Assembly (NCBI GenBank): GCA_905178155.1 | Contig: CAJINV010000010.1 | Coordinates: 1,633,182-1,697,181, forward strand | Length of the DNA stretch: 64,000 nucleotides | Reading direction: 5' to 3' | DNA from: Amoebophrya sp. A120 | Taxonomy: Eukaryota > Protista > Dinoflagellata | Shown here: in pieces, positions 1-64,000 of the stretch | Numbering within the stretch: the stretch's first letter is position 1 | Layout: every line of letters starts with the position of its first letter | The notes under the pieces: model-generated | The model's input: the letters and a program-made list of their open reading frames with translations, nothing else | The model's database searches: none | What the model was told of the DNA's origin: nothing | Translations under genes and position numbers: made by a program

Positions 1-435
1 CCGCGAAATTCTCGGCTGCAGAACAGAACGCAGATTCATCTTCATCTCGGTCTCTTCCTTCTCGACGGTCTGACTATGCTGATCAGCGGTGCGGACTTCG
101 CGAATTTCAAGCACCGGGAAAGATCCTTACAGCGCCTAATCCGCAACCTCCGGTGCATCAAGTGCCCGGTGTTCTACACGGCGCATTTAGCGCAGGATTG
201 GAAGCAGAACTGTTTGAAGTTATCTTTGGGGAGAACCTGGACCGAGCAAGCGTGCCACCAAAGGGTTTTCCTGCAAAGGTTACACAACGTAGACATGGCA
301 GGACGACAAGAGAATGCAGGTGAATTGGAACCAGACGCGAGTGTAGTGCTCGCCACGCTGAGCGAGGAGCAGGGGGAAGGCGTGTTGTTGGGAATTGGAA
401 AACGCGGTGTGAAGTTGTTAAATTCGCTGACGTGA
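1..435 (+). CDS. 3' end of a RecA/RAD51-paralog-like gene (RAD51C/D/XRCC3 type), truncated by window edge
   Basis: Frame open from base 1: Walker-B-like LFLLDG, then R..LQRLIRNL..PVFYTAH, LKLSLGRTWTEQACHQRVFL (cf. RAD51-paralog PALGxxW...RxxL) and terminal LGIGKRGV. Confidence 0.5.
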   Translation, partial: PRNSRLQNRTQIHLHLGLFLLDGLTMLISGADFANFKHRERSLQRLIRNLRCIKCPVFYTAHLAQDWKQNCLKLSLGRTWTEQACHQRVFLQRLHNVDMAGRQENAGELEPDASVVLATLSEEQGEGVLLGIGKRGVKLLNSLT

Positions 436-755
436 ACTATCGTATTATTTCGTTGTTATCAAGGATTTTGCTTTTGCTGAAATTTAAAGCACATGCTAAG
501 ACTTTTTCAAACTGCGTTCAAATCGCGGTCTGTTGCTTTTGATTTTGTCGCGCAAGTCTGCTACGCAGAATGTGGAGGTGGGCAATAACGTATAGAAAAA
601 CACTTCTGTAGCTCGTCCGAGGATGCTCTTGCTCGTCATAGTTCTAGAAAAGTCTCGTGGAATTATTGCTTTTACTCTTCCGAAGTGAAAATTAGGAGCA
701 TCAACGTGAAACTAACGCGCATCTGTGAAAAAAAAAGTCGCCTCTTCTTGATCTA
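283..755 (+). repeat. Direct repeat copy 1 (~470 bp: last codons + 3' flank of RAD51-like gene)
   Basis: Aligns by eye with 2987-3455; near-identical over the first ~150 bp, diverged afterwards. Confidence 0.85.
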
Positions 756-1357
756 AGTAGGTATCCTGCCGCCTTCAAAAAGAAAACCCATTGGAGTGCC
801 GGCGAAGTTGCATCATGAAAGATCATAGGACTACTTCAATCTGCTTGTCGACAGAAGTGCAGCTCGCAGAATACCGTATGTATAGCCGGCCGCTTTCTTA
901 CAGTGCAGCGGCTCTGGCAGCACAGTTTTCATTTTATTAGTCGCTGACTCTGTCTCTCTCCCTATTCTCGCAGACCCTGAGTCGCGGCCACATAAAAAGC
1001 GTGACTTCTCCCTCGGAAAGGGTTCGAGTTCGAATTCCAATCGGTTGCAGCTGCAATACGTGGGACAAGAAAAAATCAAAATGTAAAATCAAAATAAGTA
1101 GTTCGCTTCATTGTGTGAGGACAGCACACAGGGGATCATACAATTAGAGGGGTTGAGAGAACAACGGGTCGTTGTCCTTAGATGAGAAAGAGCGTTTTCA
1201 CTAGAGGGCTCGAGGGTCGTCGTGGTGAAGTTTAAGAAAACTTTAATTCACCTGATCGCCCGAATCGGCCTACATGGATGTTGTTCTCTTCAGCAGCAAC
1301 ATTGACCCTTAGAGCACCACTTTGTTGTTGTTCTAACCGCAAAGAACTAAAGCGAAA

Positions 1358-2358
1358 ATGCACGGCTTCGATTCGCTTGTCGGCGGGGGGATTCTCCTCC
1401 TCTTGCTCGAGCTGTTGATGATCGCGGTCGTATCAAATGCAAATATGTATGGGTCTGGGAGGATGCAACTTGTCATGCTAAATCTGAATCATGTAAAAAT
1501 TGCGCTGCATGATTTTGATTGCCCAAAGCAAAATAAGCTGTCCACTTTTGACCTAGTCGAGAGGCAGTTTCTTATGCAGAATAAGCATGATAGAATTAGA
1601 ACTCTCACAGAATCTGTTATGCTATGTCCTGCATACCAGACCTCATGGATCATAGAAAACCTGCATGACAAACCTAGCACTCTTCCAGACCCAGACATAT
1701 ATGCATTTGATAGGTCGTCGCCTACAACAACGAGCTACGCACTGCAAATATGTCTGCGCCTGAAGCGGTCTGTTGTAGTAAACATGCAAAGGCACCACAT
1801 GATAAAACGCACGCGCTCTGTTTGCTAGGTGCAAGCGAACGTTCTGATGCGTGAGCATAGGCATAGCATAGGCTTCCTTGCAAAAGAAGAAGAAACTTGC
1901 AAAAGCCTTTGCGTGCATGCGAGAAGGCCTTCTGATGCGTGGTCGAAAAGATGCATCACAAACAAGGACAAAATTTCAGGACCAGACATGAAATTTTCAG
2001 TGGATACGATGCCGGAAAAACTTCTTCCACCGACATCGCGGCCGATGCCGAGTTCACCGATCCGGTGGGAGAGGAAAACGAAGGGAAGGCATTTTTCGAG
2101 CGGGAGGACGTCGACGGGGAGCTTCATGGAACAACTGCAGACGGTGTGGGAAGAACGTGCATTAGCCAGCACAATGCCTGTAAATGCGAGCAACAGCAGG
2201 AGGACTGGGACGTGGGCAGAGCGAAGAAGGAGAAGAAGTCGGTGTGGAATTGCAAAGAATTGAAACCTGATGAATCTGGTTGCTCCCGGAAGTATTCTCA
2301 ACTGCTGTCAAGGACGTGGTTTTGCACAAAAACCGACAGGTACTACATCAACAAATAA
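1358..2358 (+). CDS. Small predicted secreted protein, 145 aa, 6-Cys C-terminal domain; 2 introner introns
   Basis: Removing 1431-1712 and 1736-2006 (+5 bp each) leaves 438 nt: MHGFDSLVGGGILLLLLELLMIAVVAYNN(D/E)..GKTSSTD...WFCTKTDRYYINK*; hydrophobic N-terminus. Confidence 0.75.
1431..1712. mobile_element. Introner family B
   Basis: TIR TATCAAATGCA.ATATGT.TGGGTCTGG; TSD ggtcg/ggtcg. Confidence 0.9.
1736..2006. mobile_element. Introner family B (degenerate)
   Basis: TAC..ATA ends, imperfect TIR; TSD cgagc/cgatg; frame restored. Confidence 0.7.
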
Positions 2359-2986
2359 AAGGAGAACCGGAACAGTTCAAAAACATTTGGATTGTCGCTA
2401 AAGCTAAAAGGTGCAGCTCGCCCGATGTGGTGGTCACTCCATTCGTGCTTGAGTGTGAAGCCTTTGATAGAAGTGGATAGCACATCGTAGGTACGTTCTA
2501 CGAGAAGCCAGAAGCTTCGGCAAAGAAAAAAACAACGCGACGGAGAAAAAGGGGCACTGTCGGGTGATCCTTATTTTGTTGCTTTGGAAAGGTTGATTGA
2601 TGTGTTCGTCTTGCTTCTTGGGGAACAGCTGAGAATCTATCTGTTTCGCTCTTTACAGGATCTGACGCCAGTTCAAGTTCTCGTCTCATGATGTATCGGT
2701 AGTTCTTTCCTACAGTGACGCGGAGTGTATCTGACGCCCGTGGTTCCTCTCCTACCGGTCCTAGTCGTTGTATGTTGGTGGTCGTGTAGTTGTGGTAGTC
2801 TTTTGAGTGTTTATAAAAAGCTACTACGCGCACTGTTCACACTTCATATGTAAGTAATATGATCGCTGACTGTGTCATCTTCATGATCATCCACGTTGGT
2901 TCGGGAACAAGAAAATGATCCTCATTTGCCCGTCTCTCTAGCTAACCGCTTCACCTTGATCTCCATGGAAAGCGTTGTAGTAGGAT

Positions 2987-3455
2987 CACAATGTAGACAT
3001 GGCAGGACGACAAGAGAATGAACGTGAATTGGAACCAGACGCGAGTGTGGTGCGCGCCACGCTGAGCGAGGAGCAGGGGGAAGGGGTGTTGTTGGGAATT
3101 GGAAAAAGCGGTGTGAAGTTGTTAAATTCGCTGACGTGTACGTGATTCATCGGAAGACTTTTATTCTCTTGAAGGTCAACAAGGTAGCTTATACGTAAAT
3201 TACAACGTCGAACGCGAACTGCTAGGTTTTTCAACACTGCATATGCGTTCTTTGGACTTTTTGGTTGTGATTTTGTCGCACAAGGAACTTCTTCTAGCTC
3301 GACGTCTCCTGCGCAAAATGTGTTGGCAAATAAGTACACAAAAACGCAAGCTGCTCGTCATAGTCCTATAAAAGGCTCACTGAATTCAAATTCTTGCTCT
3401 CGAAATGAAAATTACATGGAAGATGAAACTGAATGACTCGGATCTTCTTGATCTA
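2987..3455 (+). pseudogene. Direct repeat copy 2: duplicated 3' fragment of RAD51-like gene
   Basis: Matches 283-755; keeps a 48-aa mini-ORF 2999-3145 but lacks upstream coding sequence. Confidence 0.75.
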
Positions 3456-3539
3456 CCCTGACACCTCAAACGAAAACTGTTCCAGTTGAAATCATCGAAG
3501 CCGCACAAAAAATATTCTCCAAAGATGACCGACATTATT

Positions 3540-4800
3540 TCACGAAGCAGCTTTCGGCGGGCAGGAGCTTGTCGAGGCTATCCGGCACAGCGCCGCACCG
3601 CCCGCGTATTGTATGGAGCCCCGCACAATCCACCGCCTGGCTTTGTGGTTGGTCCGTCTTCCTTCGCAAACCCCTGAGGCCGAAACCGCTACCCCGTGAC
3701 CTCGCGCCCGCGCTGAAAGCAGCGCCGGGGGCGGGGCTGATCACAATCAGCCGCGGCGGGCAGCATTGGGCCCGCGGGCGTGCAGCGCAGTATTGGCAGG
3801 CCCGGACACAATGACCCAAGCCGGGGGCGGGCAGCCTCTTACGCCATGCCCGGGGGGGGTTCGTGTGCCCAGCAGTGCGCCCGAGAGCGTCAGGCCCATG
3901 CGGGCCCTTGCCTCCGGGTGCCGGGCAGCCAGGCTCTCGGCCAAAACGGTAGCAACCGCGCGGCAAGCCGTGCCAGCGCCAGCGGTGGGCCATTCAATCG
4001 GGGGGGTTGTGCAACTAACGAGCGAAGTCCTGCACTTAGGGAGGTTGTGCCGGCGCAGCGACGTTTCAGGAGCGGTCGGAGTGTGGTGGCGCCGATTGCT
4101 CCTCGCAGAGCGAGGCGAGAAAGTTGAAATCGTTGATGCGGGCGGGGGCGAAGTTCCGTTATTCATAGGAGATGAAATAACACGCGGCGCGAAGAACTAC
4201 CCCGCAGCGGTCTTGTATACAGCTGCGCCAGCGAGGCGCAGCCATACACTCGCGTGGTTCTGGTTGGCGCCGGTGCCTTCGCTGCATGCATCCACTCGCG
4301 CCCGCACGCCCCGCGCCGCCCGTCGTGAAGCAAGGAAGCGCGCCGGGGGCCGGCGCATATTCACCCGCGCGCCGCAGGGAGCCCCCCACAGGGCCGGCGG
4401 GCCGCCCGGGCCGGCATTTTTTTGCAACCGCAGCAGCCCACCCCAGGGCGCCTGCGTGGTTGTGATTGTGTGGGAGTGTAGGTTGCCCGCCTGCCGGGCG
4501 CGGCGCGCGCACGGTGGCAAGCTAGCAGCGCCCGCGCCCCTGTTGCAGGCGACCCGACCGGGGGCGCCTGTGTGCCCATGAGGCACGGACGCAGGCTGCC
4601 GCCGCCGCTGGTCCGGGCCGGCCGGGCGACTCTCCGAGGCCAGGGCGGTGGGGCATGTTTAGACTATGACTTTGGCCAGCGAGCGAGATTCGAACGATCG
4701 ATCGTGGCTCTGCCCCGTCCCATTTGAGTATGTGTATGACATCATAGATTGATGTGTGCGTGCCCTTCTCCTGTCTCTGTGTTGTATACGCCGACGCGCG
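3540..4800. repeat. GC-rich non-coding island, probable non-autonomous element
   Basis: Abrupt GC increase, only low-complexity Arg/Ala/Pro/Gly ORFs; ends not resolved. Confidence 0.4.
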
Positions 4801-4836
4801 CAAGAGAGAATGAAACGCGCCATGAAATAGATATAA

Positions 4837-5908
4837 GAGGCTGTGCAACAATTGGACCCCCTTTCGCCAAGGCGAAAGGGGGGGGGGGGTAGGTTGGTCC
4901 AATTCCGGAGGACGGGAGCTGGCACCGAGACCCCGACGCAAGGGCGGCGAGGGCTCCCGTCGGTCTCGCCTCACAGACAACAATCGAACGCCCGGCGGCT
5001 CTTCTTCGTGTGGCGCCTTCGCAAGTGGCGGCTATGCGGCTGAGGCTATTCGGTTGGTCGGTAGTAGGCCCACAGGCATACGCAACAAGGCCGAAGCCAT
5101 TTGCCTGCTTTCTATGGGCGAGTCCAGAACCCGGCGCGCCGTAGCATGTGCTTGGGGGCGGGCAGCCCTAGGAGGGCGGGCGCCCGCGGTGTTTTTCTTC
5201 ACAGGCATTCCGGGCAGCAAGGTGCATCGGGGCGATTGCGGGCGCCCCATGTCATGACCCCGGGCTCCCCGTGCTGCTTGGGGGGGTTTGACAAGTCGGC
5301 GGGCATACGGGTTGGGCCCGAAGTTTTTTTGCCCCGTGTTGTGAGGCGCTTGCGGAGGGGGGGGGGCATGCGCGCGCTGTCAGGACCGGCGAGCACAGAC
5401 GTAGGCATGCAGTGTGATGCGAATGTAGTCCGAACGGGCTCGCGCAGCACAAATAAAACGAACCTGCTCGGTTTATCGGCAGCGGGCGCGCGCAGCGCGC
5501 CCCGCAAAATTTGCCACATTAGCATTACGCGCCCGCAACCACAAATAAAACGAACAGAACAACCCTGCTCGGTTTATCGGCAGCGGGCGCGCGCAGCGCG
5601 CCCCGCAAAATTTTCCACATTAGCACTACGCGCCCGCCGCCACAAATAAATAAAACGAACAGAACAAACCTGCTCGGTTTATCGGGAGCGGGCGAGCGCA
5701 GCGCGAATTTTTTTGAATTCCGGCAGCGCGAGCACTGGGCGCAGCTCAGGGCCTGCTCGCAGCGGGCACGCGCACCGCGCCCCGCAATTTTTTTCACTGC
5801 GCACAGCTCCCGGCGAAAGGGGGGGGTGGAGGGGGGAGGTTGGTCTCCAGCGGGCCGCTACCCCCCCTTTCGCCATGGCGAAAGGGGGTCCAATTGTTGC
5901 ACAGCCTC
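4837..5908. mobile_element. Non-autonomous PIF/Harbinger-like (Tourist-type) element
   Basis: TIR GAGGCTGTGCAACAATTGGACCCCCTTTCGCCA at both ends; TAA at 4834-4836 and 5909-5911; internal ~100-bp tandem repeat x2.6 at ~5450-5710; no transposase ORF. Confidence 0.85.
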
Positions 5909-6412
5909 TAACTAGTATTCGCGACTTCCATGCTCACGCTGCGACTAAATCAAATCGAGCGTGTGAGAGTTTTCCTTTCGTCCTTTGGTTGTCTGAGATG
6001 AGTGAGGCATCTGGGCCTGGTTACCTACATGCAGATCAGATCAAAGAGCCCTAGAAGAGGTCGTGAATAAATGTTGAAAATGTACTCTAGAACGATCATA
6101 GCTGCTTTCCCACGAGGAACAATCAAGACCTCAAATTTCTACGACTTCAGTCAACCGAGATAGAGATTATTGAGGCCACATTTCTACAACGAAACTTGAT
6201 CTTCATCACATCAATCTCACACAGCTGATTGTCTCACCTCCGCAAAACTACCACATATGGATGCGACGACTTTCTTGTTCTAGCTTTTTCAAGTACCAGC
6301 AGTTTTAGAAAATCCGAACGTACTTAGAAGAGAACGTCATCTTCGTTCTACCACTCGTTTCCTCTAATTTGCTAAAACAACCCTTGCTCCAAAACAAAGA
6401 ACCTCGCCCAGC

Positions 6413-6913
6413 ATGGTGACGCCCGGCCAGATGCAGATGTTTAACAAGCCCGAGGCTTACGAAACGCAGATCCTCGGCAGCAAGTACAAAAACCAGTACG
6501 AGTATGACCCCTCGCAGGAAATTCCCAACGCCGGCGTGTACAAACTCCGGCTCCACGACCACACACTCGGGAACGCACTTCGGATGGAGTTGCTGAAATC
6601 AAAAAAAGTCCTGTTTGCCGGGTACCGGGTTCCCCATCCGTTGTTTCACGAGATAGAGGTGCGGATCCACACGACGCAGGACAGCACGCCGCAGGAGGAG
6701 TTGTTGCACGCGATCGGAAATTTGGAAAACCAAGCGGACTCGCTCTTGCAGCAGTTTGACTCCGAGTTGGATCGATGGGAAGCGGGAAAGCAGTTTGACA
6801 AGCGGGGATTTCCGGAAAGGCAGGAGACGGTGAGTGGGAATAAAAACGTAGTAGAGGGCTTGTACGAGAAGAACCTGTTGACACCGGCGAAAAAGGATCA
6901 GATGGAGATGTGA
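6413..6913 (+). CDS. RPB11: RNA polymerase II subunit RPB11
   Basis: Intronless ORF with PNAG..L..HDHTLGNALRMELLK..KVLFAGYRVPHPL.HEI.VRIHTT..STPQE signature. Confidence 0.93.
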   Translation: MVTPGQMQMFNKPEAYETQILGSKYKNQYEYDPSQEIPNAGVYKLRLHDHTLGNALRMELLKSKKVLFAGYRVPHPLFHEIEVRIHTTQDSTPQEELLHAIGNLENQADSLLQQFDSELDRWEAGKQFDKRGFPERQETVSGNKNVVEGLYEKNLLTPAKKDQMEM

Positions 6914-9003
6914 AGACAAGACTACTTTTCAGGAGTTGGATGAGCATGAATAAAAATGGTTCTTGTTTATTTTACTTTGCCTAGTCGGTGTAGAAGTGGT
7001 GAGTCGCTGCTAGTAGAGCCGCACCATTTAGATGTTCCTGCTTCATCTCTGACCAGCGCGCAAAATTACAATCGCTTATACGGTGTTTTTTTGGAAACTA
7101 AATAGTTCTGGATAGTGCAAGAGGGATGAACAGTTGGTCTTCGTGCGCGTCGACCACGTATACGTGTTGCTGCTTGAAACACGGTTGTAGCTCTGACTCT
7201 AGATGATCGCGCCTTTCCAAAGTGAAAGGAGTTGCGAGTAGAAATGGGTTGCAAGTAACAAGCAGAACCTGAACACTCGCGGCAAAGTGTGGTGATAGTT
7301 CCGTTGGAAATATTATGCGCAGAAAAAACCAACACAGTCAGCTACTTCGCACTTGACACTGAATCTAGTACAAGGACAAAAGAAGCTCATGGAGTTGCTG
7401 CAAACACTTTTTTTACATCTGGCACTCGGCGTGCGCTTGTTTGACATTGCTGAAAGCGCCACCACGCGATAGAATTCGGAGGCGAGGGTGTTCTTCAGAA
7501 GAAAAGAAGATAAGTGCCATTTTCGAAGGGGCAGCAGTACAACTACAGCAGTATGATAGAGTCGTCGGTAAACACAAACAGAATCGCATACGCATTCGCT
7601 TATTTTCAAAAGTCGTAGGAAGTACCTAAAAGTAGAACCCTACGCCCTAGTGCTGCTTGGTATCGCGAATCGAAGTCGGATATTGACACGATGTGCATTT
7701 CTTGAGAGAGGCATGGCAAATCGAAATCAGAGCGATAATTGAGGAAAAGCACACATCACCACACAGATTGAGCAATCGCAGTCGGGAGTATTTGGAAACG
7801 TACAAAAAGAAAATGAAATACGGCACCATCGCAATCGCATCGAAATTTTAACTAGAGTCGGTGGCTATTTCAATGAATCGAGGCACTATTCTGGTGCTCT
7901 GAGGGTCAATGATGTTGCTGCAAAGGATAATTCTTGAAGAAGTAGATGACATGCAAAGAAAAAGAACATTTCTGAAGAGCCAACCAAATTTCTAGCTGTT
8001 TTTTCTCTCGCGATTAATGGTTAGAAACAACGGCTGAAACTCGACAACACTCTTGTGCAGGGCTATATGTTTTGTGACAGAAAATATCAAATATCAATCA
8101 ACAATTCGGTTGGAGGGAGATTAATGGACTTTTGAACTACTAGCTCCATACTTGTTTCCCTTTCTGATTCGGTTTGACTTTGAGCTGTAATTTTATGATA
8201 GCATTCATCTTGAAGTTGTGTTGAACTTCCACTTCGACATCTATTTATTTTTATAGTCATCGCTATAAATTCACCAGATATCGAATATTGCTACCAGACA
8301 TAAAAGACCTTGTCGTGTAGCCTCGCAGATTTCGAGAGACGAGACCTGACTCCTGAAGTTCTATCAGGTCAAGTTTCCTTCGGAATTTTCTGAGTGCGAA
8401 CGCGACAGGAGCTTTTGCTTTTCATTTTCATCTCCAAGTTTCATCACGATAACGATATAGACCTTGTTTTACAGCCGGAAATCCGATAAAGTCTCTGGCA
8501 ATAACGACCACGACAACGGCTAGCAGCAGCAGCGAAAGTTTAATATCGGCATTGATTTTCTGCTTCTCCTTTAGTCATTACATAACCAAATTTTCCTCAG
8601 TATCAATCTAAGCTATATTCATCCGCAAGTTGTACGCGATATTCATATTTCTTATTCTTTATTACGGGCGACCTAAACAAGGCGGCGGGTTTTTGTCGAT
8701 AGTTTCTTATCGGCATCATCTTCGCCTTGGAATAAAAGTAAAACCACGACGAGTTTAATTTTCCTAAAATTCTTGTGCAGTATAAGAACCAACACTATCT
8801 GTGAAGTGATTTCTTTAGGAATTTTTTCCAAGAACAGACTGAACGAGCTTGTTTGACGTTTGATAGATGATCCTGCATCGTTTCTTGGGTTACTAGATAT
8901 TTGTGTAGCTTGTCAGCAGCGGCAGTGCCTGCAAATGCACTAGCGGCCTCTAGAAAATACAGATAAGATATTTACTTGCTGCCCTAGTAGAAGCTCCACA
9001 ACA

Positions 9004-11556
9004 ATGCTCCTCCGTCTTTCCCGCCCGTTGCACCGTGCGGCAGGCGCCGCGCAGCTGCAGCAGAACGCCAACCCGGCCATCGTACGGAAAGGCAGCACGG
9101 GCCTGGCGCCAAACCAGCAGGCGGTGGACGGCAGGGAGAGGTTAGTCGTTCTCGGGTCCGGTTGGGCCGGGTACCCGTTTCTGCAGACGATTGACACCAA
9201 CCAGTATCAGACCATCATCGTCTCACCGAGGAATCACTTCCTCTTCACGCCCCTGCTCGCCAACGCGGCGACCGGCGGAAGCGACATCGGGTCCATTTGC
9301 CAGCCGGTAAGGACGCTTTGCGCGAACAAGCAGGCGCGGTTCTACGAGGCGAAAGCGGTGGCGCTGGACAAGCAGAAACAGATCGTGCAGTGCAAGGCGC
9401 TGGATGGGAGAACCTACCCGCTCAAGTACGACAAACTCGTCATCGCCTGCGGGTTCCAGGCAAATGACTTTGGGATCAAGAACCTGCAAAAGCACGCCTT
9501 TTATCCTGTTGGAAAAGCATCGCACTAGTGGATATATAGAAATCGCATGACAAATTTTATCAGCATGACAAATGGAATTTGCAATGCAGATTCATGTAAA
9601 GGAAGGGATTTCTGATACTGATGCATGACTGCAATATCAATTAGTGCGTCGATGCTTTTGAAATGCATACCTTTTTCATGAAGGAGACCGCGGACGCCAG
9701 ACGGGTACACGACCACGTGATGTCCTGCTTCGAGGACGCATCTATCTACTGTAAATTTCCCGTACACGTACAAATGGAAATGCTGTCTCTGCATGAGAAA
9801 ACTGGGCTTCGATCCTAGGTTAGCATGACAAGTGTTGCGCTCCAAATGGCCCATTTGATGGGTGAAATTTGTGATGCATCTTGTACACGTACGGGAAGCT
9901 TGTATTGCATAGCCTCCACGATCATCACACAAGAACCCGTGGACGACCGGCTGCTCAAACGCACCCTGTCCTTTGTCACGGTCGGCGCCGGGCCGACGGG
10001 GACGGAGTTTTGCGCCGAACTCGCGTCTTTCATCAAAAACGACATCGAGAAGCAGTACCCGTATTTGGCAGAGTATGCAATACAAATTTCCCGTACATGT
10101 ACAAGATGCATCACAAATTTATTCGCTAATTTGGAGTGTACTAAACACTTGTCATGCTAAACTAGGATCGAGACCCAGAAGTTTTGTCATTCAGAGACTG
10201 CATTTGTGCGTGTACGGGAAATTTCCTGTGGATACAGAGCACTGGTCAGTGCACTTGATCGAGGGGGGACCGAGAATCTTGGGTCCGTTTCAGAACGAGC
10301 GGTTGCAGACCTACGGGTACCGACACTTGACGGAGACGCAGGGGGTAAGTTGTCTAAAATGTTACACGCTTCTACAGATTACACTCAGGCATGACAAACT
10401 TCGCTTAGCATGCATTCTAATATGCAATACAAATTTCAAGATTTCCGAAAAAATCTCAGGTCCAAATCCACCTGAATTCCCCCGTCGACTCCGTCACCGC
10501 AAATCGGATCGACCTGAAAACCGGCCAGTCCATCGACTTCTCCACGCTCGTTTGGTGTGCTGGCATCAAGGCGCTGCCCTTCGTGCAGAAGCTGGCTTTG
10601 ACGAAGAACGCCCGCGGAAATCAGATCTTGACCGATGGCCAGCTGAAGGTGAAGGGGGAGGAACACATCTACGCCATGGGAGACTGTGCGACGATCGAGG
10701 TATTATCAATGTGATATACAACGACCACTAGAGTTGCTAAAGATGACGAATGTAGTTTTTTCTTGTCATCATGCAGGAATGAAATGACACTACACATGCA
10801 GCTTGATTTGCCTTGCATAGGCTGCAAGACTAACTTTATTTATCATCCAAAACTACAATATCAGGACTACCCGCTCCCCCAGACCGCACAGATCGCGTCT
10901 CAGCAGGCGCTGTTCCTTGCCAAGTCGTTCAACAAGAAGTCGTCGAAATCTCTCCGGTATGCATTGCAAAAGTATCGTACTAGTAGTAATTGCAATACAA
11001 ATTCGCGCAGCATGACATATGGAATTTGTCGTGCTGATTTGCCTCGGGAACAACGAGATTTGTAATTATGCATAAACGCAATTACTACGAGTGCGACACT
11101 TTTGCGCTGCATATCCGCTTCCAGCACGTCGACCGCGGCATGCTCGCCTACGTGGGCGGCACTTCTGCGTTGTACCGGGCCCCGAACCCCTTTCCGCATT
11201 TGACCGGGATGGTAGGGTACTTTACCTGGCGCAGCGCCTACTGGTCCATGCAGTTGTCCATGCGAAACCGCCTCCTCCTCGCCTCCGATTGGATGCAGCG
11301 GGCGGTCTTCGGTCGGGACTTGACACGGCTCGGCCTGGCGTCCGACCCGATCAACGCCAGTCCAGACGCGTTGACCTCGAAAGTGGAAGAGAAGGATTTC
11401 ATGATGGCCAAAACGCACGGCGAAGGCCCGGAAGAGGACGAGGAGGAGGACCACATTGCGGCGGTTGTGTCCAAGGCCAAACAGAACACGGAAACTGCAG
11501 CAACGAATGGCGGCGTGGTCCGTCGCCGCCCGCAGCAGTCGGTGGCCAGTGCGTGA
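9004..11556 (+). CDS. NDH2: Type II (alternative) NADH:ubiquinone oxidoreductase, 532 aa
   Basis: LVVLGSGWAG, VSPRNHFLFTPLL, YDKLVIACG, VGAGPTGTEFCAEL, IYAMGDCA, PQTAQIASQQA, WRSAY..MQLSMRNR; 4 introners + GT-AG introns 10345-10459 and 10700-10864; spliced length 1599 nt; Arg/Leu/Ser N-terminal presequence. Confidence 0.93.
9502..9669. mobile_element. Introner family A
   Basis: TAT..ATA, TIR core AAAAGCATCG; TSD ccttt/ccttt. Confidence 0.85.
9743..9911. mobile_element. Introner family D (opposite orientation to 10074)
   Basis: TIR core TTCCCGTAC; TSD gcatc/gcctc. Confidence 0.85.
10074..10234. mobile_element. Introner family D
   Basis: TIR core AAATTTCCCGTACA; TSD cagag/cagag. Confidence 0.9.
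10958..11113. mobile_element. Introner family A
   Basis: TATGCA..GCAAAAGT.TCG; TSD tccgg/tccgc. Confidence 0.9.
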
Positions 11557-14543
11557 TAAAAATGCCTGTGGTTTTGAGAAGTAGAGCACCAAAAATGTTG
11601 AAAAAGTGAAAGTACTAGAACTTCTTCAATTTCGAAGGTAGTAGATTTTGGATTTTGGGAACAATAACGCAAGAAATAAGTGCAACTCTGATTGAAGACG
11701 CCACTTCGGTTTGCAACCTTCTTCGAGCTTTTTCTCTACCACTAGCTAGTACTCTCGATCTGCTCTCCGCCTTCGTTTCTGGATTTTGGTACCTTGTGAG
11801 TAGACTCTTGATGCTTTATTCCAGTGAGTATGATGAACAAATGATTCGCACAAACAATTTTCCGCTCGTAGTTCTCGTCGCCTCTTGATGTAGTCGCTAG
11901 ATTTAGTTCTGATGTTGAAGGTATATTTGCGATTCATCCAAATTTACTTCAACGGTACTTATCATGAAAACACTTCTGCAATGACCTCTAGCTCTATACG
12001 CAGCGGCAGCTACCATCTTTCTGATAATTCTGTGTTGTGATTAAAAGCGCAATGAAATGAATTATCGCAAACGAATTTAAACATGTGGTTTTAGGTTTTG
12101 CGCGGAGGTACATAGTTTGTGCAAGAGCGCCAGTGAGCTAGAGCTACAGGAAAATCCGTTGACATCGTTGTTGAGCTAAGATTTTTATTTGGAGTTGAAC
12201 ATCAAGAAGGAGGAGTTTATTTTATCGTAGACACGATCCATGTCATGATCTGCAGCACCAGCTACAATCGCTTCTACATGAACCAACTACATTGCAAAAA
12301 CTGTGCAGCACTTGACTTGCATTGCTTCATAAAAAAGGACTAGAATTCCCACTTCAACCGTAACTATTTTTGACTCAAAAAGTTGTACATGTACACGACG
12401 CAAAAGAAAAACCAACCTTGCCATCATCTTCATCTTTTTTTGAAAAAGATTCCGACCATTTTCAGAAGAGAACAATGCATAGCTTCTACTCACTGTTTTG
12501 ATCGACTTTGGGTTGCAAGAAACAACTTCCCAACTACAACCTGCTCGGGAAATAGCATAGAGCAAAGACTATGAGCATTGGCACATCATGTCGATTTTTA
12601 GTTTGCAACAGGAAGCGTAGTTGTAGCGTAGACTGTCGTGTGTGGCTTTCTTCCAGCGTTTCGAGAGCCTGATAAATTCAGGTCTTTCAAGAAACGCAGG
12701 AAAAAAGAGCGCATGCAAAATTATTCGTCAAAATGCACCACGATCATCTTCCGCTTTGAATTTTCCGCACAAAATTTTCTTGGAAGAGGATCCTGATCAG
12801 CTTTTTTAAGTAACTCTCTTTGCAACACCGACACACTTATTTCAAACCCGGGGTAACGACTACTTAACAATTTTTTCAGCTGTCTTTACGATGGATTGCC
12901 GAGCTCGTTTGATATGAAATTCTCAAGTGTTGAAAGTGACTTTTTTCCCAATTTGTCCGATTTGTTGATAGTAAATGCACCTGCTACCTTATTATGTTGA
13001 AAATAAATCAGATGTGGAGAGCTTTGTCGGTATGAATTTTCCCAGGGCTGATGTTGTTTGCACAGAACTCTGAACCTCCCACACAAAAACTACATCCAAA
13101 CTGTTTGTATCCCAGTACCCTTTTCCCATTTCACCTTCTATTTTTTACCCTTTCCATTTATCCCCGAGGAGTGATCAGATCCTGATACGACGAACCAAAT
13201 TTTCAGTAAACAATTGCGCAAGGTTAACGTAAACTTTTCCTGTAACAGAAAATTGTGAAAAAAGCAAAACTGAGTGGTGCAGGTGCTGTGGGCCGGTGGC
13301 TTTGAGGCTTGAATGGCCGGCATGGAATGCGACTGGTCATTTGCGAACTGGTGTTCAGGCTACAAGATCTACTATACTATTGGAAATCTGTTTCTTTAGA
13401 TTCGTTGCCCACACGCTCCTGTTTGGCGTTTGCTCCCATGTCGAGGCTCAGAGGCCCTTCGTATCAAGATCAACTGAGCGCTGCATTGGCTACACCTGCA
13501 AAAAAGATTTTACTTTCTATGTATATAAAAGCATAGGCAACTGTTGTAGAAATTGATATTTGGCTTTTTTTTCGGCTGCGATCTATTTTGATTTAACTAC
13601 AAGCTCCATTCACGCCAATAGCAAAAGAGGCGCCGTGGTCTGACAATTTGCGAATATGACGCCAACCAATAGCAACGACTCACATATGATACAAGATCTG
13701 ACTCTGACACCACTTCTAACACTATTGGTAAAGCCGAAGCCAAAAGCGATCTATTGCCATACTTTCATATACAACGCGAAGGCCATACGACCATGCTCCA
13801 TATTGAATTTCCGTAACCGTTGTATGCATTTGCATTTGAAGATCTTTTGAAGCATTGGTATTTCACCTCCCGATGGCTGCATAGAACATGACTACAACTT
13901 TTCGCACCTCTGTGATGTTTCTCCAAGAACGATCAAGAAGGCAAGGATCAAGATCTGTCCACCAACGCATGCCCATGCGAAGCGCGACCATTTTTTGTTT
14001 TGAAGGCACTCGATAATATTGACACATGACCGATATTGCTTTACCCACTCAACAACAGTAGAGCATCTTCTGAATCCTTTTCACTTCGAAAATCTTCGGA
14101 TTTCTTGAAGCCTAAAAACTCATACACGTCGGTCTGACGCATTCAACATCATCTTCGGTCTAAGTAGCACTTTTAGCATCACGAGTTTCATCACGTAGTA
14201 GCAATTAGTACGACAACATTGGAACGGCAATAAAATATATTCCAGTAGACGACCACCTTTTTCCTCCTCGCGTCATTTTACGCTCAATCTTACCCGCATA
14301 AAAAAATACACTATTCCACTTTTTGAAAAACTACCTTCTACTCTGCTGCTGAGATTCGTATCTCGCATCTTCTACCCACACAAAAAATCTGAATTTTAGC
14401 CAACTACTGTTCCATTACCGCCGAACTTTGTTCCCTCCATTTCGAGAGCAAAGTTTTCCTGAATAAGCCAGCCCGAAACAAAAGCCAAATCGTTGTATTC
14501 AATGTTACTGACCGCCCAGACAGCCAACACCCAAGACTTGAAA

Positions 14544-17500
14544 ATGACCTCTCCCGCTCAGAATGGCGCCCCGGCCGCTCCGGGTGCTGTGCCCCAGGCC
14601 GCGCCCGCCCCGACGGCGGAGGGTGGCGTCGCGAACGTGTGGAACGTCATCTCCGGTGATACCTTCGAGGTGTGCATGGGCGTGAACAAGGGGCACGTGG
14701 ACTTGAAGCGCATCACCATCGCGGGGATTCTGGCGCCGCGTCTTGGGATCAAGTCGCAGCAAGTGGACACGAAGGATGAGCCCCTGGCCTGGGAATCCAA
14801 GGAGTTTTTGCGGAAAATGCTGTTGGCGAAGAAGGTGCAGTTTCGGGTTTTGTACAAGTCCGCGAGCGGTGTATGCAATACAACTTTCCAGTACATGCAC
14901 AAAGTGCATCACAAATTTCACCAATTTGGACGGTAACACTTGTCATGCTAAGCTAGGATCGGAGCCAAGTTTTGTCATGCAGAGACTGTGTGTGCACGTG
15001 TACGGGAAATTTACTGTGGATACGGGGACCGAGATTACTACGAGGTCCGGATTGCGGGCGAGAAGACGCACGTGGGGTTGAAATCACTGTCCGCAGGAAT
15101 GAGCAAGATCGCCCCGGGGAACCAGGTAGAGATTTGTACTTTATTTCTTGCTGATGCATGTATGACAATTTTTGGTAGTAGCAGTTTACTCTCATGTGTA
15201 TTTTTTCTTGACCTGTACCTAACGCAAAGATTTACAACTGATGCAAAAGTTCATTATATCATCGCGAAAATAAACAGCACAAATTAACTTACGCTTACAA
15301 GTAGACGTCGCTTCTGTTACCCCTTAATTGCTGGGTAATACTACTACTACTACTACTCCAAATTCAGGTGAAATCCCTCAACCTCTACGCGGACTTGGAA
15401 GTCGCGGAGAACGAGGCCAAGTCACAGGCTCTCGGCGTCCACGCCGCGATGGCCCCCGTCCGCGAGCTCGCCGCCGCGAACGACGATCCGGACACGTTTT
15501 TGGCGCAGAACAAGGAGAAGCTCCGCCCCTGTGTGGTTGAATTCATCAAGGACGCCGGGGGCTACCGGGTGGTGTGCCTTCCCACGGTGGAGGACCCACG
15601 GTATGTGACGGTGCAGGTCTTGCTCTCCGGAGTGCAGAACCCAAGCTTCCGAAGGTATGTTTTTATATGGTGTTCTTATAGTTTGTCATGCGTTCTAGGC
15701 AGCTGGAGGCTCTCATCTAAATCTGTCAACATGCACAAATTTCATAAAACTCCATAATCACATATTTTGTTCAACATCGTCATCCAAACATAAAAACAGG
15801 GAAGCCGGGGGTGTTGAGGTGGAGTCACAACCCGGAAACGGTGCCTTCTTCGCCCGCGCGTTTGCCATGGAGCGGTTGCTCGGCAGGGAAATCAACCTGC
15901 GAGTAGAATCCATTCAGAGACAAGGGGCGCCGGGGAGTCAGAACGTATTTGCATCTTAGCATTCTTGCACGACAAGTGGTGATTAACTCTATAATACAGT
16001 TCTGTTCCACATGACGTTGACGTCAAGTTCGTAGAGGTGGTCATGCATTTTGTGAGCATCGATCGAGATTGTTTATTGTACTCAGCGGTCTACTAAATTT
16101 GTGTTGCGTAATACCGTTCCATAGAATTGCGCTACTTCCTCTATTTCAGGTATTCTTCCTCGGGTCCCTCGTCCACCCGGCAAAGGGCTCGATCGCCGAA
16201 TTCTTCCTGGACGCCGGTTTCGGTCTATACGTCGACTGGTCCGCCCAGCGCTGCTTTTCCGGCCCGGAACAGCTCCAAAACGCCCAAAAACGGGCCCAGG
16301 ACTCGCGGAAGGGAAGGTGGAAGAACTGGGACGGCAGCTCCGATTCCTTGGATTCCTTCGAGTTCAACGGAAAAGTCACGGAGATCTGCTCCGGGGATGT
16401 CTTGCGCATTGTCAACACGGAAGCGCCGGATCGCAACGAACGAAGGTAACAACAAGTACCTACTGTATATCATTCTAGCCTGATCTACTTCATCTTGAAA
16501 AAGTACTAGGGACTAGCTCTCCCTCCCAGGATCTTATGACCACACTACGTTTTGGTTTTGCCCTCGGCACCTAGCGTCTTACACCAACATGATCTGCGTC
16601 GTGCCCCTATGTAAAAATGTTGCATTCGAAAAGCGCATTTCTTTGTAGAGGCGGAGCGTCGAAGCGTAGTTCAAGTTTTGAGCGTTTAAATCTCTGTGAT
16701 TAGACAACACAACATCACATGTCCTCTACTTTTTCTATTTGAGAACAACAACTGGCTGTCTATCAGGTACTACCTCGCCTCCGTCCGCGGCCCGCAGATC
16801 ACTCGTGGTGGCAACAACCAAGACGGCTGGGGCCCGGCTGTTGTGGAGTACATGAGGAAAAAGTGCATTGGAAAGCAGTTCAAGGTCCGGTTGGAGTACA
16901 AAAAAAACATCTCTGTCTTCGGAGAAGGGAATGCCCACCCGCCTGCGAGTAACGAAAAAACGGGTGATATGTACTTCGTGACCCTTACCGACGCAAACAA
17001 GAAAAACATCGCGGTCGAAGCGGTCGAATCCGGTATGCTCAAGGTCTTGGCCAACTCTGGTGGGGCGGAGAGCATGAACGAGCGATCGCGCGACTTCGAT
17101 GCTTTGATGGAAGCAGAGCAGGCAGCGATCTTGGCCTCGAAGGGGATGCACGCTGGGGAAGAAAAGGCGCCGAAGCAGCCGGTACTTCTAGGGGGATTTT
17201 TTTTTGTTTTTTGTTGAGCGAGAAGTTGACGAGAACTGTCCATTGGTTCCGTTTATCAGTCTCATTCATCAACATCAAGAGTGATTTTTACGTCGTTGTC
17301 ATACAACCACCATACAATTCATCAACATCTTCTCCAGGTCTACACCGAGCTGATCCTCCAGCCGCCAAATGCCCCGAAGTCCCGTATGAGACTGCACAAC
17401 TCCCCCTCCTTCTCATTTGTCATGCAGGCGCTCTCTGCATGACAGAATTCGGAAGCGCGCCAAACAGTACTACACTAGAACTAGAACTGCATGATGAACT

Positions 17501-19202
17501 TGTCATGCGTAGGCTCCACGTGTACTGGTTTCTGTTTTGCTGTTCATGCCATACAAATGAGGGGGAGTAGTTGTGCACTCTCATATCCCGCGGCCCCACC
17601 ACCAAAAAGGAGCTCACCGAGCGCGCCAAGGCGTTTGAGTCCCAGCTGTGTGCCAACAGGAACGGGCACGACGCCACGGTTACGTATCTGATGAACGGTT
17701 CCAGGATGCGGATTAAACTCATCCACGAGAAGATTCTCATGAACTTCCAGATGAACGGCGTCCGCGCCCCCAACGCGGAGAGGCAAATGCCGGCTACCTC
17801 CGCGATGGCCGCCAACATCCCGAAAGCCGAGCCGTTCGGGACGGAGTCGCTGCAGTTTGCCAGGGAACTGGTCATGCAACAGGACGTGAAGGTGGTCTTG
17901 GACCGCGTCGACCCGGCGGGGACCTTTCAGGGCACGCTGTATTTGAAGAAGGGCGGCAGCCAAAAGGGACCGGACATGGCTACGATGCTGTTGGAGAAGG
18001 GGTTGGCGTACTGCGATCAGTGGTGCAACAACCAGAGCTACTTCACGATCGAAAGCAGGGCAAAGACGGCGAAGTATTGTTGTTGATACAATTTTTGATA
18101 AATACGCTCCTGATTGTTCATCGCTGCCACATGATGATCTTATGTTGACTCTGATCTTATGTTTGTCATGCAAATAACCCAATATCAGGCTTAACTACTG
18201 GTCCGTCGAGCATGAGGACCTCTCTGCCGTCCAGGAGCAGACCCAGAACCTCGCGGGCCAGCCGGTGAAGGGTGAAATTTCCCAGATCAACAGCTTGGAT
18301 TCCTTCTACCTCATTCCCGCGGGCGGCGCGCAGCTGAAGATTCAGAACGAACTGAACCAGCAGATCTCCAAGTTTGAAGAAGTCTCCCACCCGCAGAAGC
18401 GCTCTCTCTACGCCGTGCAATACTGGGAAGACAAGAAGTGGTACCGGGGAAGGCTCGAGGGGAAGGGAACCGAGGGTCAGTTTTCCTTCTTCTTCCCGGA
18501 CTTTGGCTACACGGCGGATGTGGACAGTGTGAGAAAAATCCCCGCGGGCAGCAGTTTGTTGACCACCCCTGGGGTTGCGATGCACTGCGCCTTGTACGGC
18601 GTCAGAACGAACGACGAGTACTGGGAACAGGCCTGCGAAACCTTCTTCAAGTGCACGGAAAAGAAGACCGTGAACGGTAATATAGCTTTAGCAAATGAAC
18701 TGCGCTTGCTTTGCAGACGTTGACGTATGAATATTAGCATGAGAAAATTCTCTTTCACTTTCAGTTTCACCACTCCTGTATCCGCATGACAAAATCTCAA
18801 AATGTAAACTATCCAGGCTCTATCGAGAAGTCCGCTGGCGGGCAGTCGTACTGCGTTCTCTTCGCTTCCGGAATCTGCGTCAACGAAGCCCTTGTGAAGG
18901 ACGCCGTGGCCCGATTGACCAAGAAGGAGAGCAAGCCGCTTTCTGTCGACTACAACCAGTGGAAAAAGGCGGAGACGGAGGCCAAGCGCGGCCGCGCCAA
19001 GATGTTATGAACTGCAAAAGTATCGTACTCGTATTGTAATCATGCATTACAAATCCTGTTCTTTAGGCAAATTAGCATCTGAAATTTTATTTCTCATGCT
19101 GAGGAAATCGAAATTTGCAATGCATCTATACGAGTACGATACTTTTGCAATTCATAGATGTGGCGCTACGGAGATGTCGGCTCGGATGACGAGGACTACT
19201 AG
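14544..19202 (+). CDS. SND1: Tudor staphylococcal nuclease (Tudor-SN/p100), 938 aa
   Basis: SN-domain motifs VISGDT, IAGILAPR, DEPLAWESKEFLRK, ICSGD, YYLASVRGP, AEPFGTESLQFARE; Tudor KWYRG..FFPDFG; C-term MWRYGDVGSDDEDY*; 3 introners + 7 GT-AG introns (15126-15367, 15655-15799, 15945-16149, 16446-16766, 17182-17337, 18074-18188, 18677-18816); spliced 2817 nt. Confidence 0.92.
14872..15022. mobile_element. Introner family D
   Basis: Similar to 10074-10234; TSD cggtg/cgggg. Confidence 0.88.
17385..17585. mobile_element. Introner family C
   Basis: TIR TATGAGA.TGCACAACT; TSD tcccg/tcccg. Confidence 0.9.
19006..19156. mobile_element. Introner family A
   Basis: TIR TATGAA.TGCAAAAGTATCGTACTCGTA; TSD gatgt/gatgt. 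Confidence 0.9.
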
Positions 19203-19638
19203 ACGAATGCGAAGCGCTACTTCTTGTTCACACCGCGATGTTTTTTTCAAAATCGTCGTGTTGACAGGTGATAAATAGCCAGTCGTCAGACTCATACTGT
19301 GCAACTACCAGTACAACTAGTACGAAACCGAAAGATGATGCTAGATGAAATGCGTATAATGTAAGGACCACTCCAAAACACGAATACAACACTCTCGTGT
19401 ATGCAAAAACAGTTTTTCAAAGGGATTCAGAAGATTGATTTTTCACATGTCAAGACTGTATCAAAGGTGCAGGTGGCTTTATTGCAGTTGGATTTCGTAG
19501 GCTGCTGAAGTTACCGTGTGCGATCTTGATGAAAAATGACAAACGCTCTGCTTTTGGCGCGGATCATAGATGTTTTTTTTCTTGCTCAAGAATAGAATAG
19601 AAGTACTTTGAACAACACACTTCCTCGTGGATAATGTG

Positions 19639-22599
19639 TTGGCGAGGTATTCACCGATAGGTTATTTGAGGTTTATTTCCGACAGACTGCAATTTTTTTT
19701 GGCGAAAAAAAAAAAATCGCTGGGCTGAAGAGCCCTGATTGCCTTCGCGCTGGCAATCGGAGTTGTGGCGTTTAGGAGCCTGCGTCGCCTGAGCTTTTAA
19801 GCCACTAGCTGTTGACGGACATTGGCCCCCATCGCATTGCTTAATGTTTTTCCGGGTTGGCCTGTTGTGCTAGACCGGGTCGGGCGGGTCAGGACCTGCG
19901 TGGCTTGACGCGCAAGATCGCACGCAGCGCGCAGCGCTTCCAGGCGTCTTCGTGGCCCCCGTCCTGTGACAGTGGGGCCGCATTGAATTCGGCCTGGCGC
20001 ACCAGCCACACCGGCGCCCGACGGTCCCGGCCAAGAAGACGCCGCGGCGCGGTGAAGCGCTCTGCGAAAACTTTTTTGCTATGGGCCGGCGGCACAGCTG
20101 ATGGGTTCGCCTGCTTGCGCGGCCTCCCCCCTGGCTTCGCGATGGCTTTGGTGGTTGGCCGGCATCGGGCCTCTCCCAAGCAAAGGCTGGGGTCTCGCAT
20201 TGGCAGCGGTGCTTGAGGAGCAGCACACCACCCGGGGTCCTGAAAAGAAGAGCAGGCTTGGGCGGCCGGAAGTCTTTGCGGGTCACCGCCATGCCCCGGC
20301 GCCCGGGCCCGGCAGGGGCGTTCTTTTTCCGGGCCCCCCGCGCGGAAGGGGGGGTAACAGCTGCCTAAGAAAAATGCCCGGCCGGCCCCTGGATACAAGC
20401 GCGCCGGCCAAAGAAGGTGGCGAGCAGGGAAACGCAATGAAAACCGCCAAGCCCCAGCCTCCCGCGGCGGCTGCTTTTGCCCCCGTGAAAGCCCCCCGAA
20501 GCCTGCCCCCCCTATTCTTAAAGCTTTGCCCGGCGCCTGCCGCGGCCCGGCCGCGCAAAATGCTGGCGCGCCACAACCGCCCCGGCGCGCCTTCCTGCTC
20601 TCAGGAGGCGCCATCGGCTGCCGGGCAAAAAGAAAAGGCCGCCGGCGGGGGGGCCAGCAGGATGCGCGACTAGCTCGGCCCCGCCCGCGCAGGTGCTTAG
20701 GCTGGGGCTTGGGGCCCGGGAAAGGTGTCGCGCGGCAGCGGGGGCAGCTCTATGGGCAAAAAGAGACCGCCCCCGCGCCCCGCGAATGGGGCGCAGCCCC
20801 GGGGACAAGAAAGGAAGCGACGCAACCCTTTGCATTTTCCCCAGCTATCGCGGCTTGGCGCCGTTGTTGCCAAGCCGCCCGTGGGCCGAGGGCCAGCGGC
20901 CTGCGCCCAGGGGCGGTCCTCCTCGGGCAGGACTGCTCACGGGCGGCGACCGCTTGTTCGCATGCCCCCGGGCCTGCCGCGCCCCCCGGGCGACCCCGTC
21001 CGGGGGGGTAGTTGGAGGTAAATTTCTTACCGGGCGAAATTTGCGAAATATTTAGGTTCGTCTGCCCCTGATATTTACAAAATATTTAGCTCGAAACGCG
21101 ACCACAGTGTTTTCCCATTGAAATCATTAAGGAGCCGAATCCGGCCGCGTTTCGAGCTAAATATTTTGTAAATATCAGAAGCGTTCCGAGCTAAATTTTC
21201 GCAGTGTTCCGGCAGCCGGGCCGCGGACCGGATTGGCGCTCCGCGAGGGCTTCCGGGGCCCCGGTGGTGCCTCTCCGACGCAGGCAGCAGGGCGACGGGC
21301 CCCAAGCCCCCGCCCGGGGAATGCAGGGTGGGCCCGGGGAAGAACTCGTGGGCAACGTGAAAAAGGCCGCAGAGGCTCCGCCGGCAAGGCCGGCGTCAGC
21401 GATGTCCGCGTGGGGGCTCTTCCGTTGCCCGGCCGGTCGCCCAGAGGATGTGGGTGGGCGGCCCCTTGGTTTCGGGGAAGGCCCCTGCAGTGGGAGAGGG
21501 TTATCGCAAGCTACGTGGCGCGCGTGTCCGCGCAACACCCGGGGCCCCCCGTCGCAGACCTTAGCCCGCCGGATGGCGCCGCCGCCTTCCGAGCCACTAT
21601 CGCGCCCTTGTGCCCGGGCCCGGCCGCAGCGCCTTTTTGGGATTTGCCCTCTGCCCGGCGGCACGCGAGGAAACCACGCAAAAGGCCCAAACCCCCGGCA
21701 GGCCGCGGCCGGAAAAAAGACCGGGCCGCGGGGCGGGCTTACCTGGAGACGCGCCGGCAGCCGGCCGCGTTGTTTTTCCGCCGCCCGGGCGCGTGTGCAT
21801 GTTTCTGAAGTTCCCGAGCACCGGCCTGGCTTTTTGCAGAAATCCCCCCGCTTGTATTGCGCAAATCGGCCGAACAAAGCCGGCGCGCAGCGGGTGGCCC
21901 GGCGCTTCCTTTACCATGCCGCGGCCCCGACGCTCCGTTGGGGCATCCTGGCAAGCAGCCTCGAAGGACACGGAGCAGGGGCACGCGCAGCCGGGCAGCG
22001 GCCACACGGGGGGGCCGCGGCGTAAAGGGAGGTGGCAGGGGCCAAACGAAAACAGGCAGGTCGCGAAGGAGGGTGGGAGGCCATGCGGCAATTGCCTGCT
22101 AGTGTGGGGCCCGCAAAAACGCAGCGGGGCGAAACCACACGCACGGGCCGCGACGCGGTCTCGCCGCTGATGGCCGTTCCCCAGTCTTGGGTCGCTTCGA
22201 AAAAGTAGGCGCGCCAGGAGGCGCCCCGGCCTTTCCTTGAGATAGGCCGCCTGGCGGTTTCGGCAATGGGCCTTGCGGCAGTGCACGAAGCCCGTGCTGC
22301 TGCGGTAAAAATGGCTTTTGGGGGTGCGGAGGAGTTCCGGGTGGTGTGCCTTGCAGTGTGGCGTGTCGCTCGGGAAAATCATCCGTGCGATTAGCCCGCA
22401 GCGTCATCTCCTTGCCGCCCTCATGGGGGTGAGTGTGTGTCGTGCCCCGTGCCGTGCAGCTGACAGCCATAAAGGAGAGGCCATGCTCAGGGGCCCCCAT
22501 ATCAACTCACGACTGGCCGCGGCTTGGCAAAAATGAACTTTGCATCCGAAAAATGTCGGAAATTTCGCCTGCAATACCCATCGGGCGATTCCTCTCCAA
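19639..22599. mobile_element. ~3-kb GC-rich non-autonomous element with imperfect TIRs and a central perfect inverted repeat
   Basis: 19639-19684 vs reverse complement of 22554-22599 roughly 70% identical (shared atttccgaca); no TSD or transposase found. Confidence 0.55.
21068..21178. repeat. Perfect 33-bp inverted repeat with 45-bp spacer
   Basis: CTGATATTTACAAAATATTTAGCTCGAAACGCG at 21068-21100 and its exact reverse complement at 21146-21178. Confidence 0.95.
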
Positions 22600-23464
22600 A
22601 ATGTGCCTCTACTATGTTGATGGAGACTTTTTCTTCTGGGTCTTCAAATCAACATGACTTGAAATCCTAGAGAAGTTGGAGTTGTTGAGCTATTGCTTTA
22701 CTACTACGATTCAACAACTTGTTGTTATTTCTCTTTTTTAACAACCACACGCACAAGCGTGCTGGCTATCAATGTAATCCAACTACGAACACGCGTCCAT
22801 GTCCTGACGACATGGACCAAACTCATCTTATTTTAACTCATCGAATGCGATTGCGAAGATTTTAGACAACTGGTTTTTCCCACAATAAGATCAATCTAAA
22901 CGCGAACGACACCATGGTAGTTTTTGTTCGATTTGCTTTTACGAAGTCAGAAAATAAACGCGACTCTATGTTGTACCGACATTTTGCTGCATGTCCATGT
23001 GCATGATGTGTACTTACCTAAGGAAATGAACCACTACCGGAGTACGAATCAAAATCATCAAACGAAAACCCGTGTTTCGCTACGAAAAACTTTACTACTA
23101 CCAAGTAAAGCTAAGAATCCAGGGTCGGAAATTACGTACTTAGATTTTTTTTCGCACACGACAAGGAACACATCACGGCAACATGATCATTGCTTTTCAC
23201 GACGTATTTTCGACTACACGCATGATTCACGCATGGAGATAAGTTTTAGCGCCAAAAACCTTTCTTGCACGACAAATTTTTGTCGTGCGGTGTTGTGCTA
23301 CCTTGCTTTCATCTGTAGAATCGAGGCAAATGGAAATGCGAAGAAAAGAAACAATTTAATGCAGAAGTAAAAAAGGCAGCGCCATTTGCCTTTCCGCAAT
23401 CTGGGGCTTCTGAGGAAGCCAGCCGTGTTCGAGTAAGTACAACTTGCAGGTGAAGTAGAGGGTT

Positions 23465-25895
23465 TCACAAGATATTGTTGAGTGCGATTGAGGAAAGAGC
23501 TTTATTTGAGTGCTATCTTCACACAAGCAGACATGATATTTGAGTACTATTGAGGAAGGAGCTTCATTTCTGTACGTGGAACATGAGTGACAAGCATGAG
23601 TCCCGTCGTCTTTCTGAGCGTGTTTTTCATTTGTTTACTTTTGCTCAGATGATGTTGGGGTATCGTATGTGGTTCCTCAGGTGCAGACGTTTTTGTCGTG
23701 GGGCTTGCTCTTCGTTGGTTCTTTTCCAGTCGCAAAGCGCCGGGAGGGCGCCGCCAAGGACGGGCGTGCTGGTCGATGGTGGTCGTTCTCGGCGTGGCCT
23801 GCGAAGAAGCCGGCGGAAGGCAGGGCGCGCTGGCGCCAAGAAATCCGCATCGGTTGGAATGCCGCCAGCAGACGAGCCGCGGGCGCCAAGAAATCCGCGC
23901 CATCGAGGAAGAGGGTGGCTCGCTGCTGTATCGCGCCCTCGCTTATACCTTGGCGCCCCGCGCCCTCTTTGTTTTGTGTGCCCGGGCGCGCCCGCCGGCC
24001 AACCCTGTGAATGTCGTGGGCCCGGGCGCGGGGGACCGCCCGCGCCCCTCCGGCACGCAGGCCGCGGCCGGGCCGCCGCCCCGGCGCGCAGGCATGTCAG
24101 GCAGGGGGCCAGGGCTCCGCGTGGGCAGGCCCGGCGGACCTTTTTACCCTTCCCGGCGTTCGTCCCCGTTCGTATAGTTTTTCGCCAGGAGGCAAAGCGC
24201 CGCCCGCCGCGGTCGTACGTAGCAAGCGCGCCCGCCAGGCTTGGGGGGGGTGTTGGCGCGGGGCGTAGCGCTTGGGCGGATGAAGTGGGGACCTCCTCCC
24301 ACAAACTCGCTCCTGTTGCTCTGCCGGTCTAACCGCGGACATTACGAATGGCATTGCGTGTCCGCTGGTACTTGTCAAAGCGATGCTACTGCTAGCTCGA
24401 AGGATTTTCTGCGAGATGTTGTGGCCGGCAGTAGGAGAAGACCGATGACAAGACGCAAAGCCTGCGAGCAAGGATGTTGTTGAACGCAGCATGTTCACAT
24501 GGTGCAGGATTTATGATATCTCAGCGCCCTGGAGATCATTGATCAGGAACGTCCTCGAGATTACACAAGATATTCATATTGTTATTGCTGAGTGCTGTTG
24601 AGGGAAGAACTTCAACTTTTATTCGAGTGCTATCACGTCGCAAACAGGCACGACAGTATTTGAGTGTTATTGGGCAAGAAGAACTATTTCTGTATGTGGA
24701 GCAAGAGCTTGAGCACTAAGTAATTGTAATTCTTTGAGCGATAAGCATGAGTCCCGTCCTCTTTCGGAGCGTGTTTTATTTCATTTGTTTATTTCTGCTC
24801 AGATGATGTAGTTCCTCCGGCACACAGGAGCACTTTTTGCCTTGGGGCTTGCTCTTCATGCTTTTCCGGGCGCAAAGTAAGCGCCGGAGGGCTGGCCGCA
24901 AGGGCGGGCGTGCTGATAGATTGGTGCTGGTCGGTCCCGACATGGCTTACAAATGAGCGGCGAAGCGTGCGGCGAGTATGCAAACAAGGCAAGCGCGAAG
25001 AGGCAGCGCGAAGTCCTAGCGCTCAGCCTTGGAGCATACCAATCGCCACCAAGCGGCCTTCGATCGGATGGCAATGCGCCGCCGTATTCCGCAAGCGCTG
25101 GAGCTGGACTCCGTGGCAATCAATGGCGACGCGCCGCCCTCGCTTGTGTCTCTCTGGGCGCCTCGCGCCCTAGCCTGGTGTCTGTATGGCCGCGCCGCCC
25201 GCGCGCCCTTTGTCTGTGCCCTCGGGCCAGGCCCGCAGGGCCACCGGCCCGCCCGCCCTGTCCGGGAGCGGGTGGAATCGGCATGGCGTCCGCTGGAGCA
25301 GTGGCGCCCGCCGCCCAGCCTTGCCAGGGTGCGCGGCATGGCAGGGAGCCAAGGCCCCGGGTTGGCGGGCCCGATCTTTGCACCCACCTTGTTTTTCGGC
25401 GTTCGTCTTCGTCTGCAAGGTATTTCGCCACGCGGCAGAGCCCCGGCATGTCTGCTGTCAATCGTAGCGCGCCTGCCAGACTCGGAGAGGCGCGCGTCCG
25501 TGCGCCGCGTGGCGCGCGGGTGGAGGAGGTAGAAATATACCACTGCCTGGTGCAGCTCTGTCAGTCTAACCGGGGGAGATGAAAGCCAATTGATTCGTGT
25601 CCGCTGGTTGCCAGAGAGATGCAAACTCGAATGATTCTCTGTGAGACGTTTCTGCACCCGACACTAGTAGGCGAAGATGCAACAGCAAAGAAAGCCTGCG
25701 AACAAGGATTCTGAAGAACAGCACGTAAAGCCTGCGAACAAGAGCAAGATTATGTACCAGCTTGCTTCGTGTTCGCGTGTAGAGACGACAGAGTCTGACG
25801 CCTCAAGATCATCAAGAAGGGACTCTAGCTCAGCATTCACATCATGGTGCAGGATTCATGATATTGCAGCACCCTGGAGATCATTGATCAGGAGC
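23465..25895. repeat. Diverged tandem duplication, two units (~23465-24550 and ~24562-25895) with GC-rich cores
   Basis: Shared anchors in the same order: cacaagatatt, aagcatgagtcccgtc, tgctcagatgatg, gtctaaccg, aaagcctgcga, catggtgcaggatt, ccctggagatcattgatcagga. Confidence 0.85.
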
Positions 25896-26949
25896 TGAGT
25901 TTTGATCTTGTTTTTGTCCAACAAGACGTAGAGCTGCACATTAATAGTCGGTCTAAGTTTATTCTTCAGATGAATGGCAGCCAAAGGAGTCTGCATTTCT
26001 AAGGACTTCAAATCGCCACAAAGAGTGGTCTAGACATAGACTAGAAGTAAGTAGTGCTCTTCGCTCGGTCAGTCTCGGTTTCATCGTCTATCGGTCGTGG
26101 TATTCCAACTGCGACCACCGGAATGTCCGTTTTTCAGTTTGTCTTGAGAGACTCAGCCGCTCCTGCCAGCAATTCCATCCTCGTGTAGACCCCATTTAGT
26201 ATTATCTTCAGTCAAGAAGATGTTGATCATCCTCTGTCTCCTTCGGTCGGAACAAGGAGTGCCAAAACTACATGATAGATCACGAGTCAACTTCTGTCAA
26301 CCTACAGGGACCCGGGAAGTAGCCCCCTTCCTATTTGTGTGTGAAACATCCTATAATTTGTACTTTACCGTACGGAGGTTTTGCCTTCATATAAGCGGTA
26401 GTGCAATAGAAATCAACTGTGTAGCTTGCAAATAAAAATATCGGCAGCTCGTTTCGAAAGCAGCCTCTCGAAACTTTTTCACTCGTCAGTAGTTGACACG
26501 ATAACGGTTAGTGAACTCCCAAATACAATAAGCACGACCTTGCGTGCTCCAAAAAGTGAAAGTCGCACTGAAATTCACTGCATCTGTATCCTTCTAGTTA
26601 TTCATTTTCACGTTTCTATCTAATTCTATCTCTATTTCGCCTCTTTGACGCCATTTTTTTTCTCAAATTTAATTTTCACCAGTAGCATCAACATCTCAGC
26701 GTTTTTTTACGTTTTTTAGCTCCTTTTTTTTTATAAGCTCGCTTGATCAAAGCGGAGTCTTTTTTTTTTTCTTACTACTTGCGTACGAAGTAAACTGTTG
26801 CTTCCACTTCTATAAGGAGCACAGTTTTTATTTCAGCTTTTTCGCGCTGATAACTTTTCACGTCGTGACACTGACAACTCTTACTACGTTCCTTTAAGTT
26901 TCGCCGTAGTTTCGGTCGTTGCGTAGAAATCCAGTAATTGCCGCCCACC

Positions 26950-29900
26950 ATGGTGTTCGGCATGTTTGCATCGGCGGAGGATCCGCCCGCGCCAGCGGCG
27001 GATACCAGCGAGATGCTGGAGGAGAATCTCGAGGAAAACGACAATGCGCTGGCCCACGCCCCCGTCGCTTCGAAAAAGCCAGGCGGGATTGGCAAGAACA
27101 AAAAATCCGCTGGTGCCGAGGGCGAAACCACGGGTGTGGAGCTGGCAGCGGTCACGATTGACTCGCCCGCGGCATCAAAGGATGACAATTTTGATCGTCC
27201 CCCACCGCCGGCGCGGAAGACGACGGAGATGTGGACGGGGGAAGACCCGAACACGTTGAATCTGAACATGATGAAATCCGAGAATCTGCCCGAGTGGTTC
27301 ACGTCTGGTTTGGAACAGTTTGATAAGGATGGGGACGGGGAGCTGCACAAGGACGAGATTATGCACTGGGTTAATGTGATTTTGCGGATGCGGCAGAAAA
27401 AGGAGGCGAACGCCCCGGATATCGACTACAGTGAGTTTCTATGCATTGCAAAAGCATCGTACGTAGCATAAATTGCATTACAAATTTTCTCAGCATGAAA
27501 AATTGAATTTGTCATGCTGTTTTACCTTGGAAAGGAGATTTTTCATGCATGCCTGCAATTGGTACGAGTGCGATACTTTTGCACAGAATAGTTTCCGCAG
27601 CAGGTGAAAGATGTGATGGCGCGGTGGGATGTCGATCAAAACGGCTTGATCACGGTCAGTGAGCTGGCGGCGGCCGGGCAGGCACAGGAAAAGATGGAGA
27701 AGGAGAATCGGTAAAAAGGGATTCGGATTGTAGTTTGTCATGCGAAAGTTGAAATCACATTCACACTCTTTCACACTTGTCTCGTCTTCCAATGGCAATA
27801 CGAATACTGCTCTATGCAACAGAAATTCCGTCTTTTCGCCTGAACAACAGGTACATGAAGATCGCAATCGCGGGTCTGGTCGGTGTGATCGTTTTACTGA
27901 CGGTCCTCATGTTCGCGATGGGCTACGCTGCCGCGGAAGCTTATCAGATTGGAATCAGTTTCGTACGTTGTTGAGTCGCTAGAAATGATGGGAAAGTTTG
28001 TCATGCAAGAAAGTACACGATGAAGTTTTGATCTTCTGTTCATCAGTTTGAGTTTGATAAGCAATTCTGTCATAGTACGAAGACATGGTCGACAGGGAGG
28101 ACCAATGCAGAGAATGCAGCGTCTGAATTCCCACTGGCAAGATGAACTCAACGAGCGCCCTTTTGCTCCCTCTCGATACCTCTTCCAAGGACTACCGCCC
28201 CGCGTCTGCCGACCACGGCCGGCGGCGCGCGCTGACCGAAGCTACTCTCGCCTCCGAGCAGTCCGCTATGCATTGCAAACGGATCGTACTAGTGCAAATC
28301 GCATTACAAATTTGCTCAGCATGAAAAATAAAGTTTGTCATGCCGGCTTGCCTTGGAAAGCAGTTTTGTCATGCATATCTGCGACTTTAGTACCGCAAGA
28401 CCGCGATTCTTTTGCGTCGCATATGAATGTACGGCGAACGCCTGCGGTTGCTGCACGCGGAGGGTGACGATTCTTCCACGTTGAAAAATCCCCCTGGGAC
28501 GTTTATGGAGGAAGATTTGACCATGAGCACGGCCATGTGCACGAACGTTCTCACCGGGATGGGGGAAGTCATGGAGATTCTCACCACCATCAACCCGAAA
28601 TCCGCGGGGAGACTGCAAACGCTCACTGTTCCCACTTCCCAAGGACAGAAGGTGATCCAATTCTCGGGCGTGACCGTGTCGGACAGGCAGTCCTTGACCG
28701 AAGGGTCCATCCGCGAGTTCTCCCAGGAGGGCGGTGGGCCCAAGATCCGGCTCGTGGCCCCCCCGATGCCGATGTATAACGCGACGGATCCGTGCTTTGT
28801 CTACCCGGAGCGGCGGATGGAGTTTGTGGACGGACAAAGTGGAAACATTGACGTGGTGACCGAGTATTTTCTATCCCACAACGGCTGTCCACCGGTGACC
28901 GGCCCGCCGCTGCCGAATGGAAACCCCGCTTGTGCGCCCCCGACGCCTTTATTTAACGGCTCCATGCCGGATCGGGCGGCCTGTGTCGCCACCGTCCCGA
29001 CGCTGGTGGTACAGTGCGAGGCGCAGAAGCCGAACCCGGTGGGGATGGGGACCATGCCCGCACTGCACACCTACTGCGTGAACGGAATGTGCAATCTGGG
29101 AAACTTCACGATCTTTTACAACGTGATGCCGAACAAGCCGCTTGGCCAAACCGCGGAGACCGTGTTCCTGTTGTGGGACACGAACAATGACACGATTGTC
29201 GACGAAATGGAAATCAACCGGGGGCAGGGCCAGGCGGCCCCGGACTTCCAGCACGCGCAGCAAAGTTTGATGACAACGAGTCAAACCGTGCAGAATTACG
29301 TGACTCACGCACTGGTGCACGGGAACACCACTACCAGAAGACGGATGTTGGAGGCGCAATTGATCGCTGGGACGTTCGAGACAGAACGGCGGCTTTCGGA
29401 AGACGGTCAGACCGAGCGGACTTTGATGGCGAAGCCGTCTTGGTGGACGGCGGGAGATCCGCGGCGGATTACCGACATTGCGACCAAAATCTGCATGGTC
29501 AGCAATAGTATCCTGTGCAAAAGCGTCGTACTCGGTTACTTCATCGGATTCGTGCAAGACAAATTTCTGGGTCAACCTAAATCAGCATGACAAGTTCCAT
29601 CTGTCATCCTGAGCTGCTAATTTGTATTGCAATGCCACGAGTACTATGATATTTTTGCAGTTCATACACAGCCACTGCGCCAACTCGGTGGAAGCGGATC
29701 GATTGGCAGAGGCTTTGTGCGAAGGTGACAAAATAGTACGTCTCTTTCATGATTCAGGTTTCGACCTGCTTGCAGAAGAAAGCAACATAAATAGTTCTTT
29801 CATCCCTTGTGCTTCTTGATTCTGCATCAGCACATGATCCTGTGGTCCCTGTGCAGTTACAAAAATCGCTATCAAGAATTCTGATGTACTACTTACGCAC

Positions 29901-32900
29901 GACAAACTCTACAAACAGGTAACGAAGCGCTGTGCGAGACCGCTCCGGCTATGACCCGTTCTTTGGACCGTGATGGCGACGGTCGCGTGAATGAACGCGA
30001 ATACGAGGCGATTCACGAGAAAGCGCGTCCGGATCCCGACGCGCGGAACCGCCGCGACGTTGAGGAGCCCAGGCCGGATTCCGATGTTTGCCCGAATTTC
30101 AACACGCCGGATATCGGCGACGGGATTGACTGCGGGTCGGAGGAAGACTTGGGGAAACTGAAAGACATGGCGGACAAACGTTCCTGGTGCTCGAAGGCGG
30201 CGGGGAGAGACGGCATTCTGGATAACGAAGAGTGCAAAAACGCCAATCGCGTCCCCACAGCTTTTGACACGATGGCGGAGATGCAGGCGCAGGGCGACGT
30301 CCGGATGAAATCGATGATTGAAAACAGTGGGGTCGGACTCCCCGCGTGCAAGCAGTTTTACATGCGGGAAAAAGCTTTAGATGATCCTGTCGCTGAGGTG
30401 ATCTGCCACATCCGGGATTTTGAGTACCCTTTCATGGATGAGTCTTCCGGTTTGTCCGCGAAGGAGGCGAACCTGGACATGGGACTACTGCTGGAACGGT
30501 ACGGGTCGGAAGGCGCTTCCGCGTCTACCACCGTCCGGAAATTGCAGCAAGAATTGGGGTTTGGGAAACGCACTCGGGACAAATTCGGGAACATCATCAC
30601 GCAAGAGTCCGCTTTGGCGCGGCAGGGCACGGATGTGCAGGATGACCCGTTGCACTACCACGTGTTCGAAAAACTTATCAACACGCCCCGCGCCCGCCGG
30701 ATGGAGCAAAAGATCATCAACAAAGAGCGGAAACTTCGTCAGAAGCGGCGGATGCTGCACGGATCGAACTCCGAAATGTATGAGTCGTGGCTTTTGGCGA
30801 GACGGCTGAAAGCGACGGAGAAATTGCGGAGACGCCGGGTCTTGCTTGCGTTTGACGAGGAGAAGGATGACCCGGAGGTCACCCACCGCAAGTTACAGTC
30901 GATCAACCGGCGACTGGAGCAAATTTCTGAAGCGAAGAACAGCGGCGAAGCCGCCAGTTCCCTCCGTCGGTTGGAGCAGACCGGTCGGAGGCTGTTAGCG
31001 GAAGATGATGATGGTGATCGAAAGTTGCGGTTCTTACTGGACGATGACAACCACTTGATCACGCGGAATTTACAGCAGTACCAGCAGGAGTTCAAGATTG
31101 GCTCCACCTCGCGGCACATGCGGGAATTGATGACGCTGACGCACGCGGGGAAAAGAAACTTGATCAGTTTGGAGCAGATTGGGGAAAAGGTCATGAATTA
31201 CATCATCACCGACGATGTCGATGGTCTGCAGACCTGGGCCATGACCATGCTCCGCAGCGACATCCGCATCTCCATTCCGAAGCAGGCGATCTTGTACTTG
31301 CTGTACGACGCCCGCGACCCGTTGGGGATTGGGATGGGCGTGGCTCGGTATTTGGATCAGTTTATGTCGGACAACCAGGCGGAGGAAATGCGGGAAGAGA
31401 CCGGGCGGATGCCGGAGTCGCAAGACTTTTCCCGCTACGACCGCGACGGCGAGACCCTTGCCGACGTGCGGCCCCGCATGCGGCAGCTGTCCCACCAAAG
31501 ACGCGTTTTGGTCGAGATCGCAGAGCGGCGCCGGATGCGGGCCTTGCAGGAGAAGGATGGGAATCAGCGACGGAAGTTGCTGGAAGAGACTGATTCCATT
31601 CACCGCCGGCTACACGAAGTGGCACGGCACGATCCGGACGAAACACGGGTGTTGAACTCGGAAGAAATTCGGCAGATGAGCGAACAAACGCCGTTGAACG
31701 AGCGGGAGACAGAGCGGGTGATTGAACACTGTCGGAGGGAGAATAGAGACTTGGAAGGGGCGCAAGCGCGGCAGTTCACGCGGTTGCTGAAGCAGCTGGA
31801 TTTGTCCGACTCGGATATGAGTGCACAACTCCCCCTGCGCCTCCCCCTCATTTGTATTTAGCATGAACAGCAATACAAACTACACCAGCACACGCAGAGC
31901 GTATGCATGACAAATTTCTTGTGTGCCCAATGTAGTGCTTCTTCTTGGGCTCCTTCCGGAATCATTTGTGATGCAAACAGTGCCACAAGGCAGCGACTGG
32001 ATTTGGGGTGTTGCATGACAAATGAGGAAGAGGGGGAGTTGTGCACTGTCATATCGGAAAGGCGGGAACTCCGAGACGCCGCGGAGGATGCTGGGATGTC
32101 CTCGGATCGGGATGAAGAGCCCGTGGCCTGCACCCCGTGCGCCTTAGCCACCGCTCCCACGGTTGGGATGACCCCGGACCACTTACGGGATGCCGTGTTG
32201 AACAACAACGAGCGACAGGAGGGCAACCCGGACTGGTGCGCCACGCAGTTCCAGGACATGCAGGCCATGGCGGTCAATGTCCCCACCTGTCTATGAGAGT
32301 GGACAACTCCCCTTCCCCTCATTTGTCTATGCAAAATCGCAAATTCAGGCTGTGCCTCTTGGCACTGTTTGCATGACAAGTTCTGGTAGGAGCCCAAATA
32401 GCACTACACTCCAGTGGAAATTTGTCATGCAGAGCCGGCATTCTTACTGATGCTTGTATTGCAGTTCATGCTATACAAATGTACTGGAGGGGGAGTTGTC
32501 CACTGTCATACTGTCTCGGCGCGAGTCAGAACGCGACTACGGGGGAATACATGACCCCGATCGCGACCTACCCGGCGGACCAGCCGGTGACCTTGCCGCG
32601 GGTGCCGGAAGCATACACCGGCGCGATTGCGGCTGCAAACACCGCTCCGACCACGGGGAATTTGATGGCGGCCGGGTCGGTGACGCCCCAAGCCGGCGAC
32701 GTGATCGACCCTTACACCTGCGCGGGCGCGAAGCCGCCGGCCCAGCCCGGAGCGGCGGCGGCGATTCCCGACACGCAGTTCCCGACTTATGCCCAGGCGG
32801 GTGGAACTAGGCGAAGTTTAAGGACTTTTGACCAATCGGACTTGGTATTGACGACGAAGCCGAGAAACCTTTCGAAGCAGCACGTCAATAAACACAAGCG

Positions 32901-35900
32901 GCCGAAGGGGCGGAGTCTCACCGCGAACGTGTCTCCCTCTCTGGATCTTTTTGCGCACTATCAAATGCAAATATGTCTGGGTCTGGAAACCTGTGATGCT
33001 GAAATGCGCATGAGTGAAACGATTGCAATAGCAGCCAAGCATGACAGGTTTTTTGAAAGCTTATTTCATTCTAATGCCCAGCACACATTAGACATCACGA
33101 ATTGCATTTCTGCATGACAAAGCAAGCTGCTCTTTTGCCGCTCGTGCAACACAGATTTTTCAGGAATGCAAGATATGCATTGCAAAGTCCAGCTTCCCAG
33201 ACCCAGACATACTTGCAATGCATACGCACAAGTCCAAGCCCATGTCGTACGCGAAACAGTTGCAGAGAGAGCAGGAGGTGGAGATGCGGCGAGTCCGGAG
33301 GGAGCGACGGTTGTTGGAGGAGCACATGCAAATCGGGAATGACGAGCCTGGTACAGCTTCTTTGAGTAGGAACCCAGAAGCGGAGATTCTCTACGACGGG
33401 AACGGTCGGAAGCTGATGCCGGCGCTCTCCCAGACGATTTGCCAGTCCGCGAACATCCCCGATAGTGAATACCTTTGTTGCCACACGGGGATTTGCATCA
33501 CGGAACACGCGAATCCAACGCAGATGGAGAATCCAGACCGGGACATCACGCAGGGCGGGGAGCCGATGGCGCGGATGGACCCGGAGCCGCCTGCGCCGGT
33601 GACCTTCTCGCAATTCGTGGATCGCATGATGCATGAATTACCCTCGTGTAAGAAACTTCCCCCGGAGGAGCGGCAGATGCCGCTCGACGCGGCGACCCAG
33701 AACTTCGACCTCGACCACGACCACACGTTAGCTTTCAACATGGAAGTGGACAAAATGGGCCCGGGGTGCGTGAAGGAGTGCGGCTGCCACTACTTAGGCT
33801 TGCATCCGAACACCGGGGAAGATGTCTTGGTGAACATCTGCAACTACCAGGCGGAAGTCCGGTGCGGCTGCATGAAAAACAAAAAGCATTGCTTCGACGA
33901 GATCATGCGGACCTGGGAAGAGAAGGGAGGAACCCGCGATGAGCGGGGGAACAACCGGAGGGCCAGGATGCAGCGGCGAGAGCGCCGCCGCCGGAATCTC
34001 CGGGAGAGCCGGTTGCAGTCCGGAAACTTTCGTCGGTTGACGAAGTTCGACGTGAAGAAAGTGCATCACAAAGTGGAGATGCAGAAGGACCACAGGGCGC
34101 ACTTACTCCGACGGGTTTTGCAGGAGAATGACGTGGAAAAGATCGAATCCTTTGAGAAGGAATTCCATCTCGGGTTCGGAAAACGCCACAAATCTTTCCG
34201 GGTTTTGACCGGGAAAACCGGGGACCGGTTCCGACAGCTCGCGGTGGTCGACCATTTCCACCGCCGGCTGCGACGGCAGCGCCGGATGTTATCTACTTCA
34301 CAGACAACCGGCGTCCACGAAACTGCGCTCGGTTACCACAACATGGGTACCGCGGTTGCGACCGGTGTGGTCGCGATGGCGAACCCGGCCACTTCTCCTC
34401 CACCGACGACTGGTCCGCCGAGCTACATCGAGTCTGCCGTTACCACCGCTTGGCTGCCGGACACGACGACGCCACTTCCCCCTAGACCCGCTACCATCAC
34501 CGAGACCGCGACCACGCCGCCGGCTTTAGTGACCCCGATTTCCGGGAACCGGACCACGCCAATTACGGTAAAAGCGGTGATTGACCAGTCGTTCTTCGAC
34601 TCCCGGGACGGCATGTTCAAGCAACTTTTGTACATGGACGTGAACCGGCGGGAACCTCCGCCCAGAAACATTACCGCCGACCCCTACGACACGGTGATTT
34701 GCGCCACGTTTGAGCAGAACGCGAACACCCACGCCCCGCTCACCGAGTGTATGAACGCGATGCCGTGGGACCCGGACGTGATGGGCTATCACCCCCAGTT
34801 TTTTGATGACTACCACGCGGGGACAGTGCATTGCCCCACGGGAAATGACAATGACTGGTCGGGAACGGCGTATGCGACCGCGATGGCGAATTTCGACGGG
34901 AACAGAAACGGAGACGACATTGATTTTCTCCAAAACACTATCCAAGAAAAAAACTGTGTAAGTGTAACTTTGTGTTGCAGAAAATGCAAAACTTTTACAC
35001 TCGTCATGCTGGACATGCATCAGAGGATATTTTCGCACGTGTTTTCAAGTACTAGCTAGGCATGACAGGTTTTCTGCGTCATGCAGAGCAAACTTGTGAC
35101 GCTATTCTTCCAAGAGACTTACACTTACACAGTTTTTTTCTTGCATAAACACCCCGGAAGGGTACACGTGTTTCGAGGGCATGATGGTGCCGGATTACAC
35201 GGTCAAAGAACACGAGGACGAAATGTCGAGTCGCAAAACTTCTGGCCAGGTCTTGCATGAGGTTTGCAAGCCGCAGCAGAACCCCTTCGGCCCGGAGTTG
35301 AAGATGGAGTTGGAGAATTTCGCTTACGAGCACTTCACGGAAATTGACGCGTGCCCGGACTGCTGCGAGGGCTTTCCGACGCTTGGGGATTTGATGCTGC
35401 ATGAAGTGCAGCTTGCGTTCCCCGAACCGGGAGTTTTCCACAATCGGGAACTAAAGCAACCAGCGCTGCGACGGCAGTTCGACGCGCTTGAAGCTCGGGT
35501 CGGCACTTCCCCGAACGTCCAGGAACGGGCGCACAACAGCGTGATGGAAAAGGAGTTCGGTGCGCACAGCATCATCGAAGCCGTGACGTTCGGAATTGCT
35601 TCTGGGGATATCGCCCCTCTGATTGAGAAGGCGATGGACAAATCTGGCGATATTTTCGATTCGATCAAGAATTACGCGAGCCGGGATCCGAGTAGCGATG
35701 AATTGACGTTTGGGGAAATCAAAGCTTATTACGAGGATTGTCAGAAGTCGCAGCGGCCGCCCGGTTTGAGCTCCGAAGTCTGCGAATTGCTGAACAAAAT
35801 GATTGACATTCTGGAGCAAAAGATTCTCCCCCCGGCGTCGGCGGGTCGGGATGCCATCCCGGCGACGGCTTCAATTTCCCGGATGGAAATCATGATATCA

Positions 35901-38900
35901 AATGCAAATTGCCGGCTTTGTTATGCATATTTTGCATGACCCAGGATTGTGTGTGATGCATGCCCTACCATCACAGACTTTTCGAGGGCTTCCTTCCTGA
36001 TGCCTACTCCGCATGACAAATGCACTCCCCGCGTACGTAGCACAAACTAAACTCCTCTTGCTGGTCATGCAATACAGACGTTTTTAGAGTCCAAAGTTAG
36101 CATCACAAGCTGCAACCTTCCAGACCCAGGCACTTATGCATTTGATACATAAACGTTGTCGACCAAACCATCCCTGGCAACGAGCCCGGCATGCCGATGG
36201 GGGAAAGGATGGGTGCAGGCGATTACTTCTGCTCGCAGATGATGGACGGGGAGTCCGGTTGCATTGAACGGGCGTGCATTGAGCAGACGTTTTTTGACCA
36301 GTCGAACAACCAAGCTACTGTTCCCCGTGACGCTTTGTACGAGCCGGCCACTGAAGTATGCATTGCAAAAGCATCGTACAACTCGTATACTAATTGCGTT
36401 TATGCATTACAGATCCGCGCGCTTACGCAAAACAGCACGACAAAGTGCAGCTCTCCTTCTGCATCAAGAATTTGCAATGCAATCACAACTACTAGCAGTA
36501 CGATAGCGATACTTTTGCAATGCATATCAAGCCCGAGAGATCAAATCCGACAGTAGGCCGATGCTGGATTCTGACCGCGAGGAAAAACAGGAGCGGATGG
36601 ACAGTAACGAGAGGGACATCACCACCAGCCAGATGAAGGACCGCGCCTTCGCTATTGCAAGGAAAAATTCCCCCTCTCCATACTGAAAAGGTATGTTTCA
36701 AAAAATTTGTGATGCTGATTTGTGACCACAAATCCTGTCTCTCTTGCAAGAGGGCAAGCTCAGAGACTCCGCCACGATATGCAGGCGATCTGTGACGCTG
36801 CAAGGCCCGTAGGGCAGACGTCTGCCATGCTAGGCCCCTACACCAAGAGGCCGCCGCTGAGGCTTACGATCTGCGTGCAGTCCTTTACTGCAAGACGAAT
36901 ATGATTTGTGTACTCAAATACAGCAACACAAATTTCGTCTTCGATATGGGGAGGGGGGGTCTTTCCTTTTGATATTCACCGAGGGTGAGTCCTGCGGCGC
37001 CTCGATTTGCGAGCGTATGCAAGCTAGAAGAAGAAGACGGTTGTTGCGGCGGGCAAGAGAGTTACAGGCGGACGAGAAGCGGGTGCTGTCGGAAAAAAAG
37101 GAAAAAAACGCAGTCGTTGGGGGAATGGAAGGTGCAGCGCGGGGTTTGAATGAAATCGCTGTTTCTTCCCTCCAAGCCCACCTCCAAACCGCTCTGCAGG
37201 AGGAGATCGACTTCCTGAAAGATTTCTTCCCGGAGGAAGAGCACGCCCGTCGGCTCACGGCGATCACCTTCGAACGGGCGGGGAACAAGGCGACAGGCTT
37301 GGGCCACTTCTTGCGGAACGACACAAACCTCGATGGGGGTGTCGATCCGCAAACTGGGATGAAGGTGGGGTCTTTGTTGACAGACCTATGTGAGTGCACA
37401 ACTCCCCCTATCCCTCATGATTTGTCATGCAAAATACCAAATACACCCTTTGCCTCTTGGCACTTTTCGCATGACAGTTCAATCAGTACTACAGTCCGGG
37501 GTGGATTTGTCATGTGAAACCTGCATTCTTGTCGACGCTTGTGCTGCTGTTTGTGCAATGCAAACGAGGGGGAGGGAGAGTTGTGCATTTTCATACATAA
37601 GACCCTGCGGGGAACTACATCAATGTGGATCCCAATGCTGGCGCCTGCCCCAACGCCGCCGCTTTGTTCGCAACCGGGGTTCCGGATACGGAGTTGGAAG
37701 AGGTTAATCGTGCGATTGAGAAGCTGAATAAAACCATGTCTGATATGAGAGTGCACAACTCCCCCTCCCCCTCATTTGTATGGCATGAACAGCAATACAA
37801 AGACAAGTTCACATGGAGCTTATGCATGACAGATCTACGTGCTTGATGTAGTACTGTTTGGGCTTCCGGAATTTGTCATGCCAACAGGGCCACAAGGCAG
37901 CGACTGGATTTGGGATTTTGCATGACAAATGAGGGGGAGGGGGGGTTGTGCACTGTCATATCTGATGCGCGCTCCGCGTTAGCGGAGACGAGACCGGACT
38001 TGTCCGAAGACGTGCACCAGCACCGCCAGGAGGAGTACAATAAAATGGACAATTTCATGCGCGATTTCGAATATGCAAGACAAAAATATCCTACTAGGTT
38101 GAATTGCAACACAAATTTTTTCAAGAACAGAAAGTGGGTTTGTCCTGCTATATCAGATAGAAAGTTAGATCTCCCATGCGTGACTGCAATTGGTGCGAGT
38201 GCGATATTTTTGTGATGCATATCGAAACCGCGGCGGCGATTGTCCAGTCCTTCGCGAACAATCACACGGAAACGCGGAAAAAGGAGGACGCGGCAAGGAT
38301 GAACAGAACTCTGATCGTCAACATGGACAATTTGAAGAACAACGTCGTCCCGACCGCCGCCACCGCTTCGACCACCCCGAACCCCCCGAGGGAAGTGATA
38401 TGCAATGCAAAAGCATCGTACAACTAGTATGAATTGCATTACAAGTTTCCTCAGCATGAAAAATGGAATTTGTAATGCGGATTTACCTTGAGAAAAATTT
38501 TTGTAATACATGATTGCAATTAGTACGAGTACGATACTTTTGTACAGGATAAGTGACCCCGACCTATGATGTCGCGAAGGCGATGGAAACGTGTCTGAAC
38601 CACATGAACCACGACCACAAGCCGGATACGGGGTCGCTCGTCTATGCATTGCACAAGTATCGTACTCGTATTGATGGCAGGCATGCATTTTTACAAATCC
38701 CATTCTTACGGTAAATCCGCATTACAAATTCCATCTTTCATGCTGTGGAAATTTCTCATGCGACTTATACTACTGCGATACTTTTGCAATGCATATCGTC
38801 CCGGCGGAGGCGATGGTGACGCACGACACGGTGATTGACCACTGCATGAGCACGCAGGGCAACAACCCGCCGCCTCCCATGGAGCCGGGTATGGACCCGC

Positions 38901-41900
38901 AGGCCATGCAGCACGAGCAGTGCGAGCAGGAGTGGCAGACGATGGCAGAGATGGAGCGCGGCGCAGTGGATGCGATCACCGAAGACGCGTTGCAGAATTC
39001 CTTTGCGCCAGCCCACGGCGAGATCCACCAAAACGTCCCCATCCCCACCGAGGAGCAGTGCGTCCCGATGCCGAACGACTACTCTGGCGCGGAGATGGCA
39101 ATTTCCACCGGGTTCCGCCGCTCCTTGCAGCAACGCCACTCGAAGTTGACGAAGAAGAAGAACAGTAATCGTCGGAAGTTGCTGGAGAAACAGCTTCTCG
39201 GGAAAAATTTCTTCCACGCGGCCCATGTCGGGAAATTGAGGGATCAGAGAAGGGTTTTGTTCGACACCCCGATTTCCGAGGATGGCAAGCGTCACCTCTC
39301 GACGGTCACCACCGGTGGGGTTTATCTAATGTAAAAATGTCTGGGTCTGGAAACTTGTGATGCTGGGTGGCGTCTCATAATGAGGCTACAAATGCTGGCT
39401 CAGCATGACAAGTTTCTGAGCTCCTAGGTGTTGCCTATTCTGCATGACAGACTGCGCTTCTGCATCACAGAAAAACGGAGCTCTTGGGCAACGTGCATCA
39501 CAGATTTAAGGGTCATGCCAGACAAGCATGACAGACATGAATTCTTCCAGACCCAGACATTTTTAAATTTGATAGGGTCGTGGGGAACACCATGCTCCCG
39601 GCCGGGGAATCTACCACTGGCTGCATGCCGATCTCTATGGATTGCATAATGTAACTGGGTCTGGGAGATTGCGATATTTGCGATGCTAGTCTGGTATGAC
39701 TTTGAAATCTGAATTGCGTGGCCGCCTAGAGCTCCTACTGCCTGTCATGCGAAAACGCAGTTTCTCATGCGGGGCACACAACAACTCAGAACCACGGAAA
39801 AACTTGTCATGCTGGGCTGCGCATTACAGAGTGCTCACTCTCCCCTTCCTTGCATCACAAGTTTCCAGCCCCAGACATTTTTGCAATGCATAATCTCCGG
39901 GGAGTCGCAGCTCCAAATGACGGACGGGTACGACGGTCCGGGTGTGATGATTATGCAATACAAATAAAGCATCGCACTCGTATAGATGCATTACAAATTT
40001 CCTCAGCATGAGAAATGAAATTTGTAATGCAGATTTGCCTTGGGGGCAAGATTTGTAATGCAAGACTTGCAGCATTTATACGAGTGCGATACTTTTGCAC
40101 AGGACAATGATGGCGGCGGATCGAGAAGAGGCGTTGGACAACTTCGCCTCCGGGGATCAAATGATGCAAGACGCGCAGATGGAATCCATGGCCATCGCCG
40201 CCGACGTCACTATCGCGAACCACGACCCGGCGGGCGGGATCAACCTAGACTACCCGGACACGACCACCCCGACGCTGGATGAGGACCCGTATCTGAACAG
40301 CAACTACGCGGGCTTTGCTCCGATGAATATGCCCCCGCGTCGTGGCCTGGAGCAGAAGGGTAGGGGCACCCGCGCCCGGATGCTGAAGCAGATCGAAAAT
40401 CGGAAAAACGCCGAGATTCGACAGCAAAAGCGGAAGTTATTGGAAAAAGAGTACCGCCGGATGTTACCGCACGACAACACGACCGCGAGTAGCACGATGT
40501 CACCGTACAATTACAATTACGACACCATGAATTCCGCTCCCAATGTATCCTGCGTAAAAACGTCCCCACCCGATAGTCAAGTTGGTAAATCTGCAACACA
40601 AATCTCCAAGTTTCGGGAGTATTGCATGACAAGTTTCCCTCCAACATGACAAGTTTCCCTCTGTACCGTCGTGCTGTTTAGCAAGGGCGGCCGCATGAGA
40701 AAGCCCGCTTCTCATCCTGTTTACAGCATTATTACAAAGTCCAAAACACGAGGACTGGAAATGCCTCTCATGCTGATCCGCATTACAAATGTTCCTGTCA
40801 TTGCGCATTTGCATGACAACTAGGGTGGGGACGTTTTTACACAGGATACAACGTGATGCCCAGCAGCATGGCGCCGGGAATGAATTCCTTTTCCATCCCC
40901 GAAGCATCTACGATGGATCCGCAGGCGAAAGCCGCGGTCATGAACATGTACTTCGACGCGTATGAATCCACGTCCCCCTACCCGACCACGGCCCCTCCGG
41001 GAACCGTCACGACTGCGCCGCCAACGACGACCTCGACGACTTCGACTCCATATCATCTAGATTTCGGGTACAACAACGACTACAGCTACACCACGTCCGC
41101 TGCGCTGGTGCAGGATTCCGTGGCGACGACCATGACGACCACGACAAGCAACACGTTGACGGTTACTCCTCATTGGCTCCTCGGTTGGGACTACCGGTAC
41201 GACTACATGTGGGACGACATCACGCAGATGAGCATTGTATCGTATGAAAAAAGTGTTTCACTGTAAGGATTTTGCAGGTTTTGCAGCACAAGTTTGTTCC
41301 ACATGACAGATGAAATTTGCCATGCAAGGTTTCTAAGGGAAAACACAGCTAAAAATCCACTGTCCTGCATGTGTAGCAAGACAAATACTTCTGTGTTGCA
41401 TTGTATGCATCACAAGTTTAGTACAGTGAAACAGTTTTTTCTTGCGATACATTGAAACTATCGTCTACACCGGTACCAACGCTACCTTGATGGCGATGTA
41501 CCCGTCTGATACGGATTACGAGGTCGCGATGACCGCCGAGCACATGGAAATATGCATTGCAAATATGTCTGGGCCTGGAAGAATGCAAACTTGTGATACG
41601 CATTTCATAACGCAGAAAAATCTCTCATGCATAGGCAGCAAACGCTGCCCGCTTTCTGTCACCAAAATAGGGCATTTGCCATGCGGATTCGGCATTGCGG
41701 AAGCTTCTCGAAACCTGTGATGCTAGAGCTTCCATGCCATACCTTCTGCGTCATGCAAAAGCAGCATGACTCTTCCAGACCCAGACATATTTGCATTTGA
41801 TAGGAAACCGGCTTGAACCAGATGCAGGATGAACAACAGTCGAAAACCGCACAAGAGATATGAGAGTGCACAACTCCCCTTCTCCCTTATCTGTAATGCA

Positions 41901-44900
41901 AAAGACCAAACCCACATCCTGCCTTTATGCACAGGCCGCATGACAAATTTTAGAGACTTCAAACAATTATACCACAACCCGTGTCGTGCAGATTTGTCAT
42001 CCGGGAGCCACATTTCTGCCGCTTTCTGTGTTGCTGCTCCTGCCCTTCAGATAAGGGGATACAAAGGGAAGGCATGCACTCGCATAAGAGATGAACACCA
42101 CCGTGAAAGACGTCTTCGATGCGCAAATGTCGTACGACGGGGACCTCCACGTCCCCAGCTTCATCCCTCCGAACTACGACTGCTGGCAGCTATGCATTGC
42201 AAAAGTAACGTACTAGTAGTACTTGCATTACAAATTAGCTCAGCATGGCAAATGGAATTTGTGATGCAGATTTACCTTGAGAAAGAGATTTGTAATACAT
42301 AAATGCAACTACTACGAGAGCGATACTTTTGCAGAGCATAGCAGCACGGCACCAGCAACTTCGTCGAGCAGTGCTACGACGAGTACTATGGGTATTACTC
42401 CGTGCATATCAAATGTAAAAATGTCTGGGTCTGGAAGGGTGGGTACTTGTGATGCAAACTCTGGAACACGCGAAAATTTGTGTTGCATGAGCGCCAAAAG
42501 CTGTCCATTTCTTGGCACGCAAGTAGGAAGTTTCTCATGCGGGACAGGCATCATGACGCTTGCTCAAAACCTGTGATGCTTTTGCCTGCATCAGACGCCA
42601 TTTGCGTGATCCGAAACATGCATGACAAGTCTCGCAATCTTCCAGACCCAGACATTTTTACATTTGATAGTGCAGAAAGACTTCGGCGCGATCTGCGAGC
42701 ACCGGAAGTGGGTGCAGGCGAAGGCGATGGAGGTGGCGGAAGCGGTGAAGAAGGTGGTGGAGCAGAAAGCGTATACTGAGGCGCATAGTGGGTTGTCGCG
42801 CCGGGTGAGGCGGATGTTGAAGGAGAAGAAATCTTCGGTGTCCGAATCTGTTCCGATATGAATTGCAAAAGCATCGGACTAGTATGAATTGCATTACAAA
42901 TTTTCTTAGCATGAGAAATGGAATTTCATTTCTAATGCTGGTTGACTTAAGCAAAAAGATTTGTATTGCATGATTGCAATTACGACGGGTGCGATACTTT
43001 TGCACTTCATATCCGACGTACGTTCGGAAGTTATTGAAACTTCCGCAGGAGTGGGAGCACGACGCGAAACGGCGGCTGAGTAATTACATGATGCAGCCGG
43101 AAGCGATGTTCAATGATTTCTTGACGATGGACTCCGCGAATTCGACCGGGCAGGATTCCTCCGCAGATCTTCCGGCGAACTTGATGGTCGATTCCATGTA
43201 CAACATGATGACGTACAACGAGTCCCAGCAGGTGGAATCCCCCGACGCGGTTATTCTAAGTAAAAGCCTCCCCACGACGACCCCATAGTTGTCATGCAAA
43301 TCTGTATTTCCAAATTGCTTCTCATGCGCAACCCCATGAGCAGCAGTTTCCCATGCTGCCCGGCACTTTGTCATGCTCTAATCAGGATAGGGAGCTGGAT
43401 TCGTGATGCGGCTTCACTAGCAGAACACCACTACACTAGACACCCAAAGAACTTGTCATGCGCAACAGCCAACACTTGCCGACTTGTGTAGCAAAAGCCC
43501 CATCTTGACTCTGGGTTCTTGGGGAGGTTTTTCCAGACGATAGCGGTAGCATCCATGCTCGTCGGTTTGGAATCCACCATGGACCCAGATTACGTCGCGG
43601 CCGTGGATGATATGCTGGAGTCCTTTGAGCGCCGGAAGTTAGATATCTACATGCAGGCGCGTTCGAAGCCGAACTACTTGCAGGTGATGCTGAACATGGG
43701 TTTGAACCAGACGGAAAAAATCAAGCTGATGCGGGACATCCAGGAAGTGGTTTACGCCCAGGAGCCCGTATGAAAGTGCACAACTCCCCCTCCCCCTCAT
43801 TTGTCATGCAAAATTCCAAATCTACCGTTTGGTATTGGTTTGCCTGTTAGTACTGTTTGCATGACAGATTCCGGAATCCGAAACAGCACTACAATCTCCT
43901 AGGATTTTGTCGTGCAAAGGCTGCATCTTTGCCAGCGCTTGTGTTGCTGTTCATGCAACACAAATAAGGGGGAGGGGGAGTTGTGCACTGTCATAACCCG
44001 GCGCCTGCACCCAGATGGGCGCGGCGTATTACAAGCCGGGGGGATGCAATTCGCTGTACGAGGAACAGCTGGGTTGCGCGAATCTCCGCTGGATCTCCAC
44101 CTACTACGATCAGTACACTTATCAAGAATATTTCAACGATTCTTGGACCCAGCCGCACAACCGCTGCGAGCAGAAGAAGCGGGAGTTGCGGTCTCTCGCG
44201 ATTGGCGGGACAAACAAGGAATCCGCTCCGATGCTGCAGGCGCTGAGTCAACTGCTCCAGCGGATCGGGGACGGAAACTACCCAAGCACCGGGTTTTTAT
44301 GAGAATGCACAACAACTCCCCGCCCCGCATTTGTCTTGCAAAATGCCAAATCCACCCCTTGGCCTGTGGCACTGCGTGCATGACAGATTCCCGAAGGAGC
44401 CGAAACAGCACTTAGAACATATGGACTGTGAGTTTGTCATGCAAAAGCTGCATCTGTGCCGCCGCTTGTGTTGCTGTGAATGCCATCCAAATGAGGTGCA
44501 GGAAGAGTTGTGCACTCTCATAGCTTTCGGAATTGTTGTGGAAAACCGGCTTGCGGAAGCCTCTGACTGCTTCGGAAGTGACGAATCTGCACGCTATCTG
44601 CACGTCGGTTTATGACGGGACGAACGGCTGGGGCGTGAAGCAGGAGTGTCGGTACGACGACTGCGGCAACGAAATCGGTTGCAACTTCGACAAGCGAGGG
44701 CAGCGAGAGGTGAAAGACATTCTGAACTGCCCGAACGCGGTTCCACCCCCGCCGGGCACGTGCGCGAGTCAGGCCGGCGGGAATTTCTATTGCACAACCG
44801 CGAAGGCGGATTTTATCCACCACTGCAAGAACGTTTTGGACTTCCTCGTTGAAATGATGCCGGCGGAAGACCACTACGACCCAGTCTCCAATAACTGGAT

Positions 44901-46189
44901 TGCGGGTTACCACGCAGAGCAGATGCGCATGGCGCTGATCTTCGAACTGGACCCGACTTTTGTCTACCCGTATGACCCCGAGCCGGTGGAGGCCGCGGGG
45001 TCGCGGTTGGCGAAGTGCACGATTCAGGCGGTTCGGGAGAATTTGCCAGAGGAGCCGGTGAAGGAGCTGTTCCACTTAATGGAGACCGGGGAAGTGTCCC
45101 CGCAGGCTGCCATGGAAAAGATGTTGCAGCCGAAGTTGGATAACGTTTGCAACGCGACCAGCCACGTGCATGAGGCGATGGAGATGATGATGAATATGAC
45201 GGATAACTGTAAAAATTTCTGCATGACCTTCAAGATGTGGGAAGAGACCAACTACCAGATGAGTTGCGCGAACCGAATTGCTAAACCGATGTTCGACAAC
45301 TCGTTCGCCTACAACGCCATGCAGGAGCCGCTCTGCCGCCCGGACGTGGAATGTAAGCTGTTTAACGAGATGGCCCCGGTGCACGAGAAAAACAACATTG
45401 TGAACGCCAAGGTGGTATCAAGTGCAAAAGTGTCTGGGTCTGGAAGAAAGCGCCATGGTCACGCAGCTCTTCCATGACCCATGAACTCTGGAATGCAGGA
45501 CCTAGCATGACAGATTCTGTGCGATCTCTCTCATGTCTATCCTGCATGAGAAACTCCCTCCCGACTTGGTCAAAAGCAAAACTGGACGACTTTTGGTAAT
45601 CATGCAACACAGATTTTTGCATGCTTCAGATTTAGCATGACAAGTTGAGTTCTTCCACACCCAGACATTTTTGCAATTCATAGGTGGCCGGCACGCGGCT
45701 CCGCGAGCGCCGCTTGCGGCGACTCGAGATTGAGAACCGGCGGGTCAGACGGCTGGAAGAGTCGAAGGACTTGAAGAAGAAGTGTATGTCCATTGACAAC
45801 GTTGAATACTTATGCTCTGCAAAAATATCGCACTCGTACTCATTGCAATCATGCATGTCAAATCTTGTTTCTTAGCCAAATCAGCATTACAAACTCCATT
45901 TCTCCTTCTGAGAAAATTTGTATTGCGATTTACACTAGTGCGATGCTTTTGCAATGCATAGTACTGTGCGAGCGACAACAATCAAGTGGCCGGGATGACG
46001 AGCGAAGAGTTGGAAAAGCAGCGGCGCCTGGAGTACTGGGAGGAGCGGGGCATCGATTCCATCGCGACGGCGACGAACCCGGCGAAAGCGCAGCGGATCT
46101 CGAAGTTCCGGTCGAACCGAAAGCAGCTGCGGAAGAGCCGGCGGATGAACCGCCGGGGAAAGAACCGCCGGGTCCGGCGGCGGAACTAA
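26950..46189 (+). CDS. Giant ~4032-aa protein: N-terminal EF-hand pair, one TM helix, then Cys/Thr/Pro-rich modules alternating with RRL/RKL-rich basic spacers
   Basis: Removing 31 introners (+5 bp each) and GT-AG introns 27711-27850 and 29725-29918 gives 12099 nt with the frame continuous at every junction; FDKDGDGELHKDE, WDVDQNGLITVSE; TM KIAIAGLVGVIVLLTVLMFAMGYAAA. Confidence 0.82.
27440..27590. mobile_element. Introner family A
   Basis: TSD gtttc/gtttc. Confidence 0.9.
27942..28178. mobile_element. Introner, degenerate, unassigned
   Basis: TATC..GATA ends, internal tttgtcatgc; TSD decayed aagct/cctct; frame restored by 5-bp rule. Confidence 0.6.
28267..28423. mobile_element. Introner family A
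   Basis: TATGC..GCATA; TSD decayed tccgc/tgaat; frame restored. Confidence 0.75.
29509..29666. mobile_element. Introner family A
   Basis: TSD aatag/cacag. Confidence 0.8.
31816..32053. mobile_element. Introner family C
   Basis: TSD tcgga/tcgga. Confidence 0.9.
32292..32510. mobile_element. Introner family C
   Basis: TSD ctgtc/ctgtc. Confidence 0.9.
32959..33224. mobile_element. Introner family B
   Basis: TSD cgcac/cgcac. Confidence 0.9.
34939..35147. mobile_element. Introner family F
   Basis: TIR TAT.CAAGAAAAAAACTGTGTAAGTGTAA; TSD aacac/aacac. Confidence 0.9.
35896..36147. mobile_element. Introner family B
   Basis: TATCAAATGCA ends; TSD catga/cataa. Confidence 0.85.
36357..36526. mobile_element. 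Introner family A
   Basis: TSD tgaag/tcaag. Confidence 0.88.
36653..36974. mobile_element. Introner family E
   Basis: 322 bp, similar to 58511-58832; TSD ttcgc/ttcac. Confidence 0.85.
37387..37599. mobile_element. Introner family C
   Basis: TSD agacc/agacc. Confidence 0.88.
37744..37960. mobile_element. Introner family C
   Basis: TSD tctga/tctga. Confidence 0.9.
38072..38221. mobile_element. Introner family A
   Basis: TSD tcgaa/tcgaa. Confidence 0.88.
38399..38551. mobile_element. Introner family A
   Basis: TSD agtga/agtga. Confidence 0.9.
38643..38795. mobile_element. Introner family A
   Basis: TSD tcgtc/tcgtc. Confidence 0.9.
39323..39574. mobile_element. Introner family B
   Basis: TSD gggtt/gggtc. 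Confidence 0.9.
39636..39892. mobile_element. Introner family B
   Basis: TSD atctc/atctc. Confidence 0.9.
39952..40106. mobile_element. Introner family A
   Basis: TSD atgat/atgat; right end ACA instead of ATA. Confidence 0.88.
40546..40848. mobile_element. Introner family G
   Basis: TIR TATCCTG.GTAAAAACGTCCCCACCC; TSD caatg/caacg. Confidence 0.9.
41238..41449. mobile_element. Introner family F
   Basis: TIR TATCG.A.GAAAAAA.TGTTTCACTGTA; TSD cattg/cattg. Confidence 0.9.
41551..41802. mobile_element. Introner family B
   Basis: TSD ggaaa/ggaaa. Confidence 0.9.
41859..42086. mobile_element. Introner family C
   Basis: TSD agaga/agaga. Confidence 0.88.
42191..42340. mobile_element. Introner family A
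   Basis: TSD gcagc/gcagc. Confidence 0.9.
42407..42669. mobile_element. Introner family B
   Basis: Perfect 31-bp TIR TATCAAATGTAAAAATGTCTGGGTCTGGAAG; TSD gtgca/gtgca. Confidence 0.93.
42857..43011. mobile_element. Introner family A
   Basis: TSD tccga/tccga. Confidence 0.9.
43252..43542. mobile_element. Introner family G
   Basis: TIR core AAAA.CCTCCCCA; TSD gcggt/gcggt. Confidence 0.85.
43769..43995. mobile_element. Introner family C
   Basis: TSD gcccg/acccg. Confidence 0.9.
44298..44522. mobile_element. Introner family C
   Basis: TSD gtttt/gcttt. Confidence 0.88.
45416..45682. mobile_element. Introner family B (opposite orientation to 59495)
   Basis: TSD ggtgg/ggtgg. Confidence 0.9.
45811..45960. 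mobile_element. Introner family A
   Basis: TSD atact/gtact. Confidence 0.9.
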
Positions 46190-47099
46190 ATGCTCTTTGA
46201 CAGTGGACGTCTGAGGATTTTTGCTGGTCGGATTCTACATGCAAGTCTGGGATCCAACTTGTAAGAACACGGACAACAATATTAAGTCACACCTATATTA
46301 AACTGAACATGTAGATGTAGTGCAGCTAGTTAGTAGAAGCCCATCATATGAGCATGCTCAGTATTGATTTTTCCGAGGAAATAGATCTAGATCGCAATTT
46401 GAAATTAAATAAGAGACTCGAAGTACCATAACCATTCCAACCGATAAGTATTTATTTTCGCGGAGACAGGAGATGTTGCTCCTCTCTCACTACTTTTACC
46501 ACGACGAAAAACGATACTCATGCCTTTCACCTGGTAAGATTCTTATGAAACTTCTGTAGTCACAGCAGTCATTTCATATACGTAATAAAACAAAAACGCC
46601 ACATAGTAGACACAGGATTAACATGACATTATAGACATCAAATTTACAGCACACGTAAGTCTCTACTTAATGCATTTAGTGCGAGTTTCAGTTTCATTTT
46701 TGATTTTTTTTCGAACGATTTCCGTATCCGTTTATCAACACCAAAACTCTCGACCTCTGGTTGCCAATTGAGGTCGATCACTATTTTTTGGACTAACGCT
46801 ACAGATATTACAGTTTCAAAAACAAAAAGCACTGATAGAGCATTGAATATTTGCAGCCCGCGATTGGGTGCTCGCGTGGGTCATTTCTTGCTGGCGCAGC
46901 ACATGACTTTAAGAACTCGTTTCTATTTATGAATCAGGACGGCTAACAATCTTCAAAGAGGAATATACCTAGAGGATGCTTCTGTCTTGGTGTTTCACAT
47001 GCGACAGCTGACAAACTAAGATCAAAGAACAAAATATGAATCAGATTTGCTAGAAGAGTATGGAAAAAGGTCGCTGTAGCATCACGCTACTGCTGTTGC

Positions 47100-49030
47100 C
47101 TCTTTGGCGATCAGGCCCGGGAGCCGTGCTTGATCACCCTTACTGTGTTCCTCCTGGTGTGTTGTTTGCAGCTCAAGCGCTCGCTCCAAGTCCAAATGCG
47201 GGGTGTCGTAGGCGCCCAAGTAATGCAAAGCGTTCGCGCATCGTGTGGCGGCCGCTGCGGGCCGCTATGATTCTACTAAGCTGGAGGCAGCCGCCCGCAT
47301 TCAAATAGGCCGACACGGCACCGCGGCAAGTCTGCGGCGCAAGTGCGCCGCGCTGCGGGCCCGAGTAGTTGCAAACAGGCCGGCGCGGTGGTCCGGGATC
47401 GCCGTAAAAGGGGATCGCCGTAAAAGGGGATCGCCGTAAAAGGCCCGAGCAAAATGAGGCCAGGCAGCTGCCTGCCGGCTCGCTTTGCGCACTTGCCTGC
47501 CGGGCGGTGTCCCAGGCGGCCGGGCCAGCATGCACGCCAGGCGCCTGGTTTGTTTCCGTTCCCTGCCTTTCCGTGGACAACGGAGGCGGTCAGAATGGTC
47601 ACCGCGGTGCGCGACGGGATTCCGCCGGCGGACTCGGCCGAGTTGTTCGATTTCATTCACCAAAAGCCGGCGCGCCCGCGATCTCGGTGACGCGCGCGCG
47701 CTCGGCTTTGGGTATTTCGCCCGGCTTTGGGTTTCCCACCCAGGGCACCAGCCGCGCCGACCGCTCTTCCAGCCGGCCGACCCGCCCGCGGCCGGGCCGA
47801 AATACCTCCGGGCCAGCCTTTCCCGAAGCCGTGTGACGCCGGAACATCCGCCGCCAGCCAAGGGAGCGACGGACGGACTTGGTGGCGCGTCTGTTTGGCG
47901 AGAGCGCGCGCCGCGCCCTTGGCCGTGGGTGCGTGTCAGCCTCCCGGCCGGCGGGCGCGCGCCCTTCCCGCCCCCGGGGGCCCCGGTCCGTCTTGGAGGG
48001 CGCGAGGAGGGGGGCGGGCTGCGCCTTCCTGCGATGGCCCCCCTCGATCATGGGTGTCCCGCCGGCAGAGGCCGCGGCCGCGGCGCACTCTTAACCCGCA
48101 GGAGGGCGATGGACGACATGGCCAGGCACCCCCGGGCCACCCCGCGTCGAGAAAAGTCGCGGAGTTGGTCAATGAAAACGATAAGAAGAACGATAACAAG
48201 AACATTTTGCGAAGTCTCCTGGAGAAGGGGGTGCACTCCTGGAGAACATTTTGCAAGAAGAGCGTACTCCTGGAGAAGGGGGTGATGGAAGCACAACTGT
48301 CGCGGCTTCGAGAGATAGAGCAGATCGTGATAGGTTGGGCGCATGCGCCCCCAGGCGCCAGATTGCAGGCCGCGCACGAGGACCAGCGGCCGGCCGCACA
48401 TTGCCCGGGCGGGTGGGGCCGGCTGATGTTTTTCGGCTGGGGCACCCACCCACGTGCCCAGCCATTTCGTGGGCCGGCGCGCGCCGCGCGGCCTTCTGCC
48501 AGCCTTGTATGTCTACCAAGCCGCGCGCCTGTGGGTGTGCAGGCGCCCGGGCCATGCCTGGGCATGCGCAGCGCGCGCCCCCCGGGCGGCCAAGCGGGCC
48601 CCCCACCACCGAGGCCCTTTGCTTTGGGCGCAGCCTGCCCGCCGCCTTTTTTTGCTTGTGTGCCTGACAGACTGTCTGCATACTCATACACCGTGGCCAG
48701 CCGGCCGGGTTCTGCATATTGGCCCCTCCGCAAGTGTGGCCTGTGATCGGGTTTTGTTGTCTGCGTCCTCGAGCAGAGCCCGGGGCCAGAAGGTTGCTTG
48801 ATTCTTTCATTATTCCTAGCGGCCCGCGCGCACCGGACAAGCGGGCGACAAATAGCTATCTCACTCTAAGCACAGTTAACATTTGGCTGCGCAGTTCGTT
48901 CCCGGCACGTCGTGTAGGCCCGGGCCGCCTCTCGCGGACAGCAGTGTCAGTCTGCGTATGGCTAATTGCCTCACAGCGACGCTCTGTGTTCGTTGCAATC
49001 AGGGGACACGCTTCGCTCAGCATGTGCTGA
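47100..49030. repeat. GC-rich non-coding island, probable non-autonomous element, with 16-bp tandem repeat
   Basis: GGGATCGCCGTAAAAG x3 at 47395-47442; element ends not resolved. Confidence 0.45.
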
Positions 49031-49228
49031 GTGTGGCAGCTTCACTATCGTCCTTTTGTCGCGTATCGGTCAAGAAGGGTTTAATCTATGAATGAAGGTG
49101 ACTGAGCTATCCGGGCACATTAATGGATGCACCGCTAGCGGGGGTCATGTCTTCATCACGGTCCGCAACTTGTTATATCTAAATCTTAGACTTTTGCTTC
49201 GACGCCCAGCTCGTAGCACTGTAAGTGG

Positions 49229-52200
49229 ATGATGTCACCCGCCGCGCGCTGGTTTTTTGCTCCACCTCCGTTGAGCGGGTATACCGCTCATTTGTTTTTC
49301 TTCGGCGCCGCGTTTGCCCCCACGCTCCTGTCCCTGCTTGTCTCCCCCGCCTCCGCAGAAGACCTACCTCGCACGATCCAGTACGACGATCCGGCACTTC
49401 TAGAAAAACACGCCTTCGCTGACCTAAAACTTACGAAAAACTCCATCTGGCCACTGCCTACATCAAACCCCGACGGAACAGCCGCGCCCTCCCTTGACCC
49501 CGAGCAGGACGACCAGACGGCCGTTTGTGACAGCGCCGAAGACCAATACCTCCCAGGATTCTCCTTTCAATGGCGATTTCACTTTCCGAAAGACCTGTTG
49601 CGTGATTCTAGCAACACGGAGACGGACCTTCTTCAAAAAGAGCATTTGTTGAAGAAAAAACTCCACGAAACGCTAACCCCCACCCTAGCGGAAGTCGAGC
49701 AGGAAATTTTTGGCCGCCACAAGTCGAAGCATGAGGCGGCGTTTCAAGGGAAAAAGGTTTTGCTCGATGTTTACTTCGAAAAGGAACATATTTTTGACGT
49801 GGACGGGGAACCGGAACCAACGAAATCATTATCAACGGCCGACGGTTCGTTTTTGGATGCTGTCTGGGGCCCCGTGGGAAAAAACATCGATTTGGAGACA
49901 GAACAAAATTCCGCGGACCATTCTTTAGACAAAGAAACCTACTCTCTAGAAATCGTTCCAAGAACAACCACTACTACAGAAAGCGAAGACAATTACAATG
50001 CTGCCGCATCCTCTTCTTCTCCTATGCAGATCCTTATCACTGCGAGACACCGCGTAGGGCTTCTCCATGCCCTCTCCTCCCTCCAGCAGCTCATCAAATT
50101 CGACTTCAAGACCCAGCTGTATTACCTACCAAAAGCCTGTAAGATCCAAAACGACAAGCCGAAATTTCCCTACCGGGGTTTGATGATTGACACGGCGAGG
50201 CATTTCCTACCCATACAACTGATCAAACGAGCGATAAAAGCCATGCGGTATTTGAAACTCAACGTGTTGCATTGGCACATGACGGAAGATTCCAGCTTCC
50301 CGTTCAGTTCCGAGCTCTTTCCGGAACTCGCGGAAAAGGGCGCGTACTCGAATTTCGAGACGTACACGAAGGAGGATTTGAAAAACCTTGTGCACTATGC
50401 GGACTTGAACGGCATCACAGTCATTCCGGAAATCGACGTCCCCGGGCACATTGCTAGTCTCTGGAAATCCAGACCGGAGTTGTTCTCCTGCAAACCGAAT
50501 GCGGACACGAAATTCCAAAAATACGTCCCGTACCCGTTTTCCAACCTAGCGCTGATATGCCTTGCAAAAGTATCGTAATCGTAGTAATTGCATTTATGCA
50601 TTACAAATCTTTTTCGTTTTCCTAAGGTCAATCAGCATTACAAATTCCATTTCTCATGCTGGAGGATTTTTTAATGCAATTCATACTAGTAGGCACGATG
50701 CTTTTGCAGCTCATAGCTGAACCCCGTGAGTGAAAGGACGTACCAGTTTTTGGAGAGATTTCTGCTAGAGGTAGGCGAGGTGTTCGGAGGCGTTAGTGGA
50801 GATGTTATGCCGAAGGTGTTCCATGTTGGTTCGGACGAAGTGCCCGAGGACTGCTGGAAAAAATTGATCGGGAAAAGCGTGCGGAGGATAGAAACGGAAA
50901 AGGAACTATTGCAGGGCGGCAGTCCTAATAGTCTTCGCGGTGCAGGGACACAAGAAACCGGATCAACCGCATCTACAACTTCTAGTGCTTCGGAATCCAT
51001 CATGCAGAGGTCGGAAGTGGAAAACGTTTTGTCCTCGAAAAGTGACTTGATGCAGAGAGGACAAGATGTTACAGAAGATGAGGAGGTGGCCCAGCTGAGA
51101 CAGCAAGCAGTCATCGACGGGGCTGCTGGAACAACTCAACCTGGAATGATGGTGGATGATGGTACATCACAACTTCCAGCTTCAAACTACCTCGAAAAAA
51201 AAGTCGCGAAAATTTACTCCGATGAATTTCTCGAAGACCAGCAACAGCAGCAAGGAGAAGCAAGGCCAACTGCATCTAGAACAAGAACCCCACATCAGCC
51301 TCGGCTGGACTTCCAGCTGGCCGGAGTCACTGATTTCCAGAAGCAACTTCTCGAAGATCATTTCCCAGACGGCAAGATCAGGAGCACGAGCCAGATGTTT
51401 GACTACTTCACAGCAAGGGTGGCGGCGATTTTGCGAGGGACAAAGGGCGGGAGGACGACAAGACTGACAGACGGTTTTTCAACGTCAGCATCATCCTCCG
51501 TAGTCGACCTAAAAACAACATCGCAACCTCTTCAAAAATCTCGCCCCATGTTTTGGGACGAAGCTATCAATCACGAAAACACAATGGCTGACCTGCAAAA
51601 CCCTATCATAGAGGTCTGGAACTTCGGCCGGTCTGCAATACCCATCCTCAAACGCGGCTTCGACGTGGTTTTGGCCAGCAGCAACGTCTGGTACTTAGAC
51701 CACTTAGACGTAGAGTGGAAAAACATCTACTTTGGCCCGATATCCCGGAAAAAACACCAATCCCCATCCATTTTTTGCATGACAAACACTGCAAATTATG
51801 CATGTTTTGCATGACAAATTGGATGGGGGTGGTTATTTTTTCCTGGATACGCGGGAGAGCTCCACGATCCAGAGCTGCAAGATTATGGGAGGCAGCGCAA
51901 GCGGGAGAATTTGAATTATGGCAAGCAGTCCTCAAAATCAAATATCGGCAAGGTCCTCGGCGGAGAAGCGCCCATGTGGTCGGAGCGGGTGGACGGCAGT
52001 AACTTCTGGATGAAGGTGGTGCCAAAGATCGCCCTAGTCGCCGAGAGGTTGTGGAGCAACCCTAGTGCGGACTCTCAATCCGCGGAGTCTACCGCTTGGG
52101 TGAACGCGCAGCCGCGACTGCAAAAATTACGGTGTTTACTGATGGAATTAGGGGAGTACGATCCGGGCGTGGTAAACATGCGACTAGAGCCGACTTCTGC

Positions 52201-52798
52201 GCAACACAAATTTTCCTCCGGCCCACTGGGACCCGGGAGTTGCTTTCAGATGCCGGAAGTGGATGAAACTTGGGCGGTGGAAAGAGGGAAAAATTTGGCG
52301 TACGCGTTCGAAAAACCGAATGTCGGTAGAACTTTGGGTGGAGACGACAACGACGGAAGTAGCATCGTTGTGTCACAGCTCTTGAAGGAGCAGGAAGTGG
52401 GAACGAGTGTTAGTACAGCGGCGAAAACAGCAGTAGATACGTCTGTAAGTAGTAGAGACGCTATGGCAGCTAGTATTACTGTGGTGATAGTTCTGGAAGA
52501 GCAGGATGACGTGAAGATGCAATTGACAACCATAGATGCGTCAAAGACGAAGAGAACATCTTCGGCTTCATCTCCCGGCGCGACAGACGATTCTTCTTCT
52601 TCCTCGGTATCCTTCTCTACGTGTCTTTTTCTCTTCGCCGTTGGCTTCTTCTGTGTGGTGCTTGCATTCTACGCGGGCCGGAAAAGTGTGTTGTTGAACA
52701 ATCGAGGCTTCTACCACGCGCAGGGGAGCAAGCAGAGGGGAAACTTGGAATATTTTGGTGATATGCCCTTGGTAAACCCGCTGTCGCACGAGGATTGA
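49229..52798 (+). CDS. Beta-N-acetylhexosaminidase (GH20), ~1096 aa, N-terminal signal and C-terminal TM helix
   Basis: DKPKFPYRGLMIDTARHFLP, KLNVLHWHMTEDSSFP, VIPEIDVPGH, FHVGSDEV, MFWDE, WYLDHL, VLGGEAPMWSERVD, AERLWS; 2 introners; spliced 3291 nt. Confidence 0.93.
50556..50715. mobile_element. Introner family A
   Basis: TSD gctga/gctga. Confidence 0.9.
51741..51849. mobile_element. Minimal introner (109 bp)
   Basis: TATCC.GGAAAAAA...CCCCATCCA TIR, two GCATGACAAA; TSD cccga/cgcgg; frame restored. Confidence 0.8.
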
Positions 52799-53279
52799 GG
52801 ACGGTTGTTGGAGCGGAGGATGGATGTTTGTGAAGGCAGTAAGTGGCGAATGAATATGATCTGTGAAATTTGATCTCAGTGCCTCCTATTGCTCGACTTG
52901 GAGCTCGGCAGCGCGCACTACTCATTCGTAGTTCATTGCTTGTGCCTGAGAATATTCATGAGCAGAATGCGTTACTATCCTTTGGGCGAATAAAATTAAA
53001 ACAAAGAACCCCGAACTACGAGACCTCAGCCGAAGGTTCTGCAGAGAAAGCAACGGACCGCTGTCCGTGGTTGGAGCTAATGTTGTACAGTGCAAAACAC
53101 TCAAAGCGAAAGACAAGAACCAGCGTCGCATTACTAGGCAACAAGCCTCAACGTTCCAGAGCGCAAGAATGCCAAAGATGGGAAGATGAAGACGGTGGCG
53201 CCCTGATTAAGAAGGCTCTGGCGATTTGATCTAGCTTCGTTCGTGTTCATCTGATGAATGTTGTTTGCTCTGTGCAGGA

Positions 53280-54740
53280 GGCCGCTCGCCAATCATCGTG
53301 GCAAAACATGCGCGACGTACCTTCTAACTAGCGCGGCCCTTTGCCTCCTGCAGAAGCATACCGCCCGCCGCTGGGGTTGTGTGTGAGGGGAGCCCTCCCG
53401 GCGGCCAGGGCCCGGGCGGCGCTCTCCAGGAAGCGGGCAACAACGTCGCCGACGGCACGCGGGTCGTGGTGAGCTATCCGCTCATCGCTGGAGGAACGGA
53501 CGGGAACGGGCAACCATTGGCCGCGCCGCAGTTCGGGACTCCGATCGGCAAGCACATGCCTGCGTGAGACGCAGCCGCGAAGCGCATGCCGGCCCTTTGC
53601 AGGCCAAGGCGCTGAGGGGCAGGAGATAACGCCGGACGCCCTTCCCGGATACGGCGATACTCCTCAGACGCGCCAGATCTGCAAGGGTATGGCTTTCCCC
53701 TAAATGATTCCGGCCTGCTGCTGGGCCTGTCAAGCCCGGCGAAGTCTTTGACCGGCTCCCGGAGCGGGGGGCCGGTCGGGCGCCCGCGTTCCAAAGTAGT
53801 GGGGCAATGGGTTGCCGCCCGGTGGCATTTCGATGGTGGGATCGATGGGCGCCTGGGCCTGGCCTGCCCCCGCTGCTTGTGCGTCGTCAAAAGGCGCGGG
53901 AGCGGGCAGAAGGACAGCGGAAAGAAAGAGAGGGGCGAAAAGCGGAGAGGGATGCCGTTTCGCGTTTTTTTTTCGGCGCCCGCGGAGTTCGGAACAGCAT
54001 CGAGGACCTCACCACTTTCGGGCATTCGTCAGTCTTCCTTCACCGAAAGTGTCTGTTGACACGGCGAAGAGAGCCATCCTGCAGAAGGCCGACTCTGTCC
54101 CTTGTTCGAATCTTGGAAAGAAGACCAGGCCGCCAAGCGGAGGCAGGAAGGTCGGCCCGTTTGTTTCTTCTGGCGCTCGCCAAACGTACGAGAACGCGCA
54201 GGACGCGAGAAGGGCGTGGGCTCGAGTTTGGCGAGCCGGATGGGGAGGTGGCTCCCAACGCGCTGGAGGCGTTCGAGGACCAGAACGGCAGAGAGTGGGC
54301 CGGCCGCGCGCATCGCCCCCCATCTTGTTCAAAACGTAGGAAACTGCGCGACAAGATACCGACGCGAGCCAGCGCCGTGCCCCGCCCCGCCCGCGCTCGC
54401 CCTTGCTTCTTTCCGGGGCTGGCCCCGAGCGCCCCGGGGCCGGCTGCGTGCGCCATCGATCTGCAACCAATCCAACCGAGCGCGGTCGCGCAGGCTGGCT
54501 GCCAGCCCCTTCCCGTTCCTGATTATGGCGCCCGCACGGCACATGCCCCCCCCGCCCGCTTCGCTGGCATACGCAAAAGCGGCCGGCGAGGCAGGGTTGT
54601 AGGTCAGCAGGCGGCGGGCGGGGCCGACGAGGCAGCGCCGGGCGGCCGGCCCCGCGCGGCCCCCCCGCCCGCTTCCCGGTGTAAAGGCATTGGGGGCCCG
54701 AAGGTCGCGGGGGGCCGGGCCGGCGGGCCCGGCCTTGCTT
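53280..54740. repeat. GC-rich non-coding island, probable non-autonomous element
   Basis: Compositional island with low-complexity ORFs in all frames; ends unresolved. Confidence 0.4.
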
Positions 54741-55152
54741 TCTTTGATTTGCGATCAAACGATCTCATCAATTTTTGGTCAGGGAAGGATGGAAACAAGC
54801 TGTCCGCCGGAGTAATGTTCAGCTCTAGCTGTGTTTTGCCGCGATGTCGCGGTGTCGTTGCGGTTGGTGTTGTAATGGTACTCCGTGGAGCGCGTGTTCC
54901 GTGATGATTGTTGAGACAGAATTCGCGACGCCATTGCGTCTTTCCTTTCATTCTTTTTTTCCACATGTGTTCGCTTTTCGAATTCCTTCAAGTGGCTGGG
55001 GTTTGGTTGGTATCTATGAATATGCAGGGCGGCCGTGGTCTGTTCTCGCGGCCGAAGGAGCGAGCGTTGTTGTGCGCACAATTTCAGCGGCCGCCGGTCG
55101 GGGCCGCACATGCAACAGCAACAGGCAAGCCTTTCTGATTCAAAAGAAAGAT

Positions 55153-58100
55153 ATGAAAAAAATGCCGCCCACGATCTGTCGTCGCTCGCACGCGCCCGAC
55201 CGACCCTGGCGAGCCTATCTCGTGCCTGCCTTTGTCCTGTGGGTCCAATGTGTCGAAATTTCCCGCTCCGGAACATCAACCCTCGCCCGTGCAGAAGAGG
55301 GTGCCGCCGCTGCACCAGTACCCTCACGACAGGCGTCAAGCGCTGAGTCTCCTCCACCACCTGGAACTCCCACCACCAGCAACACCAACAGCATCTCCCC
55401 CCAGGAGCAGTACATCAACCATTGTATGGCGGTTCACGATCAGGTGGATGAGGATTATCGAGCGGTGTATTGCGCAACGAGACAAGCGATAGATCAAATC
55501 AACAAGCACAACCTGGAGGTGGAGAACCAAGAACACGCAGCGGCGCAGCTACAGACACAAGCTGCTGCTAGTTCTGATGCAGCTGGAGCAGGAACTTCTT
55601 CTTCACCAGCGGTGACACAACATCAAGTAGCCCCAAATACGAAACCAAGACCCGCCAGTACAACTCCTAGACAGCACCTCGTGATCCTGGATTTCTTCCT
55701 CGGCTGGGGCGGGTACATGCAGGCGATCTGGCGCGCTTTGGCCGACGCCAACATGGTATGGAATGGAAATATGTCTGGGTCTGGAAGATTGCGAGATTTG
55801 TCATGCTTGTCTGGCATGACCAAAAAGTTTGTGATGCGTCTCCAAGAAGAGACCCTTTTGCCTGTCATGCAAAAACGCTGTTTGTCATGCGAAAAACGCA
55901 ACACAAAGAAGTGCAGATATTTCTCATGCTTGGTTGTGCATTACAGAGCATTCACTATTCCCAACGCAGCATTACATATAAAGTGTTGTACAACACAGAT
56001 GACAGATGAAACAGATGACACAGATGATACAGATGACCAACTTTGCGAATTTTGTTGAGGGGCTTTTTTTGGTCATCTGTGTTCACAGATGACGAGCATT
56101 CGAACAGCGAAAACCGGAGCCCCAAAATCAAAAACAAAAGAAACAAAAAAGAGAGCCGGCTCGCCAGCGCCGCCGAGAAAGTGCGCGCGCTTTCACGGGG
56201 GGAGCAGATGGAGCAGCAACACCGCGGCCATAGGCCCCACCCTATGGGCCGATGCGCCAGCATTCCCAATGGCAAAGGTACGAGCACGACTGTGCTGCGC
56301 AGGTACGCCGATAGCTAGGCGGTGCCGTGCGCTGCACCTGCACGCCTCGAACAGATTCTGGCGAGGAATAGGGTAGACCGACGACGTTCCGCCTCATTCC
56401 AAGTCTCTGGCTCCGCCCAAGAAATGGCGAATGAAGTGCGGGCCGTCATCTGTCATCTGTGCCTTTTTTTTTGCTTCCCGTCGAAATTTCGTCATCTGTG
56501 TCATCTGTTCATCTGTACCTTCGTCATCTGTGCCAGCCCCCCCTTATACAACAGCCTATTACAAGTTTCCAGACCCAGACACTTTTGCATTTGATACATG
56601 GACGGCTCGAACAATCTGCAGAAAAACGTTCTCTACGCGGGTTTCGAAACGGAAAGGTGGAACGTGGAGACGCTGGTGCTGCAGAAAGTCGCGGAGCTGT
56701 GTCAGGCGATGCATATGACACTGCACAACCCCCTCTCCTCCGGCTCATTTGTCATGCAAAATACCAAATCCACCCTTTCCATCTTGGAACTTTTTGCATG
56801 ACAAGTTCTGGCAGCTCAAGCAGAACTACAATATCCTGGGTGAATTTGTTATGCAAAACCTGCACTCTTGCCGACGCTTGTATTGCTACTCATGCCATTG
56901 CAAATGAGGGGCAGTTCGAGTTGTGCACGTTCATAATGCAGAACCAGGCGAAAGAAGCGGAAAACCAGTACGGGTTTGCGTTCCACGAAAACCACGGCGT
57001 GATCAATGTGATATGCACTGCAAAAGTATAATATCGCAATCGTAGTCTTTGCTCTTATGCATGACAAATTTCTTTCCTAGGCTAAAACAGCATTACAGCT
57101 TTCATTTGTAATGCTGAGCTAATTTGTAATGCCATTTAAACTACATGTGCGATGCTTTTGCATTCCAAATTTGAACACGGAGTGCAACGTCACTTTCGTC
57201 GACGGCTCGACCGGGGGGCTATCCTGTGCAAAAGTATCGTACTCGTATAAATGCAGGTCTTGCATTACAAATTTCTTTATCAAGGCAAATCAGCATTACA
57301 AATTTTATTTCTCATGCTGAAAAAACTTGTAATGCATTTGTACAAGTACGATACTTTTGCAGTTCATAGGGGCTGCCAAGGGTGGACTCCGTGCAGGAGT
57401 ACTTCGGCCAGTTCATGCTGGCGAAAGAACCGCCTCCTGGCACTAGCGATAGTAGCGCAGCGGATGTTTGTGGTGGAGATGCTGGACGATCGCAACTACA
57501 CTCTGCCGAAGATAAAGATCCGGTCGCCGCTCTGATGCCGCAGAACCTGCTACCGAGACAGCAAGCAGCTTTACGCACCGCCGACGGGATGCGAACCGAT
57601 AGGAAATCCTTCGCGGACGTGACTCACCATCCAGCACGGAATATGCATTGCAAATGCGCCTGCGTCTGGAAACTTGTGATGCTGGTTGGCGAATTATGAG
57701 GACGTAGTCAAAAGGGACGGCTCAGCATGACAAGTTTCTAACTTGTTGGTAGGTGTTGTCTACTCTGCATGACAAACACCGTTTCTGCATGACACAAAGG
57801 CTGGGCTTTCCTTTTGCTTTTGGGCAACGTCGTGCATCGCAGCCTTGGGAGTCATGCTCGGCGAGGGAGCATGGTAAATCCTGCACTCTTCCAGACGCAC
57901 AGACATATTTGGAATGCATACGGAATCTGCTCCGCCAGGTGATCCCCGAGGCGGTGAAACGGCACATCCACGACGTGCGCGTGGTAGCGACTGACACATT
58001 AGAGGGGCCTGCAGACGGAATGGCGATTTTGACACGAGATCCCTCAGGAGATGAAGCTGCGACGTGTAGTACATCACCTTCTACGGCAACATCAATTTCG

Positions 58101-59849
58101 AAAAATACTGACAAAGCACCACTACCCCCTCCACCTCCCCCGCCGCTTCAAAAGCTGATCGAGGAGAGCATCAACTACCAAATCCAGACGGTTTTGCGAC
58201 GAAGGAAAGACGAAACCATATGCCGTCCTCCAATTTTACATTCTCAACTGTTACTTACATGAATTTGTAATGCAAAAACGGCGAAAGTGAAAGGGGGAAG
58301 GTTGCGCCTTTTGCATTACAGATTTGGCACAGATTCAGATGCTGTTTAGCCATTCGGATATTTGTCATGCGAAGCAGCTTAATCGTGGCGATCTTGGTGG
58401 TAAATTTGCACGACAAATCATGTGACAGTTGAGAATGTAACAGTTAAGAACGCCATAAAGCACTACGGCCACCTACGAAGACGCGAGTTACCAGGTGACC
58501 AGCCCGCAGGTATCAAAGAGAAAAATCCCCCCTCCCCATATCGAACAGGTACAGTCCGGAAATTTGTGTTGCTGATTTGAGGTCACAAATCGCATTTGTC
58601 TTGCAAGAAGACAAGGGTAGAAGCTTCCGCCCCATTATGGAAGCGATTTGTCATGCTGTGAGACCTAAAAGGGAGCCGCTTGCCATGCTGCACAACTAGA
58701 ACCATACGCCCCTACCTAGCCTGGGGATCTGGCCGCAATGCCTCTCTGCAATACAAACCTGATTTGTGTACTCAAATACAGCATCACAAATTTCGTTTTC
58801 GATATGGGGAGGGGGGATTTTTCCTTTTGATACCAGGCCGGGCAGATCGACGCGTTTTTGATTTGGGGCGCCGCGTATCCGATGTTGCTGTCCGAAAAGT
58901 TAGGGCCGAATAGCTACAACTCCGTGGGGCCGAGGTATTCCGACGGGGAACGAGCCATGATCCAAGATCTTTTGAAATTGTCCTACCAATTTGCGCACGT
59001 CGCGCAGGTATGCAAGGGGCTGCGGAGTGTCGCCGGGAGTACAAATGGAAACGCGACCTCTTCTTCCACTACGAATGAGAAATCAGCATCACAGAGTGTC
59101 ACTGCTGCCGTTCCTCCAATAGACGTGAAGATCCTGACGTTTTTCGACGCGCCAAGTGCGATGGCGCCGGAGTGGAGCTTGTTAGAGAAATTCTGCAGTC
59201 CGGATTTTGTGTATTTGAACAACATAAACTTACCAAACCACCCCGGGTGGATCCACGAGAGGCTAACCATATGCAATGCAAAAGCATCGTACTAGTAAGA
59301 ATTGCAATGCGAATTGGCTCAGCGTTACAAATAGTAATTTGTAATGCGGATTTCGATTTCCCTTGATCGCTAGATTTGTAATGCATGACTGCGATGAGTA
59401 CGAGTACGATACTTTTGCAGTGCATAAACCAGGATGAGAAGGAACCCAGACGGGACGGAGAGGAGTAGATACAAAGAGATCTACCGTGGGGAATTATGAA
59501 TGGCAAAAATGTCTGGGTCGGGAAGATTGCAGCTTGTCATTGTAAATCTGAAGCATGCAAAAATCTGTGTTGCATGAGTGCCAAAAGCTGTAAACTTTTG
59601 CCCAAGTTGGAAGGGAGTTTCTCATGCAGGATAGGCATGACAGAGACCTCGCAGAGTCTGTCATGCTACGTCCCGCATTCCAGACCTCATGGGTCATGAA
59701 AAATCTGCATGACAAGTCTACACTTTTCCAGACCCAGACACTTTTGCACTTGATAGGAATACCCGGATAGCGATGCGTTCGAGTCCGGGGATATGGTCAG
59801 GGGGGAGTTGTACGGGAAAAGATTGTATGCGGTGCTAATGAAAGAGTAA
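55153..59849 (+). CDS. Unknown 674-aa protein with N-terminal hydrophobic segment, possibly SAM-methyltransferase-like; 9 introners
   Basis: Removing 9 introners (+5 bp) gives 2025 nt open frame; LVILDFFLGWGGY resembles MTase motif I and CNVTFVDGS resembles a DxxFIDG motif (weak); start codon uncertain. Confidence 0.75.
55757..56596. mobile_element. Introner family B carrying a nested insertion
   Basis: TSD catgg/catgg; 840 bp, 253 bp after removing the nested element. Confidence 0.88.
55977..56557. mobile_element. Nested MITE-like element with subterminal ACAGATGA arrays
   Basis: Tandem acagatga on left, tcatctgt on right, tgttgta/tacaaca near the ends, flanked by attaca/attaca. Confidence 0.75.
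56714..56935. mobile_element. Introner family C
   Basis: TSD atgca/atgca. Confidence 0.88.
57012..57169. mobile_element. Introner family A
   Basis: TSD tgtga/tttga; right end AAA instead of ATA. Confidence 0.8.
57220..57368. mobile_element. Introner family A
   Basis: TSD ggggc/ggggc. Confidence 0.9.
57642..57920. mobile_element. Introner family B
   Basis: TSD cggaa/cggaa. Confidence 0.9.
58219..58457. mobile_element. Introner, singleton family
   Basis: TATG..CATA ends, TIR core TTACATTCTCAACTGT; TSD aacca/aagca. Confidence 0.82.
58511..58832. mobile_element. Introner family E
   Basis: TIR TATCAAA..GAAAAATCCCCCCTCCCCATATCGAA; TSD gcagg/ccagg (readable as GT-AG). Confidence 0.9.
59270..59426. 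mobile_element. Introner family A
   Basis: TSD aacca/aacca. Confidence 0.9.
59495..59755. mobile_element. Introner family B
   Basis: TSD ggaat/ggaat. Confidence 0.9.
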
Positions 59850-60549
59850 CAACGAATTAGTTGTAGTAAATTTTGAAGATCAACAACAGCTTCAGCGCAA
59901 TCGTGCCAGTCCCACTCCCATTTCGCCTTACAAATTCAAATACGTGCTCAGCTCAATGCTCAATCCTCGCACTTCGAGGAGACGACGGGAAAGACTAAGA
60001 CTCGACCTACTGTTACAAAACCAAAATGTATTTCGCGAAATATTGCAAAGTTGTGAACGTATCCGGGGTTCTTCACTACCAAGCTCGCTTGTGCGGCATG
60101 GAGGTGAGAGCTTGTGCTGTGAATTTGTGTAAGATCTTAGCACCAAACGCAATGTCTGTGTCGACAGTTAATGTTAAAGTTGTAACACCGGACATCATAA
60201 GTTGAAAAGCAGACTCATTTCAGAGTCTTGTCATCCTCCCTCAATGGTATTGTCTTTCTGTTCCGCGCTCTGTGCCTTCGGCGTGCTGTTTTCTTTGTGC
60301 CATGTGCTCAAGAGAGCTGCCGTGGGCCAGCTAGAGTTGTTGCTTCGACGACACCCGAGAAGGAAAAGGCATGAAAAAAAAACGAAGGAGAGAGTGGCCG
60401 AGGGATGAAATATGACTACACCAGGTACTTGAAGATGAGTTGCGTCAAGATCAATAAAAAATACGGTGAGCGAGGCACGACCGAGTATCAGCAATGCCTT
60501 CAATCCTGAGGACGAGGCTCCTTGTTTTCTATAGAATTTACTTCACATT

Positions 60550-61478
60550 TAGCGCGCAGATAAATTTTTTGTTTTTCGTCTTTTGAATAAATAGCAAAAA
60601 GCATTTACGTCCTCAAGGAGGGGAACGAATCCCGCGCGGTGTTTGTGTTGGCGCACGTTGCTGGTGTTGTGTGTTGGGACGCCGGCAATATCGCGGCAGC
60701 TGTAACTGCGCCAGGAGAAAGGTCGAGGGAACACTGCGCCCGAGACAGCCAAGCCCGCAACAGAGACTCATCCGCATCAATGTCTTGCCCGCGATGATCA
60801 GCTGCGTAGCGGTGGAGCATCGGCGGCCCCAGTGGTCGCTAGACCGATTCCGGGCGAGTCGAGCAGCCGTCGCCCTCTGCACCAGCACAAGTCGTTTAAC
60901 GGCAGGCAACAAACTCGGAGGACGACGAGGCAGCAAACGCTGAAGCGCGCAAAGATGACGCGGCGGAACTCGACGAAGCCGAACGCAAGGCCGAATCGGA
61001 CGCCGTCAGTACCTCCCTCGACAATCGGCACCGCGCCCCCTGGCGTGGCCCCATCGCCCCAAAACTGCGGGCCCGCGGATGCCCGGCGCCGGCTTCCCTG
61101 GTAGCTGCGCCTATTTCACACGCCCTGCGCGTGAGAATTGGGCGCGGCAGCGCCAACTTTCTCGGCATATGCCGCCGCCCGGCGAATGGGGCGGGTTTCG
61201 CTACATAGAAGGCGCCGCACGATCAGAAACATACGCGGCCCGGGCCCCCGCGCAGCGGCGCGGGCCTGTGTTCCATTGTGTATGAAGGCGCCCGGACCTC
61301 GGCAGATGCGCGGACCATTTTTGGGGGCGCGCGCGTATAGTCATAACGACACACCACGCCGCCATGCCCATGGCGAAAGGAAAGGACGCCAACATGTCGC
61401 GCGACATTTATTGACGGGAATACAACAACGACAAGCTGCCGGGATGAACATCCTGAACCAAAAAAATATATCCACACC
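60550..61478. repeat. GC-rich island, possible non-autonomous element
   Basis: Weak inverted ends gataaattttttg / caaaaaaatatatc and tgttggcg / cgccaaca. Confidence 0.35.
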
Positions 61479-61489
61479 TTCCTAGAACG

Positions 61490-62640
61490 AAGATTAGATT
61501 GGCTCCGACCATTTTCCCTTCTGCTTGATTCAAAATAGAGATTCGAGAATAGTACCAATGAGTCGGAGCGTGGTCCATTCATAACAAATATTTTTTGCGA
61601 TAGAGATAATTACAGATCCAGATACTTCTCCAACATCATCATCCATGAATTCTTGGAAAAAATCAATGATTGAAAGATCTAATTATCCTGAGAAAAAAGA
61701 CGATTGATATATATGAATTTTCCTCTCTCCTCACAAACATAAGGATCTTGGATCCGATCATTGACATCTTTCTTTCTTTCTATATGGTATCAAGAGATGG
61801 ATGATTGATGAAAATGATCATATAATTTTTTCTTTCTCGAATCTCGAATTCTTTAGAAAATTCTCTCATCTTCATATCAGATAAAAAATGGAAAGAAATT
61901 TCAGAGAAGATAAATTCATTATAAAATGGAGATTTTTTTTTTCTCGAATCCCGAATTCTTCAGAAAATTTTCAATATTAAAAATATTTCATCTTCGAATC
62001 AGATATCCATTCGAAATCATGAAAAAAATATGAAGAAATTGGAGAGAAAATAAAGAATTATAAAACATATTTAGAATCTTCTTCAGGAGATCTCATCGAT
62101 ATCATCCATTTTCATTAGATTTTTTCTGATATATTCGCATTATAGGATTCATAGATGATTCGATGAAAAATTCCTGTTATTCTAAAAGATCTAGATCTCA
62201 GATTCAGATAGATAATGTAATCAGATCGATAGATGATATTATTGAGAGAAAATGAAAGAAAAGAAATACACCATAAAATTTCGATATCAATCTATCAATC
62301 CATGATTGATTTCCGAAAGAGAAAATATATTCAATGAGATATTGTATCCAAACAACCAAAAGAAAATCTTCAATCATCTCGAGAATGATACACCACACAA
62401 TTTCATACATATATCAATCATTCGAGATTCCATCTCTAATTGCAGAAAAAAGATTCAGATATTGGATGAGGGAAGAGTCAATTTGTGTAGAATCAATTGT
62501 GTCATACAACCAGAGAAAAATAATCTTCATGGATCTTGAGCAAGATACACCACGAAATTTCGATATCACTCCAGATTCCATCCATAATTGATTCCAGAAA
62601 GAGAAAACAAATTAACACACAACGCATTGTTTTTCATACA
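61490..62640. other. AT-rich internally repetitive island at the convergent strand switch
   Basis: Sharp GC drop; diverged repeats ttctcgaatc.cgaattctt.agaaaatt (61834, 61941) and atacacca..aatttc (62266, 62388, 62545). Confidence 0.7.
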
Positions 62641-62875
62641 ATCTCTTTCCGAATCCGAGGCCAACATTATTTAACGAAGTCCACATTTCTTCATGTTCAT
62701 CCATGTGTAACATATGCACTCGGTCGTCTGGTTTGTGGTTGGTTTTCTTGTGTTCTCTCCATCGCTTTATTTTGGTCCTGGTGTAGCGTCCATCATCAAA
62801 TGTTGTGGTCTACAATTTTCATCTCGAAATTGAAAAACTTGTTCTTCTCAAAACGAAAAAAAATCGCTCATTCCT

Positions 62876-64000
62876 TCACCTCCGCTCTCTCCTCTCAGCA
62901 TCCCGTCCGCGTGACCCGTATTGCCGGTTTCCACCACCGCGTTCCTCTCCACCTCCCCGCTGTGGTCCACCACCAGCTCCTCTATCCCGACTCCGACTCC
63001 GGTGGCTGTGCAACGGCCGCGCCCTAGGCGAATGGTGGTCCACTCGCGGTGGGGTCTTGTGGTGAAATTTCGTGTCCCTCGGCAGCGCAGCCGATCGCCG
63101 GTCCGAGATGGATTCTTGCGCCCGGACGGGTTGCAAAGTGGTAGTTGTCCTGCCGCGAGAGTCGTTGGCTTTATTTCGACGACCGCGGCTGTCGTTGCGC
63201 CGACCACGATCGCGGCGTCCCCGACTGTCGTTCTTGTTCCTGCTCGCGGGCGGCAGAGCACTCGGGCCACCTCCCCGCGATGATGTCGCATTATTATCCG
63301 GCGCATGCGACCCACTTGCACCACCTCCTGCTCCGTTCCTTGACTTGCCCTGGTCCTTCCCGGCGGAAAAATCTTCTTCTGAATCAGATTCAGAGGAAGA
63401 ACTGGACTCACTCGATGAACTTTCCTCCTCTTCCGACTCTTCTTTCTGCAGCAGGTTCAATTCTTGCTGTAACTTCTTCAATTTCGAGTTCACTAATTTC
63501 GATCGCTTCATCTCCTTCTGCCGTTTTTTTTCCGCTTTTTTCTGGTTCTTTTTCTCCTTCTTCAACCGCTTTTTCTCTCGTTTTTCCTCCTTTTTTTTCT
63601 TCTTCAATTCCTCCTTTTTCTTCGCCCGCTCCAAGGATTGATCTCGTTTTTCGATGACTTTCCGCTGGATCAATTCCTCGTCCTTCAACATTTTCATCCA
63701 GTTATCCAGTGCAAAAGTAATATCGCACTCGTACTAATCGCAGTGATGCATCAGAATTCTAGATGTTAAGAGAAATCCGCATTACAGATTCAATTTGTAA
63801 TGCTGAGCCAATTTGAATTGCAATTCATACTTAGTGCGATACTTTTGCAATGCATACCAGTGCTTCATCTCCTTGGCCAATGCGATCGCCATCTTCACGC
63901 CATCCAACGTTGGGGAGAGAACCCGCTCCACGGATTCCAACTGCTTCACAATCGCCTCGCCCTGACGGATGATCGGGGACCGGTACTTGTACTCTAATGG
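62876..64000 (-). CDS. 3' part of a gene with Lys/Glu coiled coil, Ser/Glu tract and Arg/Ser/Asp-rich tail (RNA-processing-factor-like composition), truncated by window edge
   Basis: Frame open from window end (PLEYKYRSPII...EMKHW), joined across introner 63703-63856 to ORF 62876-63697. Confidence 0.7.
63703..63856. mobile_element. Introner family A (in minus-strand gene)
   Basis: TSD ccagt/ccagt; frame restored. Confidence 0.9.

Follow-up and report, generated by a model that had tools for sequence, protein, structure and literature searches.

The marine dinoflagellate parasite Amoebophrya sp. A120 carries about 30,000 repeated introners without a recognized transposase, and U1 snRNA is reported as undetected in this organism (Farhat et al., PMC7789003). 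An earlier note on a 64,000-nt stretch of this genome (contig CAJINV010000010.1; hereafter the window) described one internal motif, GCAT[GTC]ACAAA, that is shared across introner families between 9502 and 63856. This raises the question of what, if anything, recognizes the motif, and whether it serves the movement of the elements, their removal from RNA or both.

The motif is genuine. In its strict form it occurs 68 times in the window (33 forward and 35 reverse copies, 66 of them within 9502-63856), compared with a mean of 0.75 and a maximum of 3 in 100 shuffles. Sixty-two copies lie in the 52 introners with terminal inverted repeats (TIRs; 10.8 kb), five in 11 GT-AG introns (1.9 kb) and one in the 24.4 kb of exon, while the 23.2 kb of intergenic and UTR DNA of the window contain none. 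Site density is 18.2 sites/kb in introners versus 0.17-0.25 in exon and intergenic DNA. The consensus, GCA[T/A][G/T/C]A[C/G]A[A/G][A/G]T, is wider than first stated, and conservation at its positions exceeds that of the remaining internal columns in nine of ten family alignments. Consequently, the two checks proposed for the motif, its conservation relative to flanking element sequence and its frequency in intergenic DNA, both speak for it as a short repeat internal to the TIRs. On average, an introner contains some four internal sites, with hardly any of them less than 30 nt from an end. No Rfam family was found in the window.

The families had been described as having different TIRs. However, all 104 introner ends share TAT[GC]N6[AC]AAA, an A120-type TAT-N7-AAA repeat in the sequence logo, and only the inner TIR differs between families. 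Positions 4-13 of this common 14-nt terminus are often themselves a motif variant, as in the introner at 10074..10234, where the terminus and a site 31 bp further inward form a pair. The elements have TA..TA termini and a 5-bp target duplication (TSD), which is perfect in 33 of the 52 introners and matches at four or more of the five positions in 47. For 12 of the 52, joints in RNA contigs, which come from runs presumed rather than recorded to be RNA, skip the element plus 5 nt with non-canonical ends. These are found in family D (9743..9911, 174 nt skipped; 10074..10234, 166 nt; 14872..15022 in a Tudor-SN gene, 156 nt), family A (19006..19156 in reverse orientation, 156 nt; 42857..43011, 160 nt; 45811..45960, 155 nt), family B (42407..42669, 268 nt; 45416..45682, 272 nt), family C (17385..17585, 206 nt; 43769..43995, 232 nt; 44298..44522, 230 nt) and family J (43252..43542, 296 nt). 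A family A copy at 28267..28423 with a TSD of 1/5 is cut 1 nt before TAT, the RNA piece starting at 28428. Reading frames are open once the introners are removed. A raw RNA run, X9, from another strain or locus gave no information on these introns. Of 65 loci in a single further assembly, 61 are matched by elements of the window, and introner clusters reach up to 91 members.

The site arrays were said to be symmetric, which holds for families A and D and fails for families G/J, H, B, E and F. The family A introner at 27440..27590 is F-F-R-R as claimed (sites at 27475, 27493, 27508 and 27539, the two R sites being 31 bp apart). Further family A copies lie at 9502..9669 in a gene for a pyridine nucleotide-disulphide oxidoreductase (NDH2-like), at 50556..50715 in a GH20 glycosyl hydrolase gene, at 63703..63856 in a minus-strand gene, and at 10958..11113, 29509..29666, 36357..36526, 38072..38221, 38399..38551, 38643..38795, 39952..40106, 42191..42340, 57012..57169, 57220..57368 and 59270..59426. 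For the family C element at 17385..17585, described as R-F-R-F, the R-F-R part stands and the fourth, forward site is degenerate (GCCATACAAA); other family C copies are located at 31816..32053, 32292..32510, 37387..37599, 37744..37960, 41859..42086 and 56714..56935. Lopsided arrays are found in family B (32959..33224, 39323..39574, 39636..39892, 41551..41802, 59495..59755 and 55757..56596, the last with a nested tandem-repeat insertion; B-like copies at 35896..36147 and 57642..57920), family E (36653..36974, with three 32-33-bp pairs, and 58511..58832) and family F (34939..35147 and 41238..41449). Outside the range first described, a family B introner with TIR and 5-bp TSD lies at 1431..1712, next to a decayed B-like copy with a TAC left end at 1736..2006. 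Family I (58219..58457) is R-F-R-F. Family H is represented by a 109-bp element (51741..51849) whose sole sites are two forward copies 32 bp apart (51777 and 51809), and the consensus of family G/J has six sites in the same direction, nearly all of them forward in the copy at 40546..40848 and all six reverse in 43252..43542, where the family (there called J) is inserted in reverse. The motif also persists in the decayed TAT…ATA element at 27942..28178, as the earlier note had stated: this element has a TSD of 2/5 and a TIR score at background level, and retains one perfect reverse copy at 27997.

Symmetry had been thought to provide a copy of the motif in either transcribed orientation. This idea fails on the one-way family G/J, which is inserted in a 5:5 ratio of sense to antisense and whose all-reverse copy is spliced according to RNA contigs. 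Strand bias is absent in eight of nine families.

What is new is the pairing and helical phase of the motif. Of 14 families whose spacers are unrelated, 13 contain same-direction pairs 31-33 bp apart (mean of 1.65 under the null; 0 of 5,000), a count in which four of the 14 families are single elements and which hidden common ancestry could inflate; the exception is family I. Such pairs are present in 35 of the 52 window elements and in 98 of 132 independently fetched elements that do not contain the search pattern. The spacer between paired sites is constant in length and variable in sequence, and once the motif is masked, the family consensuses have only a 10-nt C-run in common. Site spacings peak at 10.5-10.6 bp, even if the 31-33-bp pairs are left out or treated as blocks (0 of 1,000 nulls), and phases learned on nine window families predict five held-out families (p=0.001), for which a period of 11.0 also scores (p=0.004). 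The fitted offsets (same-direction 9.4, F-R 3.2, R-F 6.6) fit one helical face. With respect to the element ends, 17 of 18 ends with an outward-pointing site have the nearest such site at a distance of 31-33, 39-43 or 51-54 nt, with a best period of 10.5 (p=5e-5). No significant phase to the ends was found for inward sites (p=0.22) and almost none for all sites together (R about 0.1). Sites are spread over the full length of an element, and whether they face inward or outward differs between families. The lengths of the exons that separate elements have no periodicity of 10.5 bp (R=0.02, n=88).

Fixed pairs and a phase of about 10.5 bp across unrelated sequence imply that the putative common factor, which had been proposed from the motif, is a binder of double-stranded DNA, and the geometry points to a protein on one face of the duplex. 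These non-coding TAT…ATA introners contain a helix-phased array of short sites, and we consider it somewhat probable that this array is bound by one transposase-type protein that would mobilize all families. In view of the 5-bp target duplication and the TA termini, this protein would most likely be a shared transposase. In this model, the subunits of a multimeric protein would cooperate in loading onto a single face of the double helix, and the protein would help to pair the two ends and cut at TAT. Only copies retaining both sites and phase would have kept spreading, which would explain why the spacers could drift although the sites did not change. The position of splicing would be set by the ends, namely N+TAT on the 5' side, the TIR stem and 4 nt of the duplication on the 3' side, rather than by the motif. 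The mismatch of 6-8% between TSD copies indicates that the introners are young; a divergence from the consensus of about 28% between sites and of 2-7% at core positions is, in young copies, what selection along propagating lineages would be expected to produce. Two family A copies with an intact TSD have lost the internal sites, which speaks against the model.

Arrays of subterminal transposase-binding repeats occur at the ends of Ac, En/Spm and Tn7/Mu. Similarly, short repeated sites internal to the TIRs are known from the MITE Emigrant with its transposase Lemi1 (PMC1636448) and from the hAT element Herves (PMC3143072), where the transposase binds such subterminal motifs cooperatively and the ends are asymmetric. 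Unlike in those systems, a single putative binding motif recurs here in 14 or more families whose interiors cannot be aligned, its sites occupy the full length of the 110-320-bp element in register with a 10.5-bp lattice, and the element doubles as an intron. TA..TA termini are shared with IS3EU and GingerRoot (PMC10045372, PMC6839031), from which an integrase-like DDE enzyme would be expected; IS481EU has termini of the form TNT..AYA. However, the window elements have a target duplication of 5 bp, compared with 6 bp in IS3EU/GingerRoot and about 4, 15 or 25 bp in IS481EU, and the TIRs of about 30 bp are shorter than the 100-150 bp of GingerRoot. The window elements agree with published A120 introners in an inverted repeat of TAT, seven loose bases and at least three A, in direct repeats of a few base pairs (the published example has 5 bp), in 5' dinucleotides NT and in being MITE-like, non-coding and without a known transposase (PMC7789003, PMC12130899). 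A120 family 38 is listed with "5-bp TSD, TA/TA termini" and integrase-like homology (PMC12130899). The text, legends and tables available from both reports mention no internal motif, pairing or helical phase; "GCAT" has no match in the main and supplementary text of Farhat et al., nor do motif strings in 14 supplements of Gozashti et al.

About 300 kb of sequence yielded no transposase or autonomous element, in particular no autonomous copy with an integrase-like DDE transposase, and the available text of Farhat et al. likewise reports no transposase in A120 (PMC7789003). Elements of 631-1255 bp that were considered as transposase remnants turned out to be ordinary copies with nested insertions. 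In viral contigs, the TIR patterns of families A and B had no match, and two matches to the pair pattern were near chance level and not similar to the elements. A pattern of end plus site had no match in prokaryote genomes. Another 61 metagenome loci and two viral loci were not similar to the window introns, those with many sites being tandem repeats.

The exact spacing and shared motif imply one protein behind many families that are classed as unrelated, and the site pair offers a precise bait for it with built-in controls, in which the pair is either scrambled or displaced by half a helix turn. The presumed task of the ends, which is to set the splice position, can also be separated from that of the interior.

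Three other readings have to be weighed against a mobilizing protein. The motif could act in RNA, where it might form compacting stems, resemble a branch point (TNAY) or be recognized by an RNA-binding protein that defines introns. TNAY is a branch-point consensus, and either strand of the core can be read as TNAY. Predicted folds pair 74% of motif bases versus 57% of other interior bases, 896 of 2,021 motif bases pair with another copy of the motif in these folds, and slight covariation is seen in two of 11 partner pairs (p about 0.01). However, the other nine partner pairs do not covary as stems, consensus partners mismatch at variable positions, and the branch-like T and A deviate in 12% and 7% of cases versus 2-4% for GCA. 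Self-pairing is impossible in families whose sites all face one way, and yet these families are inserted in both senses and spliced; the predicted fold of the all-reverse intron has z=-1.45. A helical period would also be unexpected on single-stranded RNA. The orientation test has already largely refuted this reading, which is very unlikely; the motif does not behave as a strand-specific splicing cis-element, be it branch point or enhancer. It is even harder to believe that the arrays are passive relics, bound by nothing, in families descended from one element of 31-bp repeats. Common ancestry as such is likely, since the terminal 14-mer occurs in all families and is often a motif variant, but relics would not account for motif columns that are better conserved than their neighbors, for spacers that are unalignable between families and constant in length, or for a phase that is kept while site number, order and direction vary by family. 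Spacer indels that leave the phase intact in independent lineages also speak against relics.

In the third reading, a host protein that binds double-stranded DNA, possibly a domesticated transposase domain, marks a stretch of chromatin as intron for co-transcriptional splicing. The phase evidence is equally compatible with this idea, as it is silent on whose protein binds, and U1 snRNA is undetected in either strain (PMC7789003). If the protein did aid splicing, introns would be defined at the DNA level, by duplex geometry rather than by RNA. The 11 GT-AG introns of the window, all on the plus strand, contain 12 sites (seven forward, five reverse) versus 0.4 in shuffled sequence: two forward sites each in 10345..10459, which has no TIR, and 18677..18816, one of each direction in 15945..16149 and 27711..27850, one reverse site in 10700..10864, one perfect reverse site each in 15655..15799 (at 15682) and 18074..18188 (at 18162) and one forward site in 29725..29918, the introns at 27711 and 29725 being inferred from the reading frame. 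However, 15126..15367 has no strong site, 16446..16766 and 17182..17337 have none, and 12 of 24 GT-AG introns are siteless. In addition, a 2967-nt non-canonical 3' UTR intron of another element class (19633..22599, plus strand) is spliced without any site of 11 bits or more. The motif is dispensable for splicing, and its suggested role in RNA intron definition is not supported. TIR-less GT-AG introns retain eight strict copies versus 1.6-2.4 expected in simulations of neutral decay (p=0.003-0.0002), although PWM-level retention at 25% divergence is not significant (18 versus 13.4, p=0.14) and, after a GT-AG takeover, erosion of the ends may outpace neutral decay. Pairs of 32-33 bp survive in three TIR-less introns of other loci, where introns are predicted without RNA support and gene prediction is noisy (102 GT-AG introns called, 23 passing filters, 13 with GTR..YAG ends). 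Core deviation lies below the TSD rate (p=0.019) but equals half of it (p=0.67), as expected if both copies of the duplication mutate freely. Such host marking is unlikely, and it is equally doubtful that the docking array of a TA-ended transposase with 5-bp TSDs was co-opted as a phased DNA code, by which a protein on the DNA marks introns. The motif is kept in one half of the GT-AG introns that have no TIRs, somewhat above neutral decay; this could be read as a lasting host function in intron marking, which is likewise improbable. In window copies, core positions deviate in 4.4% of cases versus 9.9% in otherwise invariant interior columns, which hints at selection after insertion.

The window is eukaryotic and rich in introns, and the nearest named relative of its RPB11-like protein (6413-6909) belongs to Amoebophrya sp. 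A25. Fifty-two introner elements bounded by TAT…ATA were curated, with lengths of 109-322 bp and, for one copy with a nested insertion, 840 bp; their host genes include those for a pyridine nucleotide-disulphide oxidoreductase, Tudor-SN and a GH20 hydrolase. All 104 element ends have TAT[GC]N6[AC]AAA in common, and 33 elements have a flawless 5-bp target duplication, with four or more positions preserved in 47. These intron ends agree with the published Amoebophrya A120 signature, an inverted repeat opening with TAT, seven loose bases and at least three A (PMC7789003). Terminal positions 4-9 vary strongly in all 52 elements, with differences also between the ends of a single copy, and identical variants reappear in families A and B (the letters are ours), while TAT and the A-run are fixed. 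The gene at 26950-46170 (about 4,000 codons) has 33 introns, namely 31 introners and two GT-AG introns; the two exons scanned gave no Pfam match. A nested insertion in a family-B introner (55985-56555) is rich in tandem repeats, and similar ones occur in five loci of a metagenome assembly (L007, L011, L025, L031, and L066). An intergenic element of about 1.07 kb (4836-5900), with a long terminal inverted repeat (TIR) and TAA flanking each side, is presumably PIF/Tourist-like.

The motif array is a real feature. On both strands together, GCAT[GTC]ACAAA occurs 68 times against 0.75 expected, and the scarcity outside introns was borne out, with 62 copies in elements, five in GT-AG introns, one in exons and none in intergenic DNA. 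A matrix with the consensus GCA[T/A][G/T/C]A[C/G]A[A/G][A/G]T gave 18.2 sites per kb in elements, a density that is circular since the matrix was trained on element interiors, and, free of this circularity, 6.2 in GT-AG introns; exons and the DNA between genes had 0.25 and 0.17, respectively. Conservation of the motif beyond its flanks also holds, as motif columns exceeded other interior columns in nine of ten family alignments. The examples singled out in the earlier note were all recovered (F-F-R-R at 27440-27590, R-F-R-F at 17385-17585, and a motif in decayed surroundings at 27942-28178), but at 17385-17585 the last of the four sites is a degenerate one. Its wider description, of symmetric arrays in families with different TIRs, is wrong on both counts: the outer TIR is common to the families, and symmetry is not general across them.

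A metagenome scan for two motifs spaced 21-23 nt returned at least 65 loci from one assembly, and window elements match 61 of the 65 among the matches listed; the other 63 loci examined among the scan matches are matched by none. After removal of one duplicate, 64 loci (231 kb) yielded 192 elements called by an automatic finder, which on the window recovered 43 of 52 elements exactly with two false calls. In copies without the search pattern, deviation from consensus was 2-7% at core (conserved motif) positions, 11% in the inner TIR and 28% elsewhere, and target duplication pairs mismatched at 6%. Two TAT…ATA elements with TIR (L061:5779-5889 and L036:1754-2077) lack a strong internal site and represent either another family or decayed copies.

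The main result is the geometry of the sites. Same-direction pairs spaced 31-33 bp are present in 35 of the 52 window elements and, among the 132 fetched elements that lack the search pattern, in 98. They occur in 13 of 14 families, four of which are single elements (null mean 1.65); none of 5000 trials reached 13, for this or any other 3-nt window. The sequence of the spacers is freely variable, and motif-masked consensuses have nothing in common except a 10-nt C-run. Pooled site-to-site distances show their strongest periodicity at 10.5-10.6 bp, which is kept when the 31-33-bp pairs are excluded or shifted as blocks (0/1000) and stays at 10.6-10.8 when single families are left out. The phases of nine window families predict those of five held-out families with p = 0.001 at 10.5, 0.004 at 11.0 and 0.01 at 10.0, which makes a period of 11 only less probable. 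Sites are nearly absent within 30 nt of an element end. At 17 of 18 ends the distance to the nearest outward site is 31-33, 39-43 or 51-54 nt (p = 5e-5); inward sites, which concern 10 ends, showed no significant end phase, and all sites measured from the ends nearly none. As the repeat of B-DNA is 10.5 bp, the simplest inference is a protein that reads the double helix from one side.

With regard to a role in RNA, most families have sense and antisense orientations in balance (A 18:24, B 19:17, C 9:6, G/J 5:5), and family F (10:2) shows the sole skew among nine, with strands in fetched loci taken from our coding model. The consensus sites of G/J, one family in two orientations, all point one way, and its all-reverse copy (43252-43542) is spliced. 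Covariation between partner sites is weak (2 of 11 pairs), and consensus partners are mismatched. Predicted folds pair 74% of motif bases against 57% of others, as expected of reverse-complement copies anyway.

On the protein side, the most probable reading is that the sites form an array that recruits a single mobilising enzyme. This enzyme would load cooperatively, cut at TAT and insert with a 5-nt stagger, and the element ends would set the splice position; the identity of this putative protein, its binding and synapsis are what we infer here. No autonomous element was found in about 300 kb examined or in pattern searches of viral contigs and prokaryote genomes. Transposases are described as binding subterminal motifs cooperatively in a MITE (PMC1636448) and in Herves (PMC3143072). 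Introners of A120 are already published (PMC7789003; PMC12130899), including a family 38 with “5-bp TSD, TA/TA termini” (among rows 1-38 of 58 A120 rows in PMC12130899). IS3EU/GingerRoot elements share the TA termini but have 6-bp rather than 5-bp duplications (PMC10045372; PMC6839031), and the window elements are therefore not classed there. No account of motif or phase turned up in the literature searchable by text, which excludes figures (among them the U2 alignments and logos in PMC7789003, which may be relevant) and the supplements on bioRxiv, or in passages of PMC11282704 and bioRxiv 10.1101/2020.10.14.339549. The anatomy of the array is now sharper and easier to test than as first proposed.

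Joints in contigs of runs presumed to be RNA skip exactly the element plus 5 nt at at least 12 elements, and such excision at every element gives open reading frames. One joint with a broken duplication (RNA piece starting at 28428) puts the cut one nucleotide ahead of TAT. Introns delimited in this way are unconstrained at their first base and at their final two, in agreement with the NT donors that PMC7789003 gives in its Table S4. In a further sample (X9), raw RNA reads contain a near-identical piece of family B (45596-45669) with different flanks, indicating that some transcript elsewhere keeps the element.

Whether the host still uses the motif was approached through GT-AG introns, of which the window has 11 without clear TIR (nine by RNA joints, two by reading frame). 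They contain 12 sites (seven forward, five reverse) against 0.4 in shuffles; 6 sites lie in 4 of 13 plausible predicted introns of fetched loci, three predicted introns there retain a 32-33-bp pair, and 12 of all 24 have no site. Neutral decay simulated to a depth of 25-30%, enough to erase the TIR, would leave 1.6-2.4 strict copies, while 8 are present (p = 0.003-0.0002); for matrix sites the simulated number is 8.4-13.4 and the observed one 18 (p = 0.003-0.14). Across 45 copies in the window, core positions deviate at 4.4%, less than target duplication pairs (8.4%) and otherwise invariant interior columns (9.9%), but this figure equals half the duplication rate. Continuing host use is thus suggested, not decisively.

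Spliced mobile elements of a second class are represented at 19633-22599, where a 2967-nt intron is spliced without a strong site. This GC-rich insertion in the Tudor-SN 3'UTR has TTGG…CCAA ends and a direct repeat of 6 nt, contains a palindrome at its centre (21072-21174), and is spliced cleanly in RNA contigs.

Follow-up and report, generated by a model that had tools for sequence, protein, structure and literature searches.

A probable fixed cut register for TAT...ATA introners of Amoebophrya sp. A120 and the probably older origin of most adjoining GT-AG introns

In a 64,000-nt window of Amoebophrya sp. A120 (the whole stretch of DNA analyzed, to which all counts given here are confined), the introner junctions tested agree with a single register, in which the left cut precedes TAT by one base and the right cut follows ATA by four, irrespective of the letters at those places. 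Every informative junction that could be read is compatible with it. The GT-AG introns lying beside the introners are probably mostly older host introns, not decayed introners. The introners of A120 (TAT...ATA) and A25 were described by Farhat et al. 2021 (PMC7789003). The available text of that paper calls the border 'unknown' and the splice sites 'variable' (the latter also in the legend of Figure 3), and names no mechanism.

We found 52 TIR introners within about 24 kb of coding sequence, with nesting at 55757-56596. Their inverted repeat starts with TAT and shows a conserved A run at about positions 11-13 in a profile of 84 ends; the selection was seeded on TAT/ATA, which in part dictates the first three positions. 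Perfect 5-mer direct repeats flank 32 of the 52 introners and do not extend, the sixth base matching in just 13/52 and 10/52. A masked best score above 60 in 43 of 51 scored introners indicated repeated families. Introners were missing from mRNA at five joints in a putative RNA contig (X1) and at 12 junctions in the database protein P0001. One of those seen in the contig, at 17384-17589 (+ strand, as are the two genes, introns 10700 and 18074 and the introners given below by range), is young and has a perfect repeat, and a relative, P0003, reads through its site. The non-canonical elements at 27942, 51741 and 58219 form an ageing series, which keeps ends and motif while similarity to kin is not above shuffle level. 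The first is an aged TT..TC intron (27941-28182) with 4-bp ends, one exact motif, a repeat diverged at positions 1-3 and k of at least 3 in P0001 (k as defined below); family homology was not found in a masked comparison with the window's elements. A model covering 51741 (hexosaminidase) was sought, and none was found.

The register was read from elements whose two repeat copies differ, k being the number of left-repeat bases kept. Mismatched 5-bp repeats were present in 22 of 54 elements, the GT-AG introns 10700 and 18074 included; removing these two and 37387 gives the 19 mismatched repeats counted in the initial annotation. Twelve of the 22 were readable: four in the RNA contig, seven in the RNA-based gene model P0001 and one through a paralogue. 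The initial annotation had predicted bases 1-4 from the left copy and base 5 from the right, that is k=4, and this was the sole register compatible with all 12 informative junctions. Upper bounds on k came from just three junctions, namely 10958 (RNA contig), 28267 (P0001) and 1736 (paralogue), and lower bounds from 14872 and 18075 (RNA contig), 28267, 35896, 36653 and 37387 (P0001) and 1736. Consequently, k=5 was excluded at 10958 and 28267, and k=3 at six junctions. Under a uniform random register, the chance of k=4 agreement at the nine informative non-canonical junctions was 4.8e-4, which dropped to 7.9e-5 once the paralogue junction was added. The evidence read from RNA comprises one contig run with two informative non-canonical junctions, each giving a one-sided bound; contigs lose rare variants, and minor registers are invisible in them. 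P0001 is an annotation that may share its source RNA with contig X1, and the junctions at 30000-64000 rest on database protein. The raw-read runs X7, X8 and X9 contributed 4, 0 and 130 reads, and no junction could be read from them.

Individual junctions illustrate the rule. The introner at 10957-11117 (GT..CG under k=4) has repeats TCCGG/TCCGC and takes base 5 from the right copy (joint 10952->11114, k at most 4). The introner at 14871-15026 (GT..GG) has repeats CGGTG/CGGGG and takes base 4 from the left copy (joint 14870->15027, k at least 4). At 28266-28427 (TCCGC/TGAAT), the P0001 junction S-V-Y is compatible with k=4 only, and registers 0 and 1 create a stop codon, as had been noted before. 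At 1735-2010 (CGAGC/CGATG), k=4 alone yields E-A-G as in the paralogue P0002. In the introner at 37386-37599, CATA is duplicated on the right-hand side. Here the database model cuts 4 nt past the inner TIR end, which removes 214 nt and shifts the frame; a cut at the perfect repeat would have removed 218 nt. The inner TIR end was also preferred in RNAfold predictions (0.65-0.75 vs 0.18-0.23).

Under k=4, the first dinucleotides of the 52 introners were AT in 16 cases, GT in 14, CT in 13 and TT in 9. AG formed the last two bases in 3/52 and the GT-AG pair occurred in 1/52. No letter is fixed at base +1 or at the final two intron positions, and TA at +2/+3 coincides with canonical donors. Introns under k=4 begin with N-TA, and canonical donors read GTA in 10/11; the initial annotation had proposed an N-TAT start that mimics GTAT. 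An AG one base away was left unused at 10074 (RNA contig), 29509 and 36357 (both P0001). In the GT-starting introner 10073-10238, the core and 5 nt were removed (joint 10068->10235, skipping 166 nt) with unused AGs 1 nt to either side. Frameshifted products from skipped AGs could be degraded and hence unseen. One base on the left and four on the right add up to the 5-bp target duplication, so that excision gives back the coding sequence.

The two introns proposed as aged introners lie in identifiable genes. The NDH2-like gene (9004-11556) encodes 532 aa after removal of six introns, and its name fits the Pfam domain Pyr_redox_2. The SND1/Tudor-SN gene (14544-19202) encodes 938 aa after removal of ten introns (seven GT-AG, three introners), with Pfam domains SNase and TUDOR; its A25 orthologue is P0004 (protein only). 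Pfam gave no domain in seven ORFs of 19639-22599. Intron 10700-10864 of the former reads CGAGG, a 160-nt core (10701-10860, TATT...AATA) and TCAGG, with joint 10697->10863 in contig X1 (k 2-5). Intron 18074-18188 of the latter reads CGAAG, a core at 18075-18184 (TATTG...CAATA) and TCAGG, with joint 18073->18189 (k 4-5). These strings were as the initial annotation gave them. Neither intron had an inverted repeat of 8-20 nt, the terminal runs being 4 and 5 bp with 10 and 9 matches in 20. Beyond AG|G no direct repeat was detected in the two introns (0/4 matches at positions 1-2), and masked scores against the window's 51 elements were 31.5 and 26.5 (z 2.0 and -0.2). An origin from introners found no support from family homology or a repeat trace in these two introns. 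The intact introner at 58510-58836 (GCAGG, core 58511-58832, CCAGG; frame open after removal; no RNA) owes its GT-AG ends under k=4 to the chance sequence of its target, which leaves the way from introner to GT-AG intron open.

The ORFs of two relatives, P0003 and P0014 (76% and 60% identity), end exactly at the start of intron 18074, and the intron position is therefore likely older. Judged from ORF ends and not from DNA, the position is likely common to these relatives, which would indirectly make it an ancient conserved one, the finding named beforehand as speaking against an aged introner. The aged-introner reading is likely wrong for this intron. Two further short hits end at places without an intron, and a metagenome scan gave two SND1 loci (L001 and L002), both intronless. 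A reassigned stop codon was considered as the cause of the P0003 and P0014 ORF ends and rejected: both hold internal Q and W, and the next residue is L in A120 and A25.

We found 11 GT-AG introns, nine with joints in the RNA contig and two as P0001 junctions. All are spliced and have the GT...CAG ends of U2-type introns, and all 11 are followed by G, as observed earlier. G at +5 was present in 2/11 donors; this scarcity is consistent with U1 not having been found according to the available text of PMC7789003. A terminal pairing run of at least 4 bp at introner geometry occurred in 2/11 (P=0.002), while the other nine had runs of 0-2 bp. After motif masking, none of the 11 showed family homology (z -1.1 to 2.2), and a direct-repeat trace was rejected, repeat positions 1-2 matching in 3/22. 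TCAGG, the right 'repeat', is the commonest acceptor (6/11). The expected enrichment of ATA at -7..-5 of canonical 3' splice sites did not hold up: just the two picked introns had it (P=0.03), and 0/9 of the others. A branch-like YTRAY lies within the last 60 nt of 5/11 canonical introns. A 3' branch-point consensus was not established for introners, where A at -7 is fixed but T at -9 occurs in 23/51.

Both classes share the 10-mer GCATGACAAA. Either strand considered, it is exact at 10389, 15682, 18162, 18784 and 27734; of the seven sites listed previously, these five stood, while 29897 needs one mismatch and 15967 two. The copy at 10389-10398 lies inside canonical intron 10345-10459, and those at 15682-15691 (intron 15655-15799) and 18162-18171 (intron 18074-18188) are in reverse orientation; intron 10700 holds the motif only with two mismatches. 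The motif is real: exact copies occur in 5/11 canonical introns, whereas 300 dinucleotide shuffles gave 0.003 on average. Within one mismatch, it was found in 51/52 introners and 6/11 canonical introns. Exact copies were absent from 26,387 nt of intergenic/UTR and 24,007 nt of coding sequence in the window, and none occurred across 3,259 nt of RNA-covered UTR. The exact share of motif sites was 9/13 in diverged introns vs 19/106 in young ones, a rise with divergence that is post hoc and of small n. The young variants GCATTACAAA, GCATGACAAG and GCATCACAAA occurred 0 times in canonical introns, the consensus five times. Judged by this distribution, GCATGACAAA resembles a mark of introns kept by selection more than a fossil. 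Since the shared motif looks selected, it does not prove descent from introners.

Several explanations were weighed. It is unlikely that the canonical introns here are for the most part aged introners in which GT and AG arose first and the inverted repeats disappeared afterwards. The intact element at 58510, the introner-like ends of two introns, the shared motif and the ageing series favor this, as do figures in the available text of PMC7789003: 15% of the canonical introns of A120 carry direct and inverted repeats, and 24.8% of A120-specific positions have canonical sites. The missing homology and repeat trace, the ordinary nature of TCAGG and the seemingly shared position of 18074 speak against it. 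In addition, the same text places 19.4% of A120 introns at A25-shared positions, 98.6% of these being canonical, and relics should not outdo young copies in consensus fit (5/7 vs 30/128 sites). We also doubt that canonical introns hold the motif as a functionless leftover of introners that landed in older introns: no relic homology flanks it, the young variants are missing there, and RNA-covered UTR is free of it, although introners are dense and nested and both motif orientations are seen.

The cutting itself might be non-spliceosomal, with a structure-reading nuclease and a ligase excising the hairpin in a Euglena-like or a precise SOS-like way, but we do not lean towards this. Free terminal dinucleotides, the reported failure to find U1, the fixed spacers of Euglena introns and predicted stems that bring the ends together in 58510, 14871 and 10957 are in its favor. 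Yet TA at +2/+3 agrees with canonical donors, splicing persists in old elements whose ends are down to 3-4 bp (27942), SOS splicing lacks precision (PMC12779559, available text), and U2, U4, U6 and 83/89 spliceosomal proteins are reported present (PMC7789003, available text). That the register differs between elements within the repeat, the k=4 agreement being chance or annotation bias, is quite improbable, for k=4 is admitted by 12/12 junctions and its neighbors fail. Such a reading could draw on the two non-canonical junctions read directly from RNA being so few, and on PMC7789003, whose available text calls the sites variable relative to the hairpin. Sliding of the mapper on perfect repeats would explain that published variability.

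The explanation we prefer, and hold to be reasonably probable, is a fixed 1+4 register set by a modified spliceosome, with adjoining GT-AG introns that are mostly older and carry a selected 10-base mark. The introner ends would pair in the RNA, and the modified spliceosome would most likely take N-U-A as donor and measure the acceptor from the paired ends. Terminal pairing is just 3 bp in 17/52 introners, so sequence instead of a stem may be read. The 10-mer would act in intron recognition. Intron 18074 would predate the A120 introner families, its ends having drifted or been selected towards an introner-like form. A minority of canonical introns, of the 58510 type, do derive from introners.

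The published A120 elements are the ones studied here, with an inverted repeat starting with TAT, 3-5 nt direct repeats at the border and hairpins; the available text of PMC7789003 has no fixed 1+4 register, N-TA donor reading or internal 10-mer. For A25, that paper gives an inverted repeat of the form TTA-purine-purine. A literature search, with subscription papers mostly outside its coverage, found no statement of register or motif. As far as the available texts of the following papers go, Euglena nonconventional introns (PMC12501133) also have paired triplets, fixed spacers from both cuts and free terminal dinucleotides, and there too non-slidable introns were used to locate the register. 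They differ in having CAG/CTG, spacers of 3 and 5 nt and a purine after the intron, against TAT/ATA and spacers of 1 and 4 in A120, whose introners lack the purine rule. From these features, A120 introners appear to work like Euglena introns but are not members of that class. The introners of Gozashti et al. 2022 (PMC9860276) resemble ours in TIR and TSD, unchanged mRNA length and borders inside the TSD, but families there either carry GY and AG or recruit them, whereas A120 takes any target. In SOS splicing (PMC12779559), TIR elements are likewise removed from RNA without GU-AG, but at many cut sites and with indels left; A120 gave one exact joint per element, as seen in contigs, which hide rare forms. 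Non-canonical introns of Fritillaria (PMC13326754, PMC11282704) are also transposon-derived and use an adapted U2 spliceosome but, unlike A120, keep U1 and a dinucleotide preference at the ends.

Non-canonical introns make up more than 60% of those in A120, and a fixed register reduces their 'unprecedented variability' to one rule. It accounts for harmless insertion anywhere in coding DNA, permits gene-model repair without RNA and defines exact substrates for splicing tests. Should the 10-mer prove to be a selected mark of introns, it would be a concrete candidate for the replacement of U1. More speculatively, the A120 intron code may have been rewritten around a transposon: a ruler would set the cuts, and a strand-independent 10-mer from the transposon's subterminal repeats would flag the introns. 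This flag would take the place of U1 and would have spread by selection into older host introns, which would also drift towards TAT...ATA ends. If true, traffic would run both ways, from introners to GT-AG introns and from host introns to the introner code.

The TAT...ATA elements of the window were catalogued by script and by hand. The catalogue contains 54 elements, consisting of 52 introners and the two GT-AG introns at 10700-10864 (NDH2-like gene) and 18074-18188 (SND1 gene); nine more GT-AG introns are present in the window. The coordinates and strings of the initial annotation all held on re-check. Introner cores group near 150-170, 200-240, 250-280 and 290-320 nt across the window, and the 840-nt introner at 55757-56596 appears to carry a nested insertion (~55970-56550) with its own inverted ends. 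No introner was found in the window's intergenic DNA or in its RNA-covered UTRs (11557-13263, 14057-14543, 19204-19632 and 22600-23235); for these UTRs, which total 3,259 nt, the introner density of the CDS would predict 7 (P about 0.001). The segment 61430-62700 is strongly AT-rich, unlike the remaining window, and is possibly organelle-derived.

Excision of the core plus 5 nt at each element gave open frames of 145, 532 and 938 aa in three genes, and of 2591 or 4032 aa, depending on one junction, in the large EF-hand gene (26950-46190; 33 introns, numerous R-R-L motifs, no coverage by the putative RNA contig X1 at 27000-29999). The 2591-aa NCBI protein P0001 of Amoebophrya sp. A120 is a 100% match to an ORF in the window. 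To describe the cut, we used k, the number of left-repeat bases retained in mRNA. The repeats are mismatched in 22 of the 54 elements (named here by core start); the junction was readable for 12 of them and unreadable for the other 10. Contig X1 gave k≤4 at 10958, k≥4 at 14872 and 18075, and k≥2 at 10701. In the case of P0001, only k=4 was compatible with 28267, while 35896, 36653 and 37387 gave k≥4, 27942 k≥3, 36357 k≥2 and 29509 k≥1. At 1736, only k=4 yields E-A-G, as in the paralogue P0002. The register proposed in the initial annotation, with bases 1-4 from the left repeat and base 5 from the right, is unviolated at all 12 readable junctions. Across X1 and P0001 together, no junction violated k=4, two violated k=5 and six violated k=3. 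Under a crude uniform-register null, the probability of k=4 being compatible with every one of nine non-canonical junctions is 4.8e-4. The gene set of P0001 was derived from transcript alignments, and its evidence is possibly not independent of X1; contigs such as X1 reveal the presence of forms, not the absence of minor ones.

Under k=4 the intron reads N-TAT ... ATA-NNNN, and because 1 + 4 nt equals the duplication length, excision restores the coding sequence. The first dinucleotides of the 52 introners are then AT (16), GT (14), CT (13) and TT (9), with no sign of a preference for GT targets; three end in AG, and one (58510) is GT-AG. Canonical donors in the window begin with GTA in 10 of 11 cases and lack the +5 G consensus, which makes TA at +2/+3 the core common to both intron classes. 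The introner at 10074 starts with GT and has AG one base to each side, yet X1 skips 166 nt (core plus 5); 29509 and 36357 behave in the same way in P0001.

The introner 37387-37599 has a duplicated CATA at its right end, and its left end carries T at position 5 instead of the family A, which also allows pairing to the outer CATA. If the cut fell at the perfect repeat, 218 nt would be removed and a possible 4032-aa protein would be encoded. In the database model 214 nt are excised, with the cut four bases past the inner end, and the resulting frameshift leads to an early stop at 2591 aa; the annotation pipeline retains the longest ORF among those offered. Folding favoured the inner end, at 0.65-0.75 versus 0.18-0.23. 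Taken from this model and folding, the junction favours a ruler that would be measured from the inverted repeat rather than direct-repeat slippage. As for the machinery, U1 was not found in A120 according to the available part of PMC7789003, and we rank as most likely a modified U2 spliceosome without U1 that would read N-U-A, with paired or protein-bound ends setting the acceptor four bases past ATA. The main rival is a hairpin-cutting activity outside the spliceosome, comparable to the Euglena or SOS systems.

The initial annotation also regarded the canonical introns as aged introners, and this reading was only partly supported. In its favour, the intact GT-AG introner 58510 offers an entry point from introner to canonical intron, and the ends of introns 10700 and 18074 pair over 4 and 5 bases, respectively, at introner geometry (two such introns among 11 gave P=0.002 in 20,000 shuffles of the interiors). 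The non-canonical elements form an ageing series: 27942, 51741 and 58219 (3 of 51 scored, the nested 840-nt element omitted) score no better than shuffles against other elements, yet their ends and an exact copy of the motif described below are preserved, and lower family similarity goes with more repeat mismatches (rho -0.33, P=0.019; 37387 omitted). Against it, the other nine canonical introns have 0-2 paired bases and all lack the predicted ATA at -7..-5 of the acceptor. Motif-masked alignment to introners, with 20 shuffles per intron as control, placed 0 of 11 canonical introns above the shuffled level (z from -1.1 to 2.2), and a direct-repeat trace at repeat positions 1-2 was seen in 3 of 22 comparisons, none of them among the 4 from introns 10700 and 18074. 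Among canonical acceptors, TCAGG is the most frequent. Spliceosomal introns generally prefer AG|G, so the exonic G does not discriminate, being expected from a duplicated target as well. We propose that the canonical introns are a mixture, some introner-derived and many older.

The age of intron 18074 was approached by comparing 150 SND1 relatives. Two short ORFs from assembly contigs, P0003 and P0014, are 76% and 60% identical over the exon (57% to each other), and both terminate in K at 18072-18074, the last position being the first base of the intron. The simplest, though indirect, reading of these ORF ends is that the relatives would have a phase-2 intron here whose donor is G plus a stop triplet instead of GTAT. 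At the site of introner 17385 the P0003 ORF continues uninterrupted, and two further short matches terminate at non-intron places. A shared position would be consistent with the consulted part of PMC7789003, where 19.4% of A120 introns lie at positions common with A25, canonical introns making up 98.6% of this shared set.

When up to one mismatch is allowed, the 10-mer GCATGACAAA is present in 51 of the 52 introners and in 6 of the 11 canonical introns. Exact copies number 30 in 11.7 kb of introners and 5 in 1.9 kb of canonical introns, with none in the window's 26.4 kb of intergenic/UTR sequence or 24.0 kb of CDS. The exact share of motif sites is higher in canonical introns (5/7) than in introners (30/128; P=0.013), and in pooled diverged introns (9/13) than in young ones (19/106; P=2.6e-4, post hoc). 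A neutral fossil is expected to decay, and the motif sharpens instead, from which we infer that it is probably under selection. Single copies occur in both orientations at varying distances, and this strand independence points to recognition as double-stranded DNA as a candidate reading.

Contig X1 also skips 2967 nt (19633-22599) within the SND1 3' UTR. This GC-rich segment is flanked on both sides by a 6-nt direct repeat, has TTGG...CCAA ends (20/34 matching) and contains, at its centre, an inverted repeat of 57 nt (21047-21199); 7 ORFs within it gave no match in Pfam. It represents a second class of spliced element or, alternatively, an insertion missing from the allele of the sequenced RNA.

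Introners themselves are already known, PMC7789003 describing, in its accessible portion, TAT-initial inverted repeats with 3-5 nt direct repeats in A120; to these the fixed register adds a well-supported feature. No statement of a fixed register or of the 10-mer was found in the accessible portions of PMC7789003, PMC12130899, PMC12779559, PMC12005148, PMC11282704, PMC12501133, PMC11453091, PMC9860276 and PMC13326754; Figs S19-S23 in the supplement of PMC7789003 may be relevant here. In the same portion of PMC7789003, the splice sites of A120 introners are termed 'variable' and the border position 'unknown', and a fixed register makes this question, stated there as open, testable.

Follow-up and report, generated by a model that had tools for sequence, protein, structure and literature searches.

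A giant type II membrane protein of Amoebophrya sp. A120 with about 70 conserved RxL motifs, possibly a secretory precursor processed at many sites

In apicomplexans, plasmepsin V (PMV) and ASP5 cut after the Leu of RxL motifs in the ER or Golgi, and both are central to the maturation of exported effectors in malaria and Toxoplasma parasites. To our knowledge, this PEXEL/TEXEL pathway has so far been thought of as an apicomplexan host-targeting invention, and its known substrates carry one or a few sites, never about 70. Other precursor-processing enzymes recognize different signals: S1P/SKI-1 acts at R-x-(hydrophobic)-(L/T/K/F) and cuts after the fourth residue, and kexin/furin-type enzymes act at dibasic pairs. 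The extrusome matrix precursors of alveolates, such as Tetrahymena Grl and Paramecium trichocyst matrix proteins, are acidic, bind Ca2+ and are matured by proteases including aspartyl cathepsins. As for the position of the sites, PMV requires RxLxE/Q/D 15-30 residues after the signal sequence, and ASP5 cuts RRLxx, including at sites far from the N-terminus (PMC4764566).

For the 64,000-nucleotide stretch of DNA analysed here (the window), a first-pass annotation had proposed a hidden single frame of 12,099 nt encoding about 4,030 amino acids. Its source, Amoebophrya sp. A120, is a syndinean dinoflagellate living as a parasite of marine microalgae. We rebuilt the frame by excising TA...TA elements together with one copy of their 5-bp direct repeat, plus two GT-AG introns. 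This recovered exactly the proposed length, in a giant gene of 34 exons encoding 4,032 aa, and no internal stop remained after removal of the following introns (positions are those of the window).

26950..46189 (+): whole gene, from ATG at 26950 to TAA at 46187-46189; intron-removal model, public protein, C1 paralogue, Ameob2 transcripts
27439..45964 (+): span of 31 non-canonical introner introns, TA...TA, with terminal inverted repeats and 5-bp target duplication
27439-27594, 27941-28182, 28266-28427, 29508-29670, 31815-32057, 32291-32514 (+): introner introns
32958-33228, 34938-35151, 35895-36151, 36356-36530, 36652-36978, 37386-37603 (+): introner introns
37743-37964, 38071-38225, 38398-38555, 38642-38799, 39322-39578, 39635-39896 (+): introner introns
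39951-40110, 40545-40852, 41237-41453, 41550-41806, 41858-42090, 42190-42344 (+): introner introns
42406-42673, 42856-43015, 43251-43546, 43768-43999, 44297-44526, 45415-45686, 45810-45964 (+): introner introns
27711..27850 (+): GT-AG intron 2 (GTAAAA...AACAG/G)
29725..29918 (+): GT-AG intron 6 (GTGACA...AAACAG/G)

The 31 introners begin and end in TA, with 11-16 of 16 terminal inverted-repeat bases matching and 5-bp direct repeats, and their sequences fall into repeat families. All published features of Amoebophrya introner elements, namely inverted repeats at the intron ends, direct repeats over the borders and non-GT-AG boundaries (Farhat et al. 2021; PMC7789003), were found in them. Nearly all junctions (31 of 33) are gap-free within ±6 aa against a paralogous genomic ORF or an other-strain transcript, and the model as a whole is collinear with two references: a paralogue on contig C1 that has few introns, and transcripts from a different strain, Ameob2. 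The same two references are collinear across the junction of GT-AG intron 2 (...EKENR/YMKIA), and at the position of intron 6 a GT-AG intron is also found in the C1 paralogue. The public A120 protein CAD7961469.1 equals our model over aa 1-2556, beyond which it is derailed by a splice set 4 nt off; the public gene model of 2,591 aa is corrected here to 4,032 aa. The locus is confirmed as one gene encoding a 4,032-aa protein that is shortened in the public annotation, and applying the 5-bp introner rule brings back long genes that had been fragmented by annotation pipelines.

Two EF-hands and one transmembrane (TM) helix had been read from the sequence at first pass, and both hold: about 200 residues carrying the EF-hand pair precede a single hydrophobic segment, and about 3,800 residues follow it.

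27322..27357 (+), aa 125-136: EF-hand 1 loop DKDGDGELHKDE, cytosolic side; Pfam EF-hand_6/_1, below cut-off on the exon
27628..27663 (+), aa 175-186: EF-hand 2 loop DVDQNGLITVSE, read from sequence, with an equivalent C1 exon
27861..27935 (+), aa 206-230 (core of 203-232): single transmembrane segment/signal anchor (Kyte-Doolittle)
29174..29212 (+), aa 509-521: luminal EF-like loop WDTNNDTIVDEME, conserved in C1, Ameob2 and A25 P0007
29966..30001 (+), aa 654-665: luminal canonical EF loop DRDGDGRVNERE, with a weak Pfam EF-hand_1 match on the exon

On the window exon alone, the Pfam EF-hand matches fall under the cut-off (17 bits) because an introner splits the pair; in the C1 paralogue (EF-hand_7 30.4 bits, EF-hand_1 35 bits) and in Ameob2 (EF-hand_7 32.3 bits, EF-hand_1 42 bits) the pair lies over it, and by the family test the N-terminal pair of canonical 12-residue loops belongs to the EF-hands. 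The stretch aa 203-232 is the sole Kyte-Doolittle peak above 1.4 in the whole protein and is conserved in C1, C6 and Ameob2. After the TM lie all 81 cysteines (94-96% conserved), every one of the 23 N-glycosylation sequons, the mucin-like Thr/Pro stretches and two Ca2+ loops of EF type, and this part is therefore assigned to the lumen or the outside of the cell. The predicted topology shows a type II (signal-anchor) membrane protein whose EF-hand pair is cytosolic. The two EF-like loops previously noted within the modules are both present: the WDTNNDTIVDEME exon keeps N253, D254, T255, V257 and E261 invariant, and the equivalent of DRDGDGRVNERE in P0002 is a strong EF-hand_1 stretch (residues 649-664).

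The post-TM part holds about ten different acidic Cys/Thr/Pro-rich modules with basic stretches between them, so that the alternation of acidic modules and basic spacers described at first pass is seen in the model.

34388..34537 (+), aa 1882-1931: Thr/Pro-rich mucin-like stretch
40976..41050 (+), aa 3121-3145: Thr/Pro-rich mucin-like stretch
46103..46186 (+), aa 4005-4032: highly basic C-terminal tail, net +8 over the last 12 residues

Self-BLASTP of the protein (E<=10) returned no off-diagonal match, i.e., no internal protein repeat. The modules are therefore not repeats of one another and do not form a classical tandem polyprotein; the tandem-unit polyprotein of the dinoflagellate type was rejected as a model for this gene. 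Structure prediction gave no recognisable fold for the modules (pLDDT 36).

Where more than 40 R-x-L motifs had been suspected, the full frame contains 70, against 24.9 expected (z 10.6).

28220..28240 (+), aa 245-251: first RxL site, RRRAL/TE, 15-18 residues after the TM
29342..29965 (+), aa 565-653: RxL cluster, 4 sites
30536..32071 (+), aa 844-1274: largest RxL cluster, 25 sites, all-helical in the model
32812..33415 (+), aa 1447-1557: RxL cluster, 6 sites
33992..34291 (+), aa 1750-1849: RxL cluster, 7 sites
37035..37256 (+), aa 2440-2513: RxL cluster, 6 sites
39119..39298 (+), aa 2831-2890: RxL cluster, 4 sites
40341..40466 (+), aa 3012-3053: RxL cluster, 4 sites
42811..43078 (+), aa 3356-3391: RxL cluster, 3 sites
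45708..46030 (+), aa 3925-3980: RxL cluster, 4 sites

Shuffling the protein globally, or locally in windows of 12-40 aa, gave 20-27 expected sites, and none of 2000 shuffles reached 70; the excess stands far above the composition-shuffled control that the first-pass annotation had set for itself. Among about 1,600 gapped residue pairs R.L is the top outlier, whereas the reverse L-x-R (20 sites) occurs at expectation, and K.L, R.I, R.V and R.F have observed/expected ratios of about 1.0-1.1. The clusters hold 59 RxL sites versus 16 expected; the other ORFs of the window show no R.L bias. The motif takes the form [R/K]-R-x-L or R-[R/K]-L, often followed by x-[E/Q], which is the PEXEL form RxLxE/Q: R.L.E is enriched 6.6-fold and R.L.Q 8.2-fold (E/Q two residues after L), RR.L 6.1-fold and R[RK]L 4.9-fold, with 31 sites reading R.L.[EQD] and 16 reading RRL. 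Across homologues, which are restricted to Amoebophrya and marine alveolates, the motif R is kept at 80-87% and the L at 67-90%, versus 53-60% for x and about 47-75% (C1, Ameob2) or 32-56% (C6) for the flanking positions. Conservative exchange is rarer inside the motif than elsewhere (R-to-K, 3% of motif R vs 8% of other R; L-to-M, 4% of motif L vs 12% of other L), and R.L is far above L.R in all homologues. Between paralogues, 62-68% of the conserved R and L residues of the motif are encoded by different codons, so selection acts at the protein level. Taken together, the comparison of predicted proteins shows RxL to be a short motif, present in about 70 copies, that has a strict definition and a direction and is conserved in evolution.

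R, L and E abound in the basic stretches and repeated elements fill the locus, and one could thus suppose that the excess is a by-product of composition, DNA-level repeats or a wrong gene model. We regard this as extremely improbable: shuffles in 12-residue windows and within clusters never attain the observed count, the repeats are intronic and thus absent from a model that has no internal protein repeat, the motif codons differ between paralogues, and the model is backed by the public protein, the paralogue and the transcripts. After shuffling, codon comparison and model validation, this origin was rejected.

What, then, might the motif do? Tentatively, and at a likelihood that we put slightly below even, we read the protein as a Ca2+-binding precursor of type II topology that enters the secretory pathway and is processed at its RxL sites. 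The motif would be the recognition site of a PMV/ASP5-type protease, which would cut after Leu; a cut at the first site, 15-18 residues past the anchor and with its R.L kept in C1 (RRQL), Ameob2 (RRLL) and C6 (RRL), would release the luminal part, and cuts at some of the later sites would then separate the modules. The resulting acidic, Ca2+-binding set of products may serve at the parasite surface, at the interface with the host or in a secretory organelle. The ASP5 orthologue suggested as a check at first pass was found: at G000:C3 8749.2-8752.9 kb (- strand) lies a PMV/ASP5-type gene with DTGS and DSGT motifs, whose exons match only the PMV structures 4ZL4, 6C4G and 8TYF. The match of one exon extends over the DTGSS...FPCxGCxxCG insert and is to 4ZL4/8TYF only (E 7e-16); another exon is likewise a PMV-only match, and the DSGT exon follows downstream. 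Judged by these matches, the Amoebophrya A120 genome encodes a plasmepsin V/ASP5 orthologue. The processed polyprotein imagined at first pass is partly supported, by the RxL excess, the PEXEL form and a protease orthologue. S1P, also named there for RRLL/RKLL, is the poorer fit: it would put the conserved L at P2, and E or Q often comes next.

AlphaFold, in its model of exon 7, places 21 of 23 RxL sites inside helices (helix pLDDT ~80-93 over residues 260-410; pTM 0.38). Proteases cut poorly at sites that are helical or buried. Conservation extends to the residues between sites, which would suit a folded domain and a peptide string equally well, and about 70 sites stand against one or a few in known substrates. 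Neighbouring sites come as close as 7 residues, a distance at which the spacing has a mild peak; were every site cut, very short peptides would result. The main rival to processing is an uncleaved recognition or structural motif. It is a distinct possibility that, with the same gene and topology, RxL repeatedly offers a docking site to some non-proteolytic partner (a sorting receptor, a chaperone, or one of lectin-like or matrix kind) or forms a specific structural element of a helical stalk, in an intact giant Ca2+-binding protein of the surface or an organelle membrane. The confidently predicted helices, the inter-site conservation across 35-60% identical homologues (e.g., TGRRLxAEDDxxDRKLRYLLDDD and MRELMxLTHxxKRNL), the mild 7-residue peak and a site number far exceeding any known PMV/ASP5 substrate are in line with it. 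However, a demand for R and not K, for L and not I/V/M, and for R.L (70) over L.R (20) is unexpected for generic helix packing, and, unlike in such packing, the clusters show no heptad periodicity of hydrophobic residues and no amphipathic one. The RxLxE/Q form and the first-site position match the PEXEL rule, the pTM of 0.38 gives no sign of a packed domain, and no structural relative was found.

Alternatively, the precursor could be cut by another enzyme, i.e., an S1P/SKI-1 subtilase, a kexin/furin-type enzyme or another pepsin-like protease. R[RK][LM]L occurs 12 times (<1 expected), RR ranks second among the enriched pairs (z 5.4), about two-thirds of the RxL sites have a second basic residue, and the genome holds at least 12 A1 (pepsin-like) protease loci, some with a C-terminal TM. 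Yet it is the R-x-L spacing that is conserved, rather than RR, L is often followed by E, Q, S or R, suiting a PMV-type P1' over an S1P P1, and the residue before L in RRxL is frequently K, S, G, N or H, whereas S1P prefers a hydrophobic one; we consider such an enzyme quite unlikely.

If processing by a PMV/ASP5-type protease is correct, it suggests a new way to make many secreted products from one gene. The wider claim, that RxL (PEXEL/TEXEL) maturation is already at work in syndinean dinoflagellates, dicing a giant membrane-anchored, Ca2+-sensing precursor at dozens of conserved sites, is in our view doubtful; if true, it would yield a mixture of short peptides and secreted modules that serve in infecting microalgae, and the protein would be the first PMV/ASP5 "polyprotein" with multiple sites, with no substrate outside Apicomplexa known before it. 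A lineage-specific family of a remote parasitic relative, with about 70 selected RxLx(E/Q) sites, together with a PMV orthologue in that genome, is a testable candidate for ancestral use of the pathway. Even if the protein is uncut, so dense and strictly conserved a luminal motif would point to an undescribed recognition system.

Compared with known systems, the dinoflagellate polyproteins (light-harvesting, peridinin-chlorophyll, Rubisco form II) likewise are one long product, here proposed to be cut into parts, but they are tandem copies of one unit, whereas the modules here all differ and the organism is non-photosynthetic. The protein shares an acidic, Ca2+-binding character with Grl and trichocyst matrix proteins, precursor maturation being only proposed here; those are small and soluble with non-RxL processing sites, unlike the 4,032-aa membrane-anchored chain, and homology to them was not found, the matches being only to Amoebophrya and marine-alveolate sequences. 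Tetrapeptides as in S1P (SKI-1) substrates (RRLL, RKLL, RRML, RRVL) number at least 12, but conservation falls on R and on the L at the second position after it, and the next residue is variable, often acidic or Q, so that most sites fall outside the S1P register. No sequence homology links the protein to any known PEXEL/TEXEL substrate, and it differs from these in its roughly 70 sites, most of them in predicted helices, in its syndinean rather than apicomplexan host, and in a hydrophobic segment placed 200 residues in, behind an EF-hand pair. As in those substrates, however, entry into the secretory pathway would be via a hydrophobic segment, R and L are strict, and the first site lies 15-18 residues past that segment, within the 15-30 of the PEXEL rule. 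The other 69 sites are internal and would be compatible only with an ASP5-type rule, which allows such sites (PMC4764566), and, as in the PEXEL/TEXEL systems, an orthologous protease gene is present in the same genome.

Amoebophrya is a syndinean dinoflagellate that parasitizes other dinoflagellates, and the assembly of strain A120 that carries the window comprises 115.5 Mb. According to the Amoebophrya genome paper, non-canonical introns account for over 60% of introns, and the "introner elements" have inverted repeats of 8-20 nt and direct repeats of 3-5 nt that span the exon/intron borders (PMC7789003). On the plus strand of the window, the region from 26.9 to 46.2 kb holds many stop-free fragments interrupted by elements of ~155-330 nt, which belong to several families, start and end with TA, and carry terminal inverted repeats with 5-bp direct repeats on their flanks. 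When each element is deleted together with one repeat copy, the fragments join as runs of 1,227, 602, 543, and 384 codons. The final model consists of 34 exons separated by 31 introners and two GT-AG introns, and its coding sequence of 12,099 nt (4,032 aa) has exactly the length of the frame in which the first-pass annotation had suspected a single hidden gene. Two other models were dropped. A longest-ORF dynamic programme with GT-AG introns left free gave 5,578 aa, an over-extension caused by spurious introns, and a 4,056-aa model with GT-AG introns at 27963-28141 and 43250-43536 showed insertions of 21 and 3 aa relative to a paralogue on contig C1. Both misread introns turned out to be introners: in one the repeats (AAGCT/CCTCT) have decayed, and the other has the direct repeat GCGGT. 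Decayed repeats were seen in three introners:

Window 27941-28182: decayed-repeat introner, AAGCT/CCTCT
Window 28266-28427: decayed-repeat introner, TCCGC/TGAAT
Window 29508-29670: decayed-repeat introner, AATAG/CACAG

All three still keep to the length rule "element + 5 nt", and their junction residues match a register that takes repeat 1 up to its fourth base and then the last base of repeat 2, the one also used in the public protein.

This public protein (P0001), found by exon profile, is CAD7961469.1, an "unnamed protein product [Amoebophrya sp. A120]" of 2,591 aa that is identical to the model over aa 1-2556 and then continues with 35 out-of-frame residues and a stop. The out-of-frame end arises because the intron at 37386-37603, an introner, was spliced 4 nt short, so that AGAC of the second direct repeat was retained; the entry therefore lacks the final 1,476 residues of the actual protein. 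The gene identifier does not turn up in the searched supplement of the genome paper. Three further sources of homologous sequence align with the model:

Contig C6, ~419860-454140, minus strand: third paralogue (loci L011-L016, ~34 kb)
P0002, 1,109 aa: Amoebophrya sp. Ameob2 MMETSP transcript
P0018, 2,964 aa: Amoebophrya sp. Ameob2 MMETSP transcript, 10.3-kb contig

The two Ameob2 transcripts cover aa 43-1070 and aa 1088-4018 of the model. The C1 paralogue (3,937 aa, 60-63% identity) aligns with it end to end and has only four introners and three GT-AG introns; its exons reach 3.9 kb and hold most of the coding sequence. Much more divergent is the C6 paralogue (27-67% identity over matched pieces), which is collinear to aa 4005 and retains the EF-hand, the transmembrane segment (TM), and the first Arg-x-Leu (RxL) site. 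Against a paralogous genomic ORF or an Ameob2 transcript, 31 of the 33 splice junctions are free of gaps within ±6 residues. The window copy (27439-45964) carries its 31 introners at ~1 per 390 nt of coding sequence, with at least four end families, while none of the four in the C1 paralogue (15929-15943 kb; 60% identical) lies at a window-copy position; the only GT-AG intron position seen in common is 29725-29918. The different numbers and positions indicate a strongly uneven, recent introner invasion of one copy.

Database searches were run with individual exons or loci, and the joined 4,032-aa model was used for local statistics and for alignment to fetched loci and proteins. When a profile was searched against 1.84 billion representatives, no more than 15 proteins reached E≤0.001, and those that were significant came either from Amoebophrya (A120, A25, Ameob2, AT5) or, as fragments, from marine metagenomes. 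Among the latter, P0004, P0005, P0008, P0009, and P0019 (GOS, ENA, Logan) contain RxL far in excess of the reverse motif LxR; judged from these fragments, the family is present in uncultured marine alveolates.

The N-terminal 200 residues of the model contain two canonical EF loops and no Cys. The EF-hand Pfam score of the window exon falls below the cut-off because an introner splits the loop pair, and those of the C1 exon and Ameob2 lie above it. A single hydrophobic segment (aa 203-232) is the TM candidate. All 81 Cys, the best conserved residue type (94-96%), and all 23 N-x-S/T sequons are located after it, as are two Thr/Pro-rich mucin-like stretches and two more EF-type loops, and the whole of this part looks luminal or extracellular. 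In net charge, acidic modules alternate with basic stretches. Self-BLASTP found no internal repeats, the modules being unlike one another, and Pfam searches with ten exons gave nothing beyond weak EF-hand matches, leaving the modules without a Pfam family. For module 1, the ESM Atlas gave no usable match and AlphaFold no predictable fold (pLDDT 36). Exon 7 (631 aa, 15-row alignment) was modeled as all-helical, with a pLDDT of ~80-93 at residues 260-410 and a pTM of 0.38, and a Foldseek search of this model against the PDB retrieved no structural relative at E≤0.001.

RxL motifs number 70 in the model, against an expectation of 19.9 under global shuffling and 23.5-26.9 under local shuffling in 40-, 20-, and 12-residue windows. 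None of 2,000 shuffles attained 70, so the comparison with shuffled controls proposed in the first-pass annotation turned out in favor of a genuine excess. An artefact is a very improbable source of it. Ranked against every residue pair spaced by 0-3 gaps, RxL is the top outlier (z 10.1), followed by RR (z 5.4). LxR occurs 20 times, as expected by shuffle, and KxL, RxI, RxV, and RxF have observed/expected ratios of ~1.0-1.1. In other ORFs of the window, RxL and LxR are about equally frequent. It is the sites carrying another basic residue that account for the excess (RRxL 6.1-fold, KRxL 3.8-fold, R[RK]L 4.9-fold), lone-R sites being enriched only 1.4-fold, and position L+2 is enriched in E (6.6-fold) and Q (8.2-fold), giving RxLxE/Q. 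Within the basic clusters alone, 59 RxL were counted against 16 expected (z 12.8). Coiled-coil periodicity was also considered as the source of the motif, but in these clusters hydrophobic residues pair at i/i+3, i/i+4, and i/i+7 as often as expected, so the signal is not that of a coiled coil.

Both R and L are kept at 52 of the 68 covered sites in the C1 paralogue, at 51 of 68 in Ameob2, and at 23 of 43 in the C6 paralogue. Identity peaks at the motif (R 0.80-0.87, L 0.67-0.90; x 0.53-0.60), with flanks at ~0.47-0.75 (C1, Ameob2) and ~0.32-0.56 (C6). Since conservative replacements are less frequent at motif positions than elsewhere, and the codon differs in the paralogue at 62-68% of the conserved R and L positions, we conclude from these alignments that RxL is a selected, sequence-specific recognition element. 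The first site, 15-18 residues past the TM, is kept in all four homologues.

The first-pass annotation read the protein as a candidate processed polyprotein and named ASP5/plasmepsin V and site-1 subtilases as enzymes that cut at such motifs. The Pfam Asp family gave 43 exon-level matches at more than a dozen A120 loci on many contigs, which suggests an expanded set of pepsin-like proteases. Four A1 loci were examined (L017, L024, L030, and L022, the last by eye only). As plasmepsin V (PMV)-like candidates, three were rejected on comparison with solved structures, L017 and L024 being cathepsin D/E-like and L030 a distant TM-anchored A1 protease. The L030 protein combines DTGS and DSGS motifs with a signal-like N-terminus and long inserts, and basic residues follow its C-terminal TM. 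In the PDB it finds only weak matches, of which plasmepsin X is the best (E 5e-7).

Contig C1, 6271431-6273425 (L030:1195-3189:+): single-exon 665-aa divergent pepsin-family protease
Contig C3, 8749173-8752852, minus strand (L033:1480-2964:- and L033:656-1150:-): predicted multi-exon PMV/ASP5 orthologue

The ASP5 orthologue that the annotation had proposed to look for was found on contig C3. The structure matches of L033:1480-2964:- are to PMV only (4ZL4, 6C4G, 8TYF; E 7e-16) and take in DTGSS followed by a Cys-rich insert, FPCxGCxxCG (FPCSGCRHCG). The second exon again matches only PMV in the PDB, a middle exon is also present, and frames further downstream contain YTEGSSISG and VDSGTT. Taken together, the PMV-only matches, the DTGSS motif with its Cys-rich insert, and VDSGTT mark this gene as a PMV/ASP5 orthologue in the A120 genome. 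Its predicted protein has a long, acidic, Ser-rich N-terminal extension.

That the protein is indeed a precursor processed at RxL by such an enzyme we would put at slightly less than an even chance. Several features speak against cleavage at every site: 21 of the 23 RxL sites in the exon-7 AlphaFold model lie inside helices, the sites are as little as 7 residues apart, and the sequence between them is conserved. Cleavage is therefore something that we infer. That RxL is an uncleaved recognition or structural motif is a plausible reading to which we give rather modest credence, and processing by a protease of another class seems improbable.

In the literature searched, no paper ties PEXEL or plasmepsin V to Amoebophrya, and none describes, for a parasitic dinoflagellate, a giant lineage-specific type II EF-hand protein with ~70 conserved RxL sites. 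Apicomplexa are already known to have both this class of motif and the PMV/ASP5 enzyme. In that group, PMV needs RxLxE/Q/D at 15-30 residues past the signal sequence, and ASP5 cuts RRLxx, maturing its substrates close to either terminus (PMC4764566).
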